Source of the DNA: Candidatus Poribacteria bacterium
GTDB lineage: Bacteria; Poribacteria; WGA-4E; WGA-3G
DNA: 64,000 bases
Assembly (NCBI GenBank): GCA_965214095.1
Contig: OZ243938.1
Location: 512,001-576,000 of the forward strand
Direction: 5' to 3'
Shown: positions 1 to 64,000 of the stretch, in pieces
How the letters are laid out: the number at the start of each line of letters is the position of its first letter
Position numbering within the stretch: the first letter of the stretch is position 1
The notes under the pieces: model-generated
Seen by the model: only the letters and a program-made list of their open reading frames with translations
What the model was told of the DNA's origin: nothing
The model's database searches: none
Made by a program: the position numbers and the translations under genes

Positions 1-743
1 GCGTATGGCATGCCTGAATGTTCTGCTTTCTTGGATTCTGCACCACAATTTGTCCCGATTATATCAATATAATTAAGGAGATTATCCCCATTTGAAAATT
101 CCCCACTGCCAAGTATCTGAAGCAAGTCTGATGCGGAATGCCCCCAATCGGTTTTATAGATTTCTTTCCCTGTGCGCCGTTCTTTCGTCCATTTGTATGT
201 CATATTGACAGCGATTGGCAGTTCTGTTTCGCGGGCAATGTCTGCTGCAATCGCTGCTTCTTTAGCCGAAAACATCGTTTCAAGACAGAGAAAGTCCACA
301 CCCTCTTCAGCAAGTGTATGGATAACGAGTTTGTGTGCTTCACGCACATCATCATTTGCAATTCCGAAGGTAGTATCCCCGCTATCTGCTTCTATTGCAC
401 CTGGCGATGGACCAACAGAACCGGCAATGTAGATGTCGTTATCACCCCCTGCAACTGCTTGTTTGGCATGTTTAACTGCAAGTCGAATGAGTCGTTTGGC
501 ATCTGTTTTGTCCTGTCCTGCCATATCCAAGTGTAGAGGAGAAGCGACAAATGTGTTCGTGCCGATAGCTTCCGCACCTGAATTGATATAATCTATATGG
601 ATGTCAACTACCGCATCAGGATATGTTTCATTTGCTATAGCACTGTTTGCAAGTTGAATGTCTCGGGCAAATAATTGAGAACCGAATCCACCATCAAAAA
701 GAATGGGATTATCAGTTTTTAATCGTTCTCGAAAGTCAATCAC
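1..743 (-). CDS. Homocysteine S-methyltransferase family protein (5' part; runs off the window start)
   Basis: Not in the ORF track because it has no stop in the window. Manual translation from GTG 743: MIDFRERLKTDNPILFDGGFGSQL...GAEAIGTNTF...IAGSVGP...VDFLCLETMF...IIGTNCG. These are typical MetH N-terminal/BHMT-domain motifs. AAGGAG lies upstream. Confidence 0.85.
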   Translation of the reverse strand, partial: MIDFRERLKTDNPILFDGGFGSQLFARDIQLANSAIANETYPDAVVDIHIDYINSGAEAIGTNTFVASPLHLDMAGQDKTDAKRLIRLAVKHAKQAVAGGDNDIYIAGSVGPSPGAIEADSGDTTFGIANDDVREAHKLVIHTLAEEGVDFLCLETMFSAKEAAIAADIARETELPIAVNMTYKWTKERRTGKEIYKTDWGHSASDLLQILGSGEFSNGDNLLNYIDIIGTNCGAESKKAEHSGMPY

Positions 744-768
744 GATGTTAGTGTTATCTCCTTAATTC

Positions 769-2682
769 TTATACAATATCTGTCGGCATGCGTTTGAATT
801 GACAACCCTCTACGAAAACGTCAAAGAAATCGGATGTTGTCTCAAGTTCAATATGCTCAATGTTTTTGACGAAATTCTCTATTTCAATCCGTTTTCCTCT
901 TGAAAGCAGGACCGCTTTCGCTCCACCGACAGCCGCGTTGCCTATTTTGACAATTCTATCCTCTGGCACAGGCGCAAGGAAACCTATATCAATGGCATCT
1001 TGGATATTGACATAATTTGCAAATCCACCTGCTAAATAGAGTTTGCTGATGTCCTGTGGAGAACATCCAAAATGACGTAGGACGATATACTGTCCGCAGT
1101 AGTTTGCTGCTTTTGCTTGTGCTAAATTGCTTGCATCATCTCGTGAAAAGGTAATTCCGTGTTCGGGAAAAAGTTCCAATATCCTTTGTTTCCTATCTGC
1201 AAAAACTCCCTTCGGACTCATCTGGTCACTCCGTAGCATTTCAGCGAGTAGAGAGATTAGTCCTGAACCACACAATCCTTGCGGTTCTTTACTATCAATA
1301 GTCTCATATTCAATCTTACCGTCGTTCCATTTCACTGATTCAATCGCACCAGGGTATGCAGGCATACCGTATTCTATACCTCCACCTTCAAATGCGGGTC
1401 CCGCAGGACATGATGCGGAAACCATCCGATTCGAATTTCCTACAACTACCTCAGTGTTTGTGCCGACATCAACCAACATCACGATGTCTTCCTGTGATTG
1501 CATGTCAATAGAAACTAAATCCGCAGCGACATCAGCACCAACATGGCTTGCAATGAGTGGCAGACTGTAGACCAATGCCTTTGGATTTGAACGTATACCT
1601 ATTCGACGTGCTTTTTCGGTTAATGAAGTAGTTGAACGTATACCTTCAAGATATTCATGCTCAATTGTGGATTTATACGGTTTCTGACCGATGCTTTGCA
1701 CATCATGTCGGAAGAAGATGTCACGCATCGTTGTGTTGCCTGCGACTACAATTTCGTAAATCTCCTGTCGCACAAAATCATGCGTTTCACACATCTCCAT
1801 GATTTGACTATTCAACGCTGCTATGAGTGATTTACGGAGTTCTCCCTCAAACTCACCATCATAGGAGATGCGATGCATGATGTCACTGCCACCGAACCGT
1901 TGTGGATTTTCAAAAGAACTAACAGAGACTGTCTCACCGTTCTCCAAATCAACAAGATTAGCAACTACAGTGGTAGTACCGATGTCTAATGCAAGTCCAT
2001 AGATATGTCCACGGAAACGGTCAACGGGTTCGTTGTCGTAATAGACAATGCCATCTTTCTGTGTTACAAGTGGATTGAGAGATTGGGAAGTGTCGGTCTT
2101 TTCTCCAATTGTCCCAATATGTGTCAGGATTCGTGGTGAACGACGGAGTGGGGTAAATTCAATGTGTGCATCAATATCAAGAACAACGGACTGACAAGCA
2201 AGTCGGTAGTTGTCTCGCAGGAATGCCTCTGCTTCATTTTGGGGGCGAAGATGTTCCATTCCTTGCTTTATCTCAACAATACACTCATGGCATTGACCTG
2301 TACGAAAGCAGGAGGTAGGCACTTGAACGGCTAAATCGTCTGCATAATCAAAAACAGTTTTTCCGGGGGAGAGTTGATATGTCTTACCATCACAGGTGAT
2401 TGTACCCTTAGATTTAATATCTAATAAACCTGTATCGTCTGATGCATCTGTTTCCCATGCATCGCGATAATCCAGTTTATCGTCCCCGACACACAGAAGT
2501 CCTGTGCCTTCATCTATCTTTCGTTGGTTTCTGCAACCGAATTGTGCAGTGCAATGGTCAAATCTATTTTTGTACGGACAGCGGTAGGTTGCTTGTTCGT
2601 CAGCATGTGTGATAAGGTCTTCAAAAATTTCTGTGATTTTGTTGAGGCGTTTTTCGTATTCGGATTTATCAATTTTCTTCAT
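769..2682 (-). CDS. ASKHA-type reductive activator of corrinoid proteins (RACo/RamA-like, DUF4445) with a 2Fe-2S ferredoxin domain
   Basis: SCFRTGQCHEC...YRLACQ ferredoxin motif; LDIGTTT, DVGTNTE, CPAGPAFEGG, GLCGSG, YLAGGF and GNAA motifs; adjacent to a corrinoid protein. Confidence 0.88.
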   Translation of the reverse strand: MKKIDKSEYEKRLNKITEIFEDLITHADEQATYRCPYKNRFDHCTAQFGCRNQRKIDEGTGLLCVGDDKLDYRDAWETDASDDTGLLDIKSKGTITCDGKTYQLSPGKTVFDYADDLAVQVPTSCFRTGQCHECIVEIKQGMEHLRPQNEAEAFLRDNYRLACQSVVLDIDAHIEFTPLRRSPRILTHIGTIGEKTDTSQSLNPLVTQKDGIVYYDNEPVDRFRGHIYGLALDIGTTTVVANLVDLENGETVSVSSFENPQRFGGSDIMHRISYDGEFEGELRKSLIAALNSQIMEMCETHDFVRQEIYEIVVAGNTTMRDIFFRHDVQSIGQKPYKSTIEHEYLEGIRSTTSLTEKARRIGIRSNPKALVYSLPLIASHVGADVAADLVSIDMQSQEDIVMLVDVGTNTEVVVGNSNRMVSASCPAGPAFEGGGIEYGMPAYPGAIESVKWNDGKIEYETIDSKEPQGLCGSGLISLLAEMLRSDQMSPKGVFADRKQRILELFPEHGITFSRDDASNLAQAKAANYCGQYIVLRHFGCSPQDISKLYLAGGFANYVNIQDAIDIGFLAPVPEDRIVKIGNAAVGGAKAVLLSRGKRIEIENFVKNIEHIELETTSDFFDVFVEGCQFKRMPTDIV

Positions 2683-2701
2683 AAAATTCTATCTATAAGC
2701 G

Positions 2702-3460
2702 TTACCATTCTTCGTCAGGTTCTTCAAGAAACTGCTTTGCCAAAGCAACACATTCCAGAGCGTCTTTTCCGTAGCCATCTGCACCCATATCGTCTGCAAA
2801 GGTCTGCGTAACAGGGGCACCACCAACCATAATCTTCACTTCTTCACGTAGGTCTTCATCAATAAATGCATCAATCGTTTTACCCATATTTGGCATTGTT
2901 GTTGTCAATAAGGCAGACATACCTAAAATGGGTGCTTCGTATTCTTCCACTGCATCAATAAACTCGTCTTCAGAGGTGTCCACCCCTAAATCGTGGACGA
3001 CGAAACCGGCACCGCGCAACATCATAATACATAGGTTCTTACCGATGTCATGCAGATCACCTTTGACTGTTCCCATGATGACAGTGCCGACAGGTTCAAT
3101 ACCCGAATCGGATAGGATCGGTTCAATGTGTGCCATTCCTGCTTTCATCGCACGTGCACAGGCAAGGACTTCTGGGACAAAGATGAAATTTTCACGAAAC
3201 TTGATGCCGACAATACCCATTCCTATTATTAATCCATCATCCATGATTTCTAAGGCTTCAGTGCCATTACCAAGTGCTTCTTCTGTGAGTTCGTCAACGG
3301 TGTGATGGTCACCATCAATCAGTGCAGCGGAAACGTCCTGCATGGCTGGTGATGCCTGTGAGAACATCTCAATAAAACGTTCTTTCTCATCAGGACGTTC
3401 AAGGTATTCTTCAATTTCTTCACGGATGAATTCGTTCGCGATGTCATTTATTGATGCCAC
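2702..3460 (-). CDS. Corrinoid (cobalamin-binding) methyltransferase protein
   Basis: GTVKGDLHDIGKNL (DxHxxG), SALLTTTM and MVGGAPV motifs plus an FVPEVL cap. Start moved to GTG 3460, which has GGAGG upstream. Confidence 0.9.
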   Translation of the reverse strand: MASINDIANEFIREEIEEYLERPDEKERFIEMFSQASPAMQDVSAALIDGDHHTVDELTEEALGNGTEALEIMDDGLIIGMGIVGIKFRENFIFVPEVLACARAMKAGMAHIEPILSDSGIEPVGTVIMGTVKGDLHDIGKNLCIMMLRGAGFVVHDLGVDTSEDEFIDAVEEYEAPILGMSALLTTTMPNMGKTIDAFIDEDLREEVKIMVGGAPVTQTFADDMGADGYGKDALECVALAKQFLEEPDEEW

Positions 3461-3534
3461 AGTTTGCGTAATCCTCCCTAAAGATATAGGATACCACACA
3501 GATGGAAAAATGGCAAATAAAATAGAAACAAGGA

Positions 3535-4119
3535 TTACCACCTTGTAGCTGCTTCACGATACAACTGAATCTGCTCCATATTGCGTGGCACTGAAACCTG
3601 CAGAGACTTCCTTTTTCTATAAACATCCTTCAGGACTATCGGGGTACGAAGCATATTGGTTAAAGTAACTATACCTGATTCAAAATATACCCACATCCGT
3701 TGTTCTGCATAAGGGTTCAGCACATAGGCAGAATCGATATTTTCAGATTTTCCTACGATTTCTGAAAAAGCATCGTATTTTGGATATGTGAGTTCAATGG
3801 TCTTGTCGTATCCCTCTAAAAATACTTGTTCCGGTGGAGTTTTGGGGGTATATCCGCTTAACTTACACTTACTTATCTGAATGGGTGCCCCCGATTTATT
3901 CGTAAGATGTAATGAGACAACAATCGCTAACTTGTTATTATCATCACGATTGATAAACCATGTGTCGTCCTGTATTATCTGCACGGTCAATCCAGATATC
4001 TGTCGCCATCTGTGGTAAATGATAGCAGATAAAACTATACATACCAAACCGAGTAAAATCCAATGTCCCGTTGATGTTGTGAATAACTTCAAGAGTTCAT
4101 TGAGAGTTTGTTGAAGCAC
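3535..4119 (-). CDS. Hypothetical membrane-anchored protein
   Basis: 194-aa ORF with one N-terminal hydrophobic helix; AAGGAG RBS; overlaps the tsaC 3' end. Confidence 0.7.
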   Translation of the reverse strand: MLQQTLNELLKLFTTSTGHWILLGLVCIVLSAIIYHRWRQISGLTVQIIQDDTWFINRDDNNKLAIVVSLHLTNKSGAPIQISKCKLSGYTPKTPPEQVFLEGYDKTIELTYPKYDAFSEIVGKSENIDSAYVLNPYAEQRMWVYFESGIVTLTNMLRTPIVLKDVYRKRKSLQVSVPRNMEQIQLYREAATRW

Positions 4120-4733
4120 ATCAACTCCTTGTTCAGTGTTTCAGTAGAAATTACACCTTCTCTGTGGACAATATAGGGTGAAACCGAGATATCATATACC
4201 GTTGAAGGAATGGGTCCGGGTGTTTTTCCATCATCTGCAATAAAATCTAATCTCGCTGTCAGTTCGTCTCCAAATTCTTTCGGGGAGGTAGCTGCAGGTT
4301 GTCCAGATAGATTGGCACTTGTAATTGCAAGAGGTCCACCAAATTCCTGTAGTATTTTCAACAGTAAAGGTTGATTTGGAATACGCAGACCGACTGAGGT
4401 TCCACCTGCAGTAAGTTGAGGCAGTAGGTTTTTTGATTGGACGATGATTGTCAGTCCTCCGGGCCAATATTTTTCTGTGAGGTGAAAAAAGAATGGTGGT
4501 AGGTTCTGTGAGACTTTATGTACATCGTCAACAGATCCGAGTACTAAAGGAATCGGTTTATCTTCAGGTCTACCTTTGATCGTGTATAGTTTTTGCACAG
4601 CATCGGGGTTGAAAGGGTCTGCACCTATTCCGTAGACTGTATCGGTAGGTATTGCAATGATACCGCCTGATTTCAGGGTATTTACTGCATCGGTAACGCG
4701 TGAATCAGAATCCAAGTATAATCCTCCCTTCAA
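4089..4733 (-). CDS. tsaC: L-threonylcarbamoyladenylate synthase (YrdC/Sua5 family)
   Basis: IPTDTVYG, KGRPEDKP, WPGGLT and TSANLSG motifs. The true start may be TTG 4715 (GGGAGG upstream). Confidence 0.92.
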   Translation of the reverse strand: MKGGLYLDSDSRVTDAVNTLKSGGIIAIPTDTVYGIGADPFNPDAVQKLYTIKGRPEDKPIPLVLGSVDDVHKVSQNLPPFFFHLTEKYWPGGLTIIVQSKNLLPQLTAGGTSVGLRIPNQPLLLKILQEFGGPLAITSANLSGQPAATSPKEFGDELTARLDFIADDGKTPGPIPSTVYDISVSPYIVHREGVISTETLNKELMCFNKLSMNS

Positions 4734-5752
4734 ACATCAACGATAGATCCGTTAGCAGCAGCGTTGAGAGAAAGTTCATCTCGCAACCCCTGCTGATATT
4801 TTTCATAAGCGATGCCTGCAATCATTGCACCGTTATCGGTACAAAGATTGATTGGAGGATAGTAGACCTCAGTACCAATTTCTATTGCAGCTGACTTCAA
4901 TGAAGATCGTAGGTGGCTGTTCGCTGCAACACCGCCTGTCAATGTAATGGTGCGTGCATCTGTGGTTTTAGCTGCATGCACAGTCTTAGCAACGAGTACT
5001 TCCACGACAGCCGCCTGAAAACTGGCCGCAATGTCCTCAATTGCTATTTCTCCATGAGTAATCTTATTGTCGCGTTCTGCTTTCTCTACAAAATAGCGGA
5101 CAGAGGTCTTTATTCCACTAAAACTAAATTGGTAATCGCCACTTCGTAGCATAGGACGTGGGAAGTCTATTGCTTTAGGATTACCTTTCTGTGCCAATTC
5201 ATCAATAATACGTCCACCGGGAAATCCGAGTCCGAGATACTTAGACACTTTATCATAGACTTCGCCTGCGGCATCGTCCTGCGTTGTACCTAAGACTTTG
5301 TATGTCCATCCTTCATAAACTTCCACAAGTAAGGTGTGTCCACCTGATACAGTCAAGCAAATATGTGGAAATGTCAAGGTCTCATGCACCATGTAATTGG
5401 CGTAGATATGTCCTTCTATATGATTGATACCGAGTAGTGGGAGATTATGACAATACGCCAGACTCTTTGCGGCTGCAACACCTACAAGCAAGGCACCGAT
5501 GAGTCCAGGACGGTTGGTAACCGCTATGGCATCTATATCAGCAAAGGTGGTGTCTGCTTCTTTCAAGGCTTTATTGACGATGTAGTTGATGGCTTCTATG
5601 TGTTTCCGTGATGCTAATTCAGGAACAACACCACCATATTCTTGATGTGCTTTTACCTGAGATGCAACTACATTGGAGATGACTTCACGACCATCCTCAA
5701 CGATTGCTGCTGCTGTTTCATCACAAGATGTATCAATTCCAAGTATTTTCAC
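4730..5752 (-). CDS. tsaD: tRNA N6-adenosine threonylcarbamoyltransferase
   Basis: LGIDTSCDET, GGVVPELASRKH, HIEGH, SGGHT and CTDNGAMIA motifs. Confidence 0.97.
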   Translation of the reverse strand: MKILGIDTSCDETAAAIVEDGREVISNVVASQVKAHQEYGGVVPELASRKHIEAINYIVNKALKEADTTFADIDAIAVTNRPGLIGALLVGVAAAKSLAYCHNLPLLGINHIEGHIYANYMVHETLTFPHICLTVSGGHTLLVEVYEGWTYKVLGTTQDDAAGEVYDKVSKYLGLGFPGGRIIDELAQKGNPKAIDFPRPMLRSGDYQFSFSGIKTSVRYFVEKAERDNKITHGEIAIEDIAASFQAAVVEVLVAKTVHAAKTTDARTITLTGGVAANSHLRSSLKSAAIEIGTEVYYPPINLCTDNGAMIAGIAYEKYQQGLRDELSLNAAANGSIVDV

Positions 5753-5941
5753 AAGTGTATCTTCAATGTTATGGTATAGATGTTAGATAGTGTTTTCATT
5801 ATATCACATAAATATCTGTTAGACAATGGTTTTATGGTGAAGCATCAGGGGTATTTAGTTTTAAGAATTCGTAATTATTGAAGTTAACTTACTGTTAAGT
5901 CACTGAATCGGTTCATCACTGAATTTATTGGATATTGATTC

Positions 5942-6129
5942 TTGCCTGAACCAGGATTTTCAGATTTACAAATCAAAGGTATGAATGCCTTTTGGCATTC
6001 ACTGGGACAAGAGTCTGAAACATCAAAGTGCCATCCAGAGAATAAACGTCAAACTGGGAATAGGAACTTTGCAGAGCCAAACTCATAATCCTGCAAATCT
6101 ACTAATCCTGCAAATCCTGGTTCAGACAA
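5942..6129. repeat. Inverted-repeat-bounded intergenic element (non-GTAG family)
   Basis: TTGCCTGAACCAGGATTT at 5942 and AAATCCTGGTTCAGACAA ending at 6129 form a 17/18 inverted match. Internal tandem TAATCCTGCAAATC x2 and hairpin GAATGCC-TTTT-GGCATTC. Confidence 0.7.
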
Positions 6130-6558
6130 ATAGAAATACACGCAACTTCTGTGAAATTAGAAATTCATCCAAAAACAAACAGAAAATGAAAAATATGTGA
6201 TATTGTAAAAAATAATTTGACATAAGTATATATATATGTTAATATATATTTTTATAATTACAAAATATATGTTATATATAGTTTAACAATATTGAGAGAT
6301 TTGTAGGAGTGATATAATAGATACTATGATGAATATAGAACACGATATTCAGACAATTCATCACAAATTTCTATACAAAAACAACTTACAAATGTCAGCA
6401 TCTCAGAAGAATCTTACAGTTTACAAGATTTAAATTTTAGTACCATCAGATTATGTGCTATATACCCATACAGATACTGGAGTTATAGGCAATTTACCTG
6501 TCTTACAGTTTGTAAGAGATTTCTTACAGTTTCGTAACTTTTCAAGAAGGAGACAACC

Positions 6559-7296
6559 ATGAAATTACAAGATAAACACAATGAATTTGCTGTCAAATGC
6601 TACGCAAAATACATGAAAACCAACGATGTCGTCCAAGCGTTAATTGAAGGATTCGCTGACGAACTTCCACAACCGCCACTACCACCAAAATTGCTCGATT
6701 ATGAGAAGGAAGTGGAAGGTATTGATTACCAGTATAGCAAGAATGAATATGTCACAGAACAAATGAAAGAGATAAAACATCGATACTTCAAAACATACGA
6801 AAACAAAGGACACACCAAGCTTAAACAACACTACGAAAGACTCATACAAGACATTGAGAAAGATTTCGATCTGAATTGGAGAGAAAAACGTAAAGAACGA
6901 CTCAACGACCTACTGCACAAACATAGCTTGGAAGAAAAAGACTTTTACAAAAAACTCAGTTCAGAACTTTCAAACCAAATCCGAAGACTAAACATCACGC
7001 ACACGCAATTTCCAGAAAAGTATCAGAAATTATTCAACGAAACACGTGCTGAATTCTTCAAATGTCAAGGCAACCAAAACCTGCCAAATAACGATAATAT
7101 ACTAAATGAATTAGAAACAATGTACGCCTATGTGAAAAACCTGATCTTTCAAGAAGAAATACCCGCAGAAGTTATTAAACAGGTTAACATGGCACACAAC
7201 TTACTAAAAACCATTGCATCACATAAGCAAAATGATATACAAAAACAGGAGACAAATATAGACACACAAAAATCAAATCATACAGAACTTTCGTAG
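6559..7296 (+). CDS. Hypothetical helical protein, N- and C-terminal parts reminiscent of DUF2280
   Basis: AAGGAG RBS; 245 aa. FAVKCYAKYMKTNDVVQALIEGF and EKYQKLFNETRAEF resemble DUF2280 segments (family call tentative). Confidence 0.7.
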   Translation: MKLQDKHNEFAVKCYAKYMKTNDVVQALIEGFADELPQPPLPPKLLDYEKEVEGIDYQYSKNEYVTEQMKEIKHRYFKTYENKGHTKLKQHYERLIQDIEKDFDLNWREKRKERLNDLLHKHSLEEKDFYKKLSSELSNQIRRLNITHTQFPEKYQKLFNETRAEFFKCQGNQNLPNNDNILNELETMYAYVKNLIFQEEIPAEVIKQVNMAHNLLKTIASHKQNDIQKQETNIDTQKSNHTELS

Positions 7297-7299
7297 GTT

Positions 7300-7370
7300 A
7301 TACCATTTCTAAAAGATAACTTGTCATTATTAAAATAGGTGTTTGTAATCGTGCAATTCATTGCGCCTCT
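7300..7370. mobile_element. Truncated family-A-type MITE with a degenerate REP
   Basis: Left TIR ATACCATTTCTA, then GTAATCGTGCAATTCATTGCGCCTCTTA matching 38383-38410. No right TIR is visible. Confidence 0.55.
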
Positions 7371-7496
7371 TATATTCTCTGTCTTCGTTTGAAGTCACAA
7401 TCTCATAATGAACTATTCTTTAATAGAATATTGATTGACAAATTTCCATAGAAGCATTAATATATTGTCATTATTTATGCCTATTGGAGGGGAATA

Positions 7497-8348
7497 ATGG
7501 ATAAACTCTCTATTGTTGATACACATGTTCATCTGTGGCATCCTAAGCAACTCAGATATCCATGGCTGAAACAGGTTCCAGCATTAAATAAACCGTATCT
7601 TCTGGAGGATTATTCTGCCGCACACGATAATCTGGAAGTAGAATCCATTGTCTTCGTCCAATGTGACACGCATCCAGATGATGGTCTAAAGGAGACCGCG
7701 TGGGTTACTTCACTTGTCGCTACAGAACCACGTATCAGAGGTATTGTTGCTTGGGCTCCACTTGAAGAGGGTCAACAAGTTGCACCTTTTGTGGAAAAAT
7801 TGGCAGAAGAAAATCTTGTCAAAGGTATCCGTAGACTAATTCAAGGGGAAAGTGTTGATTTTTGTATCCAACCTAACTTTGTGAATGGCGTGAAAACGCT
7901 TGCAAGGTATGGATTGAGTTTTGACATCTGTATCTTTCACCCACAACTTGCTAATGCTATTCGTCTTGTTGAGCAGTGTCCAAATGTCCAATTTGTGTTA
8001 GATCATATTGGTAAACCGGACATCAAAAATCAGTTGTTTGACCCGTGGAAACAAGAACTGAAAACGCTTGCAGAATTTCCGAATGTCCACTGCAAAATCT
8101 CTGGATTGGTAACAGAAGCAGATCAGGAAACTTGGACACCTGCTGATCTACAACCCTATATTGACCATGTAATAGCATGCTTTGGGTTTGGCAGAGTCAT
8201 GTATGGGAGTGATTGGCCCGTATCAACACTTGCATCGGATTATAAACGTTGGGTGCACACATTACAAGTAGCAGTAGCCGGATGTAGTGATGATGAGTTT
8301 AGCAAGTTATTTCACGACAATGCAAAGAGATTCTATAGACTGAAGTAA
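7497..8348 (+). CDS. Amidohydrolase_2 family protein (L-fuconolactonase-like)
   Basis: DTHVHLW, LDHIGKP, CKISGL and YGSDWPV motifs; GGAGG RBS. Confidence 0.88.
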   Translation: MDKLSIVDTHVHLWHPKQLRYPWLKQVPALNKPYLLEDYSAAHDNLEVESIVFVQCDTHPDDGLKETAWVTSLVATEPRIRGIVAWAPLEEGQQVAPFVEKLAEENLVKGIRRLIQGESVDFCIQPNFVNGVKTLARYGLSFDICIFHPQLANAIRLVEQCPNVQFVLDHIGKPDIKNQLFDPWKQELKTLAEFPNVHCKISGLVTEADQETWTPADLQPYIDHVIACFGFGRVMYGSDWPVSTLASDYKRWVHTLQVAVAGCSDDEFSKLFHDNAKRFYRLK

Positions 8349-8399
8349 GCACAGTGTGTAAATATGCACATTACTTTGGTAAATTGCAATCATATCACT

Positions 8400-10586
8400 C
8401 TATTTGTTTCTCTCCTTTACCTCGCGCCTGCGGGGATGTAGCACAAATTCTGTATATCCATTGGGTAACTCGCACCCTTTAAGAACAAGATCTAATGCGG
8501 CTTGGAAGGCAATGCTATCATTATAATTCGGTGACATATTTTGATAGTTTGGGTCATCTGCGTTTTGTTCGTCAACCACCTTCGCCATACGTTGAAAAGT
8601 CTCAGTTACCTGTTCTTTGGATACAATCCCATGATGTAACCAGTTTGCAATATGTTGGCTTGAAATCCGTAACGTTGCACGATCCTCCATCAAACCGATG
8701 TTGTTTATATCAGGTATCTTTGAACAACCGATACCTTGGTCTACCCATCGTACAACATAACCGAGTATTCCTTGTGCATTATTCTCAATCTCACGTTGGA
8801 TTTCCTTCTTAGACAATTCCCTATCTTTCAGTAGTGGAGGGGTTAACAGATCTTTTAAGTTTGCCCGTTCACGTGATGTCAATTCTTCTAATCTTGTAGC
8901 AACATTTACACGGTGATAGTGGATTGCGTGGAGCGTCGCTGCAGTGGGAGAAGGAACCCATGCAGTCGTTGCACCTGCCAACGGATGATTCACTTTTGTA
9001 TCAAGCATCTCTGCCATCTCATCGGGTTTTGTCCACATCCCTTTGCCTATCTGTGAAATCCCAGGTAATCCAGTTTCAATGCCGATGTCAACATTCCAAT
9101 CTTCATAGGCACGCATCCAAGGTTCATTGCGAATGTCCATTTTCGGTATCATCGCATCTGCTTGCATGCTTGTGTGAATTTCATCACCCGTTCTATCTAA
9201 AAATCCAGTATTGATAAAGACAAGTCGTTCAGAGGCAATCCGTAGCACTTCCTTTAGATTGACGGTGGTGCGGCGTTCCTCGTCCATTATACCTATCTTA
9301 ATAGTGTTATTCGGAAGACCAAGTGCTGTTTCTATTCTTTTGAATAAACGAACTGTCATATCAACTTCTTCGGGACCGTGGAATTTCGGTTTCACGATAT
9401 ATATACTACCCGTTTGGCTGTTCTTATATTCTCCGTTGCTATTTATGTCATGCATCGCACCAAATGTAGTCATCATAGCATCCAGAAAACCTTCAGGTAT
9501 CTCCTCTCCATCTGTTGTAATGACCGCATCTGTATACATGTGGAGACCGACATTGCGTATCAGTAACAGGCTTCGTCCGGGCAGTGTGTAGGTGCTTCCA
9601 TCCGTTGATGTCCATGTTTTATCCGAAGTTAATTTTCTGTTGATTGTCTTGCCGTTTTTCTCAAAAGTAGATTCCAATGTGCCTTTCATAATTCCGTTCC
9701 AATTGCTATAGACACGCACCTTATCCTCAGCATCAACAGCAGCAACCGAATCCTCACAATCTTGGATTGTTGTTATAGCAGATTCAAGGATTACATCTAC
9801 AACACCAGCGGGATGCTCTTTACCTATTAGATGATCTCTGTTAATCTTGATTTCTATGTGTAGACCATTATTTTGGAATAGGATTGCACTAAGCTCTCCA
9901 CCTTTTTGCGTGAAGCCAACAAATTTATTGGGTTCTTCTAATCCGGTTTCCTTCCCATCACGAAGTACTGCGTTTAAATGTAAATTGCTGTCAACTTCTT
10001 TGAGTGAAAATTGCTTTATATCTGAATAAGTTCCAGATTCCAGCGAAACAACTTCATCCAAGAACCTCTCTGTGAATTCAATCACCTTTGCACCACGGAT
10101 TGGATTGTAGTTTCCATCACGATCTGCTCCTGCTGATTCGTCAATAACATCTGTTCCGTAAAGGGCATCGTAGAGACTCCCCCAACGTGCGTTTGTTGCA
10201 TTTAATGCATAACGTGCATTATCTAAAGGGACTACTAACTGCGGTCCAGCAATAGATGCAATCTCAGCATCAACATGAGTTGTCGTCACTTTGAAATCAT
10301 CGCCTTCAGGTAGAAGACAGCCGATTTCTTTGAGGAATGTAGAATATTCGTCATAATCAATTGGTTCGTCCTTATGTTCCAAATGCCATGCGTCAATCTG
10401 TTCCTGTATTGTATCACGTTTATCCAATAGAGATCGGTTTTCTGGGGCAAAGTCAGTTACAATGGTATCAAATGCCTTCCAAAACTCGTCCGCACCTATC
10501 CCTGTACCTGGGGCAATTTCATCTCTTACTAATGCATATAATTCTCTATCAATTTTAAGATTCCCGACATCAATCCGCTTTTCCAT
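8400..10586 (-). CDS. glcB: Malate synthase G
   Basis: 728 aa; [44 protein letters not shown] and [13 protein letters not shown] motifs. Confidence 0.97.
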
Positions 10587-10634
10587 GTTATTATTTTCCT
10601 TTGCTATCGTGCATAATTCTATATGATGTATCTT

Positions 10635-10748
10635 ATACCATTTCTAATTGAAAACACCGCATTTTTGTAGCACAAACTGCCAGTTTGTGCAGTCCTTCAA
10701 GACATTCTTAACAAATGCTAATGGTATAAACATTTATAGAAATGGTAT
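10635..10748. mobile_element. Family A MITE-like element (114 bp), copy 1
   Basis: TIR ATACCATTTCTA...TAGAAATGGTAT; internal GTAGCACAAACTGCCAGTTTGTGC hairpin; near-identical copies at 13339 and 37321. Confidence 0.85.
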
Positions 10749-10823
10749 TATGTATGATATATTATCAACAGTTCTATGACGAGTCAATTTGTTTTTGAAA
10801 CGACCTGACCATACCAATTTCCT

Positions 10824-10852
10824 TTGACAATATGACACTGATAAGTTATATT
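10824..10852 (+). promoter_or_regulatory. Sigma70-type promoter
   Basis: TTGACA-17 nt-TATATT upstream of ORF 10896. Confidence 0.55.
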
Positions 10853-10895
10853 AACAGATTACAAACTGGTTCATTTCATCGTAAGGACATCAGGT

Positions 10896-11159
10896 ATGTT
10901 TTTTACTTTTTGTATTTTCATTTTACCCATAATAGTATTCGTAATTTTGCATTTAGTATCTAAGCAAAAAACGGACGATGAAATGGCATCAACAGAACCT
11001 ATGGAAGTTTGTGCCTTATGCCAGAATGACTTTCCAATCAATCAATTGGTAGAAAAAGAGGTAGGAACTTACGGTAAAATATACTGTTTCTGTGAAGAAT
11101 GTGTGGAGAAATTATACAACGAATTCAAAGAACAAACTGGAATAAAGACAGGAGAATAA
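10896..11159 (+). CDS. Small membrane-anchored protein with a putative zinc ribbon
   Basis: N-terminal hydrophobic helix; CALC...CFCEEC; lies directly upstream of the PfkB kinase. Confidence 0.7.
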   Translation: MFFTFCIFILPIIVFVILHLVSKQKTDDEMASTEPMEVCALCQNDFPINQLVEKEVGTYGKIYCFCEECVEKLYNEFKEQTGIKTGE

Positions 11160-11162
11160 TAT

Positions 11163-12206
11163 ATGTACGATTTGGTTACATTTGGTGAAGCCATGATTCG
11201 ACTTACTGCCCCAGAATTTATGCGTTTGGAGCAAGTCTCATCATTATCTATCACTGCGGGTGGTGCGGAAATGAACGTCGCTGTCAACGCAGCACAACTC
11301 GGATTGAAAACCGCATGGGTTTCAAGACTTGTAGATAACTGGTCAGGTCGCTATATTCGCAACAAAGGACAAGAATTGGGAGTAGACATGTCCAACATCA
11401 AATGGGTGGAATTTGATGGCGTTGGATACGAACGGAACGGGTTTTACCATCTTGAAATGGGAGCCGGTCCCAGAGCAAGTAGTGTGACTTATGACCGCGG
11501 GCATTCAGCAATATCAAATGTACAACCCAGTGAGGTAGATTGGGCATCTATCTTTAGCAATGCACGATGGTTTCATCTGAGTGGAATCACACCCGCATTG
11601 TCAGAGTCAGCTGCAGCAGTTTCTGCGGAAGCATTAAAAGCGGCGCGAACAGCAGGAGTCACTACAAGTTATGACCTTAACTTTCGTTCAAAATTGTGGA
11701 ATGCTGAACAAGCACAAGCAGCAAACAAACCAATGATGGAACACGTCTCTGTCCTTATCGGTAATGAGGAAGATTTTGAGAAATCACTCGGTTTTGCTGC
11801 AGAAGGCGCAACCGAATCGTATAGTAAACTTGAACCAGATAGTTACAAAGAGGTAGCAGAAAGAGTCAAAGATGCGTTCCCGAACATAGAGATGATTGGC
11901 ACAACGTTGAGAGATGCAAAAACAGGTTGGTTAAATGACTGGCGGACGCTATTATATGATGGAGACAATTTTTATCTCTCACGTATCTATGAAGATTTAG
12001 AATTGGTGGATAGAGTCGGTGGTGGAGATAGTTTCTCTTCTGGGCTGATCTATAGTCTATTGAATGCGAAATCTCCACAAGATGCAGTTGACTTTGCTGG
12101 TGGCTATTCTGCTTTGGCACATACCTTCCCAGGAGATTTTAACTGGGCAACGGTAGCAGAAGCAGAGAAAGCGATGCAGGCAGGAAGTGTGCGAATCAGT
12201 CGCTAA
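11163..12206 (+). CDS. PfkB-family sugar kinase (2-keto-3-deoxygluconate kinase-like)
   Basis: GEAMIRL, GGAEMNVA, YDLNFRSKLW and DRVGGGDSF motifs. Confidence 0.92.
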   Translation: MYDLVTFGEAMIRLTAPEFMRLEQVSSLSITAGGAEMNVAVNAAQLGLKTAWVSRLVDNWSGRYIRNKGQELGVDMSNIKWVEFDGVGYERNGFYHLEMGAGPRASSVTYDRGHSAISNVQPSEVDWASIFSNARWFHLSGITPALSESAAAVSAEALKAARTAGVTTSYDLNFRSKLWNAEQAQAANKPMMEHVSVLIGNEEDFEKSLGFAAEGATESYSKLEPDSYKEVAERVKDAFPNIEMIGTTLRDAKTGWLNDWRTLLYDGDNFYLSRIYEDLELVDRVGGGDSFSSGLIYSLLNAKSPQDAVDFAGGYSALAHTFPGDFNWATVAEAEKAMQAGSVRISR

Positions 12207-13333
12207 TTCTTCTCAAGTAGGAAAAGAAACTCTCGGTTCGGTTTTTCAGTCGCACTTAACCATTCGTTTGTCCATTTCATACTTGCCATAACATTTCGTT
12301 TATAGTTCACCTCAACAACAGCAAGCAGTTTGCCGTTTGTTTGCATTACCTCGTTGAGTTCTTCAGCAGTTGCACGTCCTCCCGAACTGTATGACAGGAT
12401 GATCCACCGCGCTTGCGTCATCTTGATCAATCTTTCAAGGGCTTCAACAGCAATGAAACGTCCATTGTCATTGCGTCTGAATTCCTCAAATACGGAAGCA
12501 GAGAGTTGATCTGATGTATCCTCACGTCGCTTTGCTTTGCCGAATAGGTTCGGTCTGTCATAGAGGATGATGCTTTTCCATAGATGGTAATATGCCGCAT
12601 ATCTCACACGAGATGGCGGCATCTTTTCGTTGTTTGAACCGTAAGGGGGATCAAAGTATGCAAGATCAACATCAATCTGTGGTACAAGATCAAAGATGTC
12701 AGATCTATGCACTTGATGGTCTCCTTCAGAAATAAAAAGTTTCGGCACTTCAAGCACGAGTTCTTTGTAGGATCGTGGTGACCAATCCTTGAGGTATGCT
12801 GAATAATGTCCGAGTGTACTGTCCACGCGATCCATCCCTAACATCAAACTTGTAAGTGCAACAGCTTTATCAACGGTATCAAGGTTTAGATTCTCAATTT
12901 CGTCACGAATCGCATCTAACTTACGTGTGTTATGTAACTGCCAAGGTTTCTTAAGTCCATCTGCTTGGATTGCAGATCCATCGTTTGAATGTCCACCGTA
13001 ATGTTCTGTGAACCATCCATCTATCGGGGGAACAGCGTTTAGATGATCCATCAGGAGTTGATAGTCAGTTCGTGGCTTTTTGTTGAGAAGGTAGCAAGTT
13101 CCCAATACTTCTGACCAGTGTGCAATGTCGTTGGAGTGGACAGAATAACCGAGTTTTGAAAATGCCTGTGAGACTCGGGTTGTGCCTGAAAAGCCGTCTA
13201 AAATCGTCTTGGCATCAACCTTCTTGGCGAGTTGCAGGATTTGTGGGATGAGTTTTAGTTTGGAACCGGCGTATTTTATACCTTCTGTGGATGGAGTTTC
13301 AGGATTGTATCTCAAATTATGCAATCTTGACAT
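12203..13333 (-). CDS. D12-class N6-adenine DNA methyltransferase
   Basis: IKYAGSKLKL, LDGFSGT and YFDPPY motifs. Start set to ATG 13333 because the longer track ORF begins inside a repeat. Confidence 0.88.
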   Translation of the reverse strand: MSRLHNLRYNPETPSTEGIKYAGSKLKLIPQILQLAKKVDAKTILDGFSGTTRVSQAFSKLGYSVHSNDIAHWSEVLGTCYLLNKKPRTDYQLLMDHLNAVPPIDGWFTEHYGGHSNDGSAIQADGLKKPWQLHNTRKLDAIRDEIENLNLDTVDKAVALTSLMLGMDRVDSTLGHYSAYLKDWSPRSYKELVLEVPKLFISEGDHQVHRSDIFDLVPQIDVDLAYFDPPYGSNNEKMPPSRVRYAAYYHLWKSIILYDRPNLFGKAKRREDTSDQLSASVFEEFRRNDNGRFIAVEALERLIKMTQARWIILSYSSGGRATAEELNEVMQTNGKLLAVVEVNYKRNVMASMKWTNEWLSATEKPNREFLFLLEKN

Positions 13334-13338
13334 TGGTA

Positions 13339-13452
13339 ATACCATCTCTAATAGAAAACGCTGCATTTTTGTAGCATAAACTGTCAGTTTGTGCAGTCCT
13401 TCAAGACATTCTTAACAAATGTTAATGGGATAAACATTTATAGAAATGGTAT
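13339..13452. mobile_element. Family A MITE-like element, copy 2
   Basis: ATACCATCTCTA...TAGAAATGGTAT, 114 bp; supplies the last codons and stop of ORF 13438-13665. Confidence 0.85.
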
Positions 13453-13665
13453 AAGAGTAAGTTCTTTAGCAGTTGCCTTACCTAAAATAGCATCCTGAAT
13501 TAAAGTACTGGCATTCAGAATCTCAATACCGATAAGTTCACCGTTTTCATTCAATTCAGCAGTGATATTGGGGCTAAATTCAAGACTATCTCCTTGTGGT
13601 TCTTCAGAAATAACGAGATGTAATATATCTTCTATGTGAAAATATTTCATTTTTGCTTTATTCAT
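13438..13665 (-). CDS. DUF2283-like small protein
   Basis: YFHIEDILHL...ELNENGELIGIEILNAS pattern; GAGG RBS. Confidence 0.75.
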   Translation of the reverse strand: MNKAKMKYFHIEDILHLVISEEPQGDSLEFSPNITAELNENGELIGIEILNASTLIQDAILGKATAKELTLIPFL

Positions 13666-13683
13666 AGGGTATACCTCTGTGTC

Positions 13684-14649
13684 CTAATCCTGAACCGAAT
13701 CTGCTGCATCTTCTGGCTTGTCTTTTTCAGGATCATATAGACGGTATTTATCCCTTCCTATCCACATATATCTATCTTCACCTCTAGGATAGTTACGACG
13801 CGTAGGGAACTTAACACAGCAACCCCTTATCAATCTTCTTACTTTATTCACATTGAAATCAGGATACTTACTCGAAACAATTCGTTCAATTCCTTTGAGA
13901 GAGAATGTAGCGTTAAAATCCCCTTTTGTAAATTCCTGAACTGCTTCCCATACAATCTGTTCTTCAGGTTCATCGCTCGGAAGTCGCGGAGGAGAGGAAG
14001 ACTCTTTCTGGGATTTATTAGGTACAGCGAACTGCTCATCTCCAACTTTTGCTTCCATACTTACAAGTCGTTCTCCTGTTTCTGTTTCAAAGGTGGAGAC
14101 ATTGATACAATTTATGTCCATTCCTTGTGAAGTTCGGAGGAATCGGCATACACGAGCAACTCTTGAGGGAATGTCTGAAGCAACAATGTATAGCCGTAGG
14201 TTACGATTTAAATGCGGTATTTCGTCAGTGTCGGATAATTCAAACACATCCTTGAAGACTTGATGGAATTGCTTTCTATTGGATTCATCACCTGTTTCAA
14301 AATAGTCCTCTGCAATTTCTTGGATCTGATCATCAGAAAGTTCGCTTGCCCATGCTGCATATTCAAGCAATTGGGCTACTACATCACGCGGAGCTTGGTC
14401 CCGCTTTAACTCAACGATCACCAGATTTCCTTCTGCATCCACTCCAAGTAAATCAGGGAACAGGGTTCCTTCCTCATCTTTAGCACTCGTTTGCCGACCA
14501 ATCCACAGAAAATCCTCTTGAGCAAGAGTCTGTCGCGGACTATTCTCCAACCAATCCTCAAGATGACTTTCAAGTTCCAGATTTGTTTCTTGTGCGATGA
14601 CGAGTTCTGAGTTAGAAATGTCGTCACCTTCTAATCTAAAAATAGGCAT
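13684..14649 (-). CDS. NucS/DUF91-like PD-(D/E)xK endonuclease domain protein with a C-terminal wHTH-like region
   Basis: ESHLEDWL...PDLLGVDAEGNLVIVELKR...VVAQLLEYA. Confidence 0.78.
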   Translation of the reverse strand: MPIFRLEGDDISNSELVIAQETNLELESHLEDWLENSPRQTLAQEDFLWIGRQTSAKDEEGTLFPDLLGVDAEGNLVIVELKRDQAPRDVVAQLLEYAAWASELSDDQIQEIAEDYFETGDESNRKQFHQVFKDVFELSDTDEIPHLNRNLRLYIVASDIPSRVARVCRFLRTSQGMDINCINVSTFETETGERLVSMEAKVGDEQFAVPNKSQKESSSPPRLPSDEPEEQIVWEAVQEFTKGDFNATFSLKGIERIVSSKYPDFNVNKVRRLIRGCCVKFPTRRNYPRGEDRYMWIGRDKYRLYDPEKDKPEDAADSVQD

Positions 14650-14667
14650 AACTTTAATTTACCCTCT

Positions 14668-14805
14668 TATAGTAAAAATCATAATTATTTACACACTACG
14701 GTAGGTTCGGTTTCCTAACCGAACCGGTGTTTGTTCAGTCTCATAGATGCGGTTAGGAAACCGCATCTACCGGGGAGTGTGCACGTATTTTTACATTTCA
14801 CTATA
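14668..14805. mobile_element. Family B MITE-like element (138 bp) carrying an inverted REP pair (REPIN-like), copy 1
   Basis: Ends TATAGTAAAA...TTTCACTATA; REPs at 14701-14725 (+) and 14746-14770 (-); near-identical copy at 38415. Confidence 0.85.
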
Positions 14806-14831
14806 ATGAAATCTTTGGTTCTTGGTAAAAA

Positions 14832-14854
14832 GTGCGCTTACAAAGCGCGCCTAC
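14832..14854 (-). repeat. Solitary GTAG REP-like hairpin
   Basis: Minus strand reads GTAGGCGCGCTTTGTAAGCGCAC. Confidence 0.55.
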
Positions 14855-14882
14855 AAATGTTTGTTGTTATATTGATGAGTAT

Positions 14883-15746
14883 TTACCGCACAAAGCAGGA
14901 GAGGCATTCATAAGAACGGAGCAGTCCATCCGATTCTGCTTCCCATGATCCAGAATAACGATAATCTTCCAGCTCAACGCTGACGATGCCATCAAACCCC
15001 GCATCTTCAAGAATCTGCACCACTTTCAGCCAATCCACAACGCCATCGCCAGGAATGGTGTATCGCCACCAATCCTCACCGTAACCGCGAGGTGAACTGA
15101 AACTCGGTCCCAAATTGCCGTGCAAGTATAGTGCTTCCTCATCAAAAACGGTATCTTTTCCGTGGACATGTTTTACATGTGCCGCGAATTCGTTGAGGGC
15201 ACGGATGTGGTCAATGCCAATTCTGACAAGGTGTGACGGGTCATAATTGAGACTTAAACCAGAGGAAGGACATTCAGCAAACATGGCACGCCACATCTCA
15301 GGCGTACATCCGAGTGCCGGATATGTAGGAGCACCGCCAGGCCATCCCTCTATGACTATAGTTACATCATGAGACTCGGCAAATTCTGCTACTGGTGGTA
15401 CGGTTTCTTTCCAGATGTCAAAATTCTTTCCGCGACCGAGACCTGCGTCTTCTGGAACGAAAACACAGAACATGATGTGAACATCGTTTTCTGCAGCAGC
15501 TTGAATGGATGCTTTTGCCTTATCAGCACCGGATTTCTGTGTGGATTTTTTTGCACTGAGGAGTTCACGAGTTCCCGGTAAATCTGCACTACCGATTTCC
15601 AACCCCGCATCTCTTGCTGTTTTCACAACTTCAGGTGTCGCTTCTCCAATATCAATCGCTTCAAATCCGTTATCAGCACACCACTTACAGAAATCTGAGA
15701 ATGGCATTTTACGGGCAGTACCAGGAATACGTAGTCCTATTTTCAT
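14883..15746 (-). CDS. Sugar phosphate isomerase/epimerase (AP_endonuc_2 TIM barrel)
   Basis: IEGWP, YDPSHL, HVHGKD, PGDGVVDW and SVELED motifs. Confidence 0.88.
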   Translation of the reverse strand: MKIGLRIPGTARKMPFSDFCKWCADNGFEAIDIGEATPEVVKTARDAGLEIGSADLPGTRELLSAKKSTQKSGADKAKASIQAAAENDVHIMFCVFVPEDAGLGRGKNFDIWKETVPPVAEFAESHDVTIVIEGWPGGAPTYPALGCTPEMWRAMFAECPSSGLSLNYDPSHLVRIGIDHIRALNEFAAHVKHVHGKDTVFDEEALYLHGNLGPSFSSPRGYGEDWWRYTIPGDGVVDWLKVVQILEDAGFDGIVSVELEDYRYSGSWEAESDGLLRSYECLSCFVR

Positions 15747-15791
15747 ATTAATTCCTTTTCTTTTGATATGTTGTTCTATCTGTAAATTCTT

Positions 15792-17012
15792 CTAATATCC
15801 CATTAACCCACAACAACGGCGACACACAGGCATCGGTCCATCAGTGCTAACAGATTGACGGAATTTCATTGCCTTCTGATTATTCCACATATCAACAACC
15901 TTGTCCTCTTTGATGTTGCCGATAATATAGTCATGATAATCCCGACACAAACTCACATCACCGTTACTATCAATCTCAAGCGTCATAAAGATGCTGACAC
16001 ACTGGTTATATCCAAAAGTTTCGCTATGGTCTGTGTAATATGTTTGGATTTCACCCTTTGAGTTTAACCTTGGCATCATGATAGGTGGACATCGCTTCTG
16101 TTCATGTGATAAGTTTTCCATCTCTTCAAACCGATCAAGTATATCGCCATGGTCAAAGTCGTGCCATGTGCCGATCCATCCGTAATGTGTTTGTGGCTTA
16201 AATCCAAAACGCTGTTCAAAGTCTTCTGTATGTTCTTGTGCAGATTCAGAATCTATCCACCAAGTTAGGTAGAATATCTGAGCATCGGCATATTCGCTTG
16301 TGAACTTATACAGATCGACCACATAATCTATGTTATACATAGTAATACAGCTGAGTGGGATAATATAAGGGAACGTTGTGTTCTTACGTTCTTTTTCCGC
16401 ATGCAGTGTCTCTAATGCAGCTTTTACATCTTTGAAATTGTCATAATTCTCTGAAACACCTGGACGTTGTGTGTTATGGATTTCTTCGTCTGGACCGTCA
16501 ACGCTGAGATATACTATTTTACATGTTTCCATTATGTCATCAGCACGTCTTGCGATGTTTGTTGCATTACTAACCAGTGAGATCGGCATGTCTTTCTCCT
16601 TGATATAATGCATCAATTCGATGATACCGGGATATAGCATCGGTTCGCCACCCCAGATATACCAAACAGGAGACCATCCAGCGTCTACAATTTGGTCAAC
16701 AAGGTCTTTATATATTTCTACTGGTACTTCTCGTTGCTTTAACTCTTTGAGTGATTTATCAAGAAGATATCCGTTATCACCCCATTGTCCGCAAGAATGA
16801 CAACGGAGATTACACATATCTGTAATACGTAGACTTACTAACTGGATATCATCACCTTTTCCGTGCTTTGCACCGAAAGGATGACGCACGTTAAAGGTCT
16901 CTTTTGCCATTTGGTACCGCATCAGTTTGCGGGATGTTTTCCAATCTTGTGTTACTGCGGTTGCAAGTTGATTGACAAGGAACCGCGATGAGATTCGACT
17001 TCTTATTGCCAT
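15792..17012 (-). CDS. Radical SAM protein with a C-terminal SPASM/twitch domain
   Basis: CNLRCHSC, WGGEP, C...GDVSLC and CRRCC motifs; start at ATG 17012 with GGAG upstream. Confidence 0.88.
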   Translation of the reverse strand: MAIRSRISSRFLVNQLATAVTQDWKTSRKLMRYQMAKETFNVRHPFGAKHGKGDDIQLVSLRITDMCNLRCHSCGQWGDNGYLLDKSLKELKQREVPVEIYKDLVDQIVDAGWSPVWYIWGGEPMLYPGIIELMHYIKEKDMPISLVSNATNIARRADDIMETCKIVYLSVDGPDEEIHNTQRPGVSENYDNFKDVKAALETLHAEKERKNTTFPYIIPLSCITMYNIDYVVDLYKFTSEYADAQIFYLTWWIDSESAQEHTEDFEQRFGFKPQTHYGWIGTWHDFDHGDILDRFEEMENLSHEQKRCPPIMMPRLNSKGEIQTYYTDHSETFGYNQCVSIFMTLEIDSNGDVSLCRDYHDYIIGNIKEDKVVDMWNNQKAMKFRQSVSTDGPMPVCRRCCGLMGY

Positions 17013-17101
17013 AGTTACTCCATTTCTTTCTTCAAGGAAATACACCAATCAATGTATTTTTGTATGTATGAGTTCATGTTGATATAAGTTAAATGTTCTT
17101 T

Positions 17102-17515
17102 TTAAGATTCGTTTTCTGACTTCACAAGCGTGAGTGCTGCAGAGTTGAGACAGTATCTTTTACCTGTAGGTTCTGGTCCATCATCAAACACGTGCCCAAG
17201 ATGTGCATCACAACGACTACACAGAACTTCAGTACGAGGCATAAAAAATATGCTCCGATCCGATTTTGTTATAATAGATTCTGGAGAAACCGGTTGCCAA
17301 AAGCTGGGCCATCCTGTTCCAGATTCGAATTTTGTTTCAGACGTAAATAATGGACTCCCACAACAGATACAGTGATATATACCTTCGTCTTTACAATCGT
17401 GGTATATACCAGTGAACGCGCGTTCAGTGCCTTTCTTCCGAGTGATCTTATATTCTTCTGGTGAAAGTTGGTCTTTCCAATCTTTGTCTGACTTTGTTAT
17501 TTTTTCAGCATCCAT
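17102..17515 (-). CDS. msrB: Peptide-methionine (R)-S-oxide reductase
   Basis: GTERAFTG, KFESGTGWPSF, HLGHVFDDGP and RYCLNS motifs. Confidence 0.97.
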   Translation of the reverse strand: MDAEKITKSDKDWKDQLSPEEYKITRKKGTERAFTGIYHDCKDEGIYHCICCGSPLFTSETKFESGTGWPSFWQPVSPESIITKSDRSIFFMPRTEVLCSRCDAHLGHVFDDGPEPTGKRYCLNSAALTLVKSENES

Positions 17516-17622
17516 TACTATCTCCTTGTATTTCTTGTGTACACTATCACATATTTTGGCAAAAAATGCAAGTGAGATTTATTTTATGAAGTTTGATTGT
17601 CTTCCACGACAAAGTTGCTTTT

Positions 17623-18840
17623 TCATGATTTATCTTTATTTTTATCCTTTATCCGTCCTAATACCTTACATCTCGTTGCAGATAGAATTTTATAGCGAAC
17701 CCCACCCCAAACTATTTTACGTTGAAACATGGCATAGAAAGCATTTATCCCAGCAAGAAAACCAGAAAATGGAGCCGCAAATTTGCTGATACGGAGTGTG
17801 TCCCGAACCCTCGGCATATCCAGCAGCCATTGGGGCAGGTTTCTACAACATAGTTGAAAACCGATGATTTCTAAAAATGGAATGAAAGTTACGGTTAAAA
17901 GTGCCTGCCGTGAATAAAGAAATGGGATAACGCCAATAATCAACACTGATTTTGGTAGAAATAGAAACAGACTGCCAAACCACTGTAACCACAATCCCAT
18001 GTGACACGTCATAATCATCTGCCGATTCGTAAATTCAAAAATCTGTTTCCAGGTGCGGTTTGATGTTTCTGTTACCGCAACACAATCGGGTACGTAATGT
18101 ATTTTGAGCTTTATATCTCGGACAGCACGTGTAGTGTTCAGGTCTTCAATCGTGGCATTTTCCCATCGCTGAAGTATCTTCCCTTTTTCAAGGAAATCAC
18201 GACGAAAAGCGTTTGAGCCACCCCATACCATTGTCAAACGATGGTCCCCTTGCAATGCCAATTGGAAGTTCACCCACGTCGCTTCAACAAGCGATGGAAA
18301 GTTCCAGGTTTGTGGAAAATAAAACCTACCCCCAACTGTTGCTCCGATGGAATTATCTTGAAGTGGCGTGACGAGGAGTCTGAGCCAATCCTTCTGAATC
18401 TTCACATCTGCATCTACAAAAGCGATTACTTCTACATCCTCTGGTAGATTCTCTATGACGGTAATAAGATTTTGCACTTTCTGTGAACGGGGTAGGTTGT
18501 TATCAATAATATTAGGTGCTAAAGAAACATTTGCATGTGGAACGTTTTCAACAAGTTCTTGTAAATGTGGGTAAGAAACATCGTGACCTTTATCAACCAT
18601 TTCGTGGGTGACAAAATAGATCTGATATTCTCCTCCATATTCCTGATCCAAGAGACTTTTCGCATGTTGTTCAGTTTCGTCATCCCAACCGTAATGCGGC
18701 GCGATTATAGCAACTTTAGGTGTGTATGTAGGTCTCACTTTCTTTCGTTCACGACGAGTATAAAAAAATGATTGACTGATCAATATCATCTCAAGGATAA
18801 AAAGAAAATAGGCTGTGAATATTATTATAGATGTGGTCAT
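17623..18840 (-). CDS. GT2-like glycosyltransferase (ceramide glucosyltransferase/HpnI-like)
   Basis: AFVDAD, WGGSNAFR, IEDL and RQMIM motifs with flanking TM helices. Start moved to 18840 because the track start lies in a repeat. Confidence 0.8.
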   Translation of the reverse strand: MTTSIIIFTAYFLFILEMILISQSFFYTRRERKKVRPTYTPKVAIIAPHYGWDDETEQHAKSLLDQEYGGEYQIYFVTHEMVDKGHDVSYPHLQELVENVPHANVSLAPNIIDNNLPRSQKVQNLITVIENLPEDVEVIAFVDADVKIQKDWLRLLVTPLQDNSIGATVGGRFYFPQTWNFPSLVEATWVNFQLALQGDHRLTMVWGGSNAFRRDFLEKGKILQRWENATIEDLNTTRAVRDIKLKIHYVPDCVAVTETSNRTWKQIFEFTNRQMIMTCHMGLWLQWFGSLFLFLPKSVLIIGVIPFLYSRQALLTVTFIPFLEIIGFQLCCRNLPQWLLDMPRVRDTLRISKFAAPFSGFLAGINAFYAMFQRKIVWGGVRYKILSATRCKVLGRIKDKNKDKS

Positions 18841-18869
18841 GATTATATGTATATAGTCAACAATCTGAT

Positions 18870-18972
18870 TATAATGAATTATAAATATAAGTTGACACTT
18901 TCGACCCACGGTAGGCGAGGTTTCCTAACCTCGCCTATGCAGAGTGTTCAAGTAATTTAGAAATCCACTATA
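18870..18972. mobile_element. Family C MITE-like element (103 bp), copy 1
   Basis: TATAATGAATT...AATCCACTATA; single REP GTAGGCGAGGTTTCCTAACCTCGCC; copies at 23181, 53083 and 56262. Confidence 0.85.
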
Positions 18973-18998
18973 GTATTACTGCAAATTAGAAGTTCAAA

Positions 18999-20831
18999 TT
19001 ACTGTTCTTCAGAGGTGCGAAACCATGCCAATTTCGGTTTGAGTTTTGGTATCAATTCGGGTTTTATTAGAAAGATATGTTCGGGTTGATTTTGAGTTCT
19101 TGCGTAGTAATTCCCAGATGAATCTGTCTCACCGATTTGCAATGTAAAAACGGACTTATTGCGTAATTCTACAGTAATCTGTATATTAGGAGATTGGAAA
19201 CTTTTTATAACCTCAGTTAGTTTATTTGTTCTACCATCAAAGGTTAATCCAACAAATTCCTCTGCCTTCAAATCAATTAATTCATACAGAAGCGCGTTTA
19301 CTTCTCCATTATTAGCATTCTCTTGAACAGGTTTGGTTATTCTCCAATTCGTTCCAAGTCGTTGACAGGTATATTGTACTGTTTCATTTGAATCATCAAC
19401 ATATTTTACAGTACACCGTATCGGATCATCAATAGTAAATTTGAATATCTGCTTATCTCTTAACCATGCAACACCTTCGCTTATTTTGTCAATTAACTCG
19501 CGTTTGACAAGTGCGATTTGCTTAGTTCTGTTTGTTTTCATGTATACCGTGTCGTTTTTAGTGAAATCTCCAATATGTAGTTCAATAGGTTTTTCAACAT
19601 CACGTATGGTAAGCTTAACTCTGAATGAAGCGTTTTTTAATCCATATAATTCAAGGTTTTTTGAAGAGTTGGATATATAGTCAACAGCTTCAAGTGAATC
19701 AATACCGTATATCAAGTCGCTGGCTGCTTGCGAGTCTGCAGCTATACTATTTTTACCTTGTATTTCCCATAGGTCTTTCTGCCGTTTTATACCTTCAATT
19801 CTCTCTTTTCCGCGTTGAATTTCAAACTGTATAACATCACCACGTTGGAAATCAAGCAATCGTTTGTCTCGTAGGTCAAATGCAGTTTTATTGAGTAGTT
19901 TGATAATGTCATCTGTAACAGTGTATATGCCACCTTGGTGAATGGACTGTACGTAGACGGTCTCTTTATCAGTATTTTCTATATCTGTTGAATGAGGAAC
20001 AGCCGAACCTATCGCAAGACCGTAACTCTTTCCCACATCTTTCAGTGTGATATGAATACGTGGTGTATCTAATCCGTATTTTTCTAATGACGATTTTACC
20101 GATTCACCATCTAACTCAAAGGAGGAGACTTGTATGGTTTGTAATTCTGAGAGGATATATCTTATATCTTCAGAATCTGCATTTACAGATACTGGATTTG
20201 TCATCATCCAAGAGTCACCATTCTTCACACACGAAAACGGTTCAGGTTTTCGAAATGCAATTTCTGTGATTGCATCTGGATTGAATGTAATGACAGAACG
20301 ACTGCGAATGTCAGTTGTGGATATTGCTAAGTCATCAAGCGCACTGGATTCAATAATAAATATGTGTTGTTCCGTCTGTTCTTTGATATATACGGAATAG
20401 TTAACTCCCTTTTTTCCGATTAAAAAAGTAAGTGGGTTACCGTCCCTGTCCTTCCACAGTTGCACTGTAATAGTAGGATTCTCTAACCCATATTGGTCAT
20501 ATTCAGCAACTTCAAAGGTCTGTCTTATCCGTTTATCTACAAAATCATCCAATACAGTGTTAACTTTAGAAAAATCTGCATCTGCAATGAATGGTGATGT
20601 AATCTGCCACATCTCTTCACCATCCTTGCTTACACTAATTGTTTGATAGGAATCATCGGCGTAGGAAAGTTGTATTCTTGATATGTCCTCACGCGGCAGT
20701 TCGTAGACTTCAGAGATGGTCGGTTTATTGCGACTTGTCCTTTCTTCTACTGGTTCGTCAAAAAACAGAAAATATGTTGCTGCAATAACGATCAATAGCA
20801 CTATGATGATAAGAGTGGTCCTGTAATTCAT
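18999..20831 (-). CDS. DUF4340 domain protein (three repeats)
   Basis: N-terminal anchor; repeated W-x-I/M-T-x-P...AD...YGL-x-x-P...IG...VY pattern; in an operon with GldG/GldF-like genes. Confidence 0.8.
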   Translation of the reverse strand: MNYRTTLIIIVLLIVIAATYFLFFDEPVEERTSRNKPTISEVYELPREDISRIQLSYADDSYQTISVSKDGEEMWQITSPFIADADFSKVNTVLDDFVDKRIRQTFEVAEYDQYGLENPTITVQLWKDRDGNPLTFLIGKKGVNYSVYIKEQTEQHIFIIESSALDDLAISTTDIRSRSVITFNPDAITEIAFRKPEPFSCVKNGDSWMMTNPVSVNADSEDIRYILSELQTIQVSSFELDGESVKSSLEKYGLDTPRIHITLKDVGKSYGLAIGSAVPHSTDIENTDKETVYVQSIHQGGIYTVTDDIIKLLNKTAFDLRDKRLLDFQRGDVIQFEIQRGKERIEGIKRQKDLWEIQGKNSIAADSQAASDLIYGIDSLEAVDYISNSSKNLELYGLKNASFRVKLTIRDVEKPIELHIGDFTKNDTVYMKTNRTKQIALVKRELIDKISEGVAWLRDKQIFKFTIDDPIRCTVKYVDDSNETVQYTCQRLGTNWRITKPVQENANNGEVNALLYELIDLKAEEFVGLTFDGRTNKLTEVIKSFQSPNIQITVELRNKSVFTLQIGETDSSGNYYARTQNQPEHIFLIKPELIPKLKPKLAWFRTSEEQ

Positions 20832-22408
20832 ACAGTTCCCCCTTCACGTCGATTCCACCACACAACTAAACCTGCAATAAACACAACCAACGGTATAAGG
20901 AAGATTGCAGTTATTTGTACAACACCTGCTTGTTGCGGAGTCATGCTGCGTAATTTCTGGTTGTTTCTATCTGGTTCAGTAATAGCAATTAGGTCGCCAT
21001 CTTCGGTAAGCCAATTCACTGAAGTCAGTAATAAACCTTGATTTGCCTTTTTCAAATCAAGGTTTGTAGCAAAATTTGAACAACCAAATACCACGATTCG
21101 AGTAGGACTTATCTCATCGGTATCATTTGTATCCACCAAAACGTGTTTTTCAACAGCAACAGCAAAAGACACAGGAGCAGGAAGATCAATTCCGGCAGTA
21201 TAACCATTACCACTGAACTTCCCATCAGGCATTCGTTCTTTTTCTGCCCAACTTACGCCTAATGCACTGACAGTCTTTGCAAGTGACTTAACAGAGAGTT
21301 CTGATTTTATTTCATCTTTAGGTGATACAGAACGCGTCTTAGGGAATGCAAGATAAGGATCTAATTGTCGTGTAATTTCATGCTGTTCAAAATTAGGAAA
21401 AGGTGCACTCGATCCTCTCATCACATCAAATGCAAACCTATCAACCACCAAATCATTACCAACCGACACTCCCCACTTTGACATAAGTTGCACAAGTCTC
21501 TTATTGACATCTTCAGATGACTCTGATGGGTGGAATAACAACAATAGTTTTCCATTCTTATCTATATATCTGCTAATTTTATCTATTTCATTAGTTGTTA
21601 ATGTTTCTGTCGGTCCCACAATTGCAAGTAGATCACAATTTGAGGGAATATCTGCTTCTGTAAGAAACGATAGTGTTATAGGTTCGTAATTCTGATTTTC
21701 TAATGCTTTCTTGAATTCACTGAGACCGAATTGAGTTAAATCATTGATTTCATATTCCCCATGTCCAACCAAAAAATATATCTTCTTGGTTTTGTTCTGA
21801 ATAAGTTTGAGAACTGCACTCGCAAATTTCTGCTCACTGACAATAGTCACCTCTTCTTGTCTGTCTTTAGAACTAAACACAACAGTCCCATCCCTGAGCC
21901 TATGATCTACACGTTGGACATCTATGTATGGATCCTTTAATGCTACAGTGATGAATTCTGATTCGCGTTGGAACAACTCTAATTTATGCATAGCGCGGAT
22001 TGCCAACTGTGAATTTTCATCACTGTAGAAGGCTATAATCTCCACATCTTTATCCAGAGAATTTAGAATCTTTTTCGTCTGTTCGGATAACGAATTGTCT
22101 TGTAACTCTGTTAAATCTAAACTCATATCAAAACGTTGTGAAACTATGACGTTCACAAAAACGGCAATTCCTATTATACCAATTACACTTAGAGCAACGT
22201 TAGTCCCATACCGTAATTGCCGACTGACAAACAAGTCAACAAAATCTTGGTAGTGTAAGACAGCAAGAACAGCCAATGTCGCTATAAAGAGAATAAGGAA
22301 GATCCAAAATACTAACCATGCCTTTAGAGATAGACAGGCAATTGAGATAAAACAGAAAATTAATGCAAGGAAACCAACTATCGGTCCTGCAACGTTTTTT
22401 CTTGACAC
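20828..22408 (-). CDS. GldG-like ABC transporter auxiliary component
   Basis: DLT...SLSEQTKKIL, IYFLVGHGE and SVNWL motifs; C-terminal TM helix. Confidence 0.85.
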   Translation of the reverse strand: MSRKNVAGPIVGFLALIFCFISIACLSLKAWLVFWIFLILFIATLAVLAVLHYQDFVDLFVSRQLRYGTNVALSVIGIIGIAVFVNVIVSQRFDMSLDLTELQDNSLSEQTKKILNSLDKDVEIIAFYSDENSQLAIRAMHKLELFQRESEFITVALKDPYIDVQRVDHRLRDGTVVFSSKDRQEEVTIVSEQKFASAVLKLIQNKTKKIYFLVGHGEYEINDLTQFGLSEFKKALENQNYEPITLSFLTEADIPSNCDLLAIVGPTETLTTNEIDKISRYIDKNGKLLLLFHPSESSEDVNKRLVQLMSKWGVSVGNDLVVDRFAFDVMRGSSAPFPNFEQHEITRQLDPYLAFPKTRSVSPKDEIKSELSVKSLAKTVSALGVSWAEKERMPDGKFSGNGYTAGIDLPAPVSFAVAVEKHVLVDTNDTDEISPTRIVVFGCSNFATNLDLKKANQGLLLTSVNWLTEDGDLIAITEPDRNNQKLRSMTPQQAGVVQITAIFLIPLVVFIAGLVVWWNRREGGTV

Positions 22409-22411
22409 GGT

Positions 22412-23137
22412 TTATCTCCATTTTGAAGATTCAATTGACTTGAATGTTGCAAATAAACAGACACAGGTAAAACTGACATAGTAGACCACATCTTTAACCA
22501 GGATTGCACCGCGTGGAAAATCGCTGAAATGTTCACTAAATGATAGATACTTTAAGAAGTTACCAATAGTACCACCACGGTCAGAGACAGCTCCAATTAC
22601 CCACAATGCTAATAAAAAACCAAAACTTGTCAAGGCAGCCACAATCTGATTTTTGCTCATTGATGACATCATTAAACCGAAAGCAAGAAAACATGAACCA
22701 AGCAGAGTGAGTCCAAGATAACCACTAAAAATAAGACCAACATCTAATGGACCGAATCGCTGTGTCAGAAATGGAAAAATAAGTGTGAGTCCGAGCATTA
22801 TGATAAGCAGTGTCCAACTTGCAAGATATTTTCCAAGAACTACCTGACTATCAGTAATGGGAGAGGTAAGAAGCAGTTCAATCGTACCAGATTTACGTTC
22901 TTCTGCAAATAGTTTCATTGTCAATACTGGAGTAAAAAAGAGAAGAATAGTTGCCATTATTCCGAAGGTCGACTGCATCACTCCATTACCAAAACCATTA
23001 TTATTGCTTGATACTATCAGGAAAAACTGGAATAGATAACCAGAAATTGCTGCAAAGACAAAACACACAAAATAGGCAACAGGAGATACAAAATATGTAT
23101 ATAGTTCTTTGGTGCAAACGGCAAATATGTTTCTCAT
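22412..23137 (-). CDS. GldF-like ABC-2 type permease
   Basis: KELYTYFVSPVAY, TMKLFAEERKSGTIELLLTSP and SKNQIVAA motifs. Confidence 0.9.
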   Translation of the reverse strand: MRNIFAVCTKELYTYFVSPVAYFVCFVFAAISGYLFQFFLIVSSNNNGFGNGVMQSTFGIMATILLFFTPVLTMKLFAEERKSGTIELLLTSPITDSQVVLGKYLASWTLLIIMLGLTLIFPFLTQRFGPLDVGLIFSGYLGLTLLGSCFLAFGLMMSSMSKNQIVAALTSFGFLLALWVIGAVSDRGGTIGNFLKYLSFSEHFSDFPRGAILVKDVVYYVSFTCVCLFATFKSIESSKWR

Positions 23138-23180
23138 TTGTCTGTGATGTCGGGTGGATTGAGTGCTAAGGAATACTAAC

Positions 23181-23283
23181 TATAGTGAATTATAAATATA
23201 AATTGACACTTTCGCCCCCCGGTAGGCGAGGTTTCCTAACCTCGCCGATGCAGAGTGTTCAAGTAATTTCAAAATCTACTATA
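23181..23283. mobile_element. Family C MITE-like element, copy 2
   Basis: TATAGTGAATT...AATCTACTATA, 103 bp; overlaps the 3' end of the gene at 23259. Confidence 0.85.
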
Positions 23284-24011
23284 AAATGTTTATGGACTTT
23301 TCCTACAAAGAATGGACCGAGAGATTCTATATACTTTGTCGTCTGCTCTGTTTTCCGCATATCTTGAATCAGTCGTGACAGGGGATATAATTCTTTTCCA
23401 ACTAAACCGATAACAAACTCATTGTCATTCGTATCTAAACCGAAGCAAGCCAAACGTATGTCACTGGCATAACTTCCAGCAGCATAACTTCGTCCAAGCA
23501 TCGCATGTTCACCAAGAATTCTACCACGATCAGATGGATCCAGTTGATAAAAATCTGGTCTTCGTCGGAGAGGATACCAAATCGCCCACGGAAAGTCTGG
23601 GTTGAGGACATTGTTGCGCGGTTTGTTGATAAGCCATTCTTCCAAATTAGGTTCTCTTCCACTTGAATAGGTGCGTCCTATCATCGTCATTTCTGGACGA
23701 TATGTGAGGTGACAATTGGCTATTAGACTCTTTAATGAAATTCGGGAACTGGTCATTAATGTTGCAGGGTCTTGAGCCATAAAAAGCACACCAACTCCCG
23801 TTGGGTGATTTAGATCGTCGTATAGAACCTTATTTGATTTTCCCTTACCAAGTGTCTCAATTACACTTGTTGGATCGTGACAATCTTTGAATACATGGAG
23901 TTGAAAGTACAGCCTCTGATCACTATATTGTGGTTCTCCATCAATAGGAGCACCCATCTCACGTATATCTACTGGTTCGGGACGTTTTGGTCTAGTTGGT
24001 TTGGATTGCAT
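23259..24011 (-). CDS. Chlorite dismutase/coproheme decarboxylase (ChdC/HemQ) family protein
   Basis: WYPLRR...FYQL...RILGEHAMLG...FGLDTNDNEFV...MRKTE...GPFFVG. Confidence 0.82.
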   Translation of the reverse strand: MQSKPTRPKRPEPVDIREMGAPIDGEPQYSDQRLYFQLHVFKDCHDPTSVIETLGKGKSNKVLYDDLNHPTGVGVLFMAQDPATLMTSSRISLKSLIANCHLTYRPEMTMIGRTYSSGREPNLEEWLINKPRNNVLNPDFPWAIWYPLRRRPDFYQLDPSDRGRILGEHAMLGRSYAAGSYASDIRLACFGLDTNDNEFVIGLVGKELYPLSRLIQDMRKTEQTTKYIESLGPFFVGKVHKHFIVDFEIT

Positions 24012-24042
24012 TGTGTCTGTTGCGGTTTCCTTGCTGGCTGGG

Positions 24043-25626
24043 TTAACGTTTTGTGTTATACGAATCCCGAATCCACTGTTCTAATATTGGATCGGGATCT
24101 TCAACGACCTGTATTGGAAATGTGAATGAAGTTTGTCCGGTATTCTGCTTTATTAAATTCAAACCGTGTTGATAACTTGACAGGATTTCATCACAGATCT
24201 CTTTCACTGTCTTTTCTTGTGACACTACCCGTTCACAGATGGCATCCGTAGCATCGTCATCAAACTTTATTTCTAAGCCGTGGTCAGTATTAAACTGGTA
24301 TTCATATCTCCGAACATGTTCTTTTGAAATAGTGTTTTGATTATATACACTATCTTCTATAATCTGATGCAACAATTTATCAGGGGCTTCTACAACATCT
24401 GCAGTGACAATAAATTCGGAGGTACTCGTTGATGGGAGTTCAAATTTATAGTTCCTTAATATCCTTTCACAGACAGTCATCAAGGCACGTGCACCTGTTT
24501 TCTGTTCAATAGCTTGTTCTGCTATTCTTCTTAAACCACAATCAGCAAAAAGCACTGAAATACCGTAAGCATTGAACGCATTTTCATATTGGCGGATAAT
24601 AGAACCTTCAGAATGTTTCAATATATAAAAAAGATCGTCTACCTCCAATTCATTACAGACGACATGCACAGGTAAACGTCCTATAAATTCTGGTTCAAAA
24701 CCAAAATCAATAAAGTCCTTTGGTGTAACATGCGCAAGATATTGTGCTGCATCTTCATTCTGGCTTGCTACATCAGCATTAAAACCTATTCTGCTCTGAT
24801 GCCTGCGTTTCTTAATAATCTTTTCCATACCAGTGAACGCACCACTAATAATGAACAGAATATGACGGGTGTTGATCACCTCTTTGTCAACTTTCCCGCG
24901 TTTCTGAAATTCCATTGCAGCTCTCATCTGAGAAGCAACATCGTTACCAGAACGTAGGTCTACTTCAGTTTCCTCCATCAATTTCAGCAGTCCAATCTGT
25001 ACACCACGTCCACTAACATCGCGTCCGATGATATTCGGTGGTGTAGCGATTTTGTCCGCTTCATCAAGATAGATAATCCCGTATTGAGCCAGTTCAAGGT
25101 TGTCGTCCGCTTGCGTAACAAGTTCACGGATTAAGTCGTCAACATTCGCACCAACATAACCCGTTTCACTGAATCGTGTTGCATCTGCTTTTACAAATGG
25201 AACTCCGATGAGCTTGGCAATATGTCTTATCAGATATGTTTTACCCACACCTGTTGGTCCAAGCATAACGATGTTCTGTTTGGAGTAGTCTGTATCAGCT
25301 GCATCAGGATTTTCGTGGCATTCTCGGACGTGATTGTAGTGATCGCATACAGCAATAGCAAGTGCCTTTTTAGCATCATCCTGTTTAATGACATACCTGT
25401 CTAAATACTGCTTAATGTCTTTTGGTTTTAGATCGAACTTCAGGTCAAATGTATCTTGAGGTTCTGGTATGTCTTTGTCAGTTGTGTCTGGTGAGATATT
25501 GCGACCACTAACATTGTCAAGACGTATACCGATACCAACACCGTATTTTTTCTCCAAATTCTCTTTGAATTCTTGAAGTTCCTTTTGCAGTTCTTCTTGT
25601 GTTGGGAATTTTTTATCGGAATTCAT
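24043..25626 (-). CDS. ClpX-like AAA+ ATPase lacking the zinc-binding domain
   Basis: YLDRYVIKQDDAKKALAIAV, GPTGVGKT, ETGYVG, YLDEADKI, RDVSGRGVQ, IGF loop, PEFIGRLP and TGARAL motifs. Start set to ATG 25626. Confidence 0.88.
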   Translation of the reverse strand: MNSDKKFPTQEELQKELQEFKENLEKKYGVGIGIRLDNVSGRNISPDTTDKDIPEPQDTFDLKFDLKPKDIKQYLDRYVIKQDDAKKALAIAVCDHYNHVRECHENPDAADTDYSKQNIVMLGPTGVGKTYLIRHIAKLIGVPFVKADATRFSETGYVGANVDDLIRELVTQADDNLELAQYGIIYLDEADKIATPPNIIGRDVSGRGVQIGLLKLMEETEVDLRSGNDVASQMRAAMEFQKRGKVDKEVINTRHILFIISGAFTGMEKIIKKRRHQSRIGFNADVASQNEDAAQYLAHVTPKDFIDFGFEPEFIGRLPVHVVCNELEVDDLFYILKHSEGSIIRQYENAFNAYGISVLFADCGLRRIAEQAIEQKTGARALMTVCERILRNYKFELPSTSTSEFIVTADVVEAPDKLLHQIIEDSVYNQNTISKEHVRRYEYQFNTDHGLEIKFDDDATDAICERVVSQEKTVKEICDEILSSYQHGLNLIKQNTGQTSFTFPIQVVEDPDPILEQWIRDSYNTKR

Positions 25627-25903
25627 AGTTATACATTTATGGTAAAGTATAAAATTACATCTACCCTTTCTATCCACAGTAGGTGAGGTTTCCTAACCTC
25701 GCTTAATCTTTTCGGAATTCATAGTTATACATTTATGGTAAAGTATAAAATTATATCTACACTTTCTATCCACGGTAGGCGAGGTTTCCTAACCTCGCTT
25801 AATCTTTTCGGAATTTATAGTTATACATTTATGGTAAAGTATAAAATTATATCTACACTTTCTACCCACGGTAGGCGAGGTTTCCTAACCTCGCTTAATC
25901 TTT
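25616..25903. repeat. Tandem repeat, 3 x 96 bp, each unit containing a GTAG REP
   Basis: Units start with TCGGAATT at 25616, 25712 and 25808; each contains GTAGG(C/T)GAGGTTTCCTAACCTCGC. Confidence 0.92.
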
Positions 25904-27445
25904 GACATTCGCATAAAAGAACGGCGGCATAGTTAATGCCACAACATCATCTTCTCCAGAGATTTCACGTGCCATTGCGAGTGCATCATCCAAGTTCTTT
26001 GCCCATTCCACTCCTAAACGTTGTGCCACTCTCGGTTCTTTCGGTCCAACCAAAATCACTTTTGACAAATACTTTAACGGATAAGTTGCCCAATACCAGA
26101 CGGTAAATGGATGAAAACCGTGATGGGCATACTTGTTGCGATAACAATCAATTAAATACTCGTCTTTTGCGTATTTTTCCTGATACTTCTGCTGCATTTC
26201 AAACGGTTCGGTTGTATCCTCCAACACTTCTTCATAGAACATCTTATATGCCACGTGATATTCCTCGTGAAATATCTCATAAGTTGGATTCATTATGATA
26301 ACAACCCCATTCTCTTTTATTATCGGTTTGTTGTAGAACCAATTGAACACATATCCCAATATGTCACTTACAACCAAAACTGGATTGATTCGCGCATCGA
26401 CCGCATAAGGACTCATATCGGGTAAGCCAAACACTAAGGTACTATATTGTCGTGGAATATCTATGGCTAACTGATCCTTCATCAAGGCAAGTGTTTCTGC
26501 GTGCACCGCATCAATATCACCTGCATTAACTGCCATCGGTTCGTAGTCTGTCTGCACACTCTTTAGTATATTATACCTTACTGATTCTGGCAATATGGAT
26601 AAGGTAAGTGGAGTGAAGGCTTTTACAACCTTTTCAACGATGTTGCAGTCTTTATTCGGTTTTCCAACATAACGGAGGTGGAACGGATAAATAGCACCAT
26701 TCATAGCCGCTTCAAGAACAAAAACCGGAGTCTCTTTCTGAATAAGTCGACTCATCCGCTCAATACAAGCGTGCATATTTGAACCTTCAGGTTGCATCAC
26801 ATGTGGACAATCAGATGTCATGTGGGGAGAGTGATGCGGCGCGATGGAGTTATATGTGCCAAGTCCTACTGCAACAGATTTATGACCACCATTCAACGGA
26901 ATTTGTATCATATCAACATATATAATCAGATCCACATCAAGCGCAGATTTATCTGTCTCAACGACTTCGTCCTGTTCTGTTTTCCCCACTTCAACAATCT
27001 GTTCAGCATCCTCAGCGTCAAAATTACGAAGTTGATGAGGATAGAACTCATCCATGATGTCTTTCCCTAACATATACTCAAGTTCATGTTCCTTCATTTT
27101 ACGATGAAGCGCAACAGCACACATGAGTTCTATATTCTTCTTTTCTACACCATACTCATACAACAACTTCAAAAGTGTTTCAGTCATGATTTGACGTAGA
27201 TCAGGTTTCTTGGTCGCAGGAAAAGGTTGGCAATTGTCATCAAAAAGGATAAGAACTTTTGAATTTCCGTCTACGAGTTCTCGTAACGGAGGCATGTCAA
27301 GTGGGTTTTCAAAAGCTTGTTGTGTCTGTTCACTGAGTGCAGCACGTTTGATACCTGGAATTGGAGGTTTTGCAAAAAATACGTCTGAGTTATCAGGTAT
27401 TTTTGCATTGACAAGATGGTTGCCGAAGTATGTGAAGTATTTCAT
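25895..27445 (-). CDS. Lactate racemase (LarA/DUF2088) domain protein
   Basis: PLDMPPLRELV...LILFDD...AVALHRKM...GGHKSV pattern of the LarA N-terminal domain. Confidence 0.75.
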   Translation of the reverse strand: MKYFTYFGNHLVNAKIPDNSDVFFAKPPIPGIKRAALSEQTQQAFENPLDMPPLRELVDGNSKVLILFDDNCQPFPATKKPDLRQIMTETLLKLLYEYGVEKKNIELMCAVALHRKMKEHELEYMLGKDIMDEFYPHQLRNFDAEDAEQIVEVGKTEQDEVVETDKSALDVDLIIYVDMIQIPLNGGHKSVAVGLGTYNSIAPHHSPHMTSDCPHVMQPEGSNMHACIERMSRLIQKETPVFVLEAAMNGAIYPFHLRYVGKPNKDCNIVEKVVKAFTPLTLSILPESVRYNILKSVQTDYEPMAVNAGDIDAVHAETLALMKDQLAIDIPRQYSTLVFGLPDMSPYAVDARINPVLVVSDILGYVFNWFYNKPIIKENGVVIIMNPTYEIFHEEYHVAYKMFYEEVLEDTTEPFEMQQKYQEKYAKDEYLIDCYRNKYAHHGFHPFTVWYWATYPLKYLSKVILVGPKEPRVAQRLGVEWAKNLDDALAMAREISGEDDVVALTMPPFFYANVKD

Positions 27446-27563
27446 TATAGAAATCTATTATTGTTATTATATTGTATAATTACTATGATCTGAATTTTTA
27501 CCTATTTTAGCACAATTAGAGGAACAGTGCAAGATTATTTTCGTTATACCAGTGCCTCCAATC

Positions 27564-27785
27564 CAGGGTTATTTAGTTTTAAGTATTTTCCAAAATAGAG
27601 ATTTGCTAAAAGTTAATACCCAAGAAGGTAGGTGCGGTTTCCTAACCGCACCGGAACCCACAAGAAAACTGACTATGAAAGGTTTTAGCACAAAGCCGGT
27701 TCGGTTAGGAAACCGAACCTACCGGCCTGGGGCATTTAGCATTTGTGAAAAAAGGACAAGAATTACCGAAAACTAAATAACCTTG
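27564..27785. mobile_element. Family E MITE-like element (222 bp) with a 9-bp target-site duplication
   Basis: TIR CAGGGTTATTTAGTTTT...AAAACTAAATAACCTTG; flanking direct repeat CCTCCAATC at 27555-27563 and 27786-27794; inverted REPs at 27628-27652 and 27698-27722. Confidence 0.9.
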
Positions 27786-27802
27786 CCTCCAATCATTAAC
27801 TT

Positions 27803-27831
27803 TTGCAATAATTGGGTAAAGATGGTATAAT
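27803..27831 (+). promoter_or_regulatory. Sigma70-type promoter with extended -10
   Basis: TTGCAA-17 nt-TATAAT with TG two bases upstream of the -10; ATG follows 6 nt after it. Confidence 0.6.
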
Positions 27832-27837
27832 TTACAA

Positions 27838-28623
27838 ATGGGATTTAAGATAGAAGAAATTCCTGGAAATGAGGCATCCATCATAGAGAACAGCGAGTCG
27901 GTACTCACCTATTGTTATGGTGATGGTGTGCCTTCTTCATATTTTCATCCGGTGTATGCGCCAAATGGAGAAAACATAACACAGGAATATGCAGAGGATA
28001 ATCAATCCGGACTCTGTTTCTCTTTAGGTACAGTATTTGATGCCACGAATGAAAAAGTTAATCTAAATAGAAATAACACGACTCTTGAATCTGAAATCAC
28101 AGAGACAGATACATCTGGAGTTTGTGTTAATCTAATTGGTAAGACTCAGTGGAAATGTTCAAATATTGAGATTTTAGAGATATGTAGCACTACAGTTCAT
28201 TCATTAACAAACAATGTACGGAATATCGATATAACTATTGAAATCCATGCAGATACACATCCAATTACATTTATGGATAATATAGGACTTGGATATTCTG
28301 CAGCCGAAATGGAACATAGAAAAACCGCAAATGCAGATGGACGAATTGGTGAATTAGAAGTCAACCAACAATCATCAGAGTGGGCAACGTTATGTGGGAT
28401 ATCGGCAAATGCTACAGTTGGAGTGGCTATTCTTCCCCATCCAAGCAATGGTAAAACATCTTTCTTGGTAAAGGATGCCTACCAAGGATACTTGTTCGCA
28501 CAGACACCTCAGTTTACATTAGATGCGAATACATCGCAGACCTTAAAATACCGCGTGCTTATTTATGTTGGAGACATATTTACAATTGACTTAGACCAAT
28601 ATTATGATAGCTACATAGTATAA
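27838..28623 (+). CDS. PmoA-like/DUF6807 family hypothetical protein
   Basis: SYFHPVYAPNGENIT, VGVAILPHPSN and LKYRVLIY segments typical of this family. Confidence 0.6.
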   Translation: MGFKIEEIPGNEASIIENSESVLTYCYGDGVPSSYFHPVYAPNGENITQEYAEDNQSGLCFSLGTVFDATNEKVNLNRNNTTLESEITETDTSGVCVNLIGKTQWKCSNIEILEICSTTVHSLTNNVRNIDITIEIHADTHPITFMDNIGLGYSAAEMEHRKTANADGRIGELEVNQQSSEWATLCGISANATVGVAILPHPSNGKTSFLVKDAYQGYLFAQTPQFTLDANTSQTLKYRVLIYVGDIFTIDLDQYYDSYIV

Positions 28624-28669
28624 GATTTTGTAGATGATGTAATATAACTCTTGATTATATAGTTTTCTT

Positions 28670-30094
28670 ATGAAGCAAAAATCCGCTTTCCCAATTTACA
28701 AACCAGAATATCAAGATCATCCAGATTCAAGGTTGATTGCACAACCTTCTGACATGAGTGTACGTGCCACGGAAATTAAAAATCGTATGGCGCGTAAAGT
28801 CTTTATTGAAACTTACGGGTGTCAGATGAATGTCAGTGATAGCGAACTAATGGCTGGAATCTTAACACAATCTGGACACCAAACTGTTTCCGATATTGAA
28901 GATGCGGATGTTATCTTACTCAATACTTGTGCTATTCGTGAAAACGCTGAAACGAAAGTCATCAACCGCCTTGAACATCTAAATTATCGGAAACGCAGAG
29001 AAAGTAATCTTGTTATCGGTGTTTGTGGATGTATGGCACAACATCTGCGAGACAAACTTCTGGAAGCAGCACCCTATGTTGATATTATAATGGGACCTGA
29101 CGCATATCGGAATCTGCCGATGGCACTGAATGCAGTAGTCAGCGGAGACCCATATCTCGGTCTACAGTTGGACAAGGGTGAAGACTATGCTGATATATCA
29201 CCAATACGTAAAGAAGGTATCCGAGCATGGCTCACAATTCAACGCGGATGCGATAAAATGTGCACCTTTTGCATTGTTCCCTTTGTTCGTGGGAGAGAGC
29301 GGAGCATACCTCTAAATATATTGAAAGATGATGTTGAGAGACTTGTAGATGAAGGTTTCAAAGAGATTGTACTACTTGGGCAAACAGTCAACTCCTATCA
29401 TGATGGAAAACACGATTTCGGTGAACTGCTCTGGTCAATGGCTGAAGTAGAAGGTATTGAACGTGTGCGATTTACATCACCACACCCAGCAGATGCAACT
29501 GACAGTATGATAGATGCAATGGAGAATTCTCCTAAGGTCTGCAAACAACTCCACCTACCATTACAATCCGGTTCAACTCAAGTATTAGAACGTATGCGAC
29601 GAACATACACCGCAGAAGAATATCGCAAACTCGTTTACAAACTCAGGGAACGTATACCACAAATCGCACTTTCAACAGATGTAATCGTTGGCTTTTGTGG
29701 CGAAACAGAAGAAGATTTCAACAAAACCTACACCTTAATGGAAGAAATCCAATTTGATTCTGCATTTATGTTCAAATACTCTGATCGGGATGGCACATTA
29801 GCAAATAAAATGTTGGATGACGATGTGCCAGAATCAGAAAAATCGCGTAGGTTAAATGAGATTATCACACTTCAAGAGCAAATTTCCGCTGAAATCAATC
29901 AAACAAAGGTAGGAACTACTGTACCTGTTTTGGTCGAAGGAAATAGCAGGCGTGACAACGAACAATATTATGGAAAATCTGATACATTCAAAACTACAGT
30001 GTTCCCAAAGGAAAACGCACAGATAGGTGACATCGTCAACGTTGAAATCCATTCTGCTACTGCACATACATTGATTGGTCAGATTGTACGGTGA
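28670..30094 (+). CDS. miaB: tRNA-2-methylthio-N6-dimethylallyladenosine synthase
   Basis: ETYGCQMNVSDSE, LNTCAIRE, GCDKMCTFCIVP, RGRERS and RFTSPHP motifs; C-terminal TRAM domain. Confidence 0.95.
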   Translation: MKQKSAFPIYKPEYQDHPDSRLIAQPSDMSVRATEIKNRMARKVFIETYGCQMNVSDSELMAGILTQSGHQTVSDIEDADVILLNTCAIRENAETKVINRLEHLNYRKRRESNLVIGVCGCMAQHLRDKLLEAAPYVDIIMGPDAYRNLPMALNAVVSGDPYLGLQLDKGEDYADISPIRKEGIRAWLTIQRGCDKMCTFCIVPFVRGRERSIPLNILKDDVERLVDEGFKEIVLLGQTVNSYHDGKHDFGELLWSMAEVEGIERVRFTSPHPADATDSMIDAMENSPKVCKQLHLPLQSGSTQVLERMRRTYTAEEYRKLVYKLRERIPQIALSTDVIVGFCGETEEDFNKTYTLMEEIQFDSAFMFKYSDRDGTLANKMLDDDVPESEKSRRLNEIITLQEQISAEINQTKVGTTVPVLVEGNSRRDNEQYYGKSDTFKTTVFPKENAQIGDIVNVEIHSATAHTLIGQIVR

Positions 30095-30194
30095 ATTCAC
30101 ATAGGTTATCTATAACCGCCTTTTCATATTAAGTTCGCTATGTGGGTATCACATAGAAGTAAATGAAGAAGATTTCTCTCAAGGGATTACAACT

Positions 30195-31055
30195 ATGGCT
30201 CATGTATGGAGAAAAGAACAGAAAGACAACAGCAGAATCCTTGATAAGTTTTACACGAAACACGAGGTAGTCAAAAGGTGTTTAGATGAAGTCCATAAAC
30301 TACCTTACACCTATGACTGCGTGATAGAACCTTCTGCGGGGAACGGGGCTTTTTATCAGAATATTGAACATCATACTAAAATAGGAATTGATATTGATCC
30401 GCAACATGATGAGATTATCAAAGGTGACTGGTTCAATTACAAAATTAGTGAAGTTTACGAATGTGTATTAGTTATAGGGAATCCCCCGTTCGGTCAATAT
30501 CAGAAACACTCTTCAAACTTTATATCTCATGCTATCTCATTTCGTAATGTTCAAACGATTGCTTTTATTCTACCAGATGTTTATAGAAAACATACACAGC
30601 AAAAAATATTGCCTTATGATTGGAGAATAGTCTCCATCACTGAATTAGGAAGGAATTGCTTCACATTAGATGGAAAGGATTATCATGTACCAGCGAGTTT
30701 TTTTATCTTTGATAAATCAAAAGGAAAAGATTTAAGAGTTAATCCAAATGCCTACACAGAAACAAACGATTTTAAATTCTCCAATAAAGATGATTTTGAC
30801 ATATTTGTATTTGGTGCTTCCCCAAAAAGAATTACAAAAAATCCAACACCAAACAATAGAGGGTACTTCCTTAAGTCGAAAATTCCAGTAGAAGATTTAA
30901 TATCGCGAATCAAAGCAGTTGATTGGAATGGAAATTCTTGTGCAAATGGTGGCGTATATTGGCTAACAAAATATGAATTTTTGGAGCAATATATAAAATG
31001 CCATGAACCAGATAGAGTTAAAGAAAGTCAGAGAAGTTTATTCGATCTTCTATAG
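30195..31055 (+). CDS. Amino (N6A/N4C) DNA methyltransferase
   Basis: DKFYT, IEPSAGNGAF and IGNPPFG motifs. Confidence 0.8.
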   Translation: MAHVWRKEQKDNSRILDKFYTKHEVVKRCLDEVHKLPYTYDCVIEPSAGNGAFYQNIEHHTKIGIDIDPQHDEIIKGDWFNYKISEVYECVLVIGNPPFGQYQKHSSNFISHAISFRNVQTIAFILPDVYRKHTQQKILPYDWRIVSITELGRNCFTLDGKDYHVPASFFIFDKSKGKDLRVNPNAYTETNDFKFSNKDDFDIFVFGASPKRITKNPTPNNRGYFLKSKIPVEDLISRIKAVDWNGNSCANGGVYWLTKYEFLEQYIKCHEPDRVKESQRSLFDLL

Positions 31056-31103
31056 CGCAAATGTGTTAAGAAAAAACTTCCGACATTTTCACTAGTAAAC
31101 GCC

Positions 31104-31682
31104 ATGAACCAAACAGAACTAAAGAACACGATACATTACATCTTAGACAACTTAGATAACAGTAGAAAAGTTCTGAGTAGTGCAGCAAGTATTAAGGATA
31201 AATTAATTGATTTAACCTTTGAACAAACAATTTCTGAAAAAGAATTTTACAAAATAAGTAGTATTTTGACTCCGCAATCGAGAAGTCCTATGTGGGAAAA
31301 ATATTTCATAGTAAAGCATGATTGTGAAAAAGTCAACAAAAATAAAGAAAGAGGAGACTTCCAAAAGAACGGTAGATACTATGAATACAAATGTTCTGGC
31401 TACAATCAGGATAATGCTGTTCATATTGTTCAAATTAGACCATGGCAGAATTGTGATTATATTGTTCAGTCAATCTCCGATAATGGTGCGATTACTTTTG
31501 TTCTAACTCATGCGGAAGTGATGTTAGAAATGAGGTTACTCAAAGCGTCTCGCGCACATGGAACTAAAGTTCTAAGAAATAATGAAAACATAGAATTCAG
31601 AATGACCCTGAAGATAGATTCGGATGATTGGCAAAGATGGATAAATAACTATCTCAGGAAGGATGATTTTTTTCAACATTGA
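31104..31682 (+). CDS. Putative type II restriction endonuclease
   Basis: WEKYF...RGDF...YEYKCS...VQIRP (PD-(D/E)xK-like); lies directly downstream of the methyltransferase. Confidence 0.55.
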   Translation: MNQTELKNTIHYILDNLDNSRKVLSSAASIKDKLIDLTFEQTISEKEFYKISSILTPQSRSPMWEKYFIVKHDCEKVNKNKERGDFQKNGRYYEYKCSGYNQDNAVHIVQIRPWQNCDYIVQSISDNGAITFVLTHAEVMLEMRLLKASRAHGTKVLRNNENIEFRMTLKIDSDDWQRWINNYLRKDDFFQH

Positions 31683-31695
31683 AAGTATTTACTTT

Positions 31696-32484
31696 ATGCA
31701 AAAAATTAGAATTAAAAGCAGATTAGAAATAGAGAAAATGAAACGCAGCGGACAAGCCGCAGCAACTGTCCTGAAGACAATCGCAGATGCAATTCAACCC
31801 GGTGTATCTACTTACGAACTGGAGATGTTATCTCGCAAAGCAATTGCTGAAATTAACGCCACATCTTCATTCCTTAACTATGTCATTCCAGACCATCCGC
31901 CATATCCAGCCACGATTTGTGTCTCAGTCAACAACATTGTGATCCACGGGATTCCTGACCAAAATGAAGTCCTTAAGGAAGGGGACATCATTGGTGTAGA
32001 CACTGCTGTACATATTGATGGTTATCATGGTGATAACGCGTTTACTTTTCCCGTAGGACAGATTCCACCTGATGCACAGAAGTTACTTGAAGTGACAAAA
32101 GAGTCATTATATGCAGCAATCTCAGAAGCAAAACCCGGGAACCGTATGGGTGATGTCTCTTATCAACTGCAAAATGTTGCTGAAAAAGCCGGTTTTTCTG
32201 TGCTGCAGAACTATTCCGGACACGGAATCGGTCGTAACCTACATGAAGACCCACAAGTACCTACTAACGGAACACCGGGACGCGGAACACGACTCAGACC
32301 AGGTATGGTGCTGGCAATTGAGGCTATGGTGAATGCTGGTCATCCCGATGTTGATGTTATGGACGATGGTTGGGGGATTGAAACTACCGATGGAAGTCTA
32401 TCTGCACTCTTTGAACATACAGTAGCAATCCTATCTGATGGACCAGAAATACTAACGGGGAGTCCGATATGGGAAGATCTGTAA
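31696..32484 (+). CDS. map: Type I methionine aminopeptidase
   Basis: ICVSVN...HGIP, GDIIGVD, GHGIG...HEDP, AIEAMV and SALFEHTV motifs. Confidence 0.95.
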   Translation: MQKIRIKSRLEIEKMKRSGQAAATVLKTIADAIQPGVSTYELEMLSRKAIAEINATSSFLNYVIPDHPPYPATICVSVNNIVIHGIPDQNEVLKEGDIIGVDTAVHIDGYHGDNAFTFPVGQIPPDAQKLLEVTKESLYAAISEAKPGNRMGDVSYQLQNVAEKAGFSVLQNYSGHGIGRNLHEDPQVPTNGTPGRGTRLRPGMVLAIEAMVNAGHPDVDVMDDGWGIETTDGSLSALFEHTVAILSDGPEILTGSPIWEDL

Positions 32485-33143
32485 AAATCCTTACGGTCGT
32501 TATTGCAGTCTTATTTTTTATCTCGTTGTATCTGATTTTTAGTTACGCACAGGTTGAAAAGACAATGTTAGAGGTGCAGAAGATTTTCTATCTGCACGTA
32601 TCAGCTGCGATGACTGTTTACCTTGCGTTTGGAGTCAACTTTCTCTTTAGCATCAAGTATCTGGTTAAACGCAAATTGAACGATGACCTATTAGCTGTCG
32701 CAGCCGCAGAAATAGGTCTTGTTTTTTGTACTATTGTCCTACTTTCTGGTCCTATTTGGGCAAAATACGCGTGGAATACTTGGTGGAATTGGGAGGCACG
32801 CCTGACCAGCACACTCGTTCTGTGGCTAATGTATGTTGGCTATTTCATTCTTCGTTCTGCTTTAGCTGAAGACAAACGTAGACAATATTCGGCAGTACTT
32901 GGTATTATTGCTTTCTTTGATGTACCAATAGTTCATTATGCTACAAAATTCTGGGAAGGAAAACTTCATCCGGAGCGAGGATCTAAAATCAACGTCGAAC
33001 CAACAATCCTACATACATGGCTAATCGTGTTAGTAGTATTCATTGGACTTTTTTCGTTGCTGTTAATTTTACAGTTTCTGAACAAAAAGGCAGAATCACG
33101 CTATGAGGCTCTCCGCCGAAAACACATAGAGGAATCATCTTGA
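32469..33143 (+). CDS. ccmC: Cytochrome c biogenesis heme exporter protein C
   Basis: IFYLHV and the Trp-rich motif GPIWAKYAWNTWWNWEARLTS. Confidence 0.88.
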   Translation: MGRSVKILTVVIAVLFFISLYLIFSYAQVEKTMLEVQKIFYLHVSAAMTVYLAFGVNFLFSIKYLVKRKLNDDLLAVAAAEIGLVFCTIVLLSGPIWAKYAWNTWWNWEARLTSTLVLWLMYVGYFILRSALAEDKRRQYSAVLGIIAFFDVPIVHYATKFWEGKLHPERGSKINVEPTILHTWLIVLVVFIGLFSLLLILQFLNKKAESRYEALRRKHIEESS

Positions 33144-33493
33144 TGCGAATTATAATTATAATTAGTTTTCTAATCGTTGTCGGTTTGGTATTTTTAGCAA
33201 TTCAGGTGCCAACGTTGGACGAAAAAAAGGTTGACGCAGCTATTATGGAAGCAATATCAGACTCTCAAGTTGCTACGGAGAACCAAGACACAATAAAACA
33301 AGCTGTTACACTTACGATAGAAAAACTGGAAATGGCACAACAAAAACGTCTCAAATACCTCGTCTCTGCCTATCTTGTTATTTGGTTGGTATTCATGCTT
33401 TACTTGGTGCGATTAGGGAAGCAGCAGAGCAAACTGGACCAACGCCTCTCCCAACTCGAACAAGACACACCAAACAGCGAAGAAGACGAGTAA
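33140..33493 (+). CDS. CcmD-like membrane protein with an N-terminal extension
   Basis: YLVSAYLVIWLVFMLYL followed by a charged coil; directly after ccmC. Confidence 0.65.
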   Translation: MMRIIIIISFLIVVGLVFLAIQVPTLDEKKVDAAIMEAISDSQVATENQDTIKQAVTLTIEKLEMAQQKRLKYLVSAYLVIWLVFMLYLVRLGKQQSKLDQRLSQLEQDTPNSEEDE

Positions 33494-33547
33494 TCTCACC
33501 CTCCATTTTCTCGTTTCACTGTCATAAACGCAGAAAGATCCAAAAAA

Positions 33548-35161
33548 ATGACTAAAAGAAAAATCGCTAATTTCAGCGAAATAAATGACCGTGAACCCCT
33601 CTATGCACTCGTAGCAAATGTTGATTTAGTTATAATTCGGTATGACAACCAAATATCTGTCCTATACGGACGTTGTCATCACCGCGGCGCGCTTCTCGCT
33701 GATGGTTATATTGATGGTGAGAACCTAATTTGTGGCGTTCACTTTTGGGATTACCGATACGATACAGGAATCAGCGAATACCATAATACAGAGCAACTCG
33801 CAAAATTTAATGCTTGGGTTGAAGACGATATCATTTATGTAGACGAAGATGAAATCAAAGAATGGGAAAAAAACAACCCGCAACCCTATCACCGCGATCA
33901 ATATCAAGGTACATATCAAGATGTTCACGGGACACCCGATGAACCTTATATCACAGAAATTCATGAATTAGCGACAAATGGTCTGAGTAAGGTTGGACAG
34001 CACGGGAAAACCGAAGCGATGGGTGTATTGCGAAAAGACCTACCGAATTGGGACGATCTACAATTCGTCGTTGCACAACTCCATAAAACACCTCAACTTG
34101 ACGAAGCAGAAGTTGACACAGAATTGGTCGTCGGTCCGCGTGCAAAAAACCCAGTAAAGTTGGAAATTCCTATATTCGTCTCCGATATGAGCTTTGGAGC
34201 ACTCTCTGCAGAGGCGAAAATTGCTTTAGCAAAAGGTGCTGAACTCGCTGGAACTGCTATCTGTTCTGGTGAAGGCGGGATGTTACAAGCAGAAGCAGTT
34301 GAAAACTCACGCTATTTCTACGAACTCGCATCCGCAAGATTTGGATTCTCTTTTGATAAATTGGATCATGCTCAAGCTTTTCACTTCAAAGGCGGACAAG
34401 GAGCAAAGACAGGAACTGGTGGACATCTACCAGGAAACAAGGTGACTGAGGAGATCGCCACCGTTCGCGGATTATCAGCAGGACAACCCGCAATATCACC
34501 AGCAAGGTTTCCTAATTGGGAAACTTTAGAGGACTATGCAAAATTCGCTGAATTAATCCGAAAAGAAACTGGTGGAATTCCAATTGGATTTAAACTCTCC
34601 GCGCAACATATAGAAAAGGATATTGAAGCAGCTCTTCACATCGGAGTGGATTATATCATCTTAGATGGACGGGGTGGAGGAACAGGTGCTGCACCTCTAT
34701 TGTTCAGAGATAACATCTCAGTGCCTACAATGCCTGCGTTAGCTCGTGCACGGAAATACCTTGATGATACAGGAAACAAGGACGTTACGCTTATTATCAC
34801 GGGTGGATTAAGGACTGCAGCAGATTTTGCTAAGGCTTTAGCACTCGGTGCAGATGGAGTTGCAATAGCCAACTCCGCAATGCAGGCAATCGGGTGTATT
34901 GGCATGCGAGCATGTCATACGAACAACTGTCCTGTCGGCATTGCAACACAAAAGGATCATTTACGTTCACGTCTAAAGGTGGAAATAGCAGCACAAAGGT
35001 TGAACAGATTCTTAACATCTTCAGTTGAATTGATGCAGGTATTAGCGCGTGCTTGTGGACATACCCACCTGAATCAATTTAACATTAACGATCTCACGGC
35101 ATGGAAACGCGAAATAGCATATTTAACAGGTGTTCAGTATGCAGGAGTAGTTCCGTTGTAG
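33548..35161 (+). CDS. Rieske [2Fe-2S] domain fused to an FMN-binding glutamate synthase-related domain
   Basis: GRCHHRGA...ICGVHFW; DMSFGALS, GEGG, GQGAKTGTGGHL, DGRGGGTGAAP and GCIGMRACHTNNCPVG motifs. Confidence 0.88.
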   Translation: MTKRKIANFSEINDREPLYALVANVDLVIIRYDNQISVLYGRCHHRGALLADGYIDGENLICGVHFWDYRYDTGISEYHNTEQLAKFNAWVEDDIIYVDEDEIKEWEKNNPQPYHRDQYQGTYQDVHGTPDEPYITEIHELATNGLSKVGQHGKTEAMGVLRKDLPNWDDLQFVVAQLHKTPQLDEAEVDTELVVGPRAKNPVKLEIPIFVSDMSFGALSAEAKIALAKGAELAGTAICSGEGGMLQAEAVENSRYFYELASARFGFSFDKLDHAQAFHFKGGQGAKTGTGGHLPGNKVTEEIATVRGLSAGQPAISPARFPNWETLEDYAKFAELIRKETGGIPIGFKLSAQHIEKDIEAALHIGVDYIILDGRGGGTGAAPLLFRDNISVPTMPALARARKYLDDTGNKDVTLIITGGLRTAADFAKALALGADGVAIANSAMQAIGCIGMRACHTNNCPVGIATQKDHLRSRLKVEIAAQRLNRFLTSSVELMQVLARACGHTHLNQFNINDLTAWKREIAYLTGVQYAGVVPL

Positions 35162-35165
35162 TCAT

Positions 35166-35930
35166 TTACGTATCGTTATCTGGAATCTCATCCCAATTAT
35201 ACTCAGGTGAATATCCCAAATCCTTCTCTGCTTGCTTCCAATCATAACGCGAGTCTTCTCGACCTGCGACTGCGTTATATGCACCATAATTGATTGTTTC
35301 GCTCTCAATAGCACGTTCTACGCACTGTGCTACATCCCTCGGATCCACATAAACAAACCAAGGTTCGGTAACAACAGCAGGGACAGAGGGACCAGGATTA
35401 AGTCCATCACCATCTATTACTCCCGGACGGATATGTATAACTTTTAACCCGTGTGCCTGATGGTAGGCTAAACATATTTCCTCTCCAAGATGTTTTGAGA
35501 GTGAATAATATATGTCACCCCCGCCAAACTGAAACGCATCTCCAACTTTGTACGGTATCTCAACACCTGCTGCAGGTGGACATGCTGAGATACTTGAGAT
35601 ATTCACAAGTTTTTGCACACCCTGACGAACACAAGCCTCCGCTATATTCCAAGTGCCTTTGACCATCACTTCAGTATATAATGAGAGCGGTTTACCATGT
35701 CGTTCACGCACCAAAGCAACCAGATGGATTACCGCATCGTGTTCAGCACAAGCAGCTTCAATTTCTGACAAATCTGTTACATCTGCTTTGATGAACGTAG
35801 CACCATCAGACACTTGATCCGGTTCAACTATATCAGTTAATGTTAGTTCGTAATTTGGGTGCAACCGTTCAATAATAAATTGTGCAAGGTATCCAGATGC
35901 ACCGGTGATCAATATATTTTCTATTGCCAT
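35166..35930 (-). CDS. NAD-dependent epimerase/dehydratase family oxidoreductase
   Basis: ITGASGYLA and YSLSK (YxxxK) motifs. Confidence 0.88.
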   Translation of the reverse strand: MAIENILITGASGYLAQFIIERLHPNYELTLTDIVEPDQVSDGATFIKADVTDLSEIEAACAEHDAVIHLVALVRERHGKPLSLYTEVMVKGTWNIAEACVRQGVQKLVNISSISACPPAAGVEIPYKVGDAFQFGGGDIYYSLSKHLGEEICLAYHQAHGLKVIHIRPGVIDGDGLNPGPSVPAVVTEPWFVYVDPRDVAQCVERAIESETINYGAYNAVAGREDSRYDWKQAEKDLGYSPEYNWDEIPDNDT

Positions 35931-35941
35931 CAGTTGAAATG

Positions 35942-36286
35942 CTATCCATTTACAAAAGGAGGATCGGTATAGAGCGTATCATTGTAACCCACATAAAATA
36001 CATTCCCAGTCCTAATAGTCGGAGCACGCAAACTACCACTACGTCCAAGTACTGCTTTGAGCACGGATTCACGATCATCTTCGTTAGGTTGGAAGGTTGC
36101 CACACTTTTCCCTTTTGCCACAACGATACTTTCAGCAGATTCCAACAAATCCCATACCGCATCTGCCTCTAACTTCTCTTTTCGTGCATCTGTCCGTTCT
36201 TTTACTTCTAAGTCATTCGTGTCAAGAAACTCTTGAACTTTCTTACACGAGTTTCAACTGTTCCTAAAATATATCCAATCAATCAT
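35942..36286 (-). CDS. ArsC/glutaredoxin-like (seleno)protein with in-frame UGA (UxxC)
   Basis: ATG 36286 overlaps the upstream stop (TAATG) and has GGAGG upstream. Reads MIDWIYFRNS-UGA-NSCKKVQEFL...LGRSGSLRAPTI; hairpin directly after the UGA. Confidence 0.85.
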
Positions 36287-37284
36287 TATAAATCCTCCAC
36301 TCTGACAAATTTTCCAGTATTACGGCTATTAATCGCCGCGTCAATCAATGCCAGTGTTTCAAGTGCATCTGCAAAATCTGAACGGATTAACGTCCTATCA
36401 CCCGTTTCAATTGCACGCAGCCATGCACCTGTCTTGTCTAAACCTAAACTGTTAATCGGAGCTGCAGGTTCATCTATTGTCTCACCATTTAGATAACCGC
36501 GTATTGCATTGTCCGACATTTTACCTTGTAAGTGTATATGAGGTCCGATCACCTCAACATCAAAACAGAAACCTTCGGTTCCACAATGATTCATGTGTGT
36601 CCCAAAGACACCGTTATCCAATTCGTAAGTCATTTGGATGGCGTTTTCAGCATCAAATTCTGTTCTATCCAACGCCATGTTTTTGACTGCCAACGCGTGT
36701 GCTTGTATCGGTTTAGGCTTTCCCAACACATAACGCGCACAATCCAACACATGCACTGCTTGTTCCGCTAATGGACCACCACTGATGTCTGACTGCAGAA
36801 ACCAATACGGCATTTGGAAATTGAGATAGTAACTTATTGTGCAGACTGTTCTGACAAGATGGACAGTTTCAGCTGCAATCAATTCCTTCATCCGCTCATA
36901 AAGTGGATGGTAGCGGAGTTGAAATCCAACGGCTGCAATCATACCCGATGCCTCAATGTATTCAAGACATTTTCGTCCATCAGAAATATTTAGTGCAGGT
37001 GGTTTTTCAACCAGAATTGGGATGCCACGTTCACATGCCATCTGGATAGGTTCTAAACGAACAGGGGGTGGTGTTGTAATCACCACCCCGTCCAATTCTA
37101 CGTCAAAAAAAGCATGTAATACATCGGTAAAATGTTCAGCATTTGCATGGGTTGTCAACGCTTTCGCAGCATCAGATAGAACATCGTGAACAGCAACAAC
37201 ACGAGCACCGTAATTCGTTACCGCATCACAGTGGTGTCTACCCATTCTGCCAGCACCGATAATACCAATTGATAATTGATTCAC
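36286..37284 (-). CDS. Gfo/Idh/MocA family oxidoreductase
   Basis: IGAGRMG, LVEKPPA, VGFQLRY and SGGPLAEQAVH motifs. Confidence 0.92.
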   Translation of the reverse strand: MNQLSIGIIGAGRMGRHHCDAVTNYGARVVAVHDVLSDAAKALTTHANAEHFTDVLHAFFDVELDGVVITTPPPVRLEPIQMACERGIPILVEKPPALNISDGRKCLEYIEASGMIAAVGFQLRYHPLYERMKELIAAETVHLVRTVCTISYYLNFQMPYWFLQSDISGGPLAEQAVHVLDCARYVLGKPKPIQAHALAVKNMALDRTEFDAENAIQMTYELDNGVFGTHMNHCGTEGFCFDVEVIGPHIHLQGKMSDNAIRGYLNGETIDEPAAPINSLGLDKTGAWLRAIETGDRTLIRSDFADALETLALIDAAINSRNTGKFVRVEDL

Positions 37285-37320
37285 GCTGTTATATTACTCA
37301 CTGAAGTTTGTCGTGGTATT

Positions 37321-37434
37321 ATACCATTTCTAATTGAAAACACCGCATTATTGTAGCACAAACTGCCAGTTTGTGCCGTCCTTCAAGACATTCTTAACAA
37401 ATGTTAATGGGATAAGCATTTATAGAAATGGTAT
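37321..37434. mobile_element. Family A MITE-like element, copy 3
   Basis: ATACCATTTCTA...TAGAAATGGTAT, 114 bp, abutting the stop codon at 37434. Confidence 0.85.
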
Positions 37435-38144
37435 TACTTACGCTTTAAGCTTCCCCAGGTAACTGCAATTTTACCTTTAGGTTCAACTGGTGTGGCTGCT
37501 CCTCCTGGAGTTACGACAAATATATTATCGTACTGAGCGTGTTCAGCACCACTCATACGGAAACCAATCTTTCCCATTGAGAAAGCCTTTTGCGAATCTG
37601 TCCATTCACTCACGAAAGATAACTCAGTACCAATTCCACCAACCGGTCCGATGTAAGCCTTAAAATTGGATCCTGACCGCACCTCAAATTTGGCACGATA
37701 CCAGATACCTTGTTCACGGTCAACACCATCTTCAAATGCACCTGGTTCAGCAGCCCATCCACCGTTTACTCTTCTGTGCCAACGGATGTGTTGTGGTGTA
37801 TGTCCAGATGCTGCAGTAGAAACTTGGTGCATATAGATATTGTTCGCATCTTGTCCATGGAAAATAAATCCTGTTAAACCATTTTGGACTGCTTTAAAAT
37901 CAGCATAGTAGTCATATTCTTCTGGAAACTCATCAACACTAAGTCCAACATCACCGCCGGGAACAAATAGAACATTGTTGCCTAATGCATCATGACCATC
38001 TGCATTCTCTTCAAGCACCCAAGTATTTTTGGGAACCCATTTTGTATCGTCAATGTTTTCACTCTCAAAATCATCATGAAACAGTATTTCTGCTGAAACA
38101 GTAGCAGCACATAGTATTAGTATTAAACAGACAAAGTAACGCAT
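37434..38144 (-). CDS. Secreted concanavalin-like (DUF1080-like) protein with a C-terminal VEP..TWG motif, paralog 1
   Basis: Signal peptide; LFHDDFE; WY...GKIGF...YDNI; ends PVEPKGKIAVTWGSLKRK. Confidence 0.8.
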   Translation of the reverse strand: MRYFVCLILILCAATVSAEILFHDDFESENIDDTKWVPKNTWVLEENADGHDALGNNVLFVPGGDVGLSVDEFPEEYDYYADFKAVQNGLTGFIFHGQDANNIYMHQVSTAASGHTPQHIRWHRRVNGGWAAEPGAFEDGVDREQGIWYRAKFEVRSGSNFKAYIGPVGGIGTELSFVSEWTDSQKAFSMGKIGFRMSGAEHAQYDNIFVVTPGGAATPVEPKGKIAVTWGSLKRK

Positions 38145-38336
38145 ATAAAAGAATCTCCTTGTGTTATAAGAAAACAGATGAAACGATGTTCATCCTGACT
38201 ATCATTTATATTAGATTTTTAAACTCTAAAGTAATTTCAATCAACTATATTTGAATTATACCATATTTCTGTATTTTTGGTTACATTAATGGCATATAAA
38301 CAGGTAAAATAATAGAATATGTCATGAATAAATATT

Positions 38337-38583
38337 ATACCATTTCCAATTAAGAATATACCATTAATGAAATCGCTTGTTCGTAGTCGCGCAATTCATT
38401 GCGCCTCTTACATTTATAGTAAAAACCATAAATATTTACACACTACGGTAGGTTCGGTTTCCTAACCGAACCGGTGTTTGTTCAGTCTCATAGATGTGGT
38501 TAGGAAACCGCATCTACCGAGGAGTGTGCACGTATTTTTACATTTCACTATAAAAAAGTGCAAATCATTTTTAGAATTGGTAT
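38337..38583. mobile_element. Family-A-type shell containing a nested family B element
   Basis: ATACCATTTCCA...TAGAATTGGTAT with REP GTAGTCGCGCAATTCATTGCGC at 38383-38404; interrupted by 38415-38552. Confidence 0.75.
38415..38552. mobile_element. Family B MITE-like element, copy 2
   Basis: 138 bp, nearly identical to 14668-14805. Confidence 0.85.
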
Positions 38584-38601
38584 TACGTTTATTCTATTGG
38601 C

Positions 38602-39312
38602 TTATTTCTTCTTTATACTCCCCCATGTCACAGCGAGTTTCGCTTTTGGTTCAACAGGGAAGATGTCAAATCCTGCGGCAGCGACAACAATATTGTCATA
38701 TTGAGCCTGCTCTCCACCGCTCTTACGAAAGCCAATCTTTCCTTTCTCAAAAGATTTAGCACTATCCGTCCATTCACTTACAAGTGTAAGATCTTCATCT
38801 TCTGAACCGACATCACCTATAAATGCCTTAAAATTATAGTTCTTACGCACCTCAAACTTGATACGATACCATACATTCTGTTTTCGGTTTACACCATCTT
38901 CAAATGCACCGGGTTCTGCGGCCCATGCACCGTTAATTCTTCTGTGCCATCTGATGTGTTGCGGTGTATGTGCAGAACCATCAGTTGAAACTTGATGCAT
39001 GTATATGTTATTACCGTCTTGTCCATGGAACACAAATCCAGTCAAACCGTTCGTTGTGGCTTTAAAATCCGCGTAATAATCATATTCTTCTGGAAAATCA
39101 TCCACACTAAGTCCAACATCACCACCCTGGATATCAATGACTTTATTACCCAGTACATCATGATCATCCTCATTATCCACTATTTTCCAACTGGCTTGTG
39201 GTGACCATTTATCTTCATCAATCTTTCCACTTTCAAAGTCATCTTGAAACAGTATTTCAGCTGACACTGTGCTGACACATAATATCAACAACAAACAAAT
39301 TGCATAACGCAT
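38602..39312 (-). CDS. Secreted concanavalin-like protein, paralog 2
   Basis: Same length (236 aa) and extensive identity with 37434-38144; ends PVEPKAKLAVTWGSIKKK. Confidence 0.8.
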   Translation of the reverse strand: MRYAICLLLILCVSTVSAEILFQDDFESGKIDEDKWSPQASWKIVDNEDDHDVLGNKVIDIQGGDVGLSVDDFPEEYDYYADFKATTNGLTGFVFHGQDGNNIYMHQVSTDGSAHTPQHIRWHRRINGAWAAEPGAFEDGVNRKQNVWYRIKFEVRKNYNFKAFIGDVGSEDEDLTLVSEWTDSAKSFEKGKIGFRKSGGEQAQYDNIVVAAAGFDIFPVEPKAKLAVTWGSIKKK

Positions 39313-39330
39313 AATTATTCTCCTATTTTA

Positions 39331-40044
39331 TTAGTATTTATCAGTTTTAACTAGTCCCCAGACCGTTGTTAGTTTTGCGGTTGGCTCAACAGCAGTCGGA
39401 TCACTACCACCATAGATTTCTATTTCATCAATACGCGCACCATCATTTGAACGAATGTGGATACGCAACCACCGTGCCTCTACATCATCAAAAGTGACCT
39501 CTGTGGTTTTGCTAACTGGCGCACCTTTATGTGTATAGACAATATTCCAAGTATTTGCTTCTGAGTCGGCATCAGCTACCTTTGTTGCAACAAGGATATC
39601 AAAATCGGCAGCTGTTCGGTCAAGAAAACCTTGCGAATGGTCACTGCCAAAAATTATACGATTCACATTCGCGACTTCTCCAATATCAATCTGTGCCCAA
39701 CCGGGTACAGCGCCAATAATCCAACTTCTGCAATTGTTATAAAAACCATCATTAAGATATTCAGTACAGTGCCGTTGTGGACACCATCCATCTAACAAAG
39801 AAGATGCTTCTGGTTTAGTATCTTTCAGTAATGCCAAATTCGGTTCTTTATCCCGAACGGTCGGTACAAATTCTGGTCCTGGTTTTCCACCTGCTTCACA
39901 TGCCTTCGTTGCTGCATCAATATCTTGCTCTTTGAATTCGTAACGTCCGAATTTCTCTGGTCCCTTCTCTTCATTATGTTCAGCGAAAACCGAAGGAGTG
40001 TTTATTATTAATGTCACGAGTAAACAGAAAAGTACTATTCTCAT
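39331..40044 (-). CDS. Secreted discoidin/F5-8 type C-like protein with a C-terminal VEP..WG motif
   Basis: Signal peptide; NLAL...ASS...LNDG...WAQIDIG...VEARWLRI...IDEIEIY; ends AVEPTAKLTTVWGLVKTDKY. Confidence 0.78.
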   Translation of the reverse strand: MRIVLFCLLVTLIINTPSVFAEHNEEKGPEKFGRYEFKEQDIDAATKACEAGGKPGPEFVPTVRDKEPNLALLKDTKPEASSLLDGWCPQRHCTEYLNDGFYNNCRSWIIGAVPGWAQIDIGEVANVNRIIFGSDHSQGFLDRTAADFDILVATKVADADSEANTWNIVYTHKGAPVSKTTEVTFDDVEARWLRIHIRSNDGARIDEIEIYGGSDPTAVEPTAKLTTVWGLVKTDKY

Positions 40045-40172
40045 TTTTCATTCCTCCAGAGGTTTTGTGTATATTTGTTATTAGTTACATTTATTGATAG
40101 TTTCTCATGCTAGGGGTTCACTTAAACGTATACCTTGATTACATTCTCCATAAATTGAAAGAGTGATTATAT

Positions 40173-40278
40173 TATAGTAAAGTTTAGAATTAAGAAGACA
40201 TTTCAATGCACTTTCAAATTACACAAGTCCCGTAGGGGCGAGGTTGCCTCCCCCTCTGAGGTGTGTCCTATTAATAGT
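40173..40278. repeat. Degenerate TATAGT-ended element with a REP
   Basis: TATAGTAAAG left end; GTAGGGGCGAGGTTGCCTCCCCC at 40232-40254; right end unclear. Confidence 0.5.
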
Positions 40279-41268
40279 TCAATCTGCGAAATACTCATTT
40301 GCAACTACATTTACAAAATTATTTCCCATAACTCTATAACCTTCAGCATCAGGATGTAAGTTATCTGGGAGCAGGTCAACAAAATCTGCACCAAAGACAT
40401 CTAACCCGCTCACATAATGTATGTTTTCATCACCGTAGGATTCCAGTGCATTCGCAGCAGCTTGTACCTCTTCACGCATTTTCTGTAGATTGAATCCGAC
40501 AGCATTTGGGTTTTCTTCTCTGTTTGGACAATAGATGGGTGACATCAAGACTATTGGTATATCAGTGTGTTTTTCACGAATAATTTGCACAGCACCAATG
40601 ATTGCAGGTCGGAATGCACGCGGTCCTAAACTAGATGCACCTTGTATGTTAATTCCGAGACACATTGAAATGTAATTCGCGGGTAGATCCCGGATCATCT
40701 TTGCTACCATTGAATCAAGATGACACTGTCCACCATATCCAAGACAAGTTAGGTTGAAGTTTTTGCTACGAGCAGCAATTCCAGGCCACGTCTGTGTTGG
40801 TGAAGCAGCAGAACGACACTGAGTAATTGAACTACCATAGGTAATCCACTTTGGACGTTTGTCTATGTATGGATCTATTGATGCACCATCATCAATTTCT
40901 ATATTACGAAGTTGAAACCTGCCAAACTGTGGCAACCACAATTCTATCAATTTATCCTTATCAGGAAGATTCTCAAACACGAAACTGTTCTTTCCCCGAA
41001 GATCGGACGATGCAATGAACTCTCCATTGCAGCATAGATCAAGCATACCAGAATCGCGTTGTTCAACAATACTACCAGATATGTGGGTTGTGTTACTACG
41101 AAAACTAATTCGCACACCTGCTGGCATTGCTGAACGTTCCAATAATGGTTCTGGAAACAGAACATGCTGGTCGTGTGGTGTTCGCCACGGCATGAGTGCA
41201 TCACCTGTTTTTTCTACAGATACAACTCCTTGCCAATTCAAATTTGGTGAATCAGGCTTCAAATGCAT
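40279..41268 (-). CDS. SGNH/GDSL hydrolase
   Basis: YGSSITQ, LGYGG, GIN and DNLHP motifs. Confidence 0.88.
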   Translation of the reverse strand: MHLKPDSPNLNWQGVVSVEKTGDALMPWRTPHDQHVLFPEPLLERSAMPAGVRISFRSNTTHISGSIVEQRDSGMLDLCCNGEFIASSDLRGKNSFVFENLPDKDKLIELWLPQFGRFQLRNIEIDDGASIDPYIDKRPKWITYGSSITQCRSAASPTQTWPGIAARSKNFNLTCLGYGGQCHLDSMVAKMIRDLPANYISMCLGINIQGASSLGPRAFRPAIIGAVQIIREKHTDIPIVLMSPIYCPNREENPNAVGFNLQKMREEVQAAANALESYGDENIHYVSGLDVFGADFVDLLPDNLHPDAEGYRVMGNNFVNVVANEYFAD

Positions 41269-41300
41269 TACAATAGCTCTCCTTACAATTCTTAATATGA

Positions 41301-42113
41301 TTACATCGCGTCAACAACTGCACGTAGTTGTCGGACACCATCTAACATCTCTTGCGGGTTACCCCAATGTTCAATACTTGCTGCTCCTTCAAAACCATCA
41401 TTGATGAGCGTTCTTAACAGTTGCTCATAACGTAAATCCGTATCTCGGATCGGATCCAGATTTTTCTCACGATTCGGTTTCACATGAACATGTCGCACAA
41501 GTCCCTTTATGTGTGAATACCCATCAGGCAATGGACGTTCACCACAGTGTATTCCGTTATTGACATCCCAGCATGAAGCAAGTGCGGGACTATTGCCAAG
41601 GACATCTATAACTGCCCGTGTCTCCTCGCAGGAACCGGCAAGTGTAGCATCTTCATTTTCAAATGCAAGTATTACGTTTTCGCTTTCTGCAATTGGCACA
41701 ACAGGAGAAAGTTTCTCTGCAATCTGTTCAAGATAATCGTTTATATCCGGTCGGGATGACTCCTTCAACCTGCGATTTGGATTCCAAAACGCAAAACCAC
41801 GAATGATTGGTGTATCAAAGGCGTGTGCCAGTTCAACCATTCGGTCAAAATGTCGTAGGTGTTTTTCATACTCCTGTTGATTGTCTATGGGACATTTTCC
41901 AAAAGGTGAACCGATGCTTGCCACGCTAACACTATACTTACTCAGCACATCCTGGGCGCGTTTAACATCATCATCGTCTATCTCAGTAACATGCTTTCCC
42001 CATACACCTCCACGGATTTCAACAGTTGTAGCACCTGCTTCTTGTCCGAGTTTGATAGCTTCTTCAAAATCATCTCTGGAAACTTCATCTGCGAAAAAAC
42101 ATACATCTATCAT
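41301..42113 (-). CDS. Sugar phosphate isomerase/epimerase (TIM barrel)
   Basis: FADEVS, IGSPFGK, FENE, WDVNN, HVHVK and SIEH motifs; start 42113 or 42146. Confidence 0.85.
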   Translation of the reverse strand: MIDVCFFADEVSRDDFEEAIKLGQEAGATTVEIRGGVWGKHVTEIDDDDVKRAQDVLSKYSVSVASIGSPFGKCPIDNQQEYEKHLRHFDRMVELAHAFDTPIIRGFAFWNPNRRLKESSRPDINDYLEQIAEKLSPVVPIAESENVILAFENEDATLAGSCEETRAVIDVLGNSPALASCWDVNNGIHCGERPLPDGYSHIKGLVRHVHVKPNREKNLDPIRDTDLRYEQLLRTLINDGFEGAASIEHWGNPQEMLDGVRQLRAVVDAM

Positions 42114-42267
42114 TTGAAATTTACTGTGAGTTCTCAAGGAATACATTTAATCAGATTGAGTAATTTGAATGGTAATCCCATCCAGACAAGTCTTCAACGA
42201 GAGAACGTACACTCCTTTATATAATCAATAGAACTTCTAAAATATTGGACATCAAAAATATGAATAC

Positions 42268-42570
42268 CTAAAAGATCCACCATGCAATTATTAGCAGAAC
42301 TGTGCCGACAACCATCAAAAGTGCTTCAGACACCTTAGCAACTAACTGACCAACCTCATCTAGAAATCGTGAAAGCAATTCAAGACCGCCGCAAAAAAAA
42401 CCTAACGATCCAGCAATCATATATAACAAACCTTTATTGTATTCAAGATGATCATGCCAAATAGAATATCCTGTCACGATAAAATATAATCCAATGATTG
42501 GTAAGCAAACAACATCTATCCACTTTACCCATTTTGCATTCTTATAGTAGTGATAAATCTTTGTAAACAC
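42268..42570 (-). CDS. Small hypothetical membrane protein
   Basis: Three hydrophobic segments; GGGAG upstream of the GTG start. Confidence 0.6.
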   Translation of the reverse strand: MFTKIYHYYKNAKWVKWIDVVCLPIIGLYFIVTGYSIWHDHLEYNKGLLYMIAGSLGFFCGGLELLSRFLDEVGQLVAKVSEALLMVVGTVLLIIAWWIF

Positions 42571-42594
42571 AATTATAAGCTCCCATTATTCAGA

Positions 42595-42726
42595 CTAGTA
42601 GAATGTCCATTCTTATATTGTAGGTCGGGTAGAGGGACGACACCCGACTTTATTGATGATAAATGGCTGCATGTCGGGTTTCGTGCCTCTACCCGACCTA
42701 CAAGATTTGTGTAGACAAACCACTAG
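42595..42726. mobile_element. CTAG-ended element carrying an inverted REP pair
   Basis: Imperfect TIR CTAGTAGAATGTCCA...TAGACAAACCACTAG; REPs GTAGGTCGGGTAGAG...ACCCGAC at 42620-42648 and inverted at 42673-42701. Confidence 0.7.
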
Positions 42727-44405
42727 AAAGAATTAGAAAGAAGAAAAGGCACTAATTTTAGTAGCTCTTCAAGCGGTGACTCTTTATCTGATACCATAAC
42801 CTCTAACATAACCGTATTTTCCTTAACATTGATCCACGCAAGCAGAGGAGAAATTTCAGTGTCTATTTCATCTTCGTTTATTGTGATTTCACCTTCACTG
42901 ACCAATTCTAAAACCTTCAGAACATTAAGTTTCGCGAATGCAAGTGGCTTTTTTGGAACCTGTTTCATATACGACAATTTGTTCTTCTTCTCTAATCCAT
43001 CAATCATTGAAAACATCTGATCATCAGAAAAGCTTATTAGTGAAAGTCCATCCTTTTCAGCATAATATAAATTTGTGGCAATTATAGAGATATCGGTATC
43101 TTTATGATCAATCTTTGATACTGACGTATTGTGTAAGTTTGAAAGACTATTCTTAATCTGTTCCCATTTATCCGTATTTGATGAATTGAAGATAATGCCA
43201 CCACTCGTCCGAACATGACCAGCATCAATCTGAAAACTACCAAATATTTCAAGATGAAGATTCTCAATGGAATTCGGATCAAACAGGGAGAGATTATTAA
43301 CAGACAATGCAATTTCTCCAGTCAAACCAGCAACAACATCCTCATCAAAATTGAGATTCAATATCCCTTCCAAAAAGGTGATGAATCCAAAGGCATCATC
43401 CGTATCACTATTTTCTAATTCTTCGTTGATAAGTTCCCAGACCGTATTCAATATCCCAGGGGCAATAGATACAAATAGATCTTCATCACCAGATATACTC
43501 TTTAATGTTGATAGTTCTTTACCTTCTTCCAAGAAACGACTAATATAACTTTCAGACCTTTCTGGATCAATTTTCGTTTGCAATTGAAGTATAGGACCTT
43601 TTTCTAATAAATTCAGGACAGCACTAACATTGGTAATAACTTCAACTTGTACTCGTGTTTCTTCATCTATATCTTCTAAATAAGGTAGGACATGACCAAA
43701 ATCAAGATAAATGTTCACTTGACCAGTTCCCATTGTTTTAGAGGTTTGAACAAAAGATTCGTTCCGTTTAATAGAATCTGATTTTTTACGATAAGTGTCA
43801 ATCAATTGTTCAAAACTATTCTGTTGAATCCCTACTACGAGAAAATCTCCGACAAATCCATAAGCCAAAAGGAAGTCAGGCATTTGGAGTGTGTCGTATT
43901 TTACTTTCCTATGTTCACCCGCATCAAGTGTTAAAATGCCTTCTGACATCCCAATAAAACCAGTTACGATTTTTGTAAATCTTTTAAGTTCTGCCAAATT
44001 CCCGCCTGAATGCACTACTATGCCACCTTGTTGGTTTCCTGTTTCATCCAACCACATCGCACCGCCAATCTGGTAACCAACTGCTTCAATGACGGTGTAA
44101 AGATCTGTTCCAATGATGGTTTGTACTAACATCAGACTGGTCTGTATCCTTTTCCTTAGGTCTTCATCTATGAGCGGTTCAAGATCTTTTTTCCAAGTCT
44201 CTGACATTTTAATTTCGTTATATATTTCATCTAAATCATTTATTTGTAAATATGCTACACTCTCTTTAGGTATAAAATCTGTTACTTTGGCAGCATGGGA
44301 TAATATTGGAAAAGATAATAATAGGGTGCAGATAATAACTTTAAATATGTCAAACCAAGGGGATATTGATATAATGTCATCTCTAAAAATGATTTTGGAT
44401 TTCAT
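42723..44405 (-). CDS. Exported DUF3352-like hypothetical protein
   Basis: Signal-like N-terminus; FIPKESVAYL; LNFDEDVVAGLTGEIAL. Confidence 0.65.
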   Translation of the reverse strand: MKSKIIFRDDIISISPWFDIFKVIICTLLLSFPILSHAAKVTDFIPKESVAYLQINDLDEIYNEIKMSETWKKDLEPLIDEDLRKRIQTSLMLVQTIIGTDLYTVIEAVGYQIGGAMWLDETGNQQGGIVVHSGGNLAELKRFTKIVTGFIGMSEGILTLDAGEHRKVKYDTLQMPDFLLAYGFVGDFLVVGIQQNSFEQLIDTYRKKSDSIKRNESFVQTSKTMGTGQVNIYLDFGHVLPYLEDIDEETRVQVEVITNVSAVLNLLEKGPILQLQTKIDPERSESYISRFLEEGKELSTLKSISGDEDLFVSIAPGILNTVWELINEELENSDTDDAFGFITFLEGILNLNFDEDVVAGLTGEIALSVNNLSLFDPNSIENLHLEIFGSFQIDAGHVRTSGGIIFNSSNTDKWEQIKNSLSNLHNTSVSKIDHKDTDISIIATNLYYAEKDGLSLISFSDDQMFSMIDGLEKKNKLSYMKQVPKKPLAFAKLNVLKVLELVSEGEITINEDEIDTEISPLLAWINVKENTVMLEVMVSDKESPLEELLKLVPFLLSNSF

Positions 44406-44420
44406 TTGAAAATCTCCATT

Positions 44421-46112
44421 TTATGGCACCCGAATTTCTTCTACCATTGCTTGCACCTCTTCGGGTGGGGATGGGGTATAAGCCGATACTACGGATGCAA
44501 CTATGAAATTTAATATCATACCAATTGTGCCGATTCCTTCAGGGGATATTCCCCACAACCAGAATTCTGGCGTGTCAAGATCTTTATTGATCAATTTGAA
44601 GAAGATAATATATGCTGCTGTGAATGTAATACCAACTATCATACCTGCTACCGCACCGTTCTTGTTCATCCGTTTAGTGAAAATACCCATAACGATTGCG
44701 GGGAAAAATGAACTTGCAGCGAGACCGAAAGCAAATGCAACGACTTCGCCGACAAATCCTGGTGGATTGATACCTAAATATCCAGCTATACACACCGCAA
44801 CACCTGCAGCAATACGTGCAGCTGCCAATTCCTGTTTTTCTGTGAGATGTGGGGCAATACAACCTTTAAGCAAATCGTGGGCAATTGCTGTTGAAATTAC
44901 CAAAAGTAATCCCGCTGCTGTTGACAACGCTGCTGCTAAACCGCCAGCAGCGACTAAACCTATGATCCAATTCGGAAGTTTGGCAATTTCTGGATTTGCC
45001 AACACCATGATGTCTTTATTGATCTCAAGTTCATTTTGAGTTTCGGATTCTTTTCCACGGTATTGAATCTTACCATCATTGTTTATGTCATCAAATTTAA
45101 TTAACTCTGTTTTTTCCCAATTTTTGAACCATTCAGGGACATCCTCATATCTAATATCTTGTAATTCACCATTCTGTTCATAGGTTACCGTTTCAAGTAG
45201 GTTTGTTCTTGCGAAAATTGCAACTGCCGGGGCAGTTGTGTAGAGTAATGCGATGAATAGCAACGCCCATCCAGCTGATGCCCGTGCTTCGGAGGCTTTG
45301 CGCACTGTGTAGAAACGGATAATTACATGCGGAAGTCCTGCCGTCCCTAACATCAAGGCTGCAGTAAAGCAAATGACATCAATTTTGGATTTACTTCCAT
45401 CTGTGTATCGGTCAAAACCGAGTGCTGTGTTTAATTCATTCAGTCGATCTAACAGATTGACACCTGAGGCATCTACTGCACCCATGCCCAACTGAGGAAT
45501 AGGATTATTGGTAATTAGGATAGAGATAAAAATCGCAGGAACCATATACGCAAAAATTAGGACACAATATTGTGCAACCTGTGTATATGTAATTCCCTTC
45601 ATCCCTCCGAGTACAGCATAGAAAAACACAATTCCTATGCCTATGATGACACCAAGCGTAGCATTGACATTTAGGAAACGCGAAAGTACTATACCCACAC
45701 CTTGCATCTGACCAGAAACATAAGTAAATGAAACAAAAACAGCACAAATAACTGCTACTATCCTTGCCGACTGTGAATAATATCTATCTCCAACAAAATC
45801 TGGAACTGTATACTTACCGAATTTTCTTAGGTAGGGTGCCAAGAGTAATGCCAGCAGGACATAACCACCTGTCCATCCGAGTAGATAGACTGAACCATCA
45901 CGTCCCATAAATGAGACTAGGCCTGCCATCGAGATAAAGGAAGCAGCACTCATCCAATCTGCCGCAGTTGCCATCCCGTTTACTATCGGATGAACATTGC
46001 TACCTGCGACATAGAAGTCACCTGTAGAACGTGCTTTTGACCAAATCGCAACCCCGATATACAATGCGAAGGAGAGACCAACCATGACGAAAGTCCAGGC
46101 TTGTACATTCAT
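44421..46112 (-). CDS. Sodium:solute symporter, ActP-like
   Basis: NGMATAADWMSAASF, APYLRKFGKYTVPDF, GGMKGITYTQ and GTAGLPHVIIRFYTV motifs. Confidence 0.93.
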   Translation of the reverse strand: MNVQAWTFVMVGLSFALYIGVAIWSKARSTGDFYVAGSNVHPIVNGMATAADWMSAASFISMAGLVSFMGRDGSVYLLGWTGGYVLLALLLAPYLRKFGKYTVPDFVGDRYYSQSARIVAVICAVFVSFTYVSGQMQGVGIVLSRFLNVNATLGVIIGIGIVFFYAVLGGMKGITYTQVAQYCVLIFAYMVPAIFISILITNNPIPQLGMGAVDASGVNLLDRLNELNTALGFDRYTDGSKSKIDVICFTAALMLGTAGLPHVIIRFYTVRKASEARASAGWALLFIALLYTTAPAVAIFARTNLLETVTYEQNGELQDIRYEDVPEWFKNWEKTELIKFDDINNDGKIQYRGKESETQNELEINKDIMVLANPEIAKLPNWIIGLVAAGGLAAALSTAAGLLLVISTAIAHDLLKGCIAPHLTEKQELAAARIAAGVAVCIAGYLGINPPGFVGEVVAFAFGLAASSFFPAIVMGIFTKRMNKNGAVAGMIVGITFTAAYIIFFKLINKDLDTPEFWLWGISPEGIGTIGMILNFIVASVVSAYTPSPPEEVQAMVEEIRVP

Positions 46113-46450
46113 ACTTTATCAGAGTCCTCCACATTTTCCTGCTCCTTTCGGTATTTTTTATCTAAACGGTTCATCAACCATGTATAGACAAAAATCAACT
46201 CAACAAAAATCCAGATTGAACCTTGTTGTGCAATATAGAAACCAAGACGGAAACCACCGATTTGTATCTTGTCAAGTTGTTCCACAAACACAATTGAGCA
46301 TAGAAAGGAGGTGACAAACCAAATACCAAGAAGGATAGCGAGGTATTGCAGATTTTTCCGCCAATATGAACGTTGATTTTCTGACACTGCCAAAAGAGTA
46401 GCCTCCTCGGTTGTAATGGGTGGGATTATGTGACTTTCAGATTCCTCCAT
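46109..46450 (-). CDS. DUF4212 small partner of the solute symporter
   Basis: YWRKNL, GGFRLGFYIAQQGSI and MNRLDKKY motifs. Confidence 0.9.
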   Translation of the reverse strand: MEESESHIIPPITTEEATLLAVSENQRSYWRKNLQYLAILLGIWFVTSFLCSIVFVEQLDKIQIGGFRLGFYIAQQGSIWIFVELIFVYTWLMNRLDKKYRKEQENVEDSDKV

Positions 46451-46483
46451 ATTGTTGTATCATATCAGAATAACCTAATTCTG

Positions 46484-47071
46484 TCAATAGTTTTCTGGGA
46501 ACATTATCCGCTCAACTTGCTCAATGAGAATATGTAAGACCTTTATATGTATTTCTTGTATGCGATCAGCAGTTTTACCGGGGGCTATGAGACAACTGTC
46601 ACAGTGCTCCGATAGTTGTCCACCATCCTTTCCGAGTAAACCGAACACGTGCATCTCTTTTGATTGTGCTGCTTTTGCTGCTCGGACAACATTCTCGGAA
46701 TTTCCGCTTGTAGAAATCGCAATTAGCAGGTCTCCCGGTTGACCGAGTGCCAGTAGCGGTCTTGCAAATATCTCAGCAAACCCGTAATCGTTTGCTGTAC
46801 AAGTGATGTGACCAGCATCACTGAGTGCAATTGCGGGAAGTGGATCCCGATCTTCACGAAATTTACCGGTACATTCCTCTGCAAAGTGGACTGCATCGCA
46901 TAAACTGCCACCATTTCCACAAGTAAAGACTTTCCCTTGTTTTTCAAATACGGTGGTTATCAAGGATGCAGTATCAGCTATGACTCTGATATTGGCTGGA
47001 TTGTTGATAAATTGATTTAATGTGTCTTGCGCATCCAATAGTGAACTTTGAATGCTTTGCAAGATGTCCAT
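46484..47071 (-). CDS. gmhA: Phosphoheptose isomerase (SIS domain)
   Basis: CGNGGS, NDYGF, ISTSGNSEN and DRIQEIHI motifs; start ATG 47071 with AGGAG upstream. Confidence 0.93.
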   Translation of the reverse strand: MDILQSIQSSLLDAQDTLNQFINNPANIRVIADTASLITTVFEKQGKVFTCGNGGSLCDAVHFAEECTGKFREDRDPLPAIALSDAGHITCTANDYGFAEIFARPLLALGQPGDLLIAISTSGNSENVVRAAKAAQSKEMHVFGLLGKDGGQLSEHCDSCLIAPGKTADRIQEIHIKVLHILIEQVERIMFPENY

Positions 47072-47099
47072 TTTTTTACTCCTACTGTTAAGATTTTCA

Positions 47100-48926
47100 T
47101 TATATCCTAAATATCTCTCCCAACTTACCACCAAGCACACGACCCGCACCCATCAGACATGCAATTAATATCAACATCCCAACAACACCAAGCGCACTTG
47201 CAATGTATGGACCTTCACCGAGACGTTGAGACAATGACCAAATTGCTTTAGTTATTGGATAAAACTGGTTTTGTTGTGCCAAAATCAGACTCTCACTCAC
47301 TTCCAACATGGAAAAAGAAAAAACCAAAATTGCACCAGCAAGAATATTGGCAAAAACTAATGGTAACGTAATTTTGTATAAGGTTCTAACGGGTGTTGCT
47401 CCCATGTTCTGCGATGCTTCTTCGTATGATACACTCGTCTGTTGGAATCCTGCATAGATAGAACGTAACATATATGGCAATCGCCGAACTGCATAGCCAA
47501 CGATCAAGAGAAACGTTGGGTTTTTTCTTGGGTCAATGATTCCTATGATCCCATCTGGCAGAAATTTTAACAGAAGTGAAGTATCTGAGAAACTCCCCAT
47601 ATATCCGAAAGCAATTGCAACACCAGGCAACGCTAAAGGTAACATGGCAATCGCATCTAACAAGTTCTGAAATGGAATACGTTTTCGCGTCAGTAGATAG
47701 GCTATGGCAACGCCTACAAGGAGCGCAATCAATGTGCTGAAAATACTATATTTCAGACTATTAAGAATACTCGGTAGTGTGTCAGAATGCGTAAATGTAT
47801 CAATATAATGTTCAAAGGTATAGGATTTGGGTAGAACCGTCTGATACCATTCACTTGGTCCAGGAGTAACAGAAACTAATATGACACTGATATGTGGTAA
47901 CAACGCCATGAATGTCAATCCACCAATAAATAGATATATGATTGCTCGCATCCAATTGTTCGCATCTGTCTCACGTGTTGTTACATGTCCGCGTCCAAGC
48001 ATCTCATAATGTTTTGTTCCTGTCCATCGTTTAGATACGTAGAATGCCATAGCGGTCAACACAATTACAAGCACAACAAGTGCATACCCCATCGGATTCA
48101 GGTTAGCTTCGGTCACAAGTCTGAATATCTCAACTGCGATAACATCATTGTAATTAAAAATTAAAGGTGTACCGAGATCTGTAAATGCCCAAATAAAAAC
48201 GAGAATCGCACCCGCAAAATATCCTGGCATCATTAAGGGTAAGGTTATTCGTCTGAATATATTAAACCGTGAAGCACCAAGATTTTCTGCAGCTTCCTCC
48301 AAACTTGGATCAACATTCGCCAATGCCGCAACAATGTTGAGATACATTATTGGATATAAATGCAATGTGGATAATAATACAACACCCCAAAAACCACCTG
48401 CGAACCAGTCTATCGTATTACTCATATCCATTAAACCGAGTTTCACAAGCAACATGTTTATACTACCATATTTACCGAAAAACTGTTGCATGCCAAGTGC
48501 ACCAACAAATGGAGGCATAATCATCGGGATGAGAATGACAGAACGCAGCAGATTCCGACCCGGAAAACGGAAGCGAGTCAGGAAGTATGCCAACGGAAGA
48601 CTAAAGATGCTTGTCAGCAGTGTAACCATGACACCGATTTTAAAACTATTGACAACAAGTTGCCGTTTATTTGGGTCAGTTACCATCAGTTTGAAAAATG
48701 TAAGGTCAAACCTACTGTTAATCCAGAAGGCTTCTTTAAATACATAAAGGAGGGGATAGATGAGGAATATTAGAAAAAATAGAGTGGTGAATCCAAGGAT
48801 GAGTATAATTGGTGGAGTTAAATCATATTTTCGCTTTATTCTATCTATAAAGGAAAGATTATTCGGTGAATAATCATTATCCGGTTGAGGCTCAAGCATC
48901 TGTTTCTCCATAATGAAAATGGACAA
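47100..48926 (-). CDS. Fe3+/thiamine-type ABC transporter permease (FbpB-like, two domains)
   Basis: Two EAA loops (LEEAAENLGAS, YEEASQNMGAT); DLGTPL. The start may be a few codons downstream. Confidence 0.9.
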   Translation of the reverse strand: MSIFIMEKQMLEPQPDNDYSPNNLSFIDRIKRKYDLTPPIILILGFTTLFFLIFLIYPLLYVFKEAFWINSRFDLTFFKLMVTDPNKRQLVVNSFKIGVMVTLLTSIFSLPLAYFLTRFRFPGRNLLRSVILIPMIMPPFVGALGMQQFFGKYGSINMLLVKLGLMDMSNTIDWFAGGFWGVVLLSTLHLYPIMYLNIVAALANVDPSLEEAAENLGASRFNIFRRITLPLMMPGYFAGAILVFIWAFTDLGTPLIFNYNDVIAVEIFRLVTEANLNPMGYALVVLVIVLTAMAFYVSKRWTGTKHYEMLGRGHVTTRETDANNWMRAIIYLFIGGLTFMALLPHISVILVSVTPGPSEWYQTVLPKSYTFEHYIDTFTHSDTLPSILNSLKYSIFSTLIALLVGVAIAYLLTRKRIPFQNLLDAIAMLPLALPGVAIAFGYMGSFSDTSLLLKFLPDGIIGIIDPRKNPTFLLIVGYAVRRLPYMLRSIYAGFQQTSVSYEEASQNMGATPVRTLYKITLPLVFANILAGAILVFSFSMLEVSESLILAQQNQFYPITKAIWSLSQRLGEGPYIASALGVVGMLILIACLMGAGRVLGGKLGEIFRI

Positions 48927-49076
48927 TAAGCAATTTTACTGCTTTGTAATTATACCTTGAATTCCGTTGAATTGCACCAAATTTTTCAAGACCTACAAAT
49001 CTCAATATTTAACCGACATTTCTATCGTAATATTCATTGTCGCAACAGCACATGTTGAATGAAAATTAAGTTCTTA

Positions 49077-49317
49077 ATTGGGTAATTCTCATTTTCTCAA
49101 ACCCGGTAGGTTCGGTTTCCTAACCAAACCCTATGTGTCAAGTTATGAGAAATTACGCAATAATCCCTGGCCGGTAGGTTCGGTTTCCTAACCAAACCAT
49201 AGGTGTCAAGTTATGAGAAATTACGCAATAATCCCTGGCCGGTAGGTTCGGTTTCCTAACCGAACCGGACATCTCAAGGAAATTACTCGGTCAGATGTCT
49301 CAAATTTGACACATAGG
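49077..49317. repeat. Tandem REP array, 68-bp period, three REPs
   Basis: CCGGTAGGTTCGGTTTCCTAACC at 49103, 49171 and 49239; the first unit is bounded by the inverted repeat ATTGGGTAATTCTCAT...ATGAGAAATTACGCAAT. Confidence 0.88.
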
Positions 49318-49828
49318 TGTTTCTTAATATCACCCAAGAATATAAACATCTGCAATTACCTAAATACAATGTCTCCGTAAAGTATAGATACCTCTACTAC
49401 CTTTCTGATTCTGGAGTAGTCAATATGTACTAAATCGGTGTTTCTAGAAATGGCATCATTATTGCATATCAGATAAATAAGAATACAAGATTTGAAACGA
49501 ATAAAGAGAAAATTCGTTATGTAATGCAACACTTTTGCAACAATTTTATGAAACAGATTCAAGTTTAAAAGTCGTAAGGGTGTTATTGTTGGAACGTTCC
49601 TTTGAGGTCTTATCTGCAAAATATATGGTGAATATCTGTATATATGCTGAAATACCACAAAGTTGTTGATTGATTAGTATTTATCTACTTTGTGCATCTC
49701 TATTGAAATACGCAAGTTATAAATAAACAGAATTCAGATGGAAAATTGCAAACCAGTGTACATATTCAATTTGTAAATGACTTATATTGAGTAACAAGAC
49801 AAATAGAGGTTTGCAGGAGGAATTGTAA

Positions 49829-49966
49829 ATGTTTAACGTAATTGTCCTAGGGGGTATTGGCTCCTTAGTTGGTGTTGGTGCGGGATACCTTGTACTGAAT
49901 GCCTTTTTTGCTGGAGTTGAACATATTGCCAAACCTAACATTGAATCATTGAAACCAAAAAAGTAA
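49829..49966 (+). CDS. Small single-pass membrane protein (45 aa)
   Basis: AGGAGG 8 nt upstream; MFNVIVLGGIGSLVGVGAGYLVLNAFFAGVEHIAKPNIESLKPKK; below the ORF-track size cutoff. Confidence 0.6.
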   Translation: MFNVIVLGGIGSLVGVGAGYLVLNAFFAGVEHIAKPNIESLKPKK

Positions 49967-50075
49967 TACAAAAGTTTTTGACATCTGCCAAAAGTGCAGC
50001 TAGTATGTTTTATATTGGACTCATCAATGCATCAATCAGAAAAGATACACATTCAGTGTGAATGTTACCCACATA

Positions 50076-50786
50076 ATGGAATATAGAGAACTACACACTT
50101 GGAATGTTACAACTGATGAAGCACGACAAATTCAAAATGAGTTATGTCATCAGATAGTCCAGATAAACCGGTTTGATGAAATCAGGACAGTCGCTGGTGT
50201 GGATATCGGCATCAGAAACGAGATCGCAACAGCATCAGTGGTCGTCCTCAACCTACCTGATCTACAAGTTGTAGATGGAGTAGTTGCTGAAAGTCGTATA
50301 GATTTCCCGTATATACCGGGATATTTATCTTTTCGCGAAATACCACCACTTCTGGTGGCTTTCGCGCGCCTACAGACAGAACCGGATTTAGTTATCGTAG
50401 ATGGTCAAGGAATCGCACATCCAAGAAGATTTGGACTTGCATCCCACTTAGGACTGATATTAGATAAGCCTACGATTGGATGTGCTAAATCTCGTTTGTG
50501 CGGACAATATACTGAACCTGATAAAGAAAAAGGATCATGGTCCTACCTTTTAGATAATGGCGATGTCCTTGGAATCGCATTAAGAACGCGGACAAATGTC
50601 AGTTGTGTCTATGCATCTGTCGGTCATCTAATTTCACTGGAAACAGCACGAGAGATAACCTTGACGTGCTGCCCAAAATACCGCTTACCCGAAACGACTC
50701 GGCTTGCACATCAAGCTGCAACTGGTACAATCCCCGATGGTGTCACATTTGTTGAATTGGATAGTAAACCCATCATAAAACACTAG
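50076..50786 (+). CDS. nfi: Endonuclease V
   Basis: AGVD, FPYIPGYLSFRE, VDGQGIAHPRRFGLASH, GCAKS and YRLPETTR motifs. Confidence 0.95.
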   Translation: MEYRELHTWNVTTDEARQIQNELCHQIVQINRFDEIRTVAGVDIGIRNEIATASVVVLNLPDLQVVDGVVAESRIDFPYIPGYLSFREIPPLLVAFARLQTEPDLVIVDGQGIAHPRRFGLASHLGLILDKPTIGCAKSRLCGQYTEPDKEKGSWSYLLDNGDVLGIALRTRTNVSCVYASVGHLISLETAREITLTCCPKYRLPETTRLAHQAATGTIPDGVTFVELDSKPIIKH

Positions 50787-50851
50787 ACTCACAGTAATAA
50801 TAAACATCATAAACTAACCACCATTCACTCTTTCCTAACAGACATAATAAA

Positions 50852-51649
50852 ATGAACGATAGGATACAACCCCTACATTGGTCGTTTAACTACAATCATG
50901 GTGCACAGAAACCCTATTATGCCGAGGAATTCCTCAAACTTCTTCATGAACTCCAGATAAATACACAAAATGATGACTATAGCGATGAACACCCAGAATA
51001 TATAAAACAAGTTTATGAGATCTTACCGAATTTCTGGAACGGATATTGTAGAACAAGTGAAGCATTAGCGATAGGAAATGTTGTTATAGAACGGAAACAT
51101 GAGAACAGTCATAATTGGTATTATAATGTTCACTACCAAAATACTTCAAGTGGAGAGAATATAAGATTCAATTTCCGTTGTCGTGATGATGCTTACCGTT
51201 CGCTTCTCGGCAGCTGGCAAGTTGATGTACAGAATAAGTCTGGAGATAGATATTCCAAAATTGAATTGAATGGAAATCTCATTTCTGATACCGAAATTCA
51301 ACTATACATCAATGATATTCAAATTGCTGCAGGAACTGTAGATAATTCCTCACCACTAACATGTAATTGGGCTTTGTACGATGTTATACCATCAATACTA
51401 AGTGACAACAGACAATTAGGTTTTTCTGTTGAGATCGCATTGCTTGATGACCTTGAACATCTTAGACAAAAATGCAATCTTGGTTTTCTCAATTCAATAC
51501 AAGAACCGTTACCGCTTGATGGATATTTCCTTTATGGAGAGGGACTCTTACCATCATATTGGTGGATAGATGCTAACCAAACCGTAGTTATCGTATCTAC
51601 TGTCTTTGAGACTTTGGTGTTAAAAGAGATTACAGGAGGTGTATCATGA
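50852..51649 (+). CDS. Hypothetical protein
   Basis: 265-aa ORF coupled to the sulfatase by an ATGA overlap. Confidence 0.7.
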   Translation: MNDRIQPLHWSFNYNHGAQKPYYAEEFLKLLHELQINTQNDDYSDEHPEYIKQVYEILPNFWNGYCRTSEALAIGNVVIERKHENSHNWYYNVHYQNTSSGENIRFNFRCRDDAYRSLLGSWQVDVQNKSGDRYSKIELNGNLISDTEIQLYINDIQIAAGTVDNSSPLTCNWALYDVIPSILSDNRQLGFSVEIALLDDLEHLRQKCNLGFLNSIQEPLPLDGYFLYGEGLLPSYWWIDANQTVVIVSTVFETLVLKEITGGVS

Positions 51650-53070
51650 ACGAACACCCAAACATTCTCTTTATCAACACTGACCAACACACTTGGGATG
51701 CAATATCCGCCTATGGAAATCCGTATCTTAATACTCCGAATATTGACCTACTCCACCAGAACGGAACTTCTTTTAGGAAATCCTACTGTACCGATCCTGT
51801 CTGTGCTGCTGCACGATCAAGTTGGGCAACTGGACTATACACATCGGAAACTGGTGTGCCTTTCAACGGCGGACAACTACATCCCGATATTCCTGATATC
51901 GGACAGCTACTTAGTAGCAACGGTTATAAGGCTTTCCATTGTGGTAAATGGCATGTACCAGGTAGAAATGTCCGCGATAGTTTTGAAGTCCTGTATTACG
52001 GAAACCGAAATATAGGTGCTGGTGGTGCTGCATATTACGATTCAGCGGCAACACATGCAGTCGCTGATTTCCTTACGAATTATGATGGCAAAGAACCTTT
52101 CTATCTGCAAATCGGATACATTGACCCTCATGATGTATGTGAATATTTACACAACCATGAGGAAAAACATATACCGAATCCATTAGAACAAGGAATACTT
52201 ACTGAAGACGATTTACCGCCATTACCGGAAAACTTCAACTATGATGAACGAGAAACTGTCCTACATCGTGTCTGTAGGAGGATTGATGGGGCACTGATCC
52301 ATGACAGAATCTTGCAAGCAGTCAAGAACTGGGATGAATATCATTGGCGATATTTCAGATGGAACTATTATAAATTTATTGAGAAAGTTGATGCCGAAAT
52401 TGGGAGAACACTTTCACTGTTAAGACAAACTCCTTTCTACGATAATACGGTGATTATCTTTAGCACTGACCACGGCGAAGCATCAGGAAGTCATCAAGGA
52501 TTCCAGAAATTCGCGCTATATGAAGAAGAAGTACATGTACCTTTTATCATCTCATGTTTAGGTGAAGGAGTACCGGTTCAGAAAGAACATTTAGATGAGA
52601 AGTATTTTGTCTCTGGAGTGGACATATTTCCAACCATCTGTGACTATGCCGGTATTGATATTCCTGAAACGTGTCAAGGAATGAGTCTCCGTCCGTTAGC
52701 AGAAGGCGAAGATATTCCTTGGCGGGAATATGCTTACATTGAAAGTAATTATTGGGGACGCTCAATTGTCACTGATGCCTACAAATACATTACTGAATAT
52801 AAGCCAAAAGATATAGAAGACTTCATACCACCCGGTCCAGATTCTGAACAACTTGGTCTTGTGCAGCTGTTTGATAGAAACAAAGATCCTTATGAAACTT
52901 TCAATCTCGTTGATTCACCAGAACATCAGAACGTTATTAATGCTTGTAGAGATAAACTCATTGAACAAGAAAATCGTCTTAATAGACGAGAAATTGTCCA
53001 GCAGAATCCGAAGAGAACTATAACAAATTGGGGTAATCGCCTCCGTGAGTATTGGATACACGGAAGGTAA
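51646..53070 (+). CDS. Sulfatase-like hydrolase
   Basis: PNILFINTDQ, CAAARSSWATG, GKWH, DPHD, STDHG and DPYETFNL motifs. Confidence 0.92.
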   Translation: MNEHPNILFINTDQHTWDAISAYGNPYLNTPNIDLLHQNGTSFRKSYCTDPVCAAARSSWATGLYTSETGVPFNGGQLHPDIPDIGQLLSSNGYKAFHCGKWHVPGRNVRDSFEVLYYGNRNIGAGGAAYYDSAATHAVADFLTNYDGKEPFYLQIGYIDPHDVCEYLHNHEEKHIPNPLEQGILTEDDLPPLPENFNYDERETVLHRVCRRIDGALIHDRILQAVKNWDEYHWRYFRWNYYKFIEKVDAEIGRTLSLLRQTPFYDNTVIIFSTDHGEASGSHQGFQKFALYEEEVHVPFIISCLGEGVPVQKEHLDEKYFVSGVDIFPTICDYAGIDIPETCQGMSLRPLAEGEDIPWREYAYIESNYWGRSIVTDAYKYITEYKPKDIEDFIPPGPDSEQLGLVQLFDRNKDPYETFNLVDSPEHQNVINACRDKLIEQENRLNRREIVQQNPKRTITNWGNRLREYWIHGR

Positions 53071-53082
53071 AACATAAATCAT

Positions 53083-53185
53083 TATAGCGAATTATAAATA
53101 TAAGTTGACACTTTCGACCCACGGTAGGCGAGGTTTCCTAACCTCGCCTACGCAGAGTGTTCAAGTAATTTCAAAATCTACTATA
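53083..53185. mobile_element. Family C MITE-like element, copy 3
   Basis: TATAGCGAATT...AATCTACTATA, 103 bp. Confidence 0.85.
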
Positions 53186-53209
53186 ACACAAAATTCAGGA
53201 TAGAAGCAG

Positions 53210-54385
53210 ATGAATATTTTTTCAAAAAGGTTAAATCGTCTACCACCATACATGTTTGGTAAACTCAAGCAATTGACTTATGAAAGACGGCAACAGGGAA
53301 TAGATGTTATCGATTTAGGGATGGGCAATCCGAATCAACCCACCCCGCAACCTATAATTGATAAACTCACAGATGCAGCCCAAGAACTGAGAAATCACCG
53401 TTATTCTGCATCTCGTGGGATATACAATTTTCGTAGAGAAGTGAGTTGGCACTATGAACGTAGGTACAATGTAGATATTGATCCAAATGAAGAAGCAATT
53501 TCTGTCATCGGGACAAAGGAAGGTTTTGGACACCTTGCTTTAGCATTGATTGATGAGGGCGACCTGGCGATGGTGCCTAACCCGACATTTCCTATTCACA
53601 TGTATAGTATCGTTCTTGCAGGTGGTAGTGTTGTCAGTATCCCATTGTCTGAAGAGAATGATTTTGTGCCTTCTCTTGAAGAGATAACTCGGGATATATG
53701 GCCAAGACCGAAGGTGTTGATATTGAGCTTTCCCCACAATCCAACTGGTGCTGTCGTGGAATTAGATTTCTTTGAAGAAGTCGTTCATTTTGCAAAACAG
53801 CAAGATATGATAGTCATACATGATTTAGCGTACGCTGATATTGTGTTTGATGGGTACCAAGCACCGAGTTTCTTGCAAGCAAAAGGTGCGAAAGATGTTG
53901 GCGTAGAGTTTATTTCTCTTTCCAAATCGTATAACATGGCAGGGTGGCGTTGCGGATTCGCTGCCGGAAACAGAGACATTATTGAGGCACTCGCAAGAAT
54001 TAAAGGCTATTACGATTACGGTATCTTTGCTCCCATTCAGGTTGCTGCAATCATGGCTCTCCGCACACCAGAAGATGTCGTTGCAGAAAACGCAGATATA
54101 TACCGCAAACGGCGAGATGTGCTTGTTGAAGGACTAAACCGTATGGGATGGAAAGTGTCAAAACCGCAAGCTTCTATGTTTGTCTGGGCACCAATCCCTG
54201 AAACCTGGAAACACCTTAACTCATTGGATTTTTCCATGAAACTCCTGAATGAAGCGGAGGTATGCGTTTCACCGGGGGCTGGTTTTGGACACAACGGTGA
54301 AGGATATATCCGTATTGCACTTGTAGAAAATGAGGATAGAATTCGACAAGCATTGCGCCAAATTCGCAGGGCATTGTTTGGATAA
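53210..54385 (+). CDS. Class I/II PLP aminotransferase (AlaC/LL-DAP aminotransferase-like)
   Basis: DLGMGNP, FPHNPTG, HDLAY and SLSKSYNMAGWR motifs. Confidence 0.92.
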   Translation: MNIFSKRLNRLPPYMFGKLKQLTYERRQQGIDVIDLGMGNPNQPTPQPIIDKLTDAAQELRNHRYSASRGIYNFRREVSWHYERRYNVDIDPNEEAISVIGTKEGFGHLALALIDEGDLAMVPNPTFPIHMYSIVLAGGSVVSIPLSEENDFVPSLEEITRDIWPRPKVLILSFPHNPTGAVVELDFFEEVVHFAKQQDMIVIHDLAYADIVFDGYQAPSFLQAKGAKDVGVEFISLSKSYNMAGWRCGFAAGNRDIIEALARIKGYYDYGIFAPIQVAAIMALRTPEDVVAENADIYRKRRDVLVEGLNRMGWKVSKPQASMFVWAPIPETWKHLNSLDFSMKLLNEAEVCVSPGAGFGHNGEGYIRIALVENEDRIRQALRQIRRALFG

Positions 54386-54395
54386 CGATTAATCA

Positions 54396-54464
54396 ATATG
54401 TATACAAAGTATACATATCAGTCGGGATATGTATAGAAAATGCGAAAAAGTATACATATCCGAC
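54396..54464. repeat. Two related palindromes between convergent genes
   Basis: ATATGTATAC-AAA-GTATACATAT and GTCGG(G)ATATGTATA...TATACATATCCGAC. Confidence 0.6.
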
Positions 54465-54487
54465 CAAAGATTATAGAAATTGCCTTG

Positions 54488-54577
54488 TACCAAATTAACC
54501 TAAATCGTAGGGGCAGGGTTCCCCTGCCCGCCCGTGTTTTCAGCATCAAAAACAATACAGATCTCGTTAATTTGGTA
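54488..54577. mobile_element. 90-bp TIR element with a single REP
   Basis: Perfect 12-bp TIR TACCAAATTAAC...GTTAATTTGGTA; GTAGGGGCAGGGTTCCCCTGCCC at 54507-54529. Confidence 0.75.
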
Positions 54578-54605
54578 TTAGAACTCTACCGTATAAAGGC
54601 TAATT

Positions 54606-55508
54606 CTATTCCAATCCCCACTGTTTCTTCGCTTCTTCAAATGAAATCTTCTGACCGCCAGTATGGGATATTGGATTTTTACCCACCCAACGCTCATCAA
54701 TCGGGTGTTCAGCGGGTTGAAATCGGATGTCACAACTGATACGCCACCGATCTGATAGATTCTTCGTTGAGGTGTGCATCGTGTGCATCGTAAAGACGAT
54801 TATATCACCCATCTCAAAATCTGTCGTTTTCCATTCTCCTCCATACTTATCACTGATTGCCATAGGATCTCTACCAAAATGTCCTGGTGTGCCATCCTTA
54901 TCCACATCGGTTTTGCCATAAGTGTTACGCACAGGTGCAAAACTATCCAAACGATGTGAACCTTCAAGCAAAGTGAGTGTACCCATCGTCGCAGGCACAT
55001 CCCCGAAGGGAATCCAGCAGGTGTGTAACTGCTTTGAACCTCTTCCCATATAGACAAAATCAAAATGCGGACCAGACCAACCATCAGGTCGGACAAAACG
55101 TAGCCACTTGTAGTCAAACGTACGTGTCTCACCTTCAAAGAAATTGCGGAAGAACGCAAAAAGTTCATCACCTTCCAAAACAGAAAGTACATCTGGATGA
55201 TGTGTAACAGCAGGTGCACCCATCGTACGTCCCGGACTACCTGAACCAGCAATTGCATCCATCATATCAGTTCCCGGTTTGAATACTTCATCTTTCCCAT
55301 TTCCTTCTGCATATTCAAGAATAGCGCGTCGTGCTGCATTAACCTTATCCTTATCAATTAAGCCCCGAACGAGTAAATACCCATCTTCTGCTATTTGTTG
55401 ATGCAGTCCTTCTGCGGAATCAAGCACGTCGTTGCAATCCCGCAATACACCAAGGTGTGGTCCAGGAAAGGATACCTCGTGATCTCCGACAAATACGGTT
55501 TCAGCCAT
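54606..55508 (-). CDS. Phytanoyl-CoA dioxygenase (PhyH) family protein
   Basis: DGYLLVRG, HFD (HxD), CWIPF, EGSH and H...RISCDIRFQ motifs. Confidence 0.9.
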   Translation of the reverse strand: MAETVFVGDHEVSFPGPHLGVLRDCNDVLDSAEGLHQQIAEDGYLLVRGLIDKDKVNAARRAILEYAEGNGKDEVFKPGTDMMDAIAGSGSPGRTMGAPAVTHHPDVLSVLEGDELFAFFRNFFEGETRTFDYKWLRFVRPDGWSGPHFDFVYMGRGSKQLHTCWIPFGDVPATMGTLTLLEGSHRLDSFAPVRNTYGKTDVDKDGTPGHFGRDPMAISDKYGGEWKTTDFEMGDIIVFTMHTMHTSTKNLSDRWRISCDIRFQPAEHPIDERWVGKNPISHTGGQKISFEEAKKQWGLE

Positions 55509-56148
55509 TGTTTTCCTCCGAATAGGGTTTTACCCCAAGTTGTAAAAGTGCTTTGTTATACGATGAATCAAAGGTGTAAACTGGTTTTCTCCATTTCAAT
55601 ATTGTATGTGCAAATTCTAAGGTCTTACTACCTTCAGCAGCATGTGCAATCAATACCTTATTTGCTAAAGCAGCGACAAATGCATTGCGTTTACTTGCCA
55701 ATTGAGCATTTTGCTTCGGTCTGTTTTCAAAAATGGATACAATCAGTAACCTGTCTTCTGCTAAAGGCTTTATCCATTCTTGTTTTATACGCATATTTTC
55801 AATACTTCGTGCTGGACTAATAATAATCGGTTGTGAACCACGAAGCAACACTCGTAAACATTCCTTTTCAATAGGTGAATGAAACCCACCGATTGTTGGT
55901 ATACCTTTATTTTTGAACTCCTGTGCTAAGTCGTGTGCCTTTAGTATAATCTCTCCAGGACATTTGCTGGAACAGAATATTGCCCACAGAACTCCTTCGT
56001 CGGCATCGTTTCGTCTACATGTCAGCAGATCTAAATCCCCACGCGTCCATATCGTTTCTGGAGTATCGGCATTTAAATATACCTTTATTGAAGATGGATA
56101 GTTTTTGTCTGTTTGCGTAATGTGTTGAATTTGCGGTGTCGCTTCCAA
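55501..56148 (-). CDS. Short DprA/SMF-like (SLOG fold) protein
   Basis: YPSSI...RGD, GGFHSPIE, RNAFVAALA and AEGSKT motifs. Confidence 0.75.
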   Translation of the reverse strand: MEATPQIQHITQTDKNYPSSIKVYLNADTPETIWTRGDLDLLTCRRNDADEGVLWAIFCSSKCPGEIILKAHDLAQEFKNKGIPTIGGFHSPIEKECLRVLLRGSQPIIISPARSIENMRIKQEWIKPLAEDRLLIVSIFENRPKQNAQLASKRNAFVAALANKVLIAHAAEGSKTLEFAHTILKWRKPVYTFDSSYNKALLQLGVKPYSEENNG

Positions 56149-56172
56149 AGTTAATAATTTATTATGCGGTAT

Positions 56173-56208
56173 TTAATCGTTCACTTAATCGTTCACTTAA
56201 TCGTTCAC
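56173..56208. repeat. 3 x 12-bp tandem repeat TTAATCGTTCAC
   Basis: Perfect units at 56173, 56185 and 56197. Confidence 0.9.
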
Positions 56209-56261
56209 TTTTCCGATAAATCCATTTATATCCTTTCTATTAGAAAGCAGTGAACGCCTAT

Positions 56262-56364
56262 TATAGTAAATTATGAATAAAAGTTGACACTTTCACCCCA
56301 CGGTAGGCGAGGTTTCCTAACCTCGTCGATGCAGAGTGTTCAAGTAATTCCAAAATCTACTATA
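56262..56364. mobile_element. Family C MITE-like element, copy 4
   Basis: TATAGTAAATT...AATCTACTATA, 103 bp. Confidence 0.85.
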
Positions 56365-56393
56365 TACAAGTATTTATGGAGAATATCAGTTGC

Positions 56394-56429
56394 CTAATCG
56401 CTTACCTAATCGTTCACTTAATCGTTCAC
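56394..56429. repeat. 3 x 12-bp tandem repeat overlapping a stop codon
   Basis: CTAATCGCTTAC, CTAATCGTTCAC, TTAATCGTTCAC; the last unit encodes VND-stop of the upstream gene. Confidence 0.85.
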
Positions 56430-57815
56430 TTTCTTAATATATCTGGTTCCTCTACCTTTTCCTTCCACAGTTAATAATCCTTTATCCACCATATCCCTTA
56501 AGTCCTCATAAGCAATGCGAAATGAAATCTGGTTAATTTCTACGTATTCCTTTCTTGCAATCTGTCCATTCGTTTGTACATAGAACAACGCATTCTTTTG
56601 TCTATCATTTAATTGTTCCGAAATATCATCAATTTCTACAAAAGTCGTATCTTGGATCGGTGAATCAAAGATCACTTTGGTTTCAAGTGGGTGCAGCTCG
56701 TAACGTGGTTCTTTGTTTTTCCACTCTTTACACAATCTCTGCATCATTATAATGCCAGATCCGTACTTTTCAACGAAACCCACATCATACATCAATTGGC
56801 TCAATATAGGATTTACCGGTCTGTGGATTGGTTTATGTGGACTAACGTCTTCAGGAAAACTGCCAGGATTAATAACCTCAACTCGGTCATCAAAGATAAA
56901 AACTCGCACATCAGCAGGTTCTTGATAATTGCGATGAATTAATCCGTTGATAATTGCTTCCCGTAGTGCTTCAATTGGATACTCAAACTTATCGTCTCGT
57001 TGAAAACTTCTTGACCCTCGAAGACTGAGCAGTCGAATATTTCTTCTAATAAATTCCTCAGCAGCATTAACGATTTCCCAGAGTGTTCCTGAACAATCGA
57101 GTCTATCAATGACTGGGTGAGTTACCGATGTTCCCCTAAATTTGACTACCCGCAATTGTGCATTTTGGAAAAATCTTTGAGGATGTTTACCAAAAAAGAG
57201 AATTCCCGCATGAGTCGGTGTTTTTTCATCGTCAATACAATTAATATTCCTCAACAAGTCTGTCGTCCTCATGCTTTGTAATTGTGTTACATTCCGTCGC
57301 GTTTCTCTTTGAGTCAGGTACCATTGGATCTTTTGTTCATCTATATCGTCATTTCTGGCACTTGCGACTGAGAGTTGATCCCACGTTTGACCGACAGACT
57401 TGAGGTGCATCTGCGCAATCTCTTGTGGTGACATGACTCGGTTGCTATTCCCTACTCTCTTATAGCATATTCCTTTAGCAGAGACAGGTTTTATTGAAGA
57501 TTCTGTAATATGCACTAAAAGCACTGATTTTCCTTCTACGTCAACCGATTCAACTTCCAACATCACTCGCGGATCAATTGCTTGTGAAATCCAGTTCGCC
57601 GCATCTCTTAGTGTTTCTTTCCCGATGGTAATGCCAATAATTTTCCCAACATCAGAAACACCAACGAAAATAATACCAGTATTAGTATTCGCAAATGCAA
57701 CAGCGGTTTCAATTGCTTCTTGTCCAACCCGTTCTTTAAATTCGGTTGTGTTACCTTCACCTTGCTTAATGAGTTGTTTGAGTTCTGCTGTTTGCATAGT
57801 GTTGATAACTGCCAC
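56418..57815 (-). CDS. Schlafen/AlbA_2 domain + HATPase_c_4 + wHTH protein
   Basis: GEGNTTEFK, AFANT.TG.IFVGVSD, ALREAIINGLIHRNY, EVINPG, NPILS, EKYGSGI and GKGRGTRY motifs. Confidence 0.9.
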   Translation of the reverse strand: MAVINTMQTAELKQLIKQGEGNTTEFKERVGQEAIETAVAFANTNTGIIFVGVSDVGKIIGITIGKETLRDAANWISQAIDPRVMLEVESVDVEGKSVLLVHITESSIKPVSAKGICYKRVGNSNRVMSPQEIAQMHLKSVGQTWDQLSVASARNDDIDEQKIQWYLTQRETRRNVTQLQSMRTTDLLRNINCIDDEKTPTHAGILFFGKHPQRFFQNAQLRVVKFRGTSVTHPVIDRLDCSGTLWEIVNAAEEFIRRNIRLLSLRGSRSFQRDDKFEYPIEALREAIINGLIHRNYQEPADVRVFIFDDRVEVINPGSFPEDVSPHKPIHRPVNPILSQLMYDVGFVEKYGSGIIMMQRLCKEWKNKEPRYELHPLETKVIFDSPIQDTTFVEIDDISEQLNDRQKNALFYVQTNGQIARKEYVEINQISFRIAYEDLRDMVDKGLLTVEGKGRGTRYIKKVND

Positions 57816-57846
57816 TTACCTATTTTTCAAAGGGTTTCAGTAAAGG

Positions 57847-58281
57847 TCAAACAGTCCGTTCCTGTTTGAGTTTTTCTATCTCCTGCAGTAAGTTTTCAAT
57901 CTGCTTGTGTAGTGATTCTATTTGATGATCTTGTTTTTTGATGTTTTTTCCCTGCATTGCAACGATGATTTGGGGTATACCAACAACCGCAGCAATAAAT
58001 CCGACCAAAACGATAACTAACGTGAAAATATTGTCTAAACGTTTACCCATTTCAGTAATTGAAGCATTTACCGGACGAATTTCCTTTGCTATCTCTTGTG
58101 TGACATATTCTTTCATTCGCTTCTCAGTGGTATCTACATATTCTTTCATTCGCTTTTCAGATGCTTCAACTTCCTCTTTGACAACTAACCGAATCTTGTT
58201 CAGGTCCGCATCTATTAGTTGACTGTAAGCAGTTAAATTAAAGAACAATAGTCCAACGATCAAAGCCATCATTAATTTCAT
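57847..58281 (-). CDS. Hypothetical coiled-coil membrane protein with a signal peptide
   Basis: AAGGAG RBS; internal duplication EKRMKEYV x2; one TM helix. Confidence 0.75.
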   Translation of the reverse strand: MKLMMALIVGLLFFNLTAYSQLIDADLNKIRLVVKEEVEASEKRMKEYVDTTEKRMKEYVTQEIAKEIRPVNASITEMGKRLDNIFTLVIVLVGFIAAVVGIPQIIVAMQGKNIKKQDHQIESLHKQIENLLQEIEKLKQERTV

Positions 58282-58313
58282 TTACGTCTCCTTCAACATG
58301 TTGGTCATTTATT

Positions 58314-58513
58314 TTATTCTTCCCAAAAATTTTCAACAGGAAACGGTTTGCTGTGTCCTTTGTATATCAACTTAACCCGTATTGTCCCAATTCACGTGGT
58401 GGCGTGGTTATAGTAGCACCCCAATCAAGTAGACCTTCTTCGTGATATGAAAGAAAGGTGAAGTGTTGCTCCTGTTTGCCGTTAGTTGTGTTTGTGTGTT
58501 GTGGTGTTTTCAT
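58314..58513 (-). pseudogene. Possible frameshifted small gene
   Basis: AAGGAG + ATG 58513 gives MKTPQH...LLDWGATITTPPRE. A protein-like continuation GTIRVKLIYKGHSKPFPVENFWEE-stop lies in another frame; the span is 200 nt. Confidence 0.35.
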
Positions 58514-58542
58514 GAGATGTTTAAAACTCCTTGTTTACAATT

Positions 58543-58930
58543 TTAACAGAAGTTGTAGGTTAGTGCAACCACATTACAAAGGAAAGAATACACTCGGACA
58601 ATGGTCTTGAATCCCATACCATTGCAGGCACCAATTGCCAATTCTTGTTTTTGGTCTTGATACAGTAAAATGCTCTCTTCTTTAGGAAGGTACTTTCTTT
58701 CTTTTAACCGTTCCATCGTTGACCAAAGACTGTCTGTCGTCTTTAGTTTTTCTATGAGATGGTTAGCGCGGATAACTGGAATATCTGGAGATTGGACATT
58801 GCCATAGCCAATCCAATTCTCCGATACGACGGCTCCTTCATGTCCTGTGGTTGGTACCATAAACCATTTTAGTTCCAATAGCAAACAAGTTTTTTCTGAA
58901 TGACTTACAATGGCAAGATCAACTTCCTTT
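58543..58930 (-). pseudogene. Remnant of a PD-(D/E)xK-like gene
   Basis: In-frame EVDLAIVSHSEKTCLLLELKWF extends upstream of the track start with no start codon; apparent frameshift near the 3' end. Confidence 0.45.
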
Positions 58931-59031
58931 GAGGTATATTTAAGTGTCCCATTCTGTTTATTGGTTTTGATATTCTATCAAATATTGACACAGAGTGCAA
59001 CAATATAACCGATAGAAAAAACAAAAAGGCA

Positions 59032-59060
59032 TTGACAGCAAGGTGTATTTACAATAAAAT
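59032..59060 (+). promoter_or_regulatory. Sigma70-type promoter
   Basis: TTGACA-17 nt-TAAAAT upstream of ORF 59090. Confidence 0.6.
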
Positions 59061-59089
59061 TCTACAAAACCAATATAGGGAAAATCACT

Positions 59090-59962
59090 ATGGAACACTA
59101 CTTAGATATACAAAAACCTGAGTTAGGATATACTTACGAGTTTGAAACTGACCAACTATTTCAAGCATCTGAATGTATCGAAGCACACGGATTCGCTATT
59201 ATCAAGGACGTTTTGCCGGATGAATTAGTAGACAGTTTAAAGCAAACCGTATTTGATGGCACTGATCCAAATAGAGAATTGCAACATGGACAGAGTCGTA
59301 CACGACACGCTTGGATTGAAACTGGTGAAGGTGCATGGCAATTATTAGAATACGAACCGTTTATGAAGGTACATCAACATCTTATCGGGAATGATGAGTT
59401 GACTGTGCATAGATCAGCAGCTATCATTCGGATGCCGGGTTCACATCCAGTAGCGTGGCACACAGATTGGTGTGGATTCTCACAAGACACACCAAAAAAC
59501 TCTGGTGATGTGCTTAATAGAGGCATGTGGCCATCTGGTAAATGGTTTTATATCACAGGTTCGCGTCCAGAACACGGAGGTCTCTGCGTAATTGAAGACT
59601 CGCATGTGGAAAACTGGGAAGGACCAAAAGGCTTCAAACTGACTGCAGATAAACGTTCATTCTACAAAGAGGGTGGAGAAGAAAAGGCATACAATGACTT
59701 TGATATTCCGGGTTGTGTCCCACTATTTACCAATCCTGGTGATATGATTGTATTCGCACATAGAACCTATCACGGTGCATTTCCAAACCAGATTGATGAC
59801 ATACGTTTATCATGTGCTATTGGTTTTCGTAGACGCGACCATCACATAGATATTCCTTGGGAGATACCAGAAGTTGGTAAGCAATTCTTAGCAGATTTGC
59901 CACCACATCTACACAAATATACACATGGATATACCAGCATTGATACAGGTTGGCGAGGATAG
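59090..59962 (+). CDS. Phytanoyl-CoA dioxygenase (PhyH) family protein
   Basis: HGFAIIKDV, WHTD, GGLCVIEDSH and PGDMIVF...YHGA.PN...R motifs. Confidence 0.88.
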   Translation: MEHYLDIQKPELGYTYEFETDQLFQASECIEAHGFAIIKDVLPDELVDSLKQTVFDGTDPNRELQHGQSRTRHAWIETGEGAWQLLEYEPFMKVHQHLIGNDELTVHRSAAIIRMPGSHPVAWHTDWCGFSQDTPKNSGDVLNRGMWPSGKWFYITGSRPEHGGLCVIEDSHVENWEGPKGFKLTADKRSFYKEGGEEKAYNDFDIPGCVPLFTNPGDMIVFAHRTYHGAFPNQIDDIRLSCAIGFRRRDHHIDIPWEIPEVGKQFLADLPPHLHKYTHGYTSIDTGWRG

Positions 59963-60511
59963 TCATTTAGTTGGTTGATATGTCGATAATTGACGATGAA
60001 CTTCAGGTAGTGCCCCGTTTTTTAGCCAAGTAATTGGTTGTTCTTCTGTTGTCCGTTCAGGATTTACCCAGATGATGTACCGGATTTCCCTAACTTGGCG
60101 TGATGCGTAAGCGAAAAGTGATCGGATGGTCTCGTCAAGTGAAACGATTGTTTTATCAGTTTGCATTGCCGCTTCAAGAAGATGCATATCTTTTTGTATT
60201 GCTTCAGTATCATCCTCATTGTCGGTTGTTTTGGCAATCTTGTCTTGGAGTTCTCTACTTTCTGGTGGATTTATACGAACCACTTTTCTACGTGCATCCA
60301 TTGACAACCGCCACCTTCTGGCAAAACGGGATTGATGTTGTTTCCATTCATCACTAATTTTATTGGTCATTACAAGTTTATGATTCTCTGATCTAACCAC
60401 TATTAGGAAATCACGACAATTAACAGCACGCGGGTGCGTCGCTGTTTCGCTGCCGGCGGCTTGGGCAACATCCGCGTCAATAACCAATTGTTTTGTATCG
60501 GTATGCCTCAC
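59963..60511 (-). CDS. PIN-like domain protein
   Basis: LVIDADV...E...KDMHLLEAA...IVSLDE acidic pattern; coupled to the upstream ATPase. Confidence 0.6.
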   Translation of the reverse strand: MRHTDTKQLVIDADVAQAAGSETATHPRAVNCRDFLIVVRSENHKLVMTNKISDEWKQHQSRFARRWRLSMDARRKVVRINPPESRELQDKIAKTTDNEDDTEAIQKDMHLLEAAMQTDKTIVSLDETIRSLFAYASRQVREIRYIIWVNPERTTEEQPITWLKNGALPEVHRQLSTYQPTK

Positions 60512-61812
60512 TCTACCTCCGATTGCCCAAATCTAAGTTTGTCTACGGCATCAAGATAACGACTCTCCGTTCTGAGATCCACCTCATCAAAATCTACAGG
60601 CCACTCACCGTAAGTGCCTGCTTCATCTAAATCAACGCTGTCAATCTTAGTAATACCATCTTTGTTACGTGAAAACCAGTGCAGCTTGACTAAATCTGGC
60701 GACAGTTTGCCTTCTGCAACGAGTGTTTGTATCCCCAATAGTAATAATGAACTGTGTGTTTCAGCAACAACCCGTACACCACGTTTTGCTGCATCAGCTA
60801 ACACTTGCGCTAACTTGACTTGTGCGTTAGGATGTAAATGAAGTTCCGGCTGTTCAATATAAACTAATTGACCTGGTTCTGCAGCTATCAGTGCCACTAC
60901 AACAGGTAGAACTTGTGAAATTCCGAATCCTACATCAACAATATTAACCATGTCTACGTCACTCATGTTGCGGCGAGTCAGGCGACTAACCTGAATTTCA
61001 ACACCAACATCACCGATCTTTTTTGCACTGACTCGTCCTGTCAATTCAAGAGTATAAAGTGAATCTAACAACGTTCTTAAGCGTTTATCTCCGGTTTCCT
61101 GCCATTCGTGGATAATGCTTGCCATATAGTGTTCAAACGTGCCGTGATACCGTGGCCCTGTACTACTTAGTTTGTATAAACGTTCAGGATTTCCACGTAA
61201 TCCAAGTAGGTGAATGGTATCGCTGATGTATTGGCCAAAACCAGAGGTGGCTTCATAGAATTTATTGCTATCAAGCGATCCAATATACAAGAAACAACGT
61301 GATCGCTTCACTATATTATAACCATTAATAGACGAATCTTGATTGACTAATAACTTGATTTCATCAGGAGACATGCCTGGATGCAAAGTAAAATTTTGAG
61401 GAAAAGATGATTGATCAATCTCAAAATTAGTTTTCTTGCTCATTTCAACAATTTCAATCCCATTTTTCCGTTTTCTGAAGGTCGTTCCGATAGAGATAAA
61501 CATTTCAGAAACACAAGTCTCTACCTGAACCTGAAATTGATCTGTCTGTGTTTCATTCTTTAGTTTTGACAAAAATTGTTCTGCAAAAGTAAACCGGACG
61601 TTTGGTCCATCAATCAACAAAGGTCCAGGATCATACGGTGCCTCCAATGTCTGCTTTAACATCAATAACGGCTGCATTATACTGGATTTTCCAGAACTAT
61701 TGGCACCAACAAGAATCGTTAAGGGGAGGATGTCAATTTGACATTCTTCCACAATTGATTTAAAACCTTTTACAGATATCTTGGTTATGCCTTTATCTCT
61801 TTTACTCAACAT
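60508..61812 (-). CDS. ABC/AAA_15-21-type ATPase with a DUF3696-like C-terminus
   Basis: GFKS, GANSSGKS, VGFGISQVLP, IEQPELHLHP, ETHS and G...EWP motifs; no TM segments. Confidence 0.88.
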   Translation of the reverse strand: MLSKRDKGITKISVKGFKSIVEECQIDILPLTILVGANSSGKSSIMQPLLMLKQTLEAPYDPGPLLIDGPNVRFTFAEQFLSKLKNETQTDQFQVQVETCVSEMFISIGTTFRKRKNGIEIVEMSKKTNFEIDQSSFPQNFTLHPGMSPDEIKLLVNQDSSINGYNIVKRSRCFLYIGSLDSNKFYEATSGFGQYISDTIHLLGLRGNPERLYKLSSTGPRYHGTFEHYMASIIHEWQETGDKRLRTLLDSLYTLELTGRVSAKKIGDVGVEIQVSRLTRRNMSDVDMVNIVDVGFGISQVLPVVVALIAAEPGQLVYIEQPELHLHPNAQVKLAQVLADAAKRGVRVVAETHSSLLLLGIQTLVAEGKLSPDLVKLHWFSRNKDGITKIDSVDLDEAGTYGEWPVDFDEVDLRTESRYLDAVDKLRFGQSEVE

Positions 61813-61980
61813 CCGATCCTACTCCTAATATCAATCTTATAAGTAATAGCTGCTATGTGTTTACTGATCTTTCTTCATTTATCTCAATCTCTATTACTTT
61901 TCTTGATACAACTTCCTGAGAATGTGCACCTCAATTATAGGGCATGTTGCACCGATCAGTCAAGTTTTTATATATCTGCC

Positions 61981-62168
61981 CACGGTTATTTAGTTTTCGG
62001 TTTTTCTGCTGTATTTTCACATTTCAATATAACCACCTGTAGGTCGGGTAGAGCTTGCGAAACCCGACACGTCTGGTATATGTCGGGTTTCGCAAGCTCT
62101 ACCCGACCTACGACATAAACTCTCAGTAACGTTCATCAACTGAAAATTATTAGAACTAAATAACCCTG
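61981..62168. mobile_element. Family E MITE-like element (188 bp), copy 2
   Basis: TIR CACGGTTATTTAGTTTT...AGAACTAAATAACCCTG; flanks ATATCTGCC / ATATGTGTC (7/9 match); inverted REP pair at 62039-62068 and 62082-62111. Confidence 0.85.
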
Positions 62169-62364
62169 ATATGTGTCAAGAATGGCACAAGTGTTTGGAG
62201 ATTTTAGGAATAGAAAAACGATTGATACAACTTGTGCAAGTTCAAAATAATTTTTCCTTGACTAATTTTGTAAATCTGTTATATTAATATCATAAATCAT
62301 TTCAGTAAGCACATCATCATTACTGGCAGATTTTCATTATTATACCTGAGGAGGAACTACTAAG

Positions 62365-63768
62365 ATGACCCGTTTTTTACCCGGTTTCGTTCAAAAAATA
62401 GATCGGAACCACATTATCATACTCTTACTTGGCATACTACTCATACCGAATATCGGTTGTTTAGGCGGCGTTAGCCTCGTGCCGTTGAGTGCGAAAATTC
62501 AGAATGCTGATAATACCTTTGAACAAGCAGAAGCTGTTTCAACACGATCAGATGATGCAAGTGAAAAAGAAAAAGCAGTAGCGAAACAGAAAAAACTATA
62601 CGATTCAGCATTATCACACTATCTTGAAATAATTGAAAAAGATGTTAAAGGGAAATATGCACAACGCTCCCACTATCAGATAGCAAAAATATACAAGAAA
62701 TACTATGAGTGGGATAAGGCGAATGAGCACTATCAAGCAATCGTTGATCTTGCACCGACCGGATATTATGCTAGTGAAGCAAAAACTGGTATTGCGAACA
62801 TTCGTAAGAACCGTGCATTAATACAGACCGAATTGGCAAATTACCAGAACTATAAAGCTTTATATGACACCGAACCCTCTCAAGAATCTTATGATATTGC
62901 TGCTGAATCTTTATACAAGGTCGGTCAATCGTACGAAGCTTTAGAAAACTATACAGAAGCGATCATTACTTATGAGAGATTAGTTTCTGAGTTTCCAGAA
63001 CACGAAAAAGCAGTACAAGCACAATTACGAGTTGGGAATATCTATTTTTATGATTTATATGATTATACCAATTCCGGTGGATGGGGGGCATTTGTTGCTG
63101 TTGCACAAAAATTCCCTGATACTTTTGAAGCACAAGAAGTTGTTAAAGACCTAAACCAAACTGAAAGCTTATTGAAAGAAATCAAAAATCTTCAGGATGA
63201 AATTCATCGGAACAAAAGTGTAAAGGCGAAGCAGTTTGAAGAAATGGGGAGATATGTACTACCCTCAGAGAAATACATTCAAGGTAAAGCTGATTTGATT
63301 GTACAGAATTACCAACAAATTGCACGAAATTGGGAGAAACTACGTAACTACCCGAATGCAATAGAAACAAATAAAGTGCTAATTGCTGATCTGTCTCATA
63401 AGAAATTTGCTGTTGCTGATGCTCTCTACAAAGTCGGGGTACTCTACCAACAAAACGGACAGTATGAACGTGCAATTGAAGCGTATGAAGACTTGCTTCA
63501 AAATGCACCAGAATCAATCTGGCGGAATGAAGCCGCCTATCAACAGGCAATTTGCTACCGCGCTATTCGTGAATTCCGTTCTGCCTACGAAGGTTTCAAG
63601 ACTTATATGAGCCTTACAAAAGGAGAAACTCCACATCAACGTGAGGCACAACAGATTATTCGGCAGTTTGAACTAGATCAAGACCAAGATGGATTTATGT
63701 TTTATGAAGAACAAGAGGAAGGCACTTCCGACCAGGACCCAAATTCTTATCCTGGAGCAGAAAAATAA
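62365..63768 (+). CDS. TPR-repeat (lipo)protein
   Basis: GAGGAGG RBS; hydrophobic leader ending NIGC; multiple A-x-Y-x-x-G/A...A...Y...P repeats. Confidence 0.85.
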   Translation: MTRFLPGFVQKIDRNHIIILLLGILLIPNIGCLGGVSLVPLSAKIQNADNTFEQAEAVSTRSDDASEKEKAVAKQKKLYDSALSHYLEIIEKDVKGKYAQRSHYQIAKIYKKYYEWDKANEHYQAIVDLAPTGYYASEAKTGIANIRKNRALIQTELANYQNYKALYDTEPSQESYDIAAESLYKVGQSYEALENYTEAIITYERLVSEFPEHEKAVQAQLRVGNIYFYDLYDYTNSGGWGAFVAVAQKFPDTFEAQEVVKDLNQTESLLKEIKNLQDEIHRNKSVKAKQFEEMGRYVLPSEKYIQGKADLIVQNYQQIARNWEKLRNYPNAIETNKVLIADLSHKKFAVADALYKVGVLYQQNGQYERAIEAYEDLLQNAPESIWRNEAAYQQAICYRAIREFRSAYEGFKTYMSLTKGETPHQREAQQIIRQFELDQDQDGFMFYEEQEEGTSDQDPNSYPGAEK

Positions 63769-63828
63769 GAGTGGTTTGACACATAAGAAACAAGAATGTT
63801 AGTCAAACAAGTTCGTTAAATTATATGT

Positions 63829-63951
63829 TATAGTAATTGCAAAAATATGTGCCATAGGCATCAATTTAGGGGAATAACGCTATAATCCCACGCCGGTAGG
63901 TTCGGTTTCCGAACCTACCGTAGTGTGTAAATAATTGCGGTTTCTGCTATA
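63829..63951. mobile_element. Family-B-related element (inverted) with a collapsed REP pair
   Basis: TATAGT...GCTATA ends; the right arm is a close reverse-complement match to the family B left arm; central GGTAGGTTCGG-TTT-CCGAACCTACC. Confidence 0.72.
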
Positions 63952-64000
63952 ACATGACAATGAGACTTGTCTAAAGAAACAGTTTTACACGATCATGTTC

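Follow-up and report, generated by a model that had tools for sequence, protein, structure and literature searches.

The window analyzed here comprises 64,000 nucleotides of a Candidatus Poribacteria genome (assembly GCA_965214095.1, contig OZ243938.1, positions 512,001 to 576,000), and 20 of its 27 intergenic gaps of at least 60 bp hold multi-copy repeats, a repeat being defined by at least three genome hits. A census of GTAG-tagged hairpins (perfect stem of at least 6, loop of 3-14) found 26 in the window, 22 of them in or beside intergenic gaps and four within ORFs, the latter looking like chance occurrences. About eight imperfect copies were added to these, at 7344, 13371, 40232, 49106, 49174, 53124 and 63896 (both strands), and the estimate of about 30 hairpins made in the first-pass annotation is thereby confirmed. 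The motif GTAGGTNCGG alone occurs nine times in the window, against 0.13 expected. No transposase was found among the 56 ORFs scanned, as had also been stated. Most of the hairpins, which we assign to families REP-1 to REP-7, lie as cargo within short elements with terminal inverted repeats, here called shells, as follows.

7300..7430, plus strand: A-type shell of the IS630 lineage, tip ATACCATTTC; its right tip is degenerate, and its cargo is a variant of the REP-3 core (7344-7376); coverage falls in tiers of 65-78, 134-149 and 20 hits (assigned from coverage and REP-3 contexts).
10634..10750, plus strand: A-type MITE with REP-4, hairpin at 10667-10690; 45 near-full copies of median identity 94.7% and uniform coverage of 50-59 (assigned from copies and coverage).
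13340..13453, plus strand: second copy of the A-type MITE with REP-4 (read from the sequence).
14668..14808, plus strand: B element; the shell is TATAGT-tipped, belongs to the IS630 lineage and encloses an inverted pair of REP-1 hairpins, at 14701-14725 (plus) and 14744-14770 (minus); 77 near-full copies.
18870..18975, plus strand: C element; one REP-1 with a CGAGG stem (18911-18937) lies in a shell of TATAGT type.
23181..23284, plus strand: C element, its REP-1 at 23222-23246; C has 91 near-full copies.
25636..25905, plus strand: tandem array of period 96, joining the left half of a TATGGT-tipped shell to REP-1 (hairpins at 25679, 25775 and 25871); two units (25636-25828) are missing from a related-strain contig.
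27555..27794, plus strand: shell E (27564-27785), a MITE of the ISAs1 family whose REPIN consists of two REP-1 in inverted orientation; the 9-bp duplication CCTCCAATC lies on both sides (27555-27563 and 27786-27794).
37320..37436, plus strand: A-type MITE with REP-4 at 37353-37376.
38338..38585, plus strand: A-type MITE with REP-3 (38383-38404) and a B element nested at 38414-38553.
40170..40278, plus strand: TATAGT-type left arm with REP-5 (GTAGGGGCGAGG at 40232); the tip resembles the one on the degraded IS630 copy, and the right tip is absent; in a related-strain contig, 1106 letters replace 40143-40270.
42595..42726, plus strand: CTAG-bounded shell (IS630 lineage) with REPIN-2, at 42620-42648 (plus) and 42673-42701 (minus).
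49060..49285, plus strand: ATGAAGATT-type left arm followed by three REP-1 units spaced 68 bp, the first two directly 5' of a motif resembling the IS4 tip.
53083..53187, plus strand: C element with REP-1 (assigned from coverage).
54490..54580, plus strand: shell of an IS630 lineage that is intact in a congener, with tip ATACCAAATTAAC and REP-6 at 54507-54529 (inverted-repeat match to locus L071).
56262..56366, plus strand: C element with REP-1 at 56303-56325.
61981..62168, plus strand: shell E with REPIN-2, at 62039-62068 (plus) and 62082-62111 (minus); the 9-bp duplication is imperfect (6/9).
63853..63955, plus strand: chimera in which a palindromic REP-1 stands between an arm with an IS4-like tip and a B left arm in inverted orientation (cluster L9).

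Every pairing of shell and cargo in the earlier description proved right. The shell sizes given were about right (A 114-117, B 138-141 and C 103-105 bp), as were the placement of REP-1 in shell E at 27564 and of REP-2 in shell E at 61981, the REP-2 pair inside the CTAG shell at 42595, the two unrelated REPs among A shells (seen at 7300 and 10634), and the presence of GTAGGTTCGG in the 49-kb array, in B elements (14701 and 38448) and, on the minus strand, in E (27713). Three points are corrected: neither of the arrays (25636-25905 and 49060-49285) possesses an inverted repeat on its right side, the hairpin at 14834 is solo, and 38338-38585 is a B element nested within an A element. Tips of shell E lie at 27564(+), 27773-27785(-), 61981(+) and 62156-62168(-), with a further one at 5846(+), upstream of the range covered by that annotation.

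REP families and their RAYT partner

Genome-wide, 30 exact hairpin classes reach five or more copies, and in 24 of these the consensus reads GTAG/CTAC at the stem base; at least seven families of GTAG type can be told apart by sequence. The 22-bp core of REP-1 has a constant loop and co-varying stems: 678 hairpins were counted in the genome, 535 of them preceded by CGGTA, and 246 copies share an identical 22-mer. Exact REP-1 matches number 604 in this genome, the most among the 31 genomes searched, and a reversed-pattern control gave 0. Inverted doublets (REPINs) are present for REP-1, REP-2 and REP-7.

REP/REPIN-RAYT systems have reportedly been described by Nunvar in 2010 and by Bertels and Rainey in 2011. 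The GTAG tag of such hairpins and their RAYT systems are treated in Di Nocera 2013 (PMC3733652), and the present families resemble these systems in the GTAG hairpin, hundreds of copies, inverted doublets and several families per genome. They also share the placement of the RAYT gene between inverted REPs, here in congeners only: RAYT genes of two congeners score 123 and 116.9 bits on the RAYT profile NF047646 (cut-off 80 bits), and both lie between inverted REP-1-type hairpins, which bears out the proposal that the hairpins are RAYT-type REPs. A cognate RAYT was not found in the genome itself, where NF047646 gave 28.8 bits at best and four RAYTs from congeners, used as tblastn queries, had no hit better than E = 0.007; the assembly is 94.5% complete, and thus a missing gene is not proof of absence for this or the other genes sought. 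PF01797 matches in this genome are IS200/IS605 elements, in four copies, and a single truncated gene that belongs to a different type. The genome is unlike known systems in combining the highest REP-1 number of the 31 genomes with a missing RAYT, and in that a large share of copies lies inside DDE MITE shells. After RAYT loss, REPIN populations shrink and decay, according to a preprint by Bertels and Rainey (bioRxiv 10.1101/2021.07.10.451892).

Shells and the DDE elements that share their tips

The A, B/C (TATAGT), CTAG, TACCAAATTAAC and ATGAAGATT shells have IS630-family tips in common, with partners that are intact in congeners in four cases and degraded in this genome in one. A tips match loci L072, L068 and L069, the ATACCAAATTAAC shell matches L071 over 30-nt arms at 90%, ATGAAGATT tips match L073 and L074, and the TATAGT tip matches L033, a degraded IS630 copy in the same genome; the CTAG shell resembles L077 in a comparison by eye. 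No working IS630 transposase was found in this genome, the single match (81.8 bits, cut-off 100) carrying stop codons and a frame break, whereas congeners have up to 53 matches. The ends of these shells read T|TA...TA|A, but the tips themselves are palindromic, and a TA duplication is not statistically separable from them. RUP of Streptococcus pneumoniae is an IS630-family MITE with a TA target. It is listed as a MITE in PMC3184786. RUP is similar to the shells in its length of roughly 100-140 bp, inverted repeats shared with IS630, TA-type ends, high copy number and intergenic location. The shells differ in that five IS630 lineages gave MITEs with a REP or REPIN interior and no working IS630 transposase is retained.

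Shell E belongs to another family. Its tips are the same as those of a 1327-bp ISAs1-family element (L082, positions 101-1427) that encodes a 387-aa transposase scoring 217.5 bits; in this genome no ISAs1 transposase was found, the best match reaching 20.4 bits against a cut-off of 70. ISAs1 target duplications are 8-10 bp long, and exact 9-bp duplications flank 7/17 and 5/8 full E copies, and 13 of 40 pairs in a separate hand count.

A third shell type carries the tips of an intact IS4 element (DDE_Tnp_1 transposase; PF01609 80.4 bits, NF033592 195.4 bits), the MITE derivatives of which carry REP-1 doublets. The element is present in 13 copies with 16-bp tips and duplications of 20-22 bp, longer than the 9-12 bp usual in the IS4 family, and in 10 of the 13 copies the duplication is exactly the REP-1 hairpin. 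Other insertion sequences that target REPs are IS1397, IS621, IS1594 and ISPpu9 (PMC3184786 and PMC12288879). The preference for insertion into REPs is shared, but those elements are of the IS3 or IS110 family, whereas the element here is of the IS4 family, its target duplication spans the entire 22-bp hairpin, and its MITE derivatives carry REP-1 doublets themselves.

The CTAG shell supplies the one clean empty allele, seen in contigs assembled for a strain of 93-96% similarity. Between 42583 and 42726 the contig has 13 letters in place of 142, which fits a TA duplication in a CTAG target to within one base. Shell and cargo are thus removed together at boundaries that coincide with the inverted repeats, and the mobile unit at 42595..42726 is the whole shell. 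With the tip matches to IS630, ISAs1 and IS4 elements and the 9-bp duplications of E, this supports the first-pass annotation in its view of the shells as DDE-type MITEs.

Nesting of REPs within shells

Cargo and shell are decoupled across shell types, as had been claimed, yet cargo is fixed within each amplified family. A shells hold REP-3 or REP-4, and TATAGT shells REP-1, REP-3 or REP-5; the 40 E-shell pairs comprise 19 with REP-1, 10 with REP-2, 4 with REP-7 doublets, one with REP-4, two short forms and four unclassed pairs. In C, one stem class accounts for 79/93 copies. One REP class per shell, which the first-pass annotation had named as a result that would count against its view, is thus seen in part. 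Copies have a median identity of 85-95% to the window copy, which indicates that the bursts are not recent, and the similarity of B copies is the same in a congener as within this genome.

A second result named there, that most REPs lack flanking inverted-repeat pairs, is also seen in part. A strict motif test applied to both sides placed only 355 of 1066 REPs within an intact inverted-repeat pair; for REP-7, which is almost always solo, the figure is 1/52, and the shell arm is absent in 34/164 REP-3 copies. We conclude that REPs also spread without shells. Among the 678 REP-1, 319 have B, C or C' arms 5', 140 adjoin an IS4-type tip, 26 a ATGAAGATT arm and 42 the inner arm of E.

Two further systems offer comparison. 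BIMEs of Escherichia coli are mosaics of REP units with other motifs and, as here, combine REPs and short motifs in limited mosaic patterns with some tandem arrays; unlike those here, their motifs are not known to be transposon ends or to have terminal inverted repeats, target duplications or an autonomous partner. In Pseudomonas putida and P. fluorescens, inverted repeats consist of degenerate GTAG-1 units and unrelated stem-loops (Di Nocera 2013, PMC3733652). As described there, these are likewise GTAG REPs fused to other repeats in larger inverted-repeat structures of hundreds of copies, but they flank tyrosine-transposase genes, not DDE transposon ends.

We favor, with a probability of roughly 0.7, a reading in which two non-autonomous classes are nested, GTAG REPs and REPINs lying within MITE shells of three DDE families, co-copied with them and largely fossil in this genome. 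The REPs and REPINs, of at least seven families, are of the kind moved by RAYT tyrosine transposases, and the shells are MITEs built from the ends of IS630 (TA target; tips ATACCATTTC, ATACCAAATTAAC, TATAGT, CTAG and ATGAAGATT), ISAs1 (9-bp duplication) and IS4 transposons. Their interior does not come from the parent element, a REP or REPIN taking its place, and the nested composite would be copied as one unit by the DDE transposase, from which fixed junctions per family, duplications at the shell tips and a whole-shell empty allele are expected.

A possible though distinctly less probable account is that the mosaics arose by recombination, gene conversion or template switching at the REP cores and palindromes they share, in the manner of BIME-like mosaics, or that REP-rich filler was captured at MITE birth through faulty gap repair; REP-specific insertion into shells would then be unneeded. 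The chimera at 63853-63955, five L5-R0 hybrids and eight REP-3 copies that have an A tip at one end and a TATAGT tip at the other fit this account, as do the shell-less clusters in which REP-3 and REP-7 occur with other repeats. Also in its favor, in E, where the arms are homologous across cargo types by alignment, the difference in cargo extends beyond each REPIN into 10-25 nt next to it. Against this account, three unrelated REPINs (REPIN-1, -2 or -7) occupy the same central slot of E, and the REP-3 (38 bp) and REP-7 modules have constant, sharply defined boundaries although their flanks are unrelated, a pattern that better suits insertion as a discrete unit.

The first-pass annotation had proposed a two-tier mobile system, a reading supported in part, but it is unlikely that such a system is active in this genome now, with RAYT-type enzymes placing REPs in MITEs and DDE transposases moving the shells. 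It would accommodate the REP-1-flanked RAYTs of congeners, the identical 22-mer of 246 REP-1 copies, and one short E shell with GTAGGT retained at the position that REPIN-2 occupies in the filled form, although the two short forms of E may represent deletions as well as empty slots. RAYT, IS630 and ISAs1 genes were indeed found in congeners, but in this genome no RAYT exceeds the threshold, no ISAs1 transposase was found, and the lone IS630 copy is broken; nor do C, B, REP-3 and REP-7 show strand bias relative to the replication direction inferred from skew. That the hairpins are cis-acting transposon parts (transposase or host-factor sites) inherited by MITEs is very improbable: diverged A-shell subfamilies do conserve tips and REP-3 core while the arms drift, as expected of cis sites, but REP-1 has 0 matches in the autonomous IS loci L068-L082, the IS630 and ISAs1 copies of congeners have no such hairpin near their ends, the same REPs also occur solo and flanking RAYT genes, and the same core recurs in shells of different transposase families.

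Under the nested reading, most REP-1 copies in this genome would stem from MITE-borne copying and not from RAYT activity. We infer that, the IS4 element aside, the record they form here is largely fossil.

Hairpin families in the window and across the genome

The window covers positions 512001-576000 of contig C1. Repeats are widespread in its intergenic DNA, and 20 of its 27 gaps of at least 60 bp between long ORFs contain segments with at least three BLAST matches elsewhere in this 5.2-Mb genome (41% G+C). The repeats are layered: at 27564-27785, the depth of genomic BLAST hits rises from about 45 in the outer arms to 170-190 in the inner doublet and 350-415 in the hairpin cores. The motif GTAGGTNCGG occurs 9 times in the window, against an expectation of 0.13. 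The first-pass annotation had reported about 30 GTAG-tagged hairpins here, and our census of 26 perfect and about eight imperfect copies agrees with it. Of the perfect ones, 22 lie in or beside gaps, and the four within ORFs look like chance occurrences. Every pairing of shell (a MITE type bounded by terminal inverted repeats) with cargo (the GTAG hairpins, or REPs) that it quoted was correct, and no transposase family was matched by any of the 56 scanned window ORFs, as it had stated. An Rfam search of the window gave no match.

Within the window, GTAG is not the commonest four-nucleotide tag preceding hairpins (AGAT, 28; GTAG, 26), because weak AT-rich hairpins are abundant; the enrichment is visible only among multi-copy hairpin classes. 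Genome-wide, GTAG/CTAC stands at the stem base of 24 of the 30 exact hairpin classes, as read by eye, that have at least five copies. The REP-1 loop octamer occurs 1019 times, 678 of them with at least five of seven stem pairs, and 535 of these 678 hairpins are preceded by CGGTA. The REP-1 stems group into classes that co-vary (GGTTCGG, 296; GGCGAGG, 123; GGTGCGG, 89; GATGCGG, 87). Further tagged families are REP-2 (122 copies, in doublets), REP-3 (164), REP-4 (57), REP-5/6 (34) and REP-7 (52), and REP-3 and REP-7 modules have sharp edges inside unrelated flanks. Of the other genomes searched, 17 of 18 congeners and 7 of 12 from other genera have REP-1; with 604 exact matches the genome studied here ranks first of 31, and G006 has 483 and G003 311.

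Several other features of this DNA were recorded. At 5846-6140 an E-type left tip without a right partner is followed by another repeat family, built on AATCCTGGTTCAGAC, which has 120-140 BLAST matches genome-wide and also occurs together with REP-3 and REP-7 in clusters that have no shell. REP-bearing MITEs adjoin a D12-class adenine DNA methyltransferase gene (12203-13366) and an AAA ATPase gene (60508-61812) with weak matches to defence-system ATPases (34 bits on MADS3). Contig C2 of the same assembly (32,066 bp) has 64% G+C versus 41% for the chromosome and is probably foreign or contaminant DNA.

The shells and their parent transposons

The shells are MITEs derived from three DDE families, IS630, ISAs1 and IS4. 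Of the full copies of shell E, 7 of 17 and 5 of 8 are bordered by exact 9-bp duplications, and one window copy has CCTCCAATC on both flanks. The tips of shell E are identical to those of a 1327-bp element in congener G013 that encodes a 387-amino-acid ISAs1-family transposase (217.5 bits), and the tip is present in 18 of 18 congeners; a search for the ISAs1 transposase gene in the genome studied here found none. At the ends of shells A, B and C the sequence is T|TA...TA|A, and no longer duplication is seen there. Intact IS630-family elements in congeners share the tips of shell A (loci L072, L068 and L069), of the TACCAAATTAAC shell (L071) and of the ATGAAGATT shell (L073 and L074), and the match of the CTAG shell to congener locus L077, also IS630-family, is less sure. 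The TATAGT-tipped shells, B and C among them, match the sole IS630 copy of this genome, which is degraded and lies 9 kb outside the window. Some congeners (G001, G006, G007, G003) have 25-53 matches to IS630-family transposases per genome, versus this one broken copy, so that transposon load differs strikingly within one genus.

The IS4-family element (1491 bp) is present in 13 copies with 98.3-100% identity. It makes 20-22-bp target duplications, and in 10 of the 13 copies the duplicated stretch is exactly the REP-1 hairpin. Across the genome, 78 of 159 IS4-type tips abut the REP-1 loop, and MITEs with such tips enclose REP-1 doublets. No REP-1 was found in the autonomous IS loci L068-L082, which indicates that the cargo did not come from the parent elements.

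Two other parents were considered and set aside. Shell B might have been a deletion derivative of the 1.6-kb IS4 element, one copy of which has B ends, but only 2 of 13 copies lie in B and the IS has tips of its own. A 1060-bp IS5-family element is not the partner of shell C, because that element in fact ends in AGACATTATAATG, with duplications of 3 bp.

Cargo, shells and the unit that moves

By clustering of their flanks, 319 of the 678 REP-1 hairpins have B, C or C' arms and 140 adjoin an IS4-type tip; a further 26 have a ATGAAGATT arm, 42 an E-inner arm and 7 belong to a small cluster, leaving 144 without a clustered flank. For the 164 copies of REP-3, A tips stand on both sides in 42, TATAGT tips on both sides in 23, mixed tips in 8 and one-sided tips in 57, with none in 34. 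Under a strict two-sided motif test, an intact inverted-repeat pair surrounds 355 of 1066 REPs of all families, and only 1 of 52 copies of REP-7.

The first-pass annotation had proposed that cargo is interchangeable between shells, and this is true across shell types and fails within amplified families. Of the 40 E-shell pairs, 36 were examined; these hold REP-1 (19), REP-2 (10), REP-7 doublets (4) or REP-4 (1), or are short forms (2). In alignment A1, which has one row in opposite orientation, the E subfamilies line up along both arms, left and right, and differ in the centre. GTAGGT or GGTAGGTGCGG is still present at the slot of the two short E shells, which may be either deletion forms or shells with an empty slot. 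Shells of type A hold REP-3 or REP-4, and TATAGT shells hold REP-1, REP-3 or REP-5. Within families, the CGAGG stem is found in 79 of 93 C-arm copies and the TTCGG stem in 98 of 103 copies of the B left arm, and left flank clusters are closely tied to particular right ones (for example, L1 with R0 in 89 of 93).

A contig assembled from sequencing run X2, 93-96% similar to the window, joins position 42583 to 42726 with 13 letters versus 142 in the window; the whole CTAG shell, together with its inverted REP-2 pair (REPIN-2), is thus absent there. The edges of this empty site fit, to within one base, a TA duplication in a CTAG target. Run X2 also lacks two units of a 96-bp array (25636-25828), and it has 1106 letters, a length that fits a full IS630-family element, in place of the 128-bp TATAGT/REP-5 remnant at 40143-40270. 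Separately, the 1.6-kb stretch at 30086-31689, with two ORFs (30195-31055 and 31104-31682) without Pfam match, is represented by 78 letters in a related-strain contig, which marks it as an indel specific to one strain.

In all four runs the contigs break both at shell E and at the A/B composite, and the joints from run X5 come from paralogous copies. Among 77 copies of B no paralogous empty site was found, and the B-site spacers of nine congeners are not alignable (local coding identity, 72-85%). GC skew alone was used to place the replication origin and terminus. On that basis, none of C, B, C', REP-3, REP-4 and REP-7 showed a strand bias relative to replication direction or flanking genes, which is weakly consistent with double-strand cut-and-paste. 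REP-3 has a raw genome-wide imbalance (102 plus versus 58 minus) that neither skew-inferred replication direction (73/87) nor flanking gene direction (50/55) explains. The median identity of copies to the window copy is 85-95%, so the bursts were not recent. Apart from the IS4 element, the record in this genome is probably mostly fossil.

RAYT genes and a possible second route of REP spread

Two congeners, G017 and G012, have genes that score 123 and 116.9 bits on RAYT model NF047646 (cut-off, 80 bits) and lie between inverted REP-1-type hairpins. In the genome studied here, the best score on this model is 28.8 bits, below the cut-off, and a tblastn search with four congener RAYTs gave nothing better than E = 0.007. 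PF01797 is matched in five places, namely four IS200/IS605 copies and one 5'-truncated gene. The IS200/IS605 element (1826 bp, 4 copies) was rejected as a REP source, its end hairpins being unrelated to any REP. The truncated Y1 transposase-like gene (C1:2666096-2666422; 1522-1848 of locus L005; 108 amino acids, 5' end missing) was likewise rejected as the REP-1 enzyme: its full-length congener orthologues (about 160 amino acids) lie between arrays of CTATAnACA...CGCTCCGCTGGAGCG hairpins, which are not GTAG hairpins. Together with the CGCTCCGCTGGAGCG-type hairpins, about five of which are left here, this gene belongs to a second hairpin system of the order, one that lacks the GTAG tag. Bertels and Rainey (bioRxiv 10.1101/2021.07.10.451892) describe REPIN populations as smaller and decaying after RAYT loss.

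Most probably, REPs and REPINs came to lie nested inside MITEs descended from IS630, ISAs1 and IS4 elements, and the resulting composites were amplified as whole units. Cargo may have entered by RAYT-type insertion, by capture at the birth of a MITE, or by recombination at REP cores; chimeras such as that at 63853-63955 indicate that recombination has some part. On the fuller reading, to which we give roughly one chance in three, REPs would outlive their RAYT inside DDE-mobilised MITEs, the MITE centre being a reusable slot entered by different REPINs, and a REP population, here the largest of 31 related genomes, could keep growing without the enzyme considered necessary for its upkeep. The IS4 element and its MITEs would then bring along the REP-1 hairpin, which is their preferred target, and multiply it at each insertion.

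A search of the main texts of papers, few of them from subscription journals, turned up accounts of GTAG REPs, of REPINs, of MITEs and of IS elements that target REPs, and none of REPs as regular MITE cargo. REPINs and MITEs are regarded as two distinct classes of non-autonomous element that differ in enzymes, copying rates and fates, and current theory holds that RAYT loss leads to REPIN decay. Annotation is affected as well, as repeat finders would wrongly split or merge such families. Congeners retain intact versions of the matching transposases and RAYTs, which makes this genome a testable case. That most copies of one REP family lie in MITE shells derived from three DDE families, and that copy number is highest in a genome in which no RAYT was found, suggests a second route by which REPs spread.
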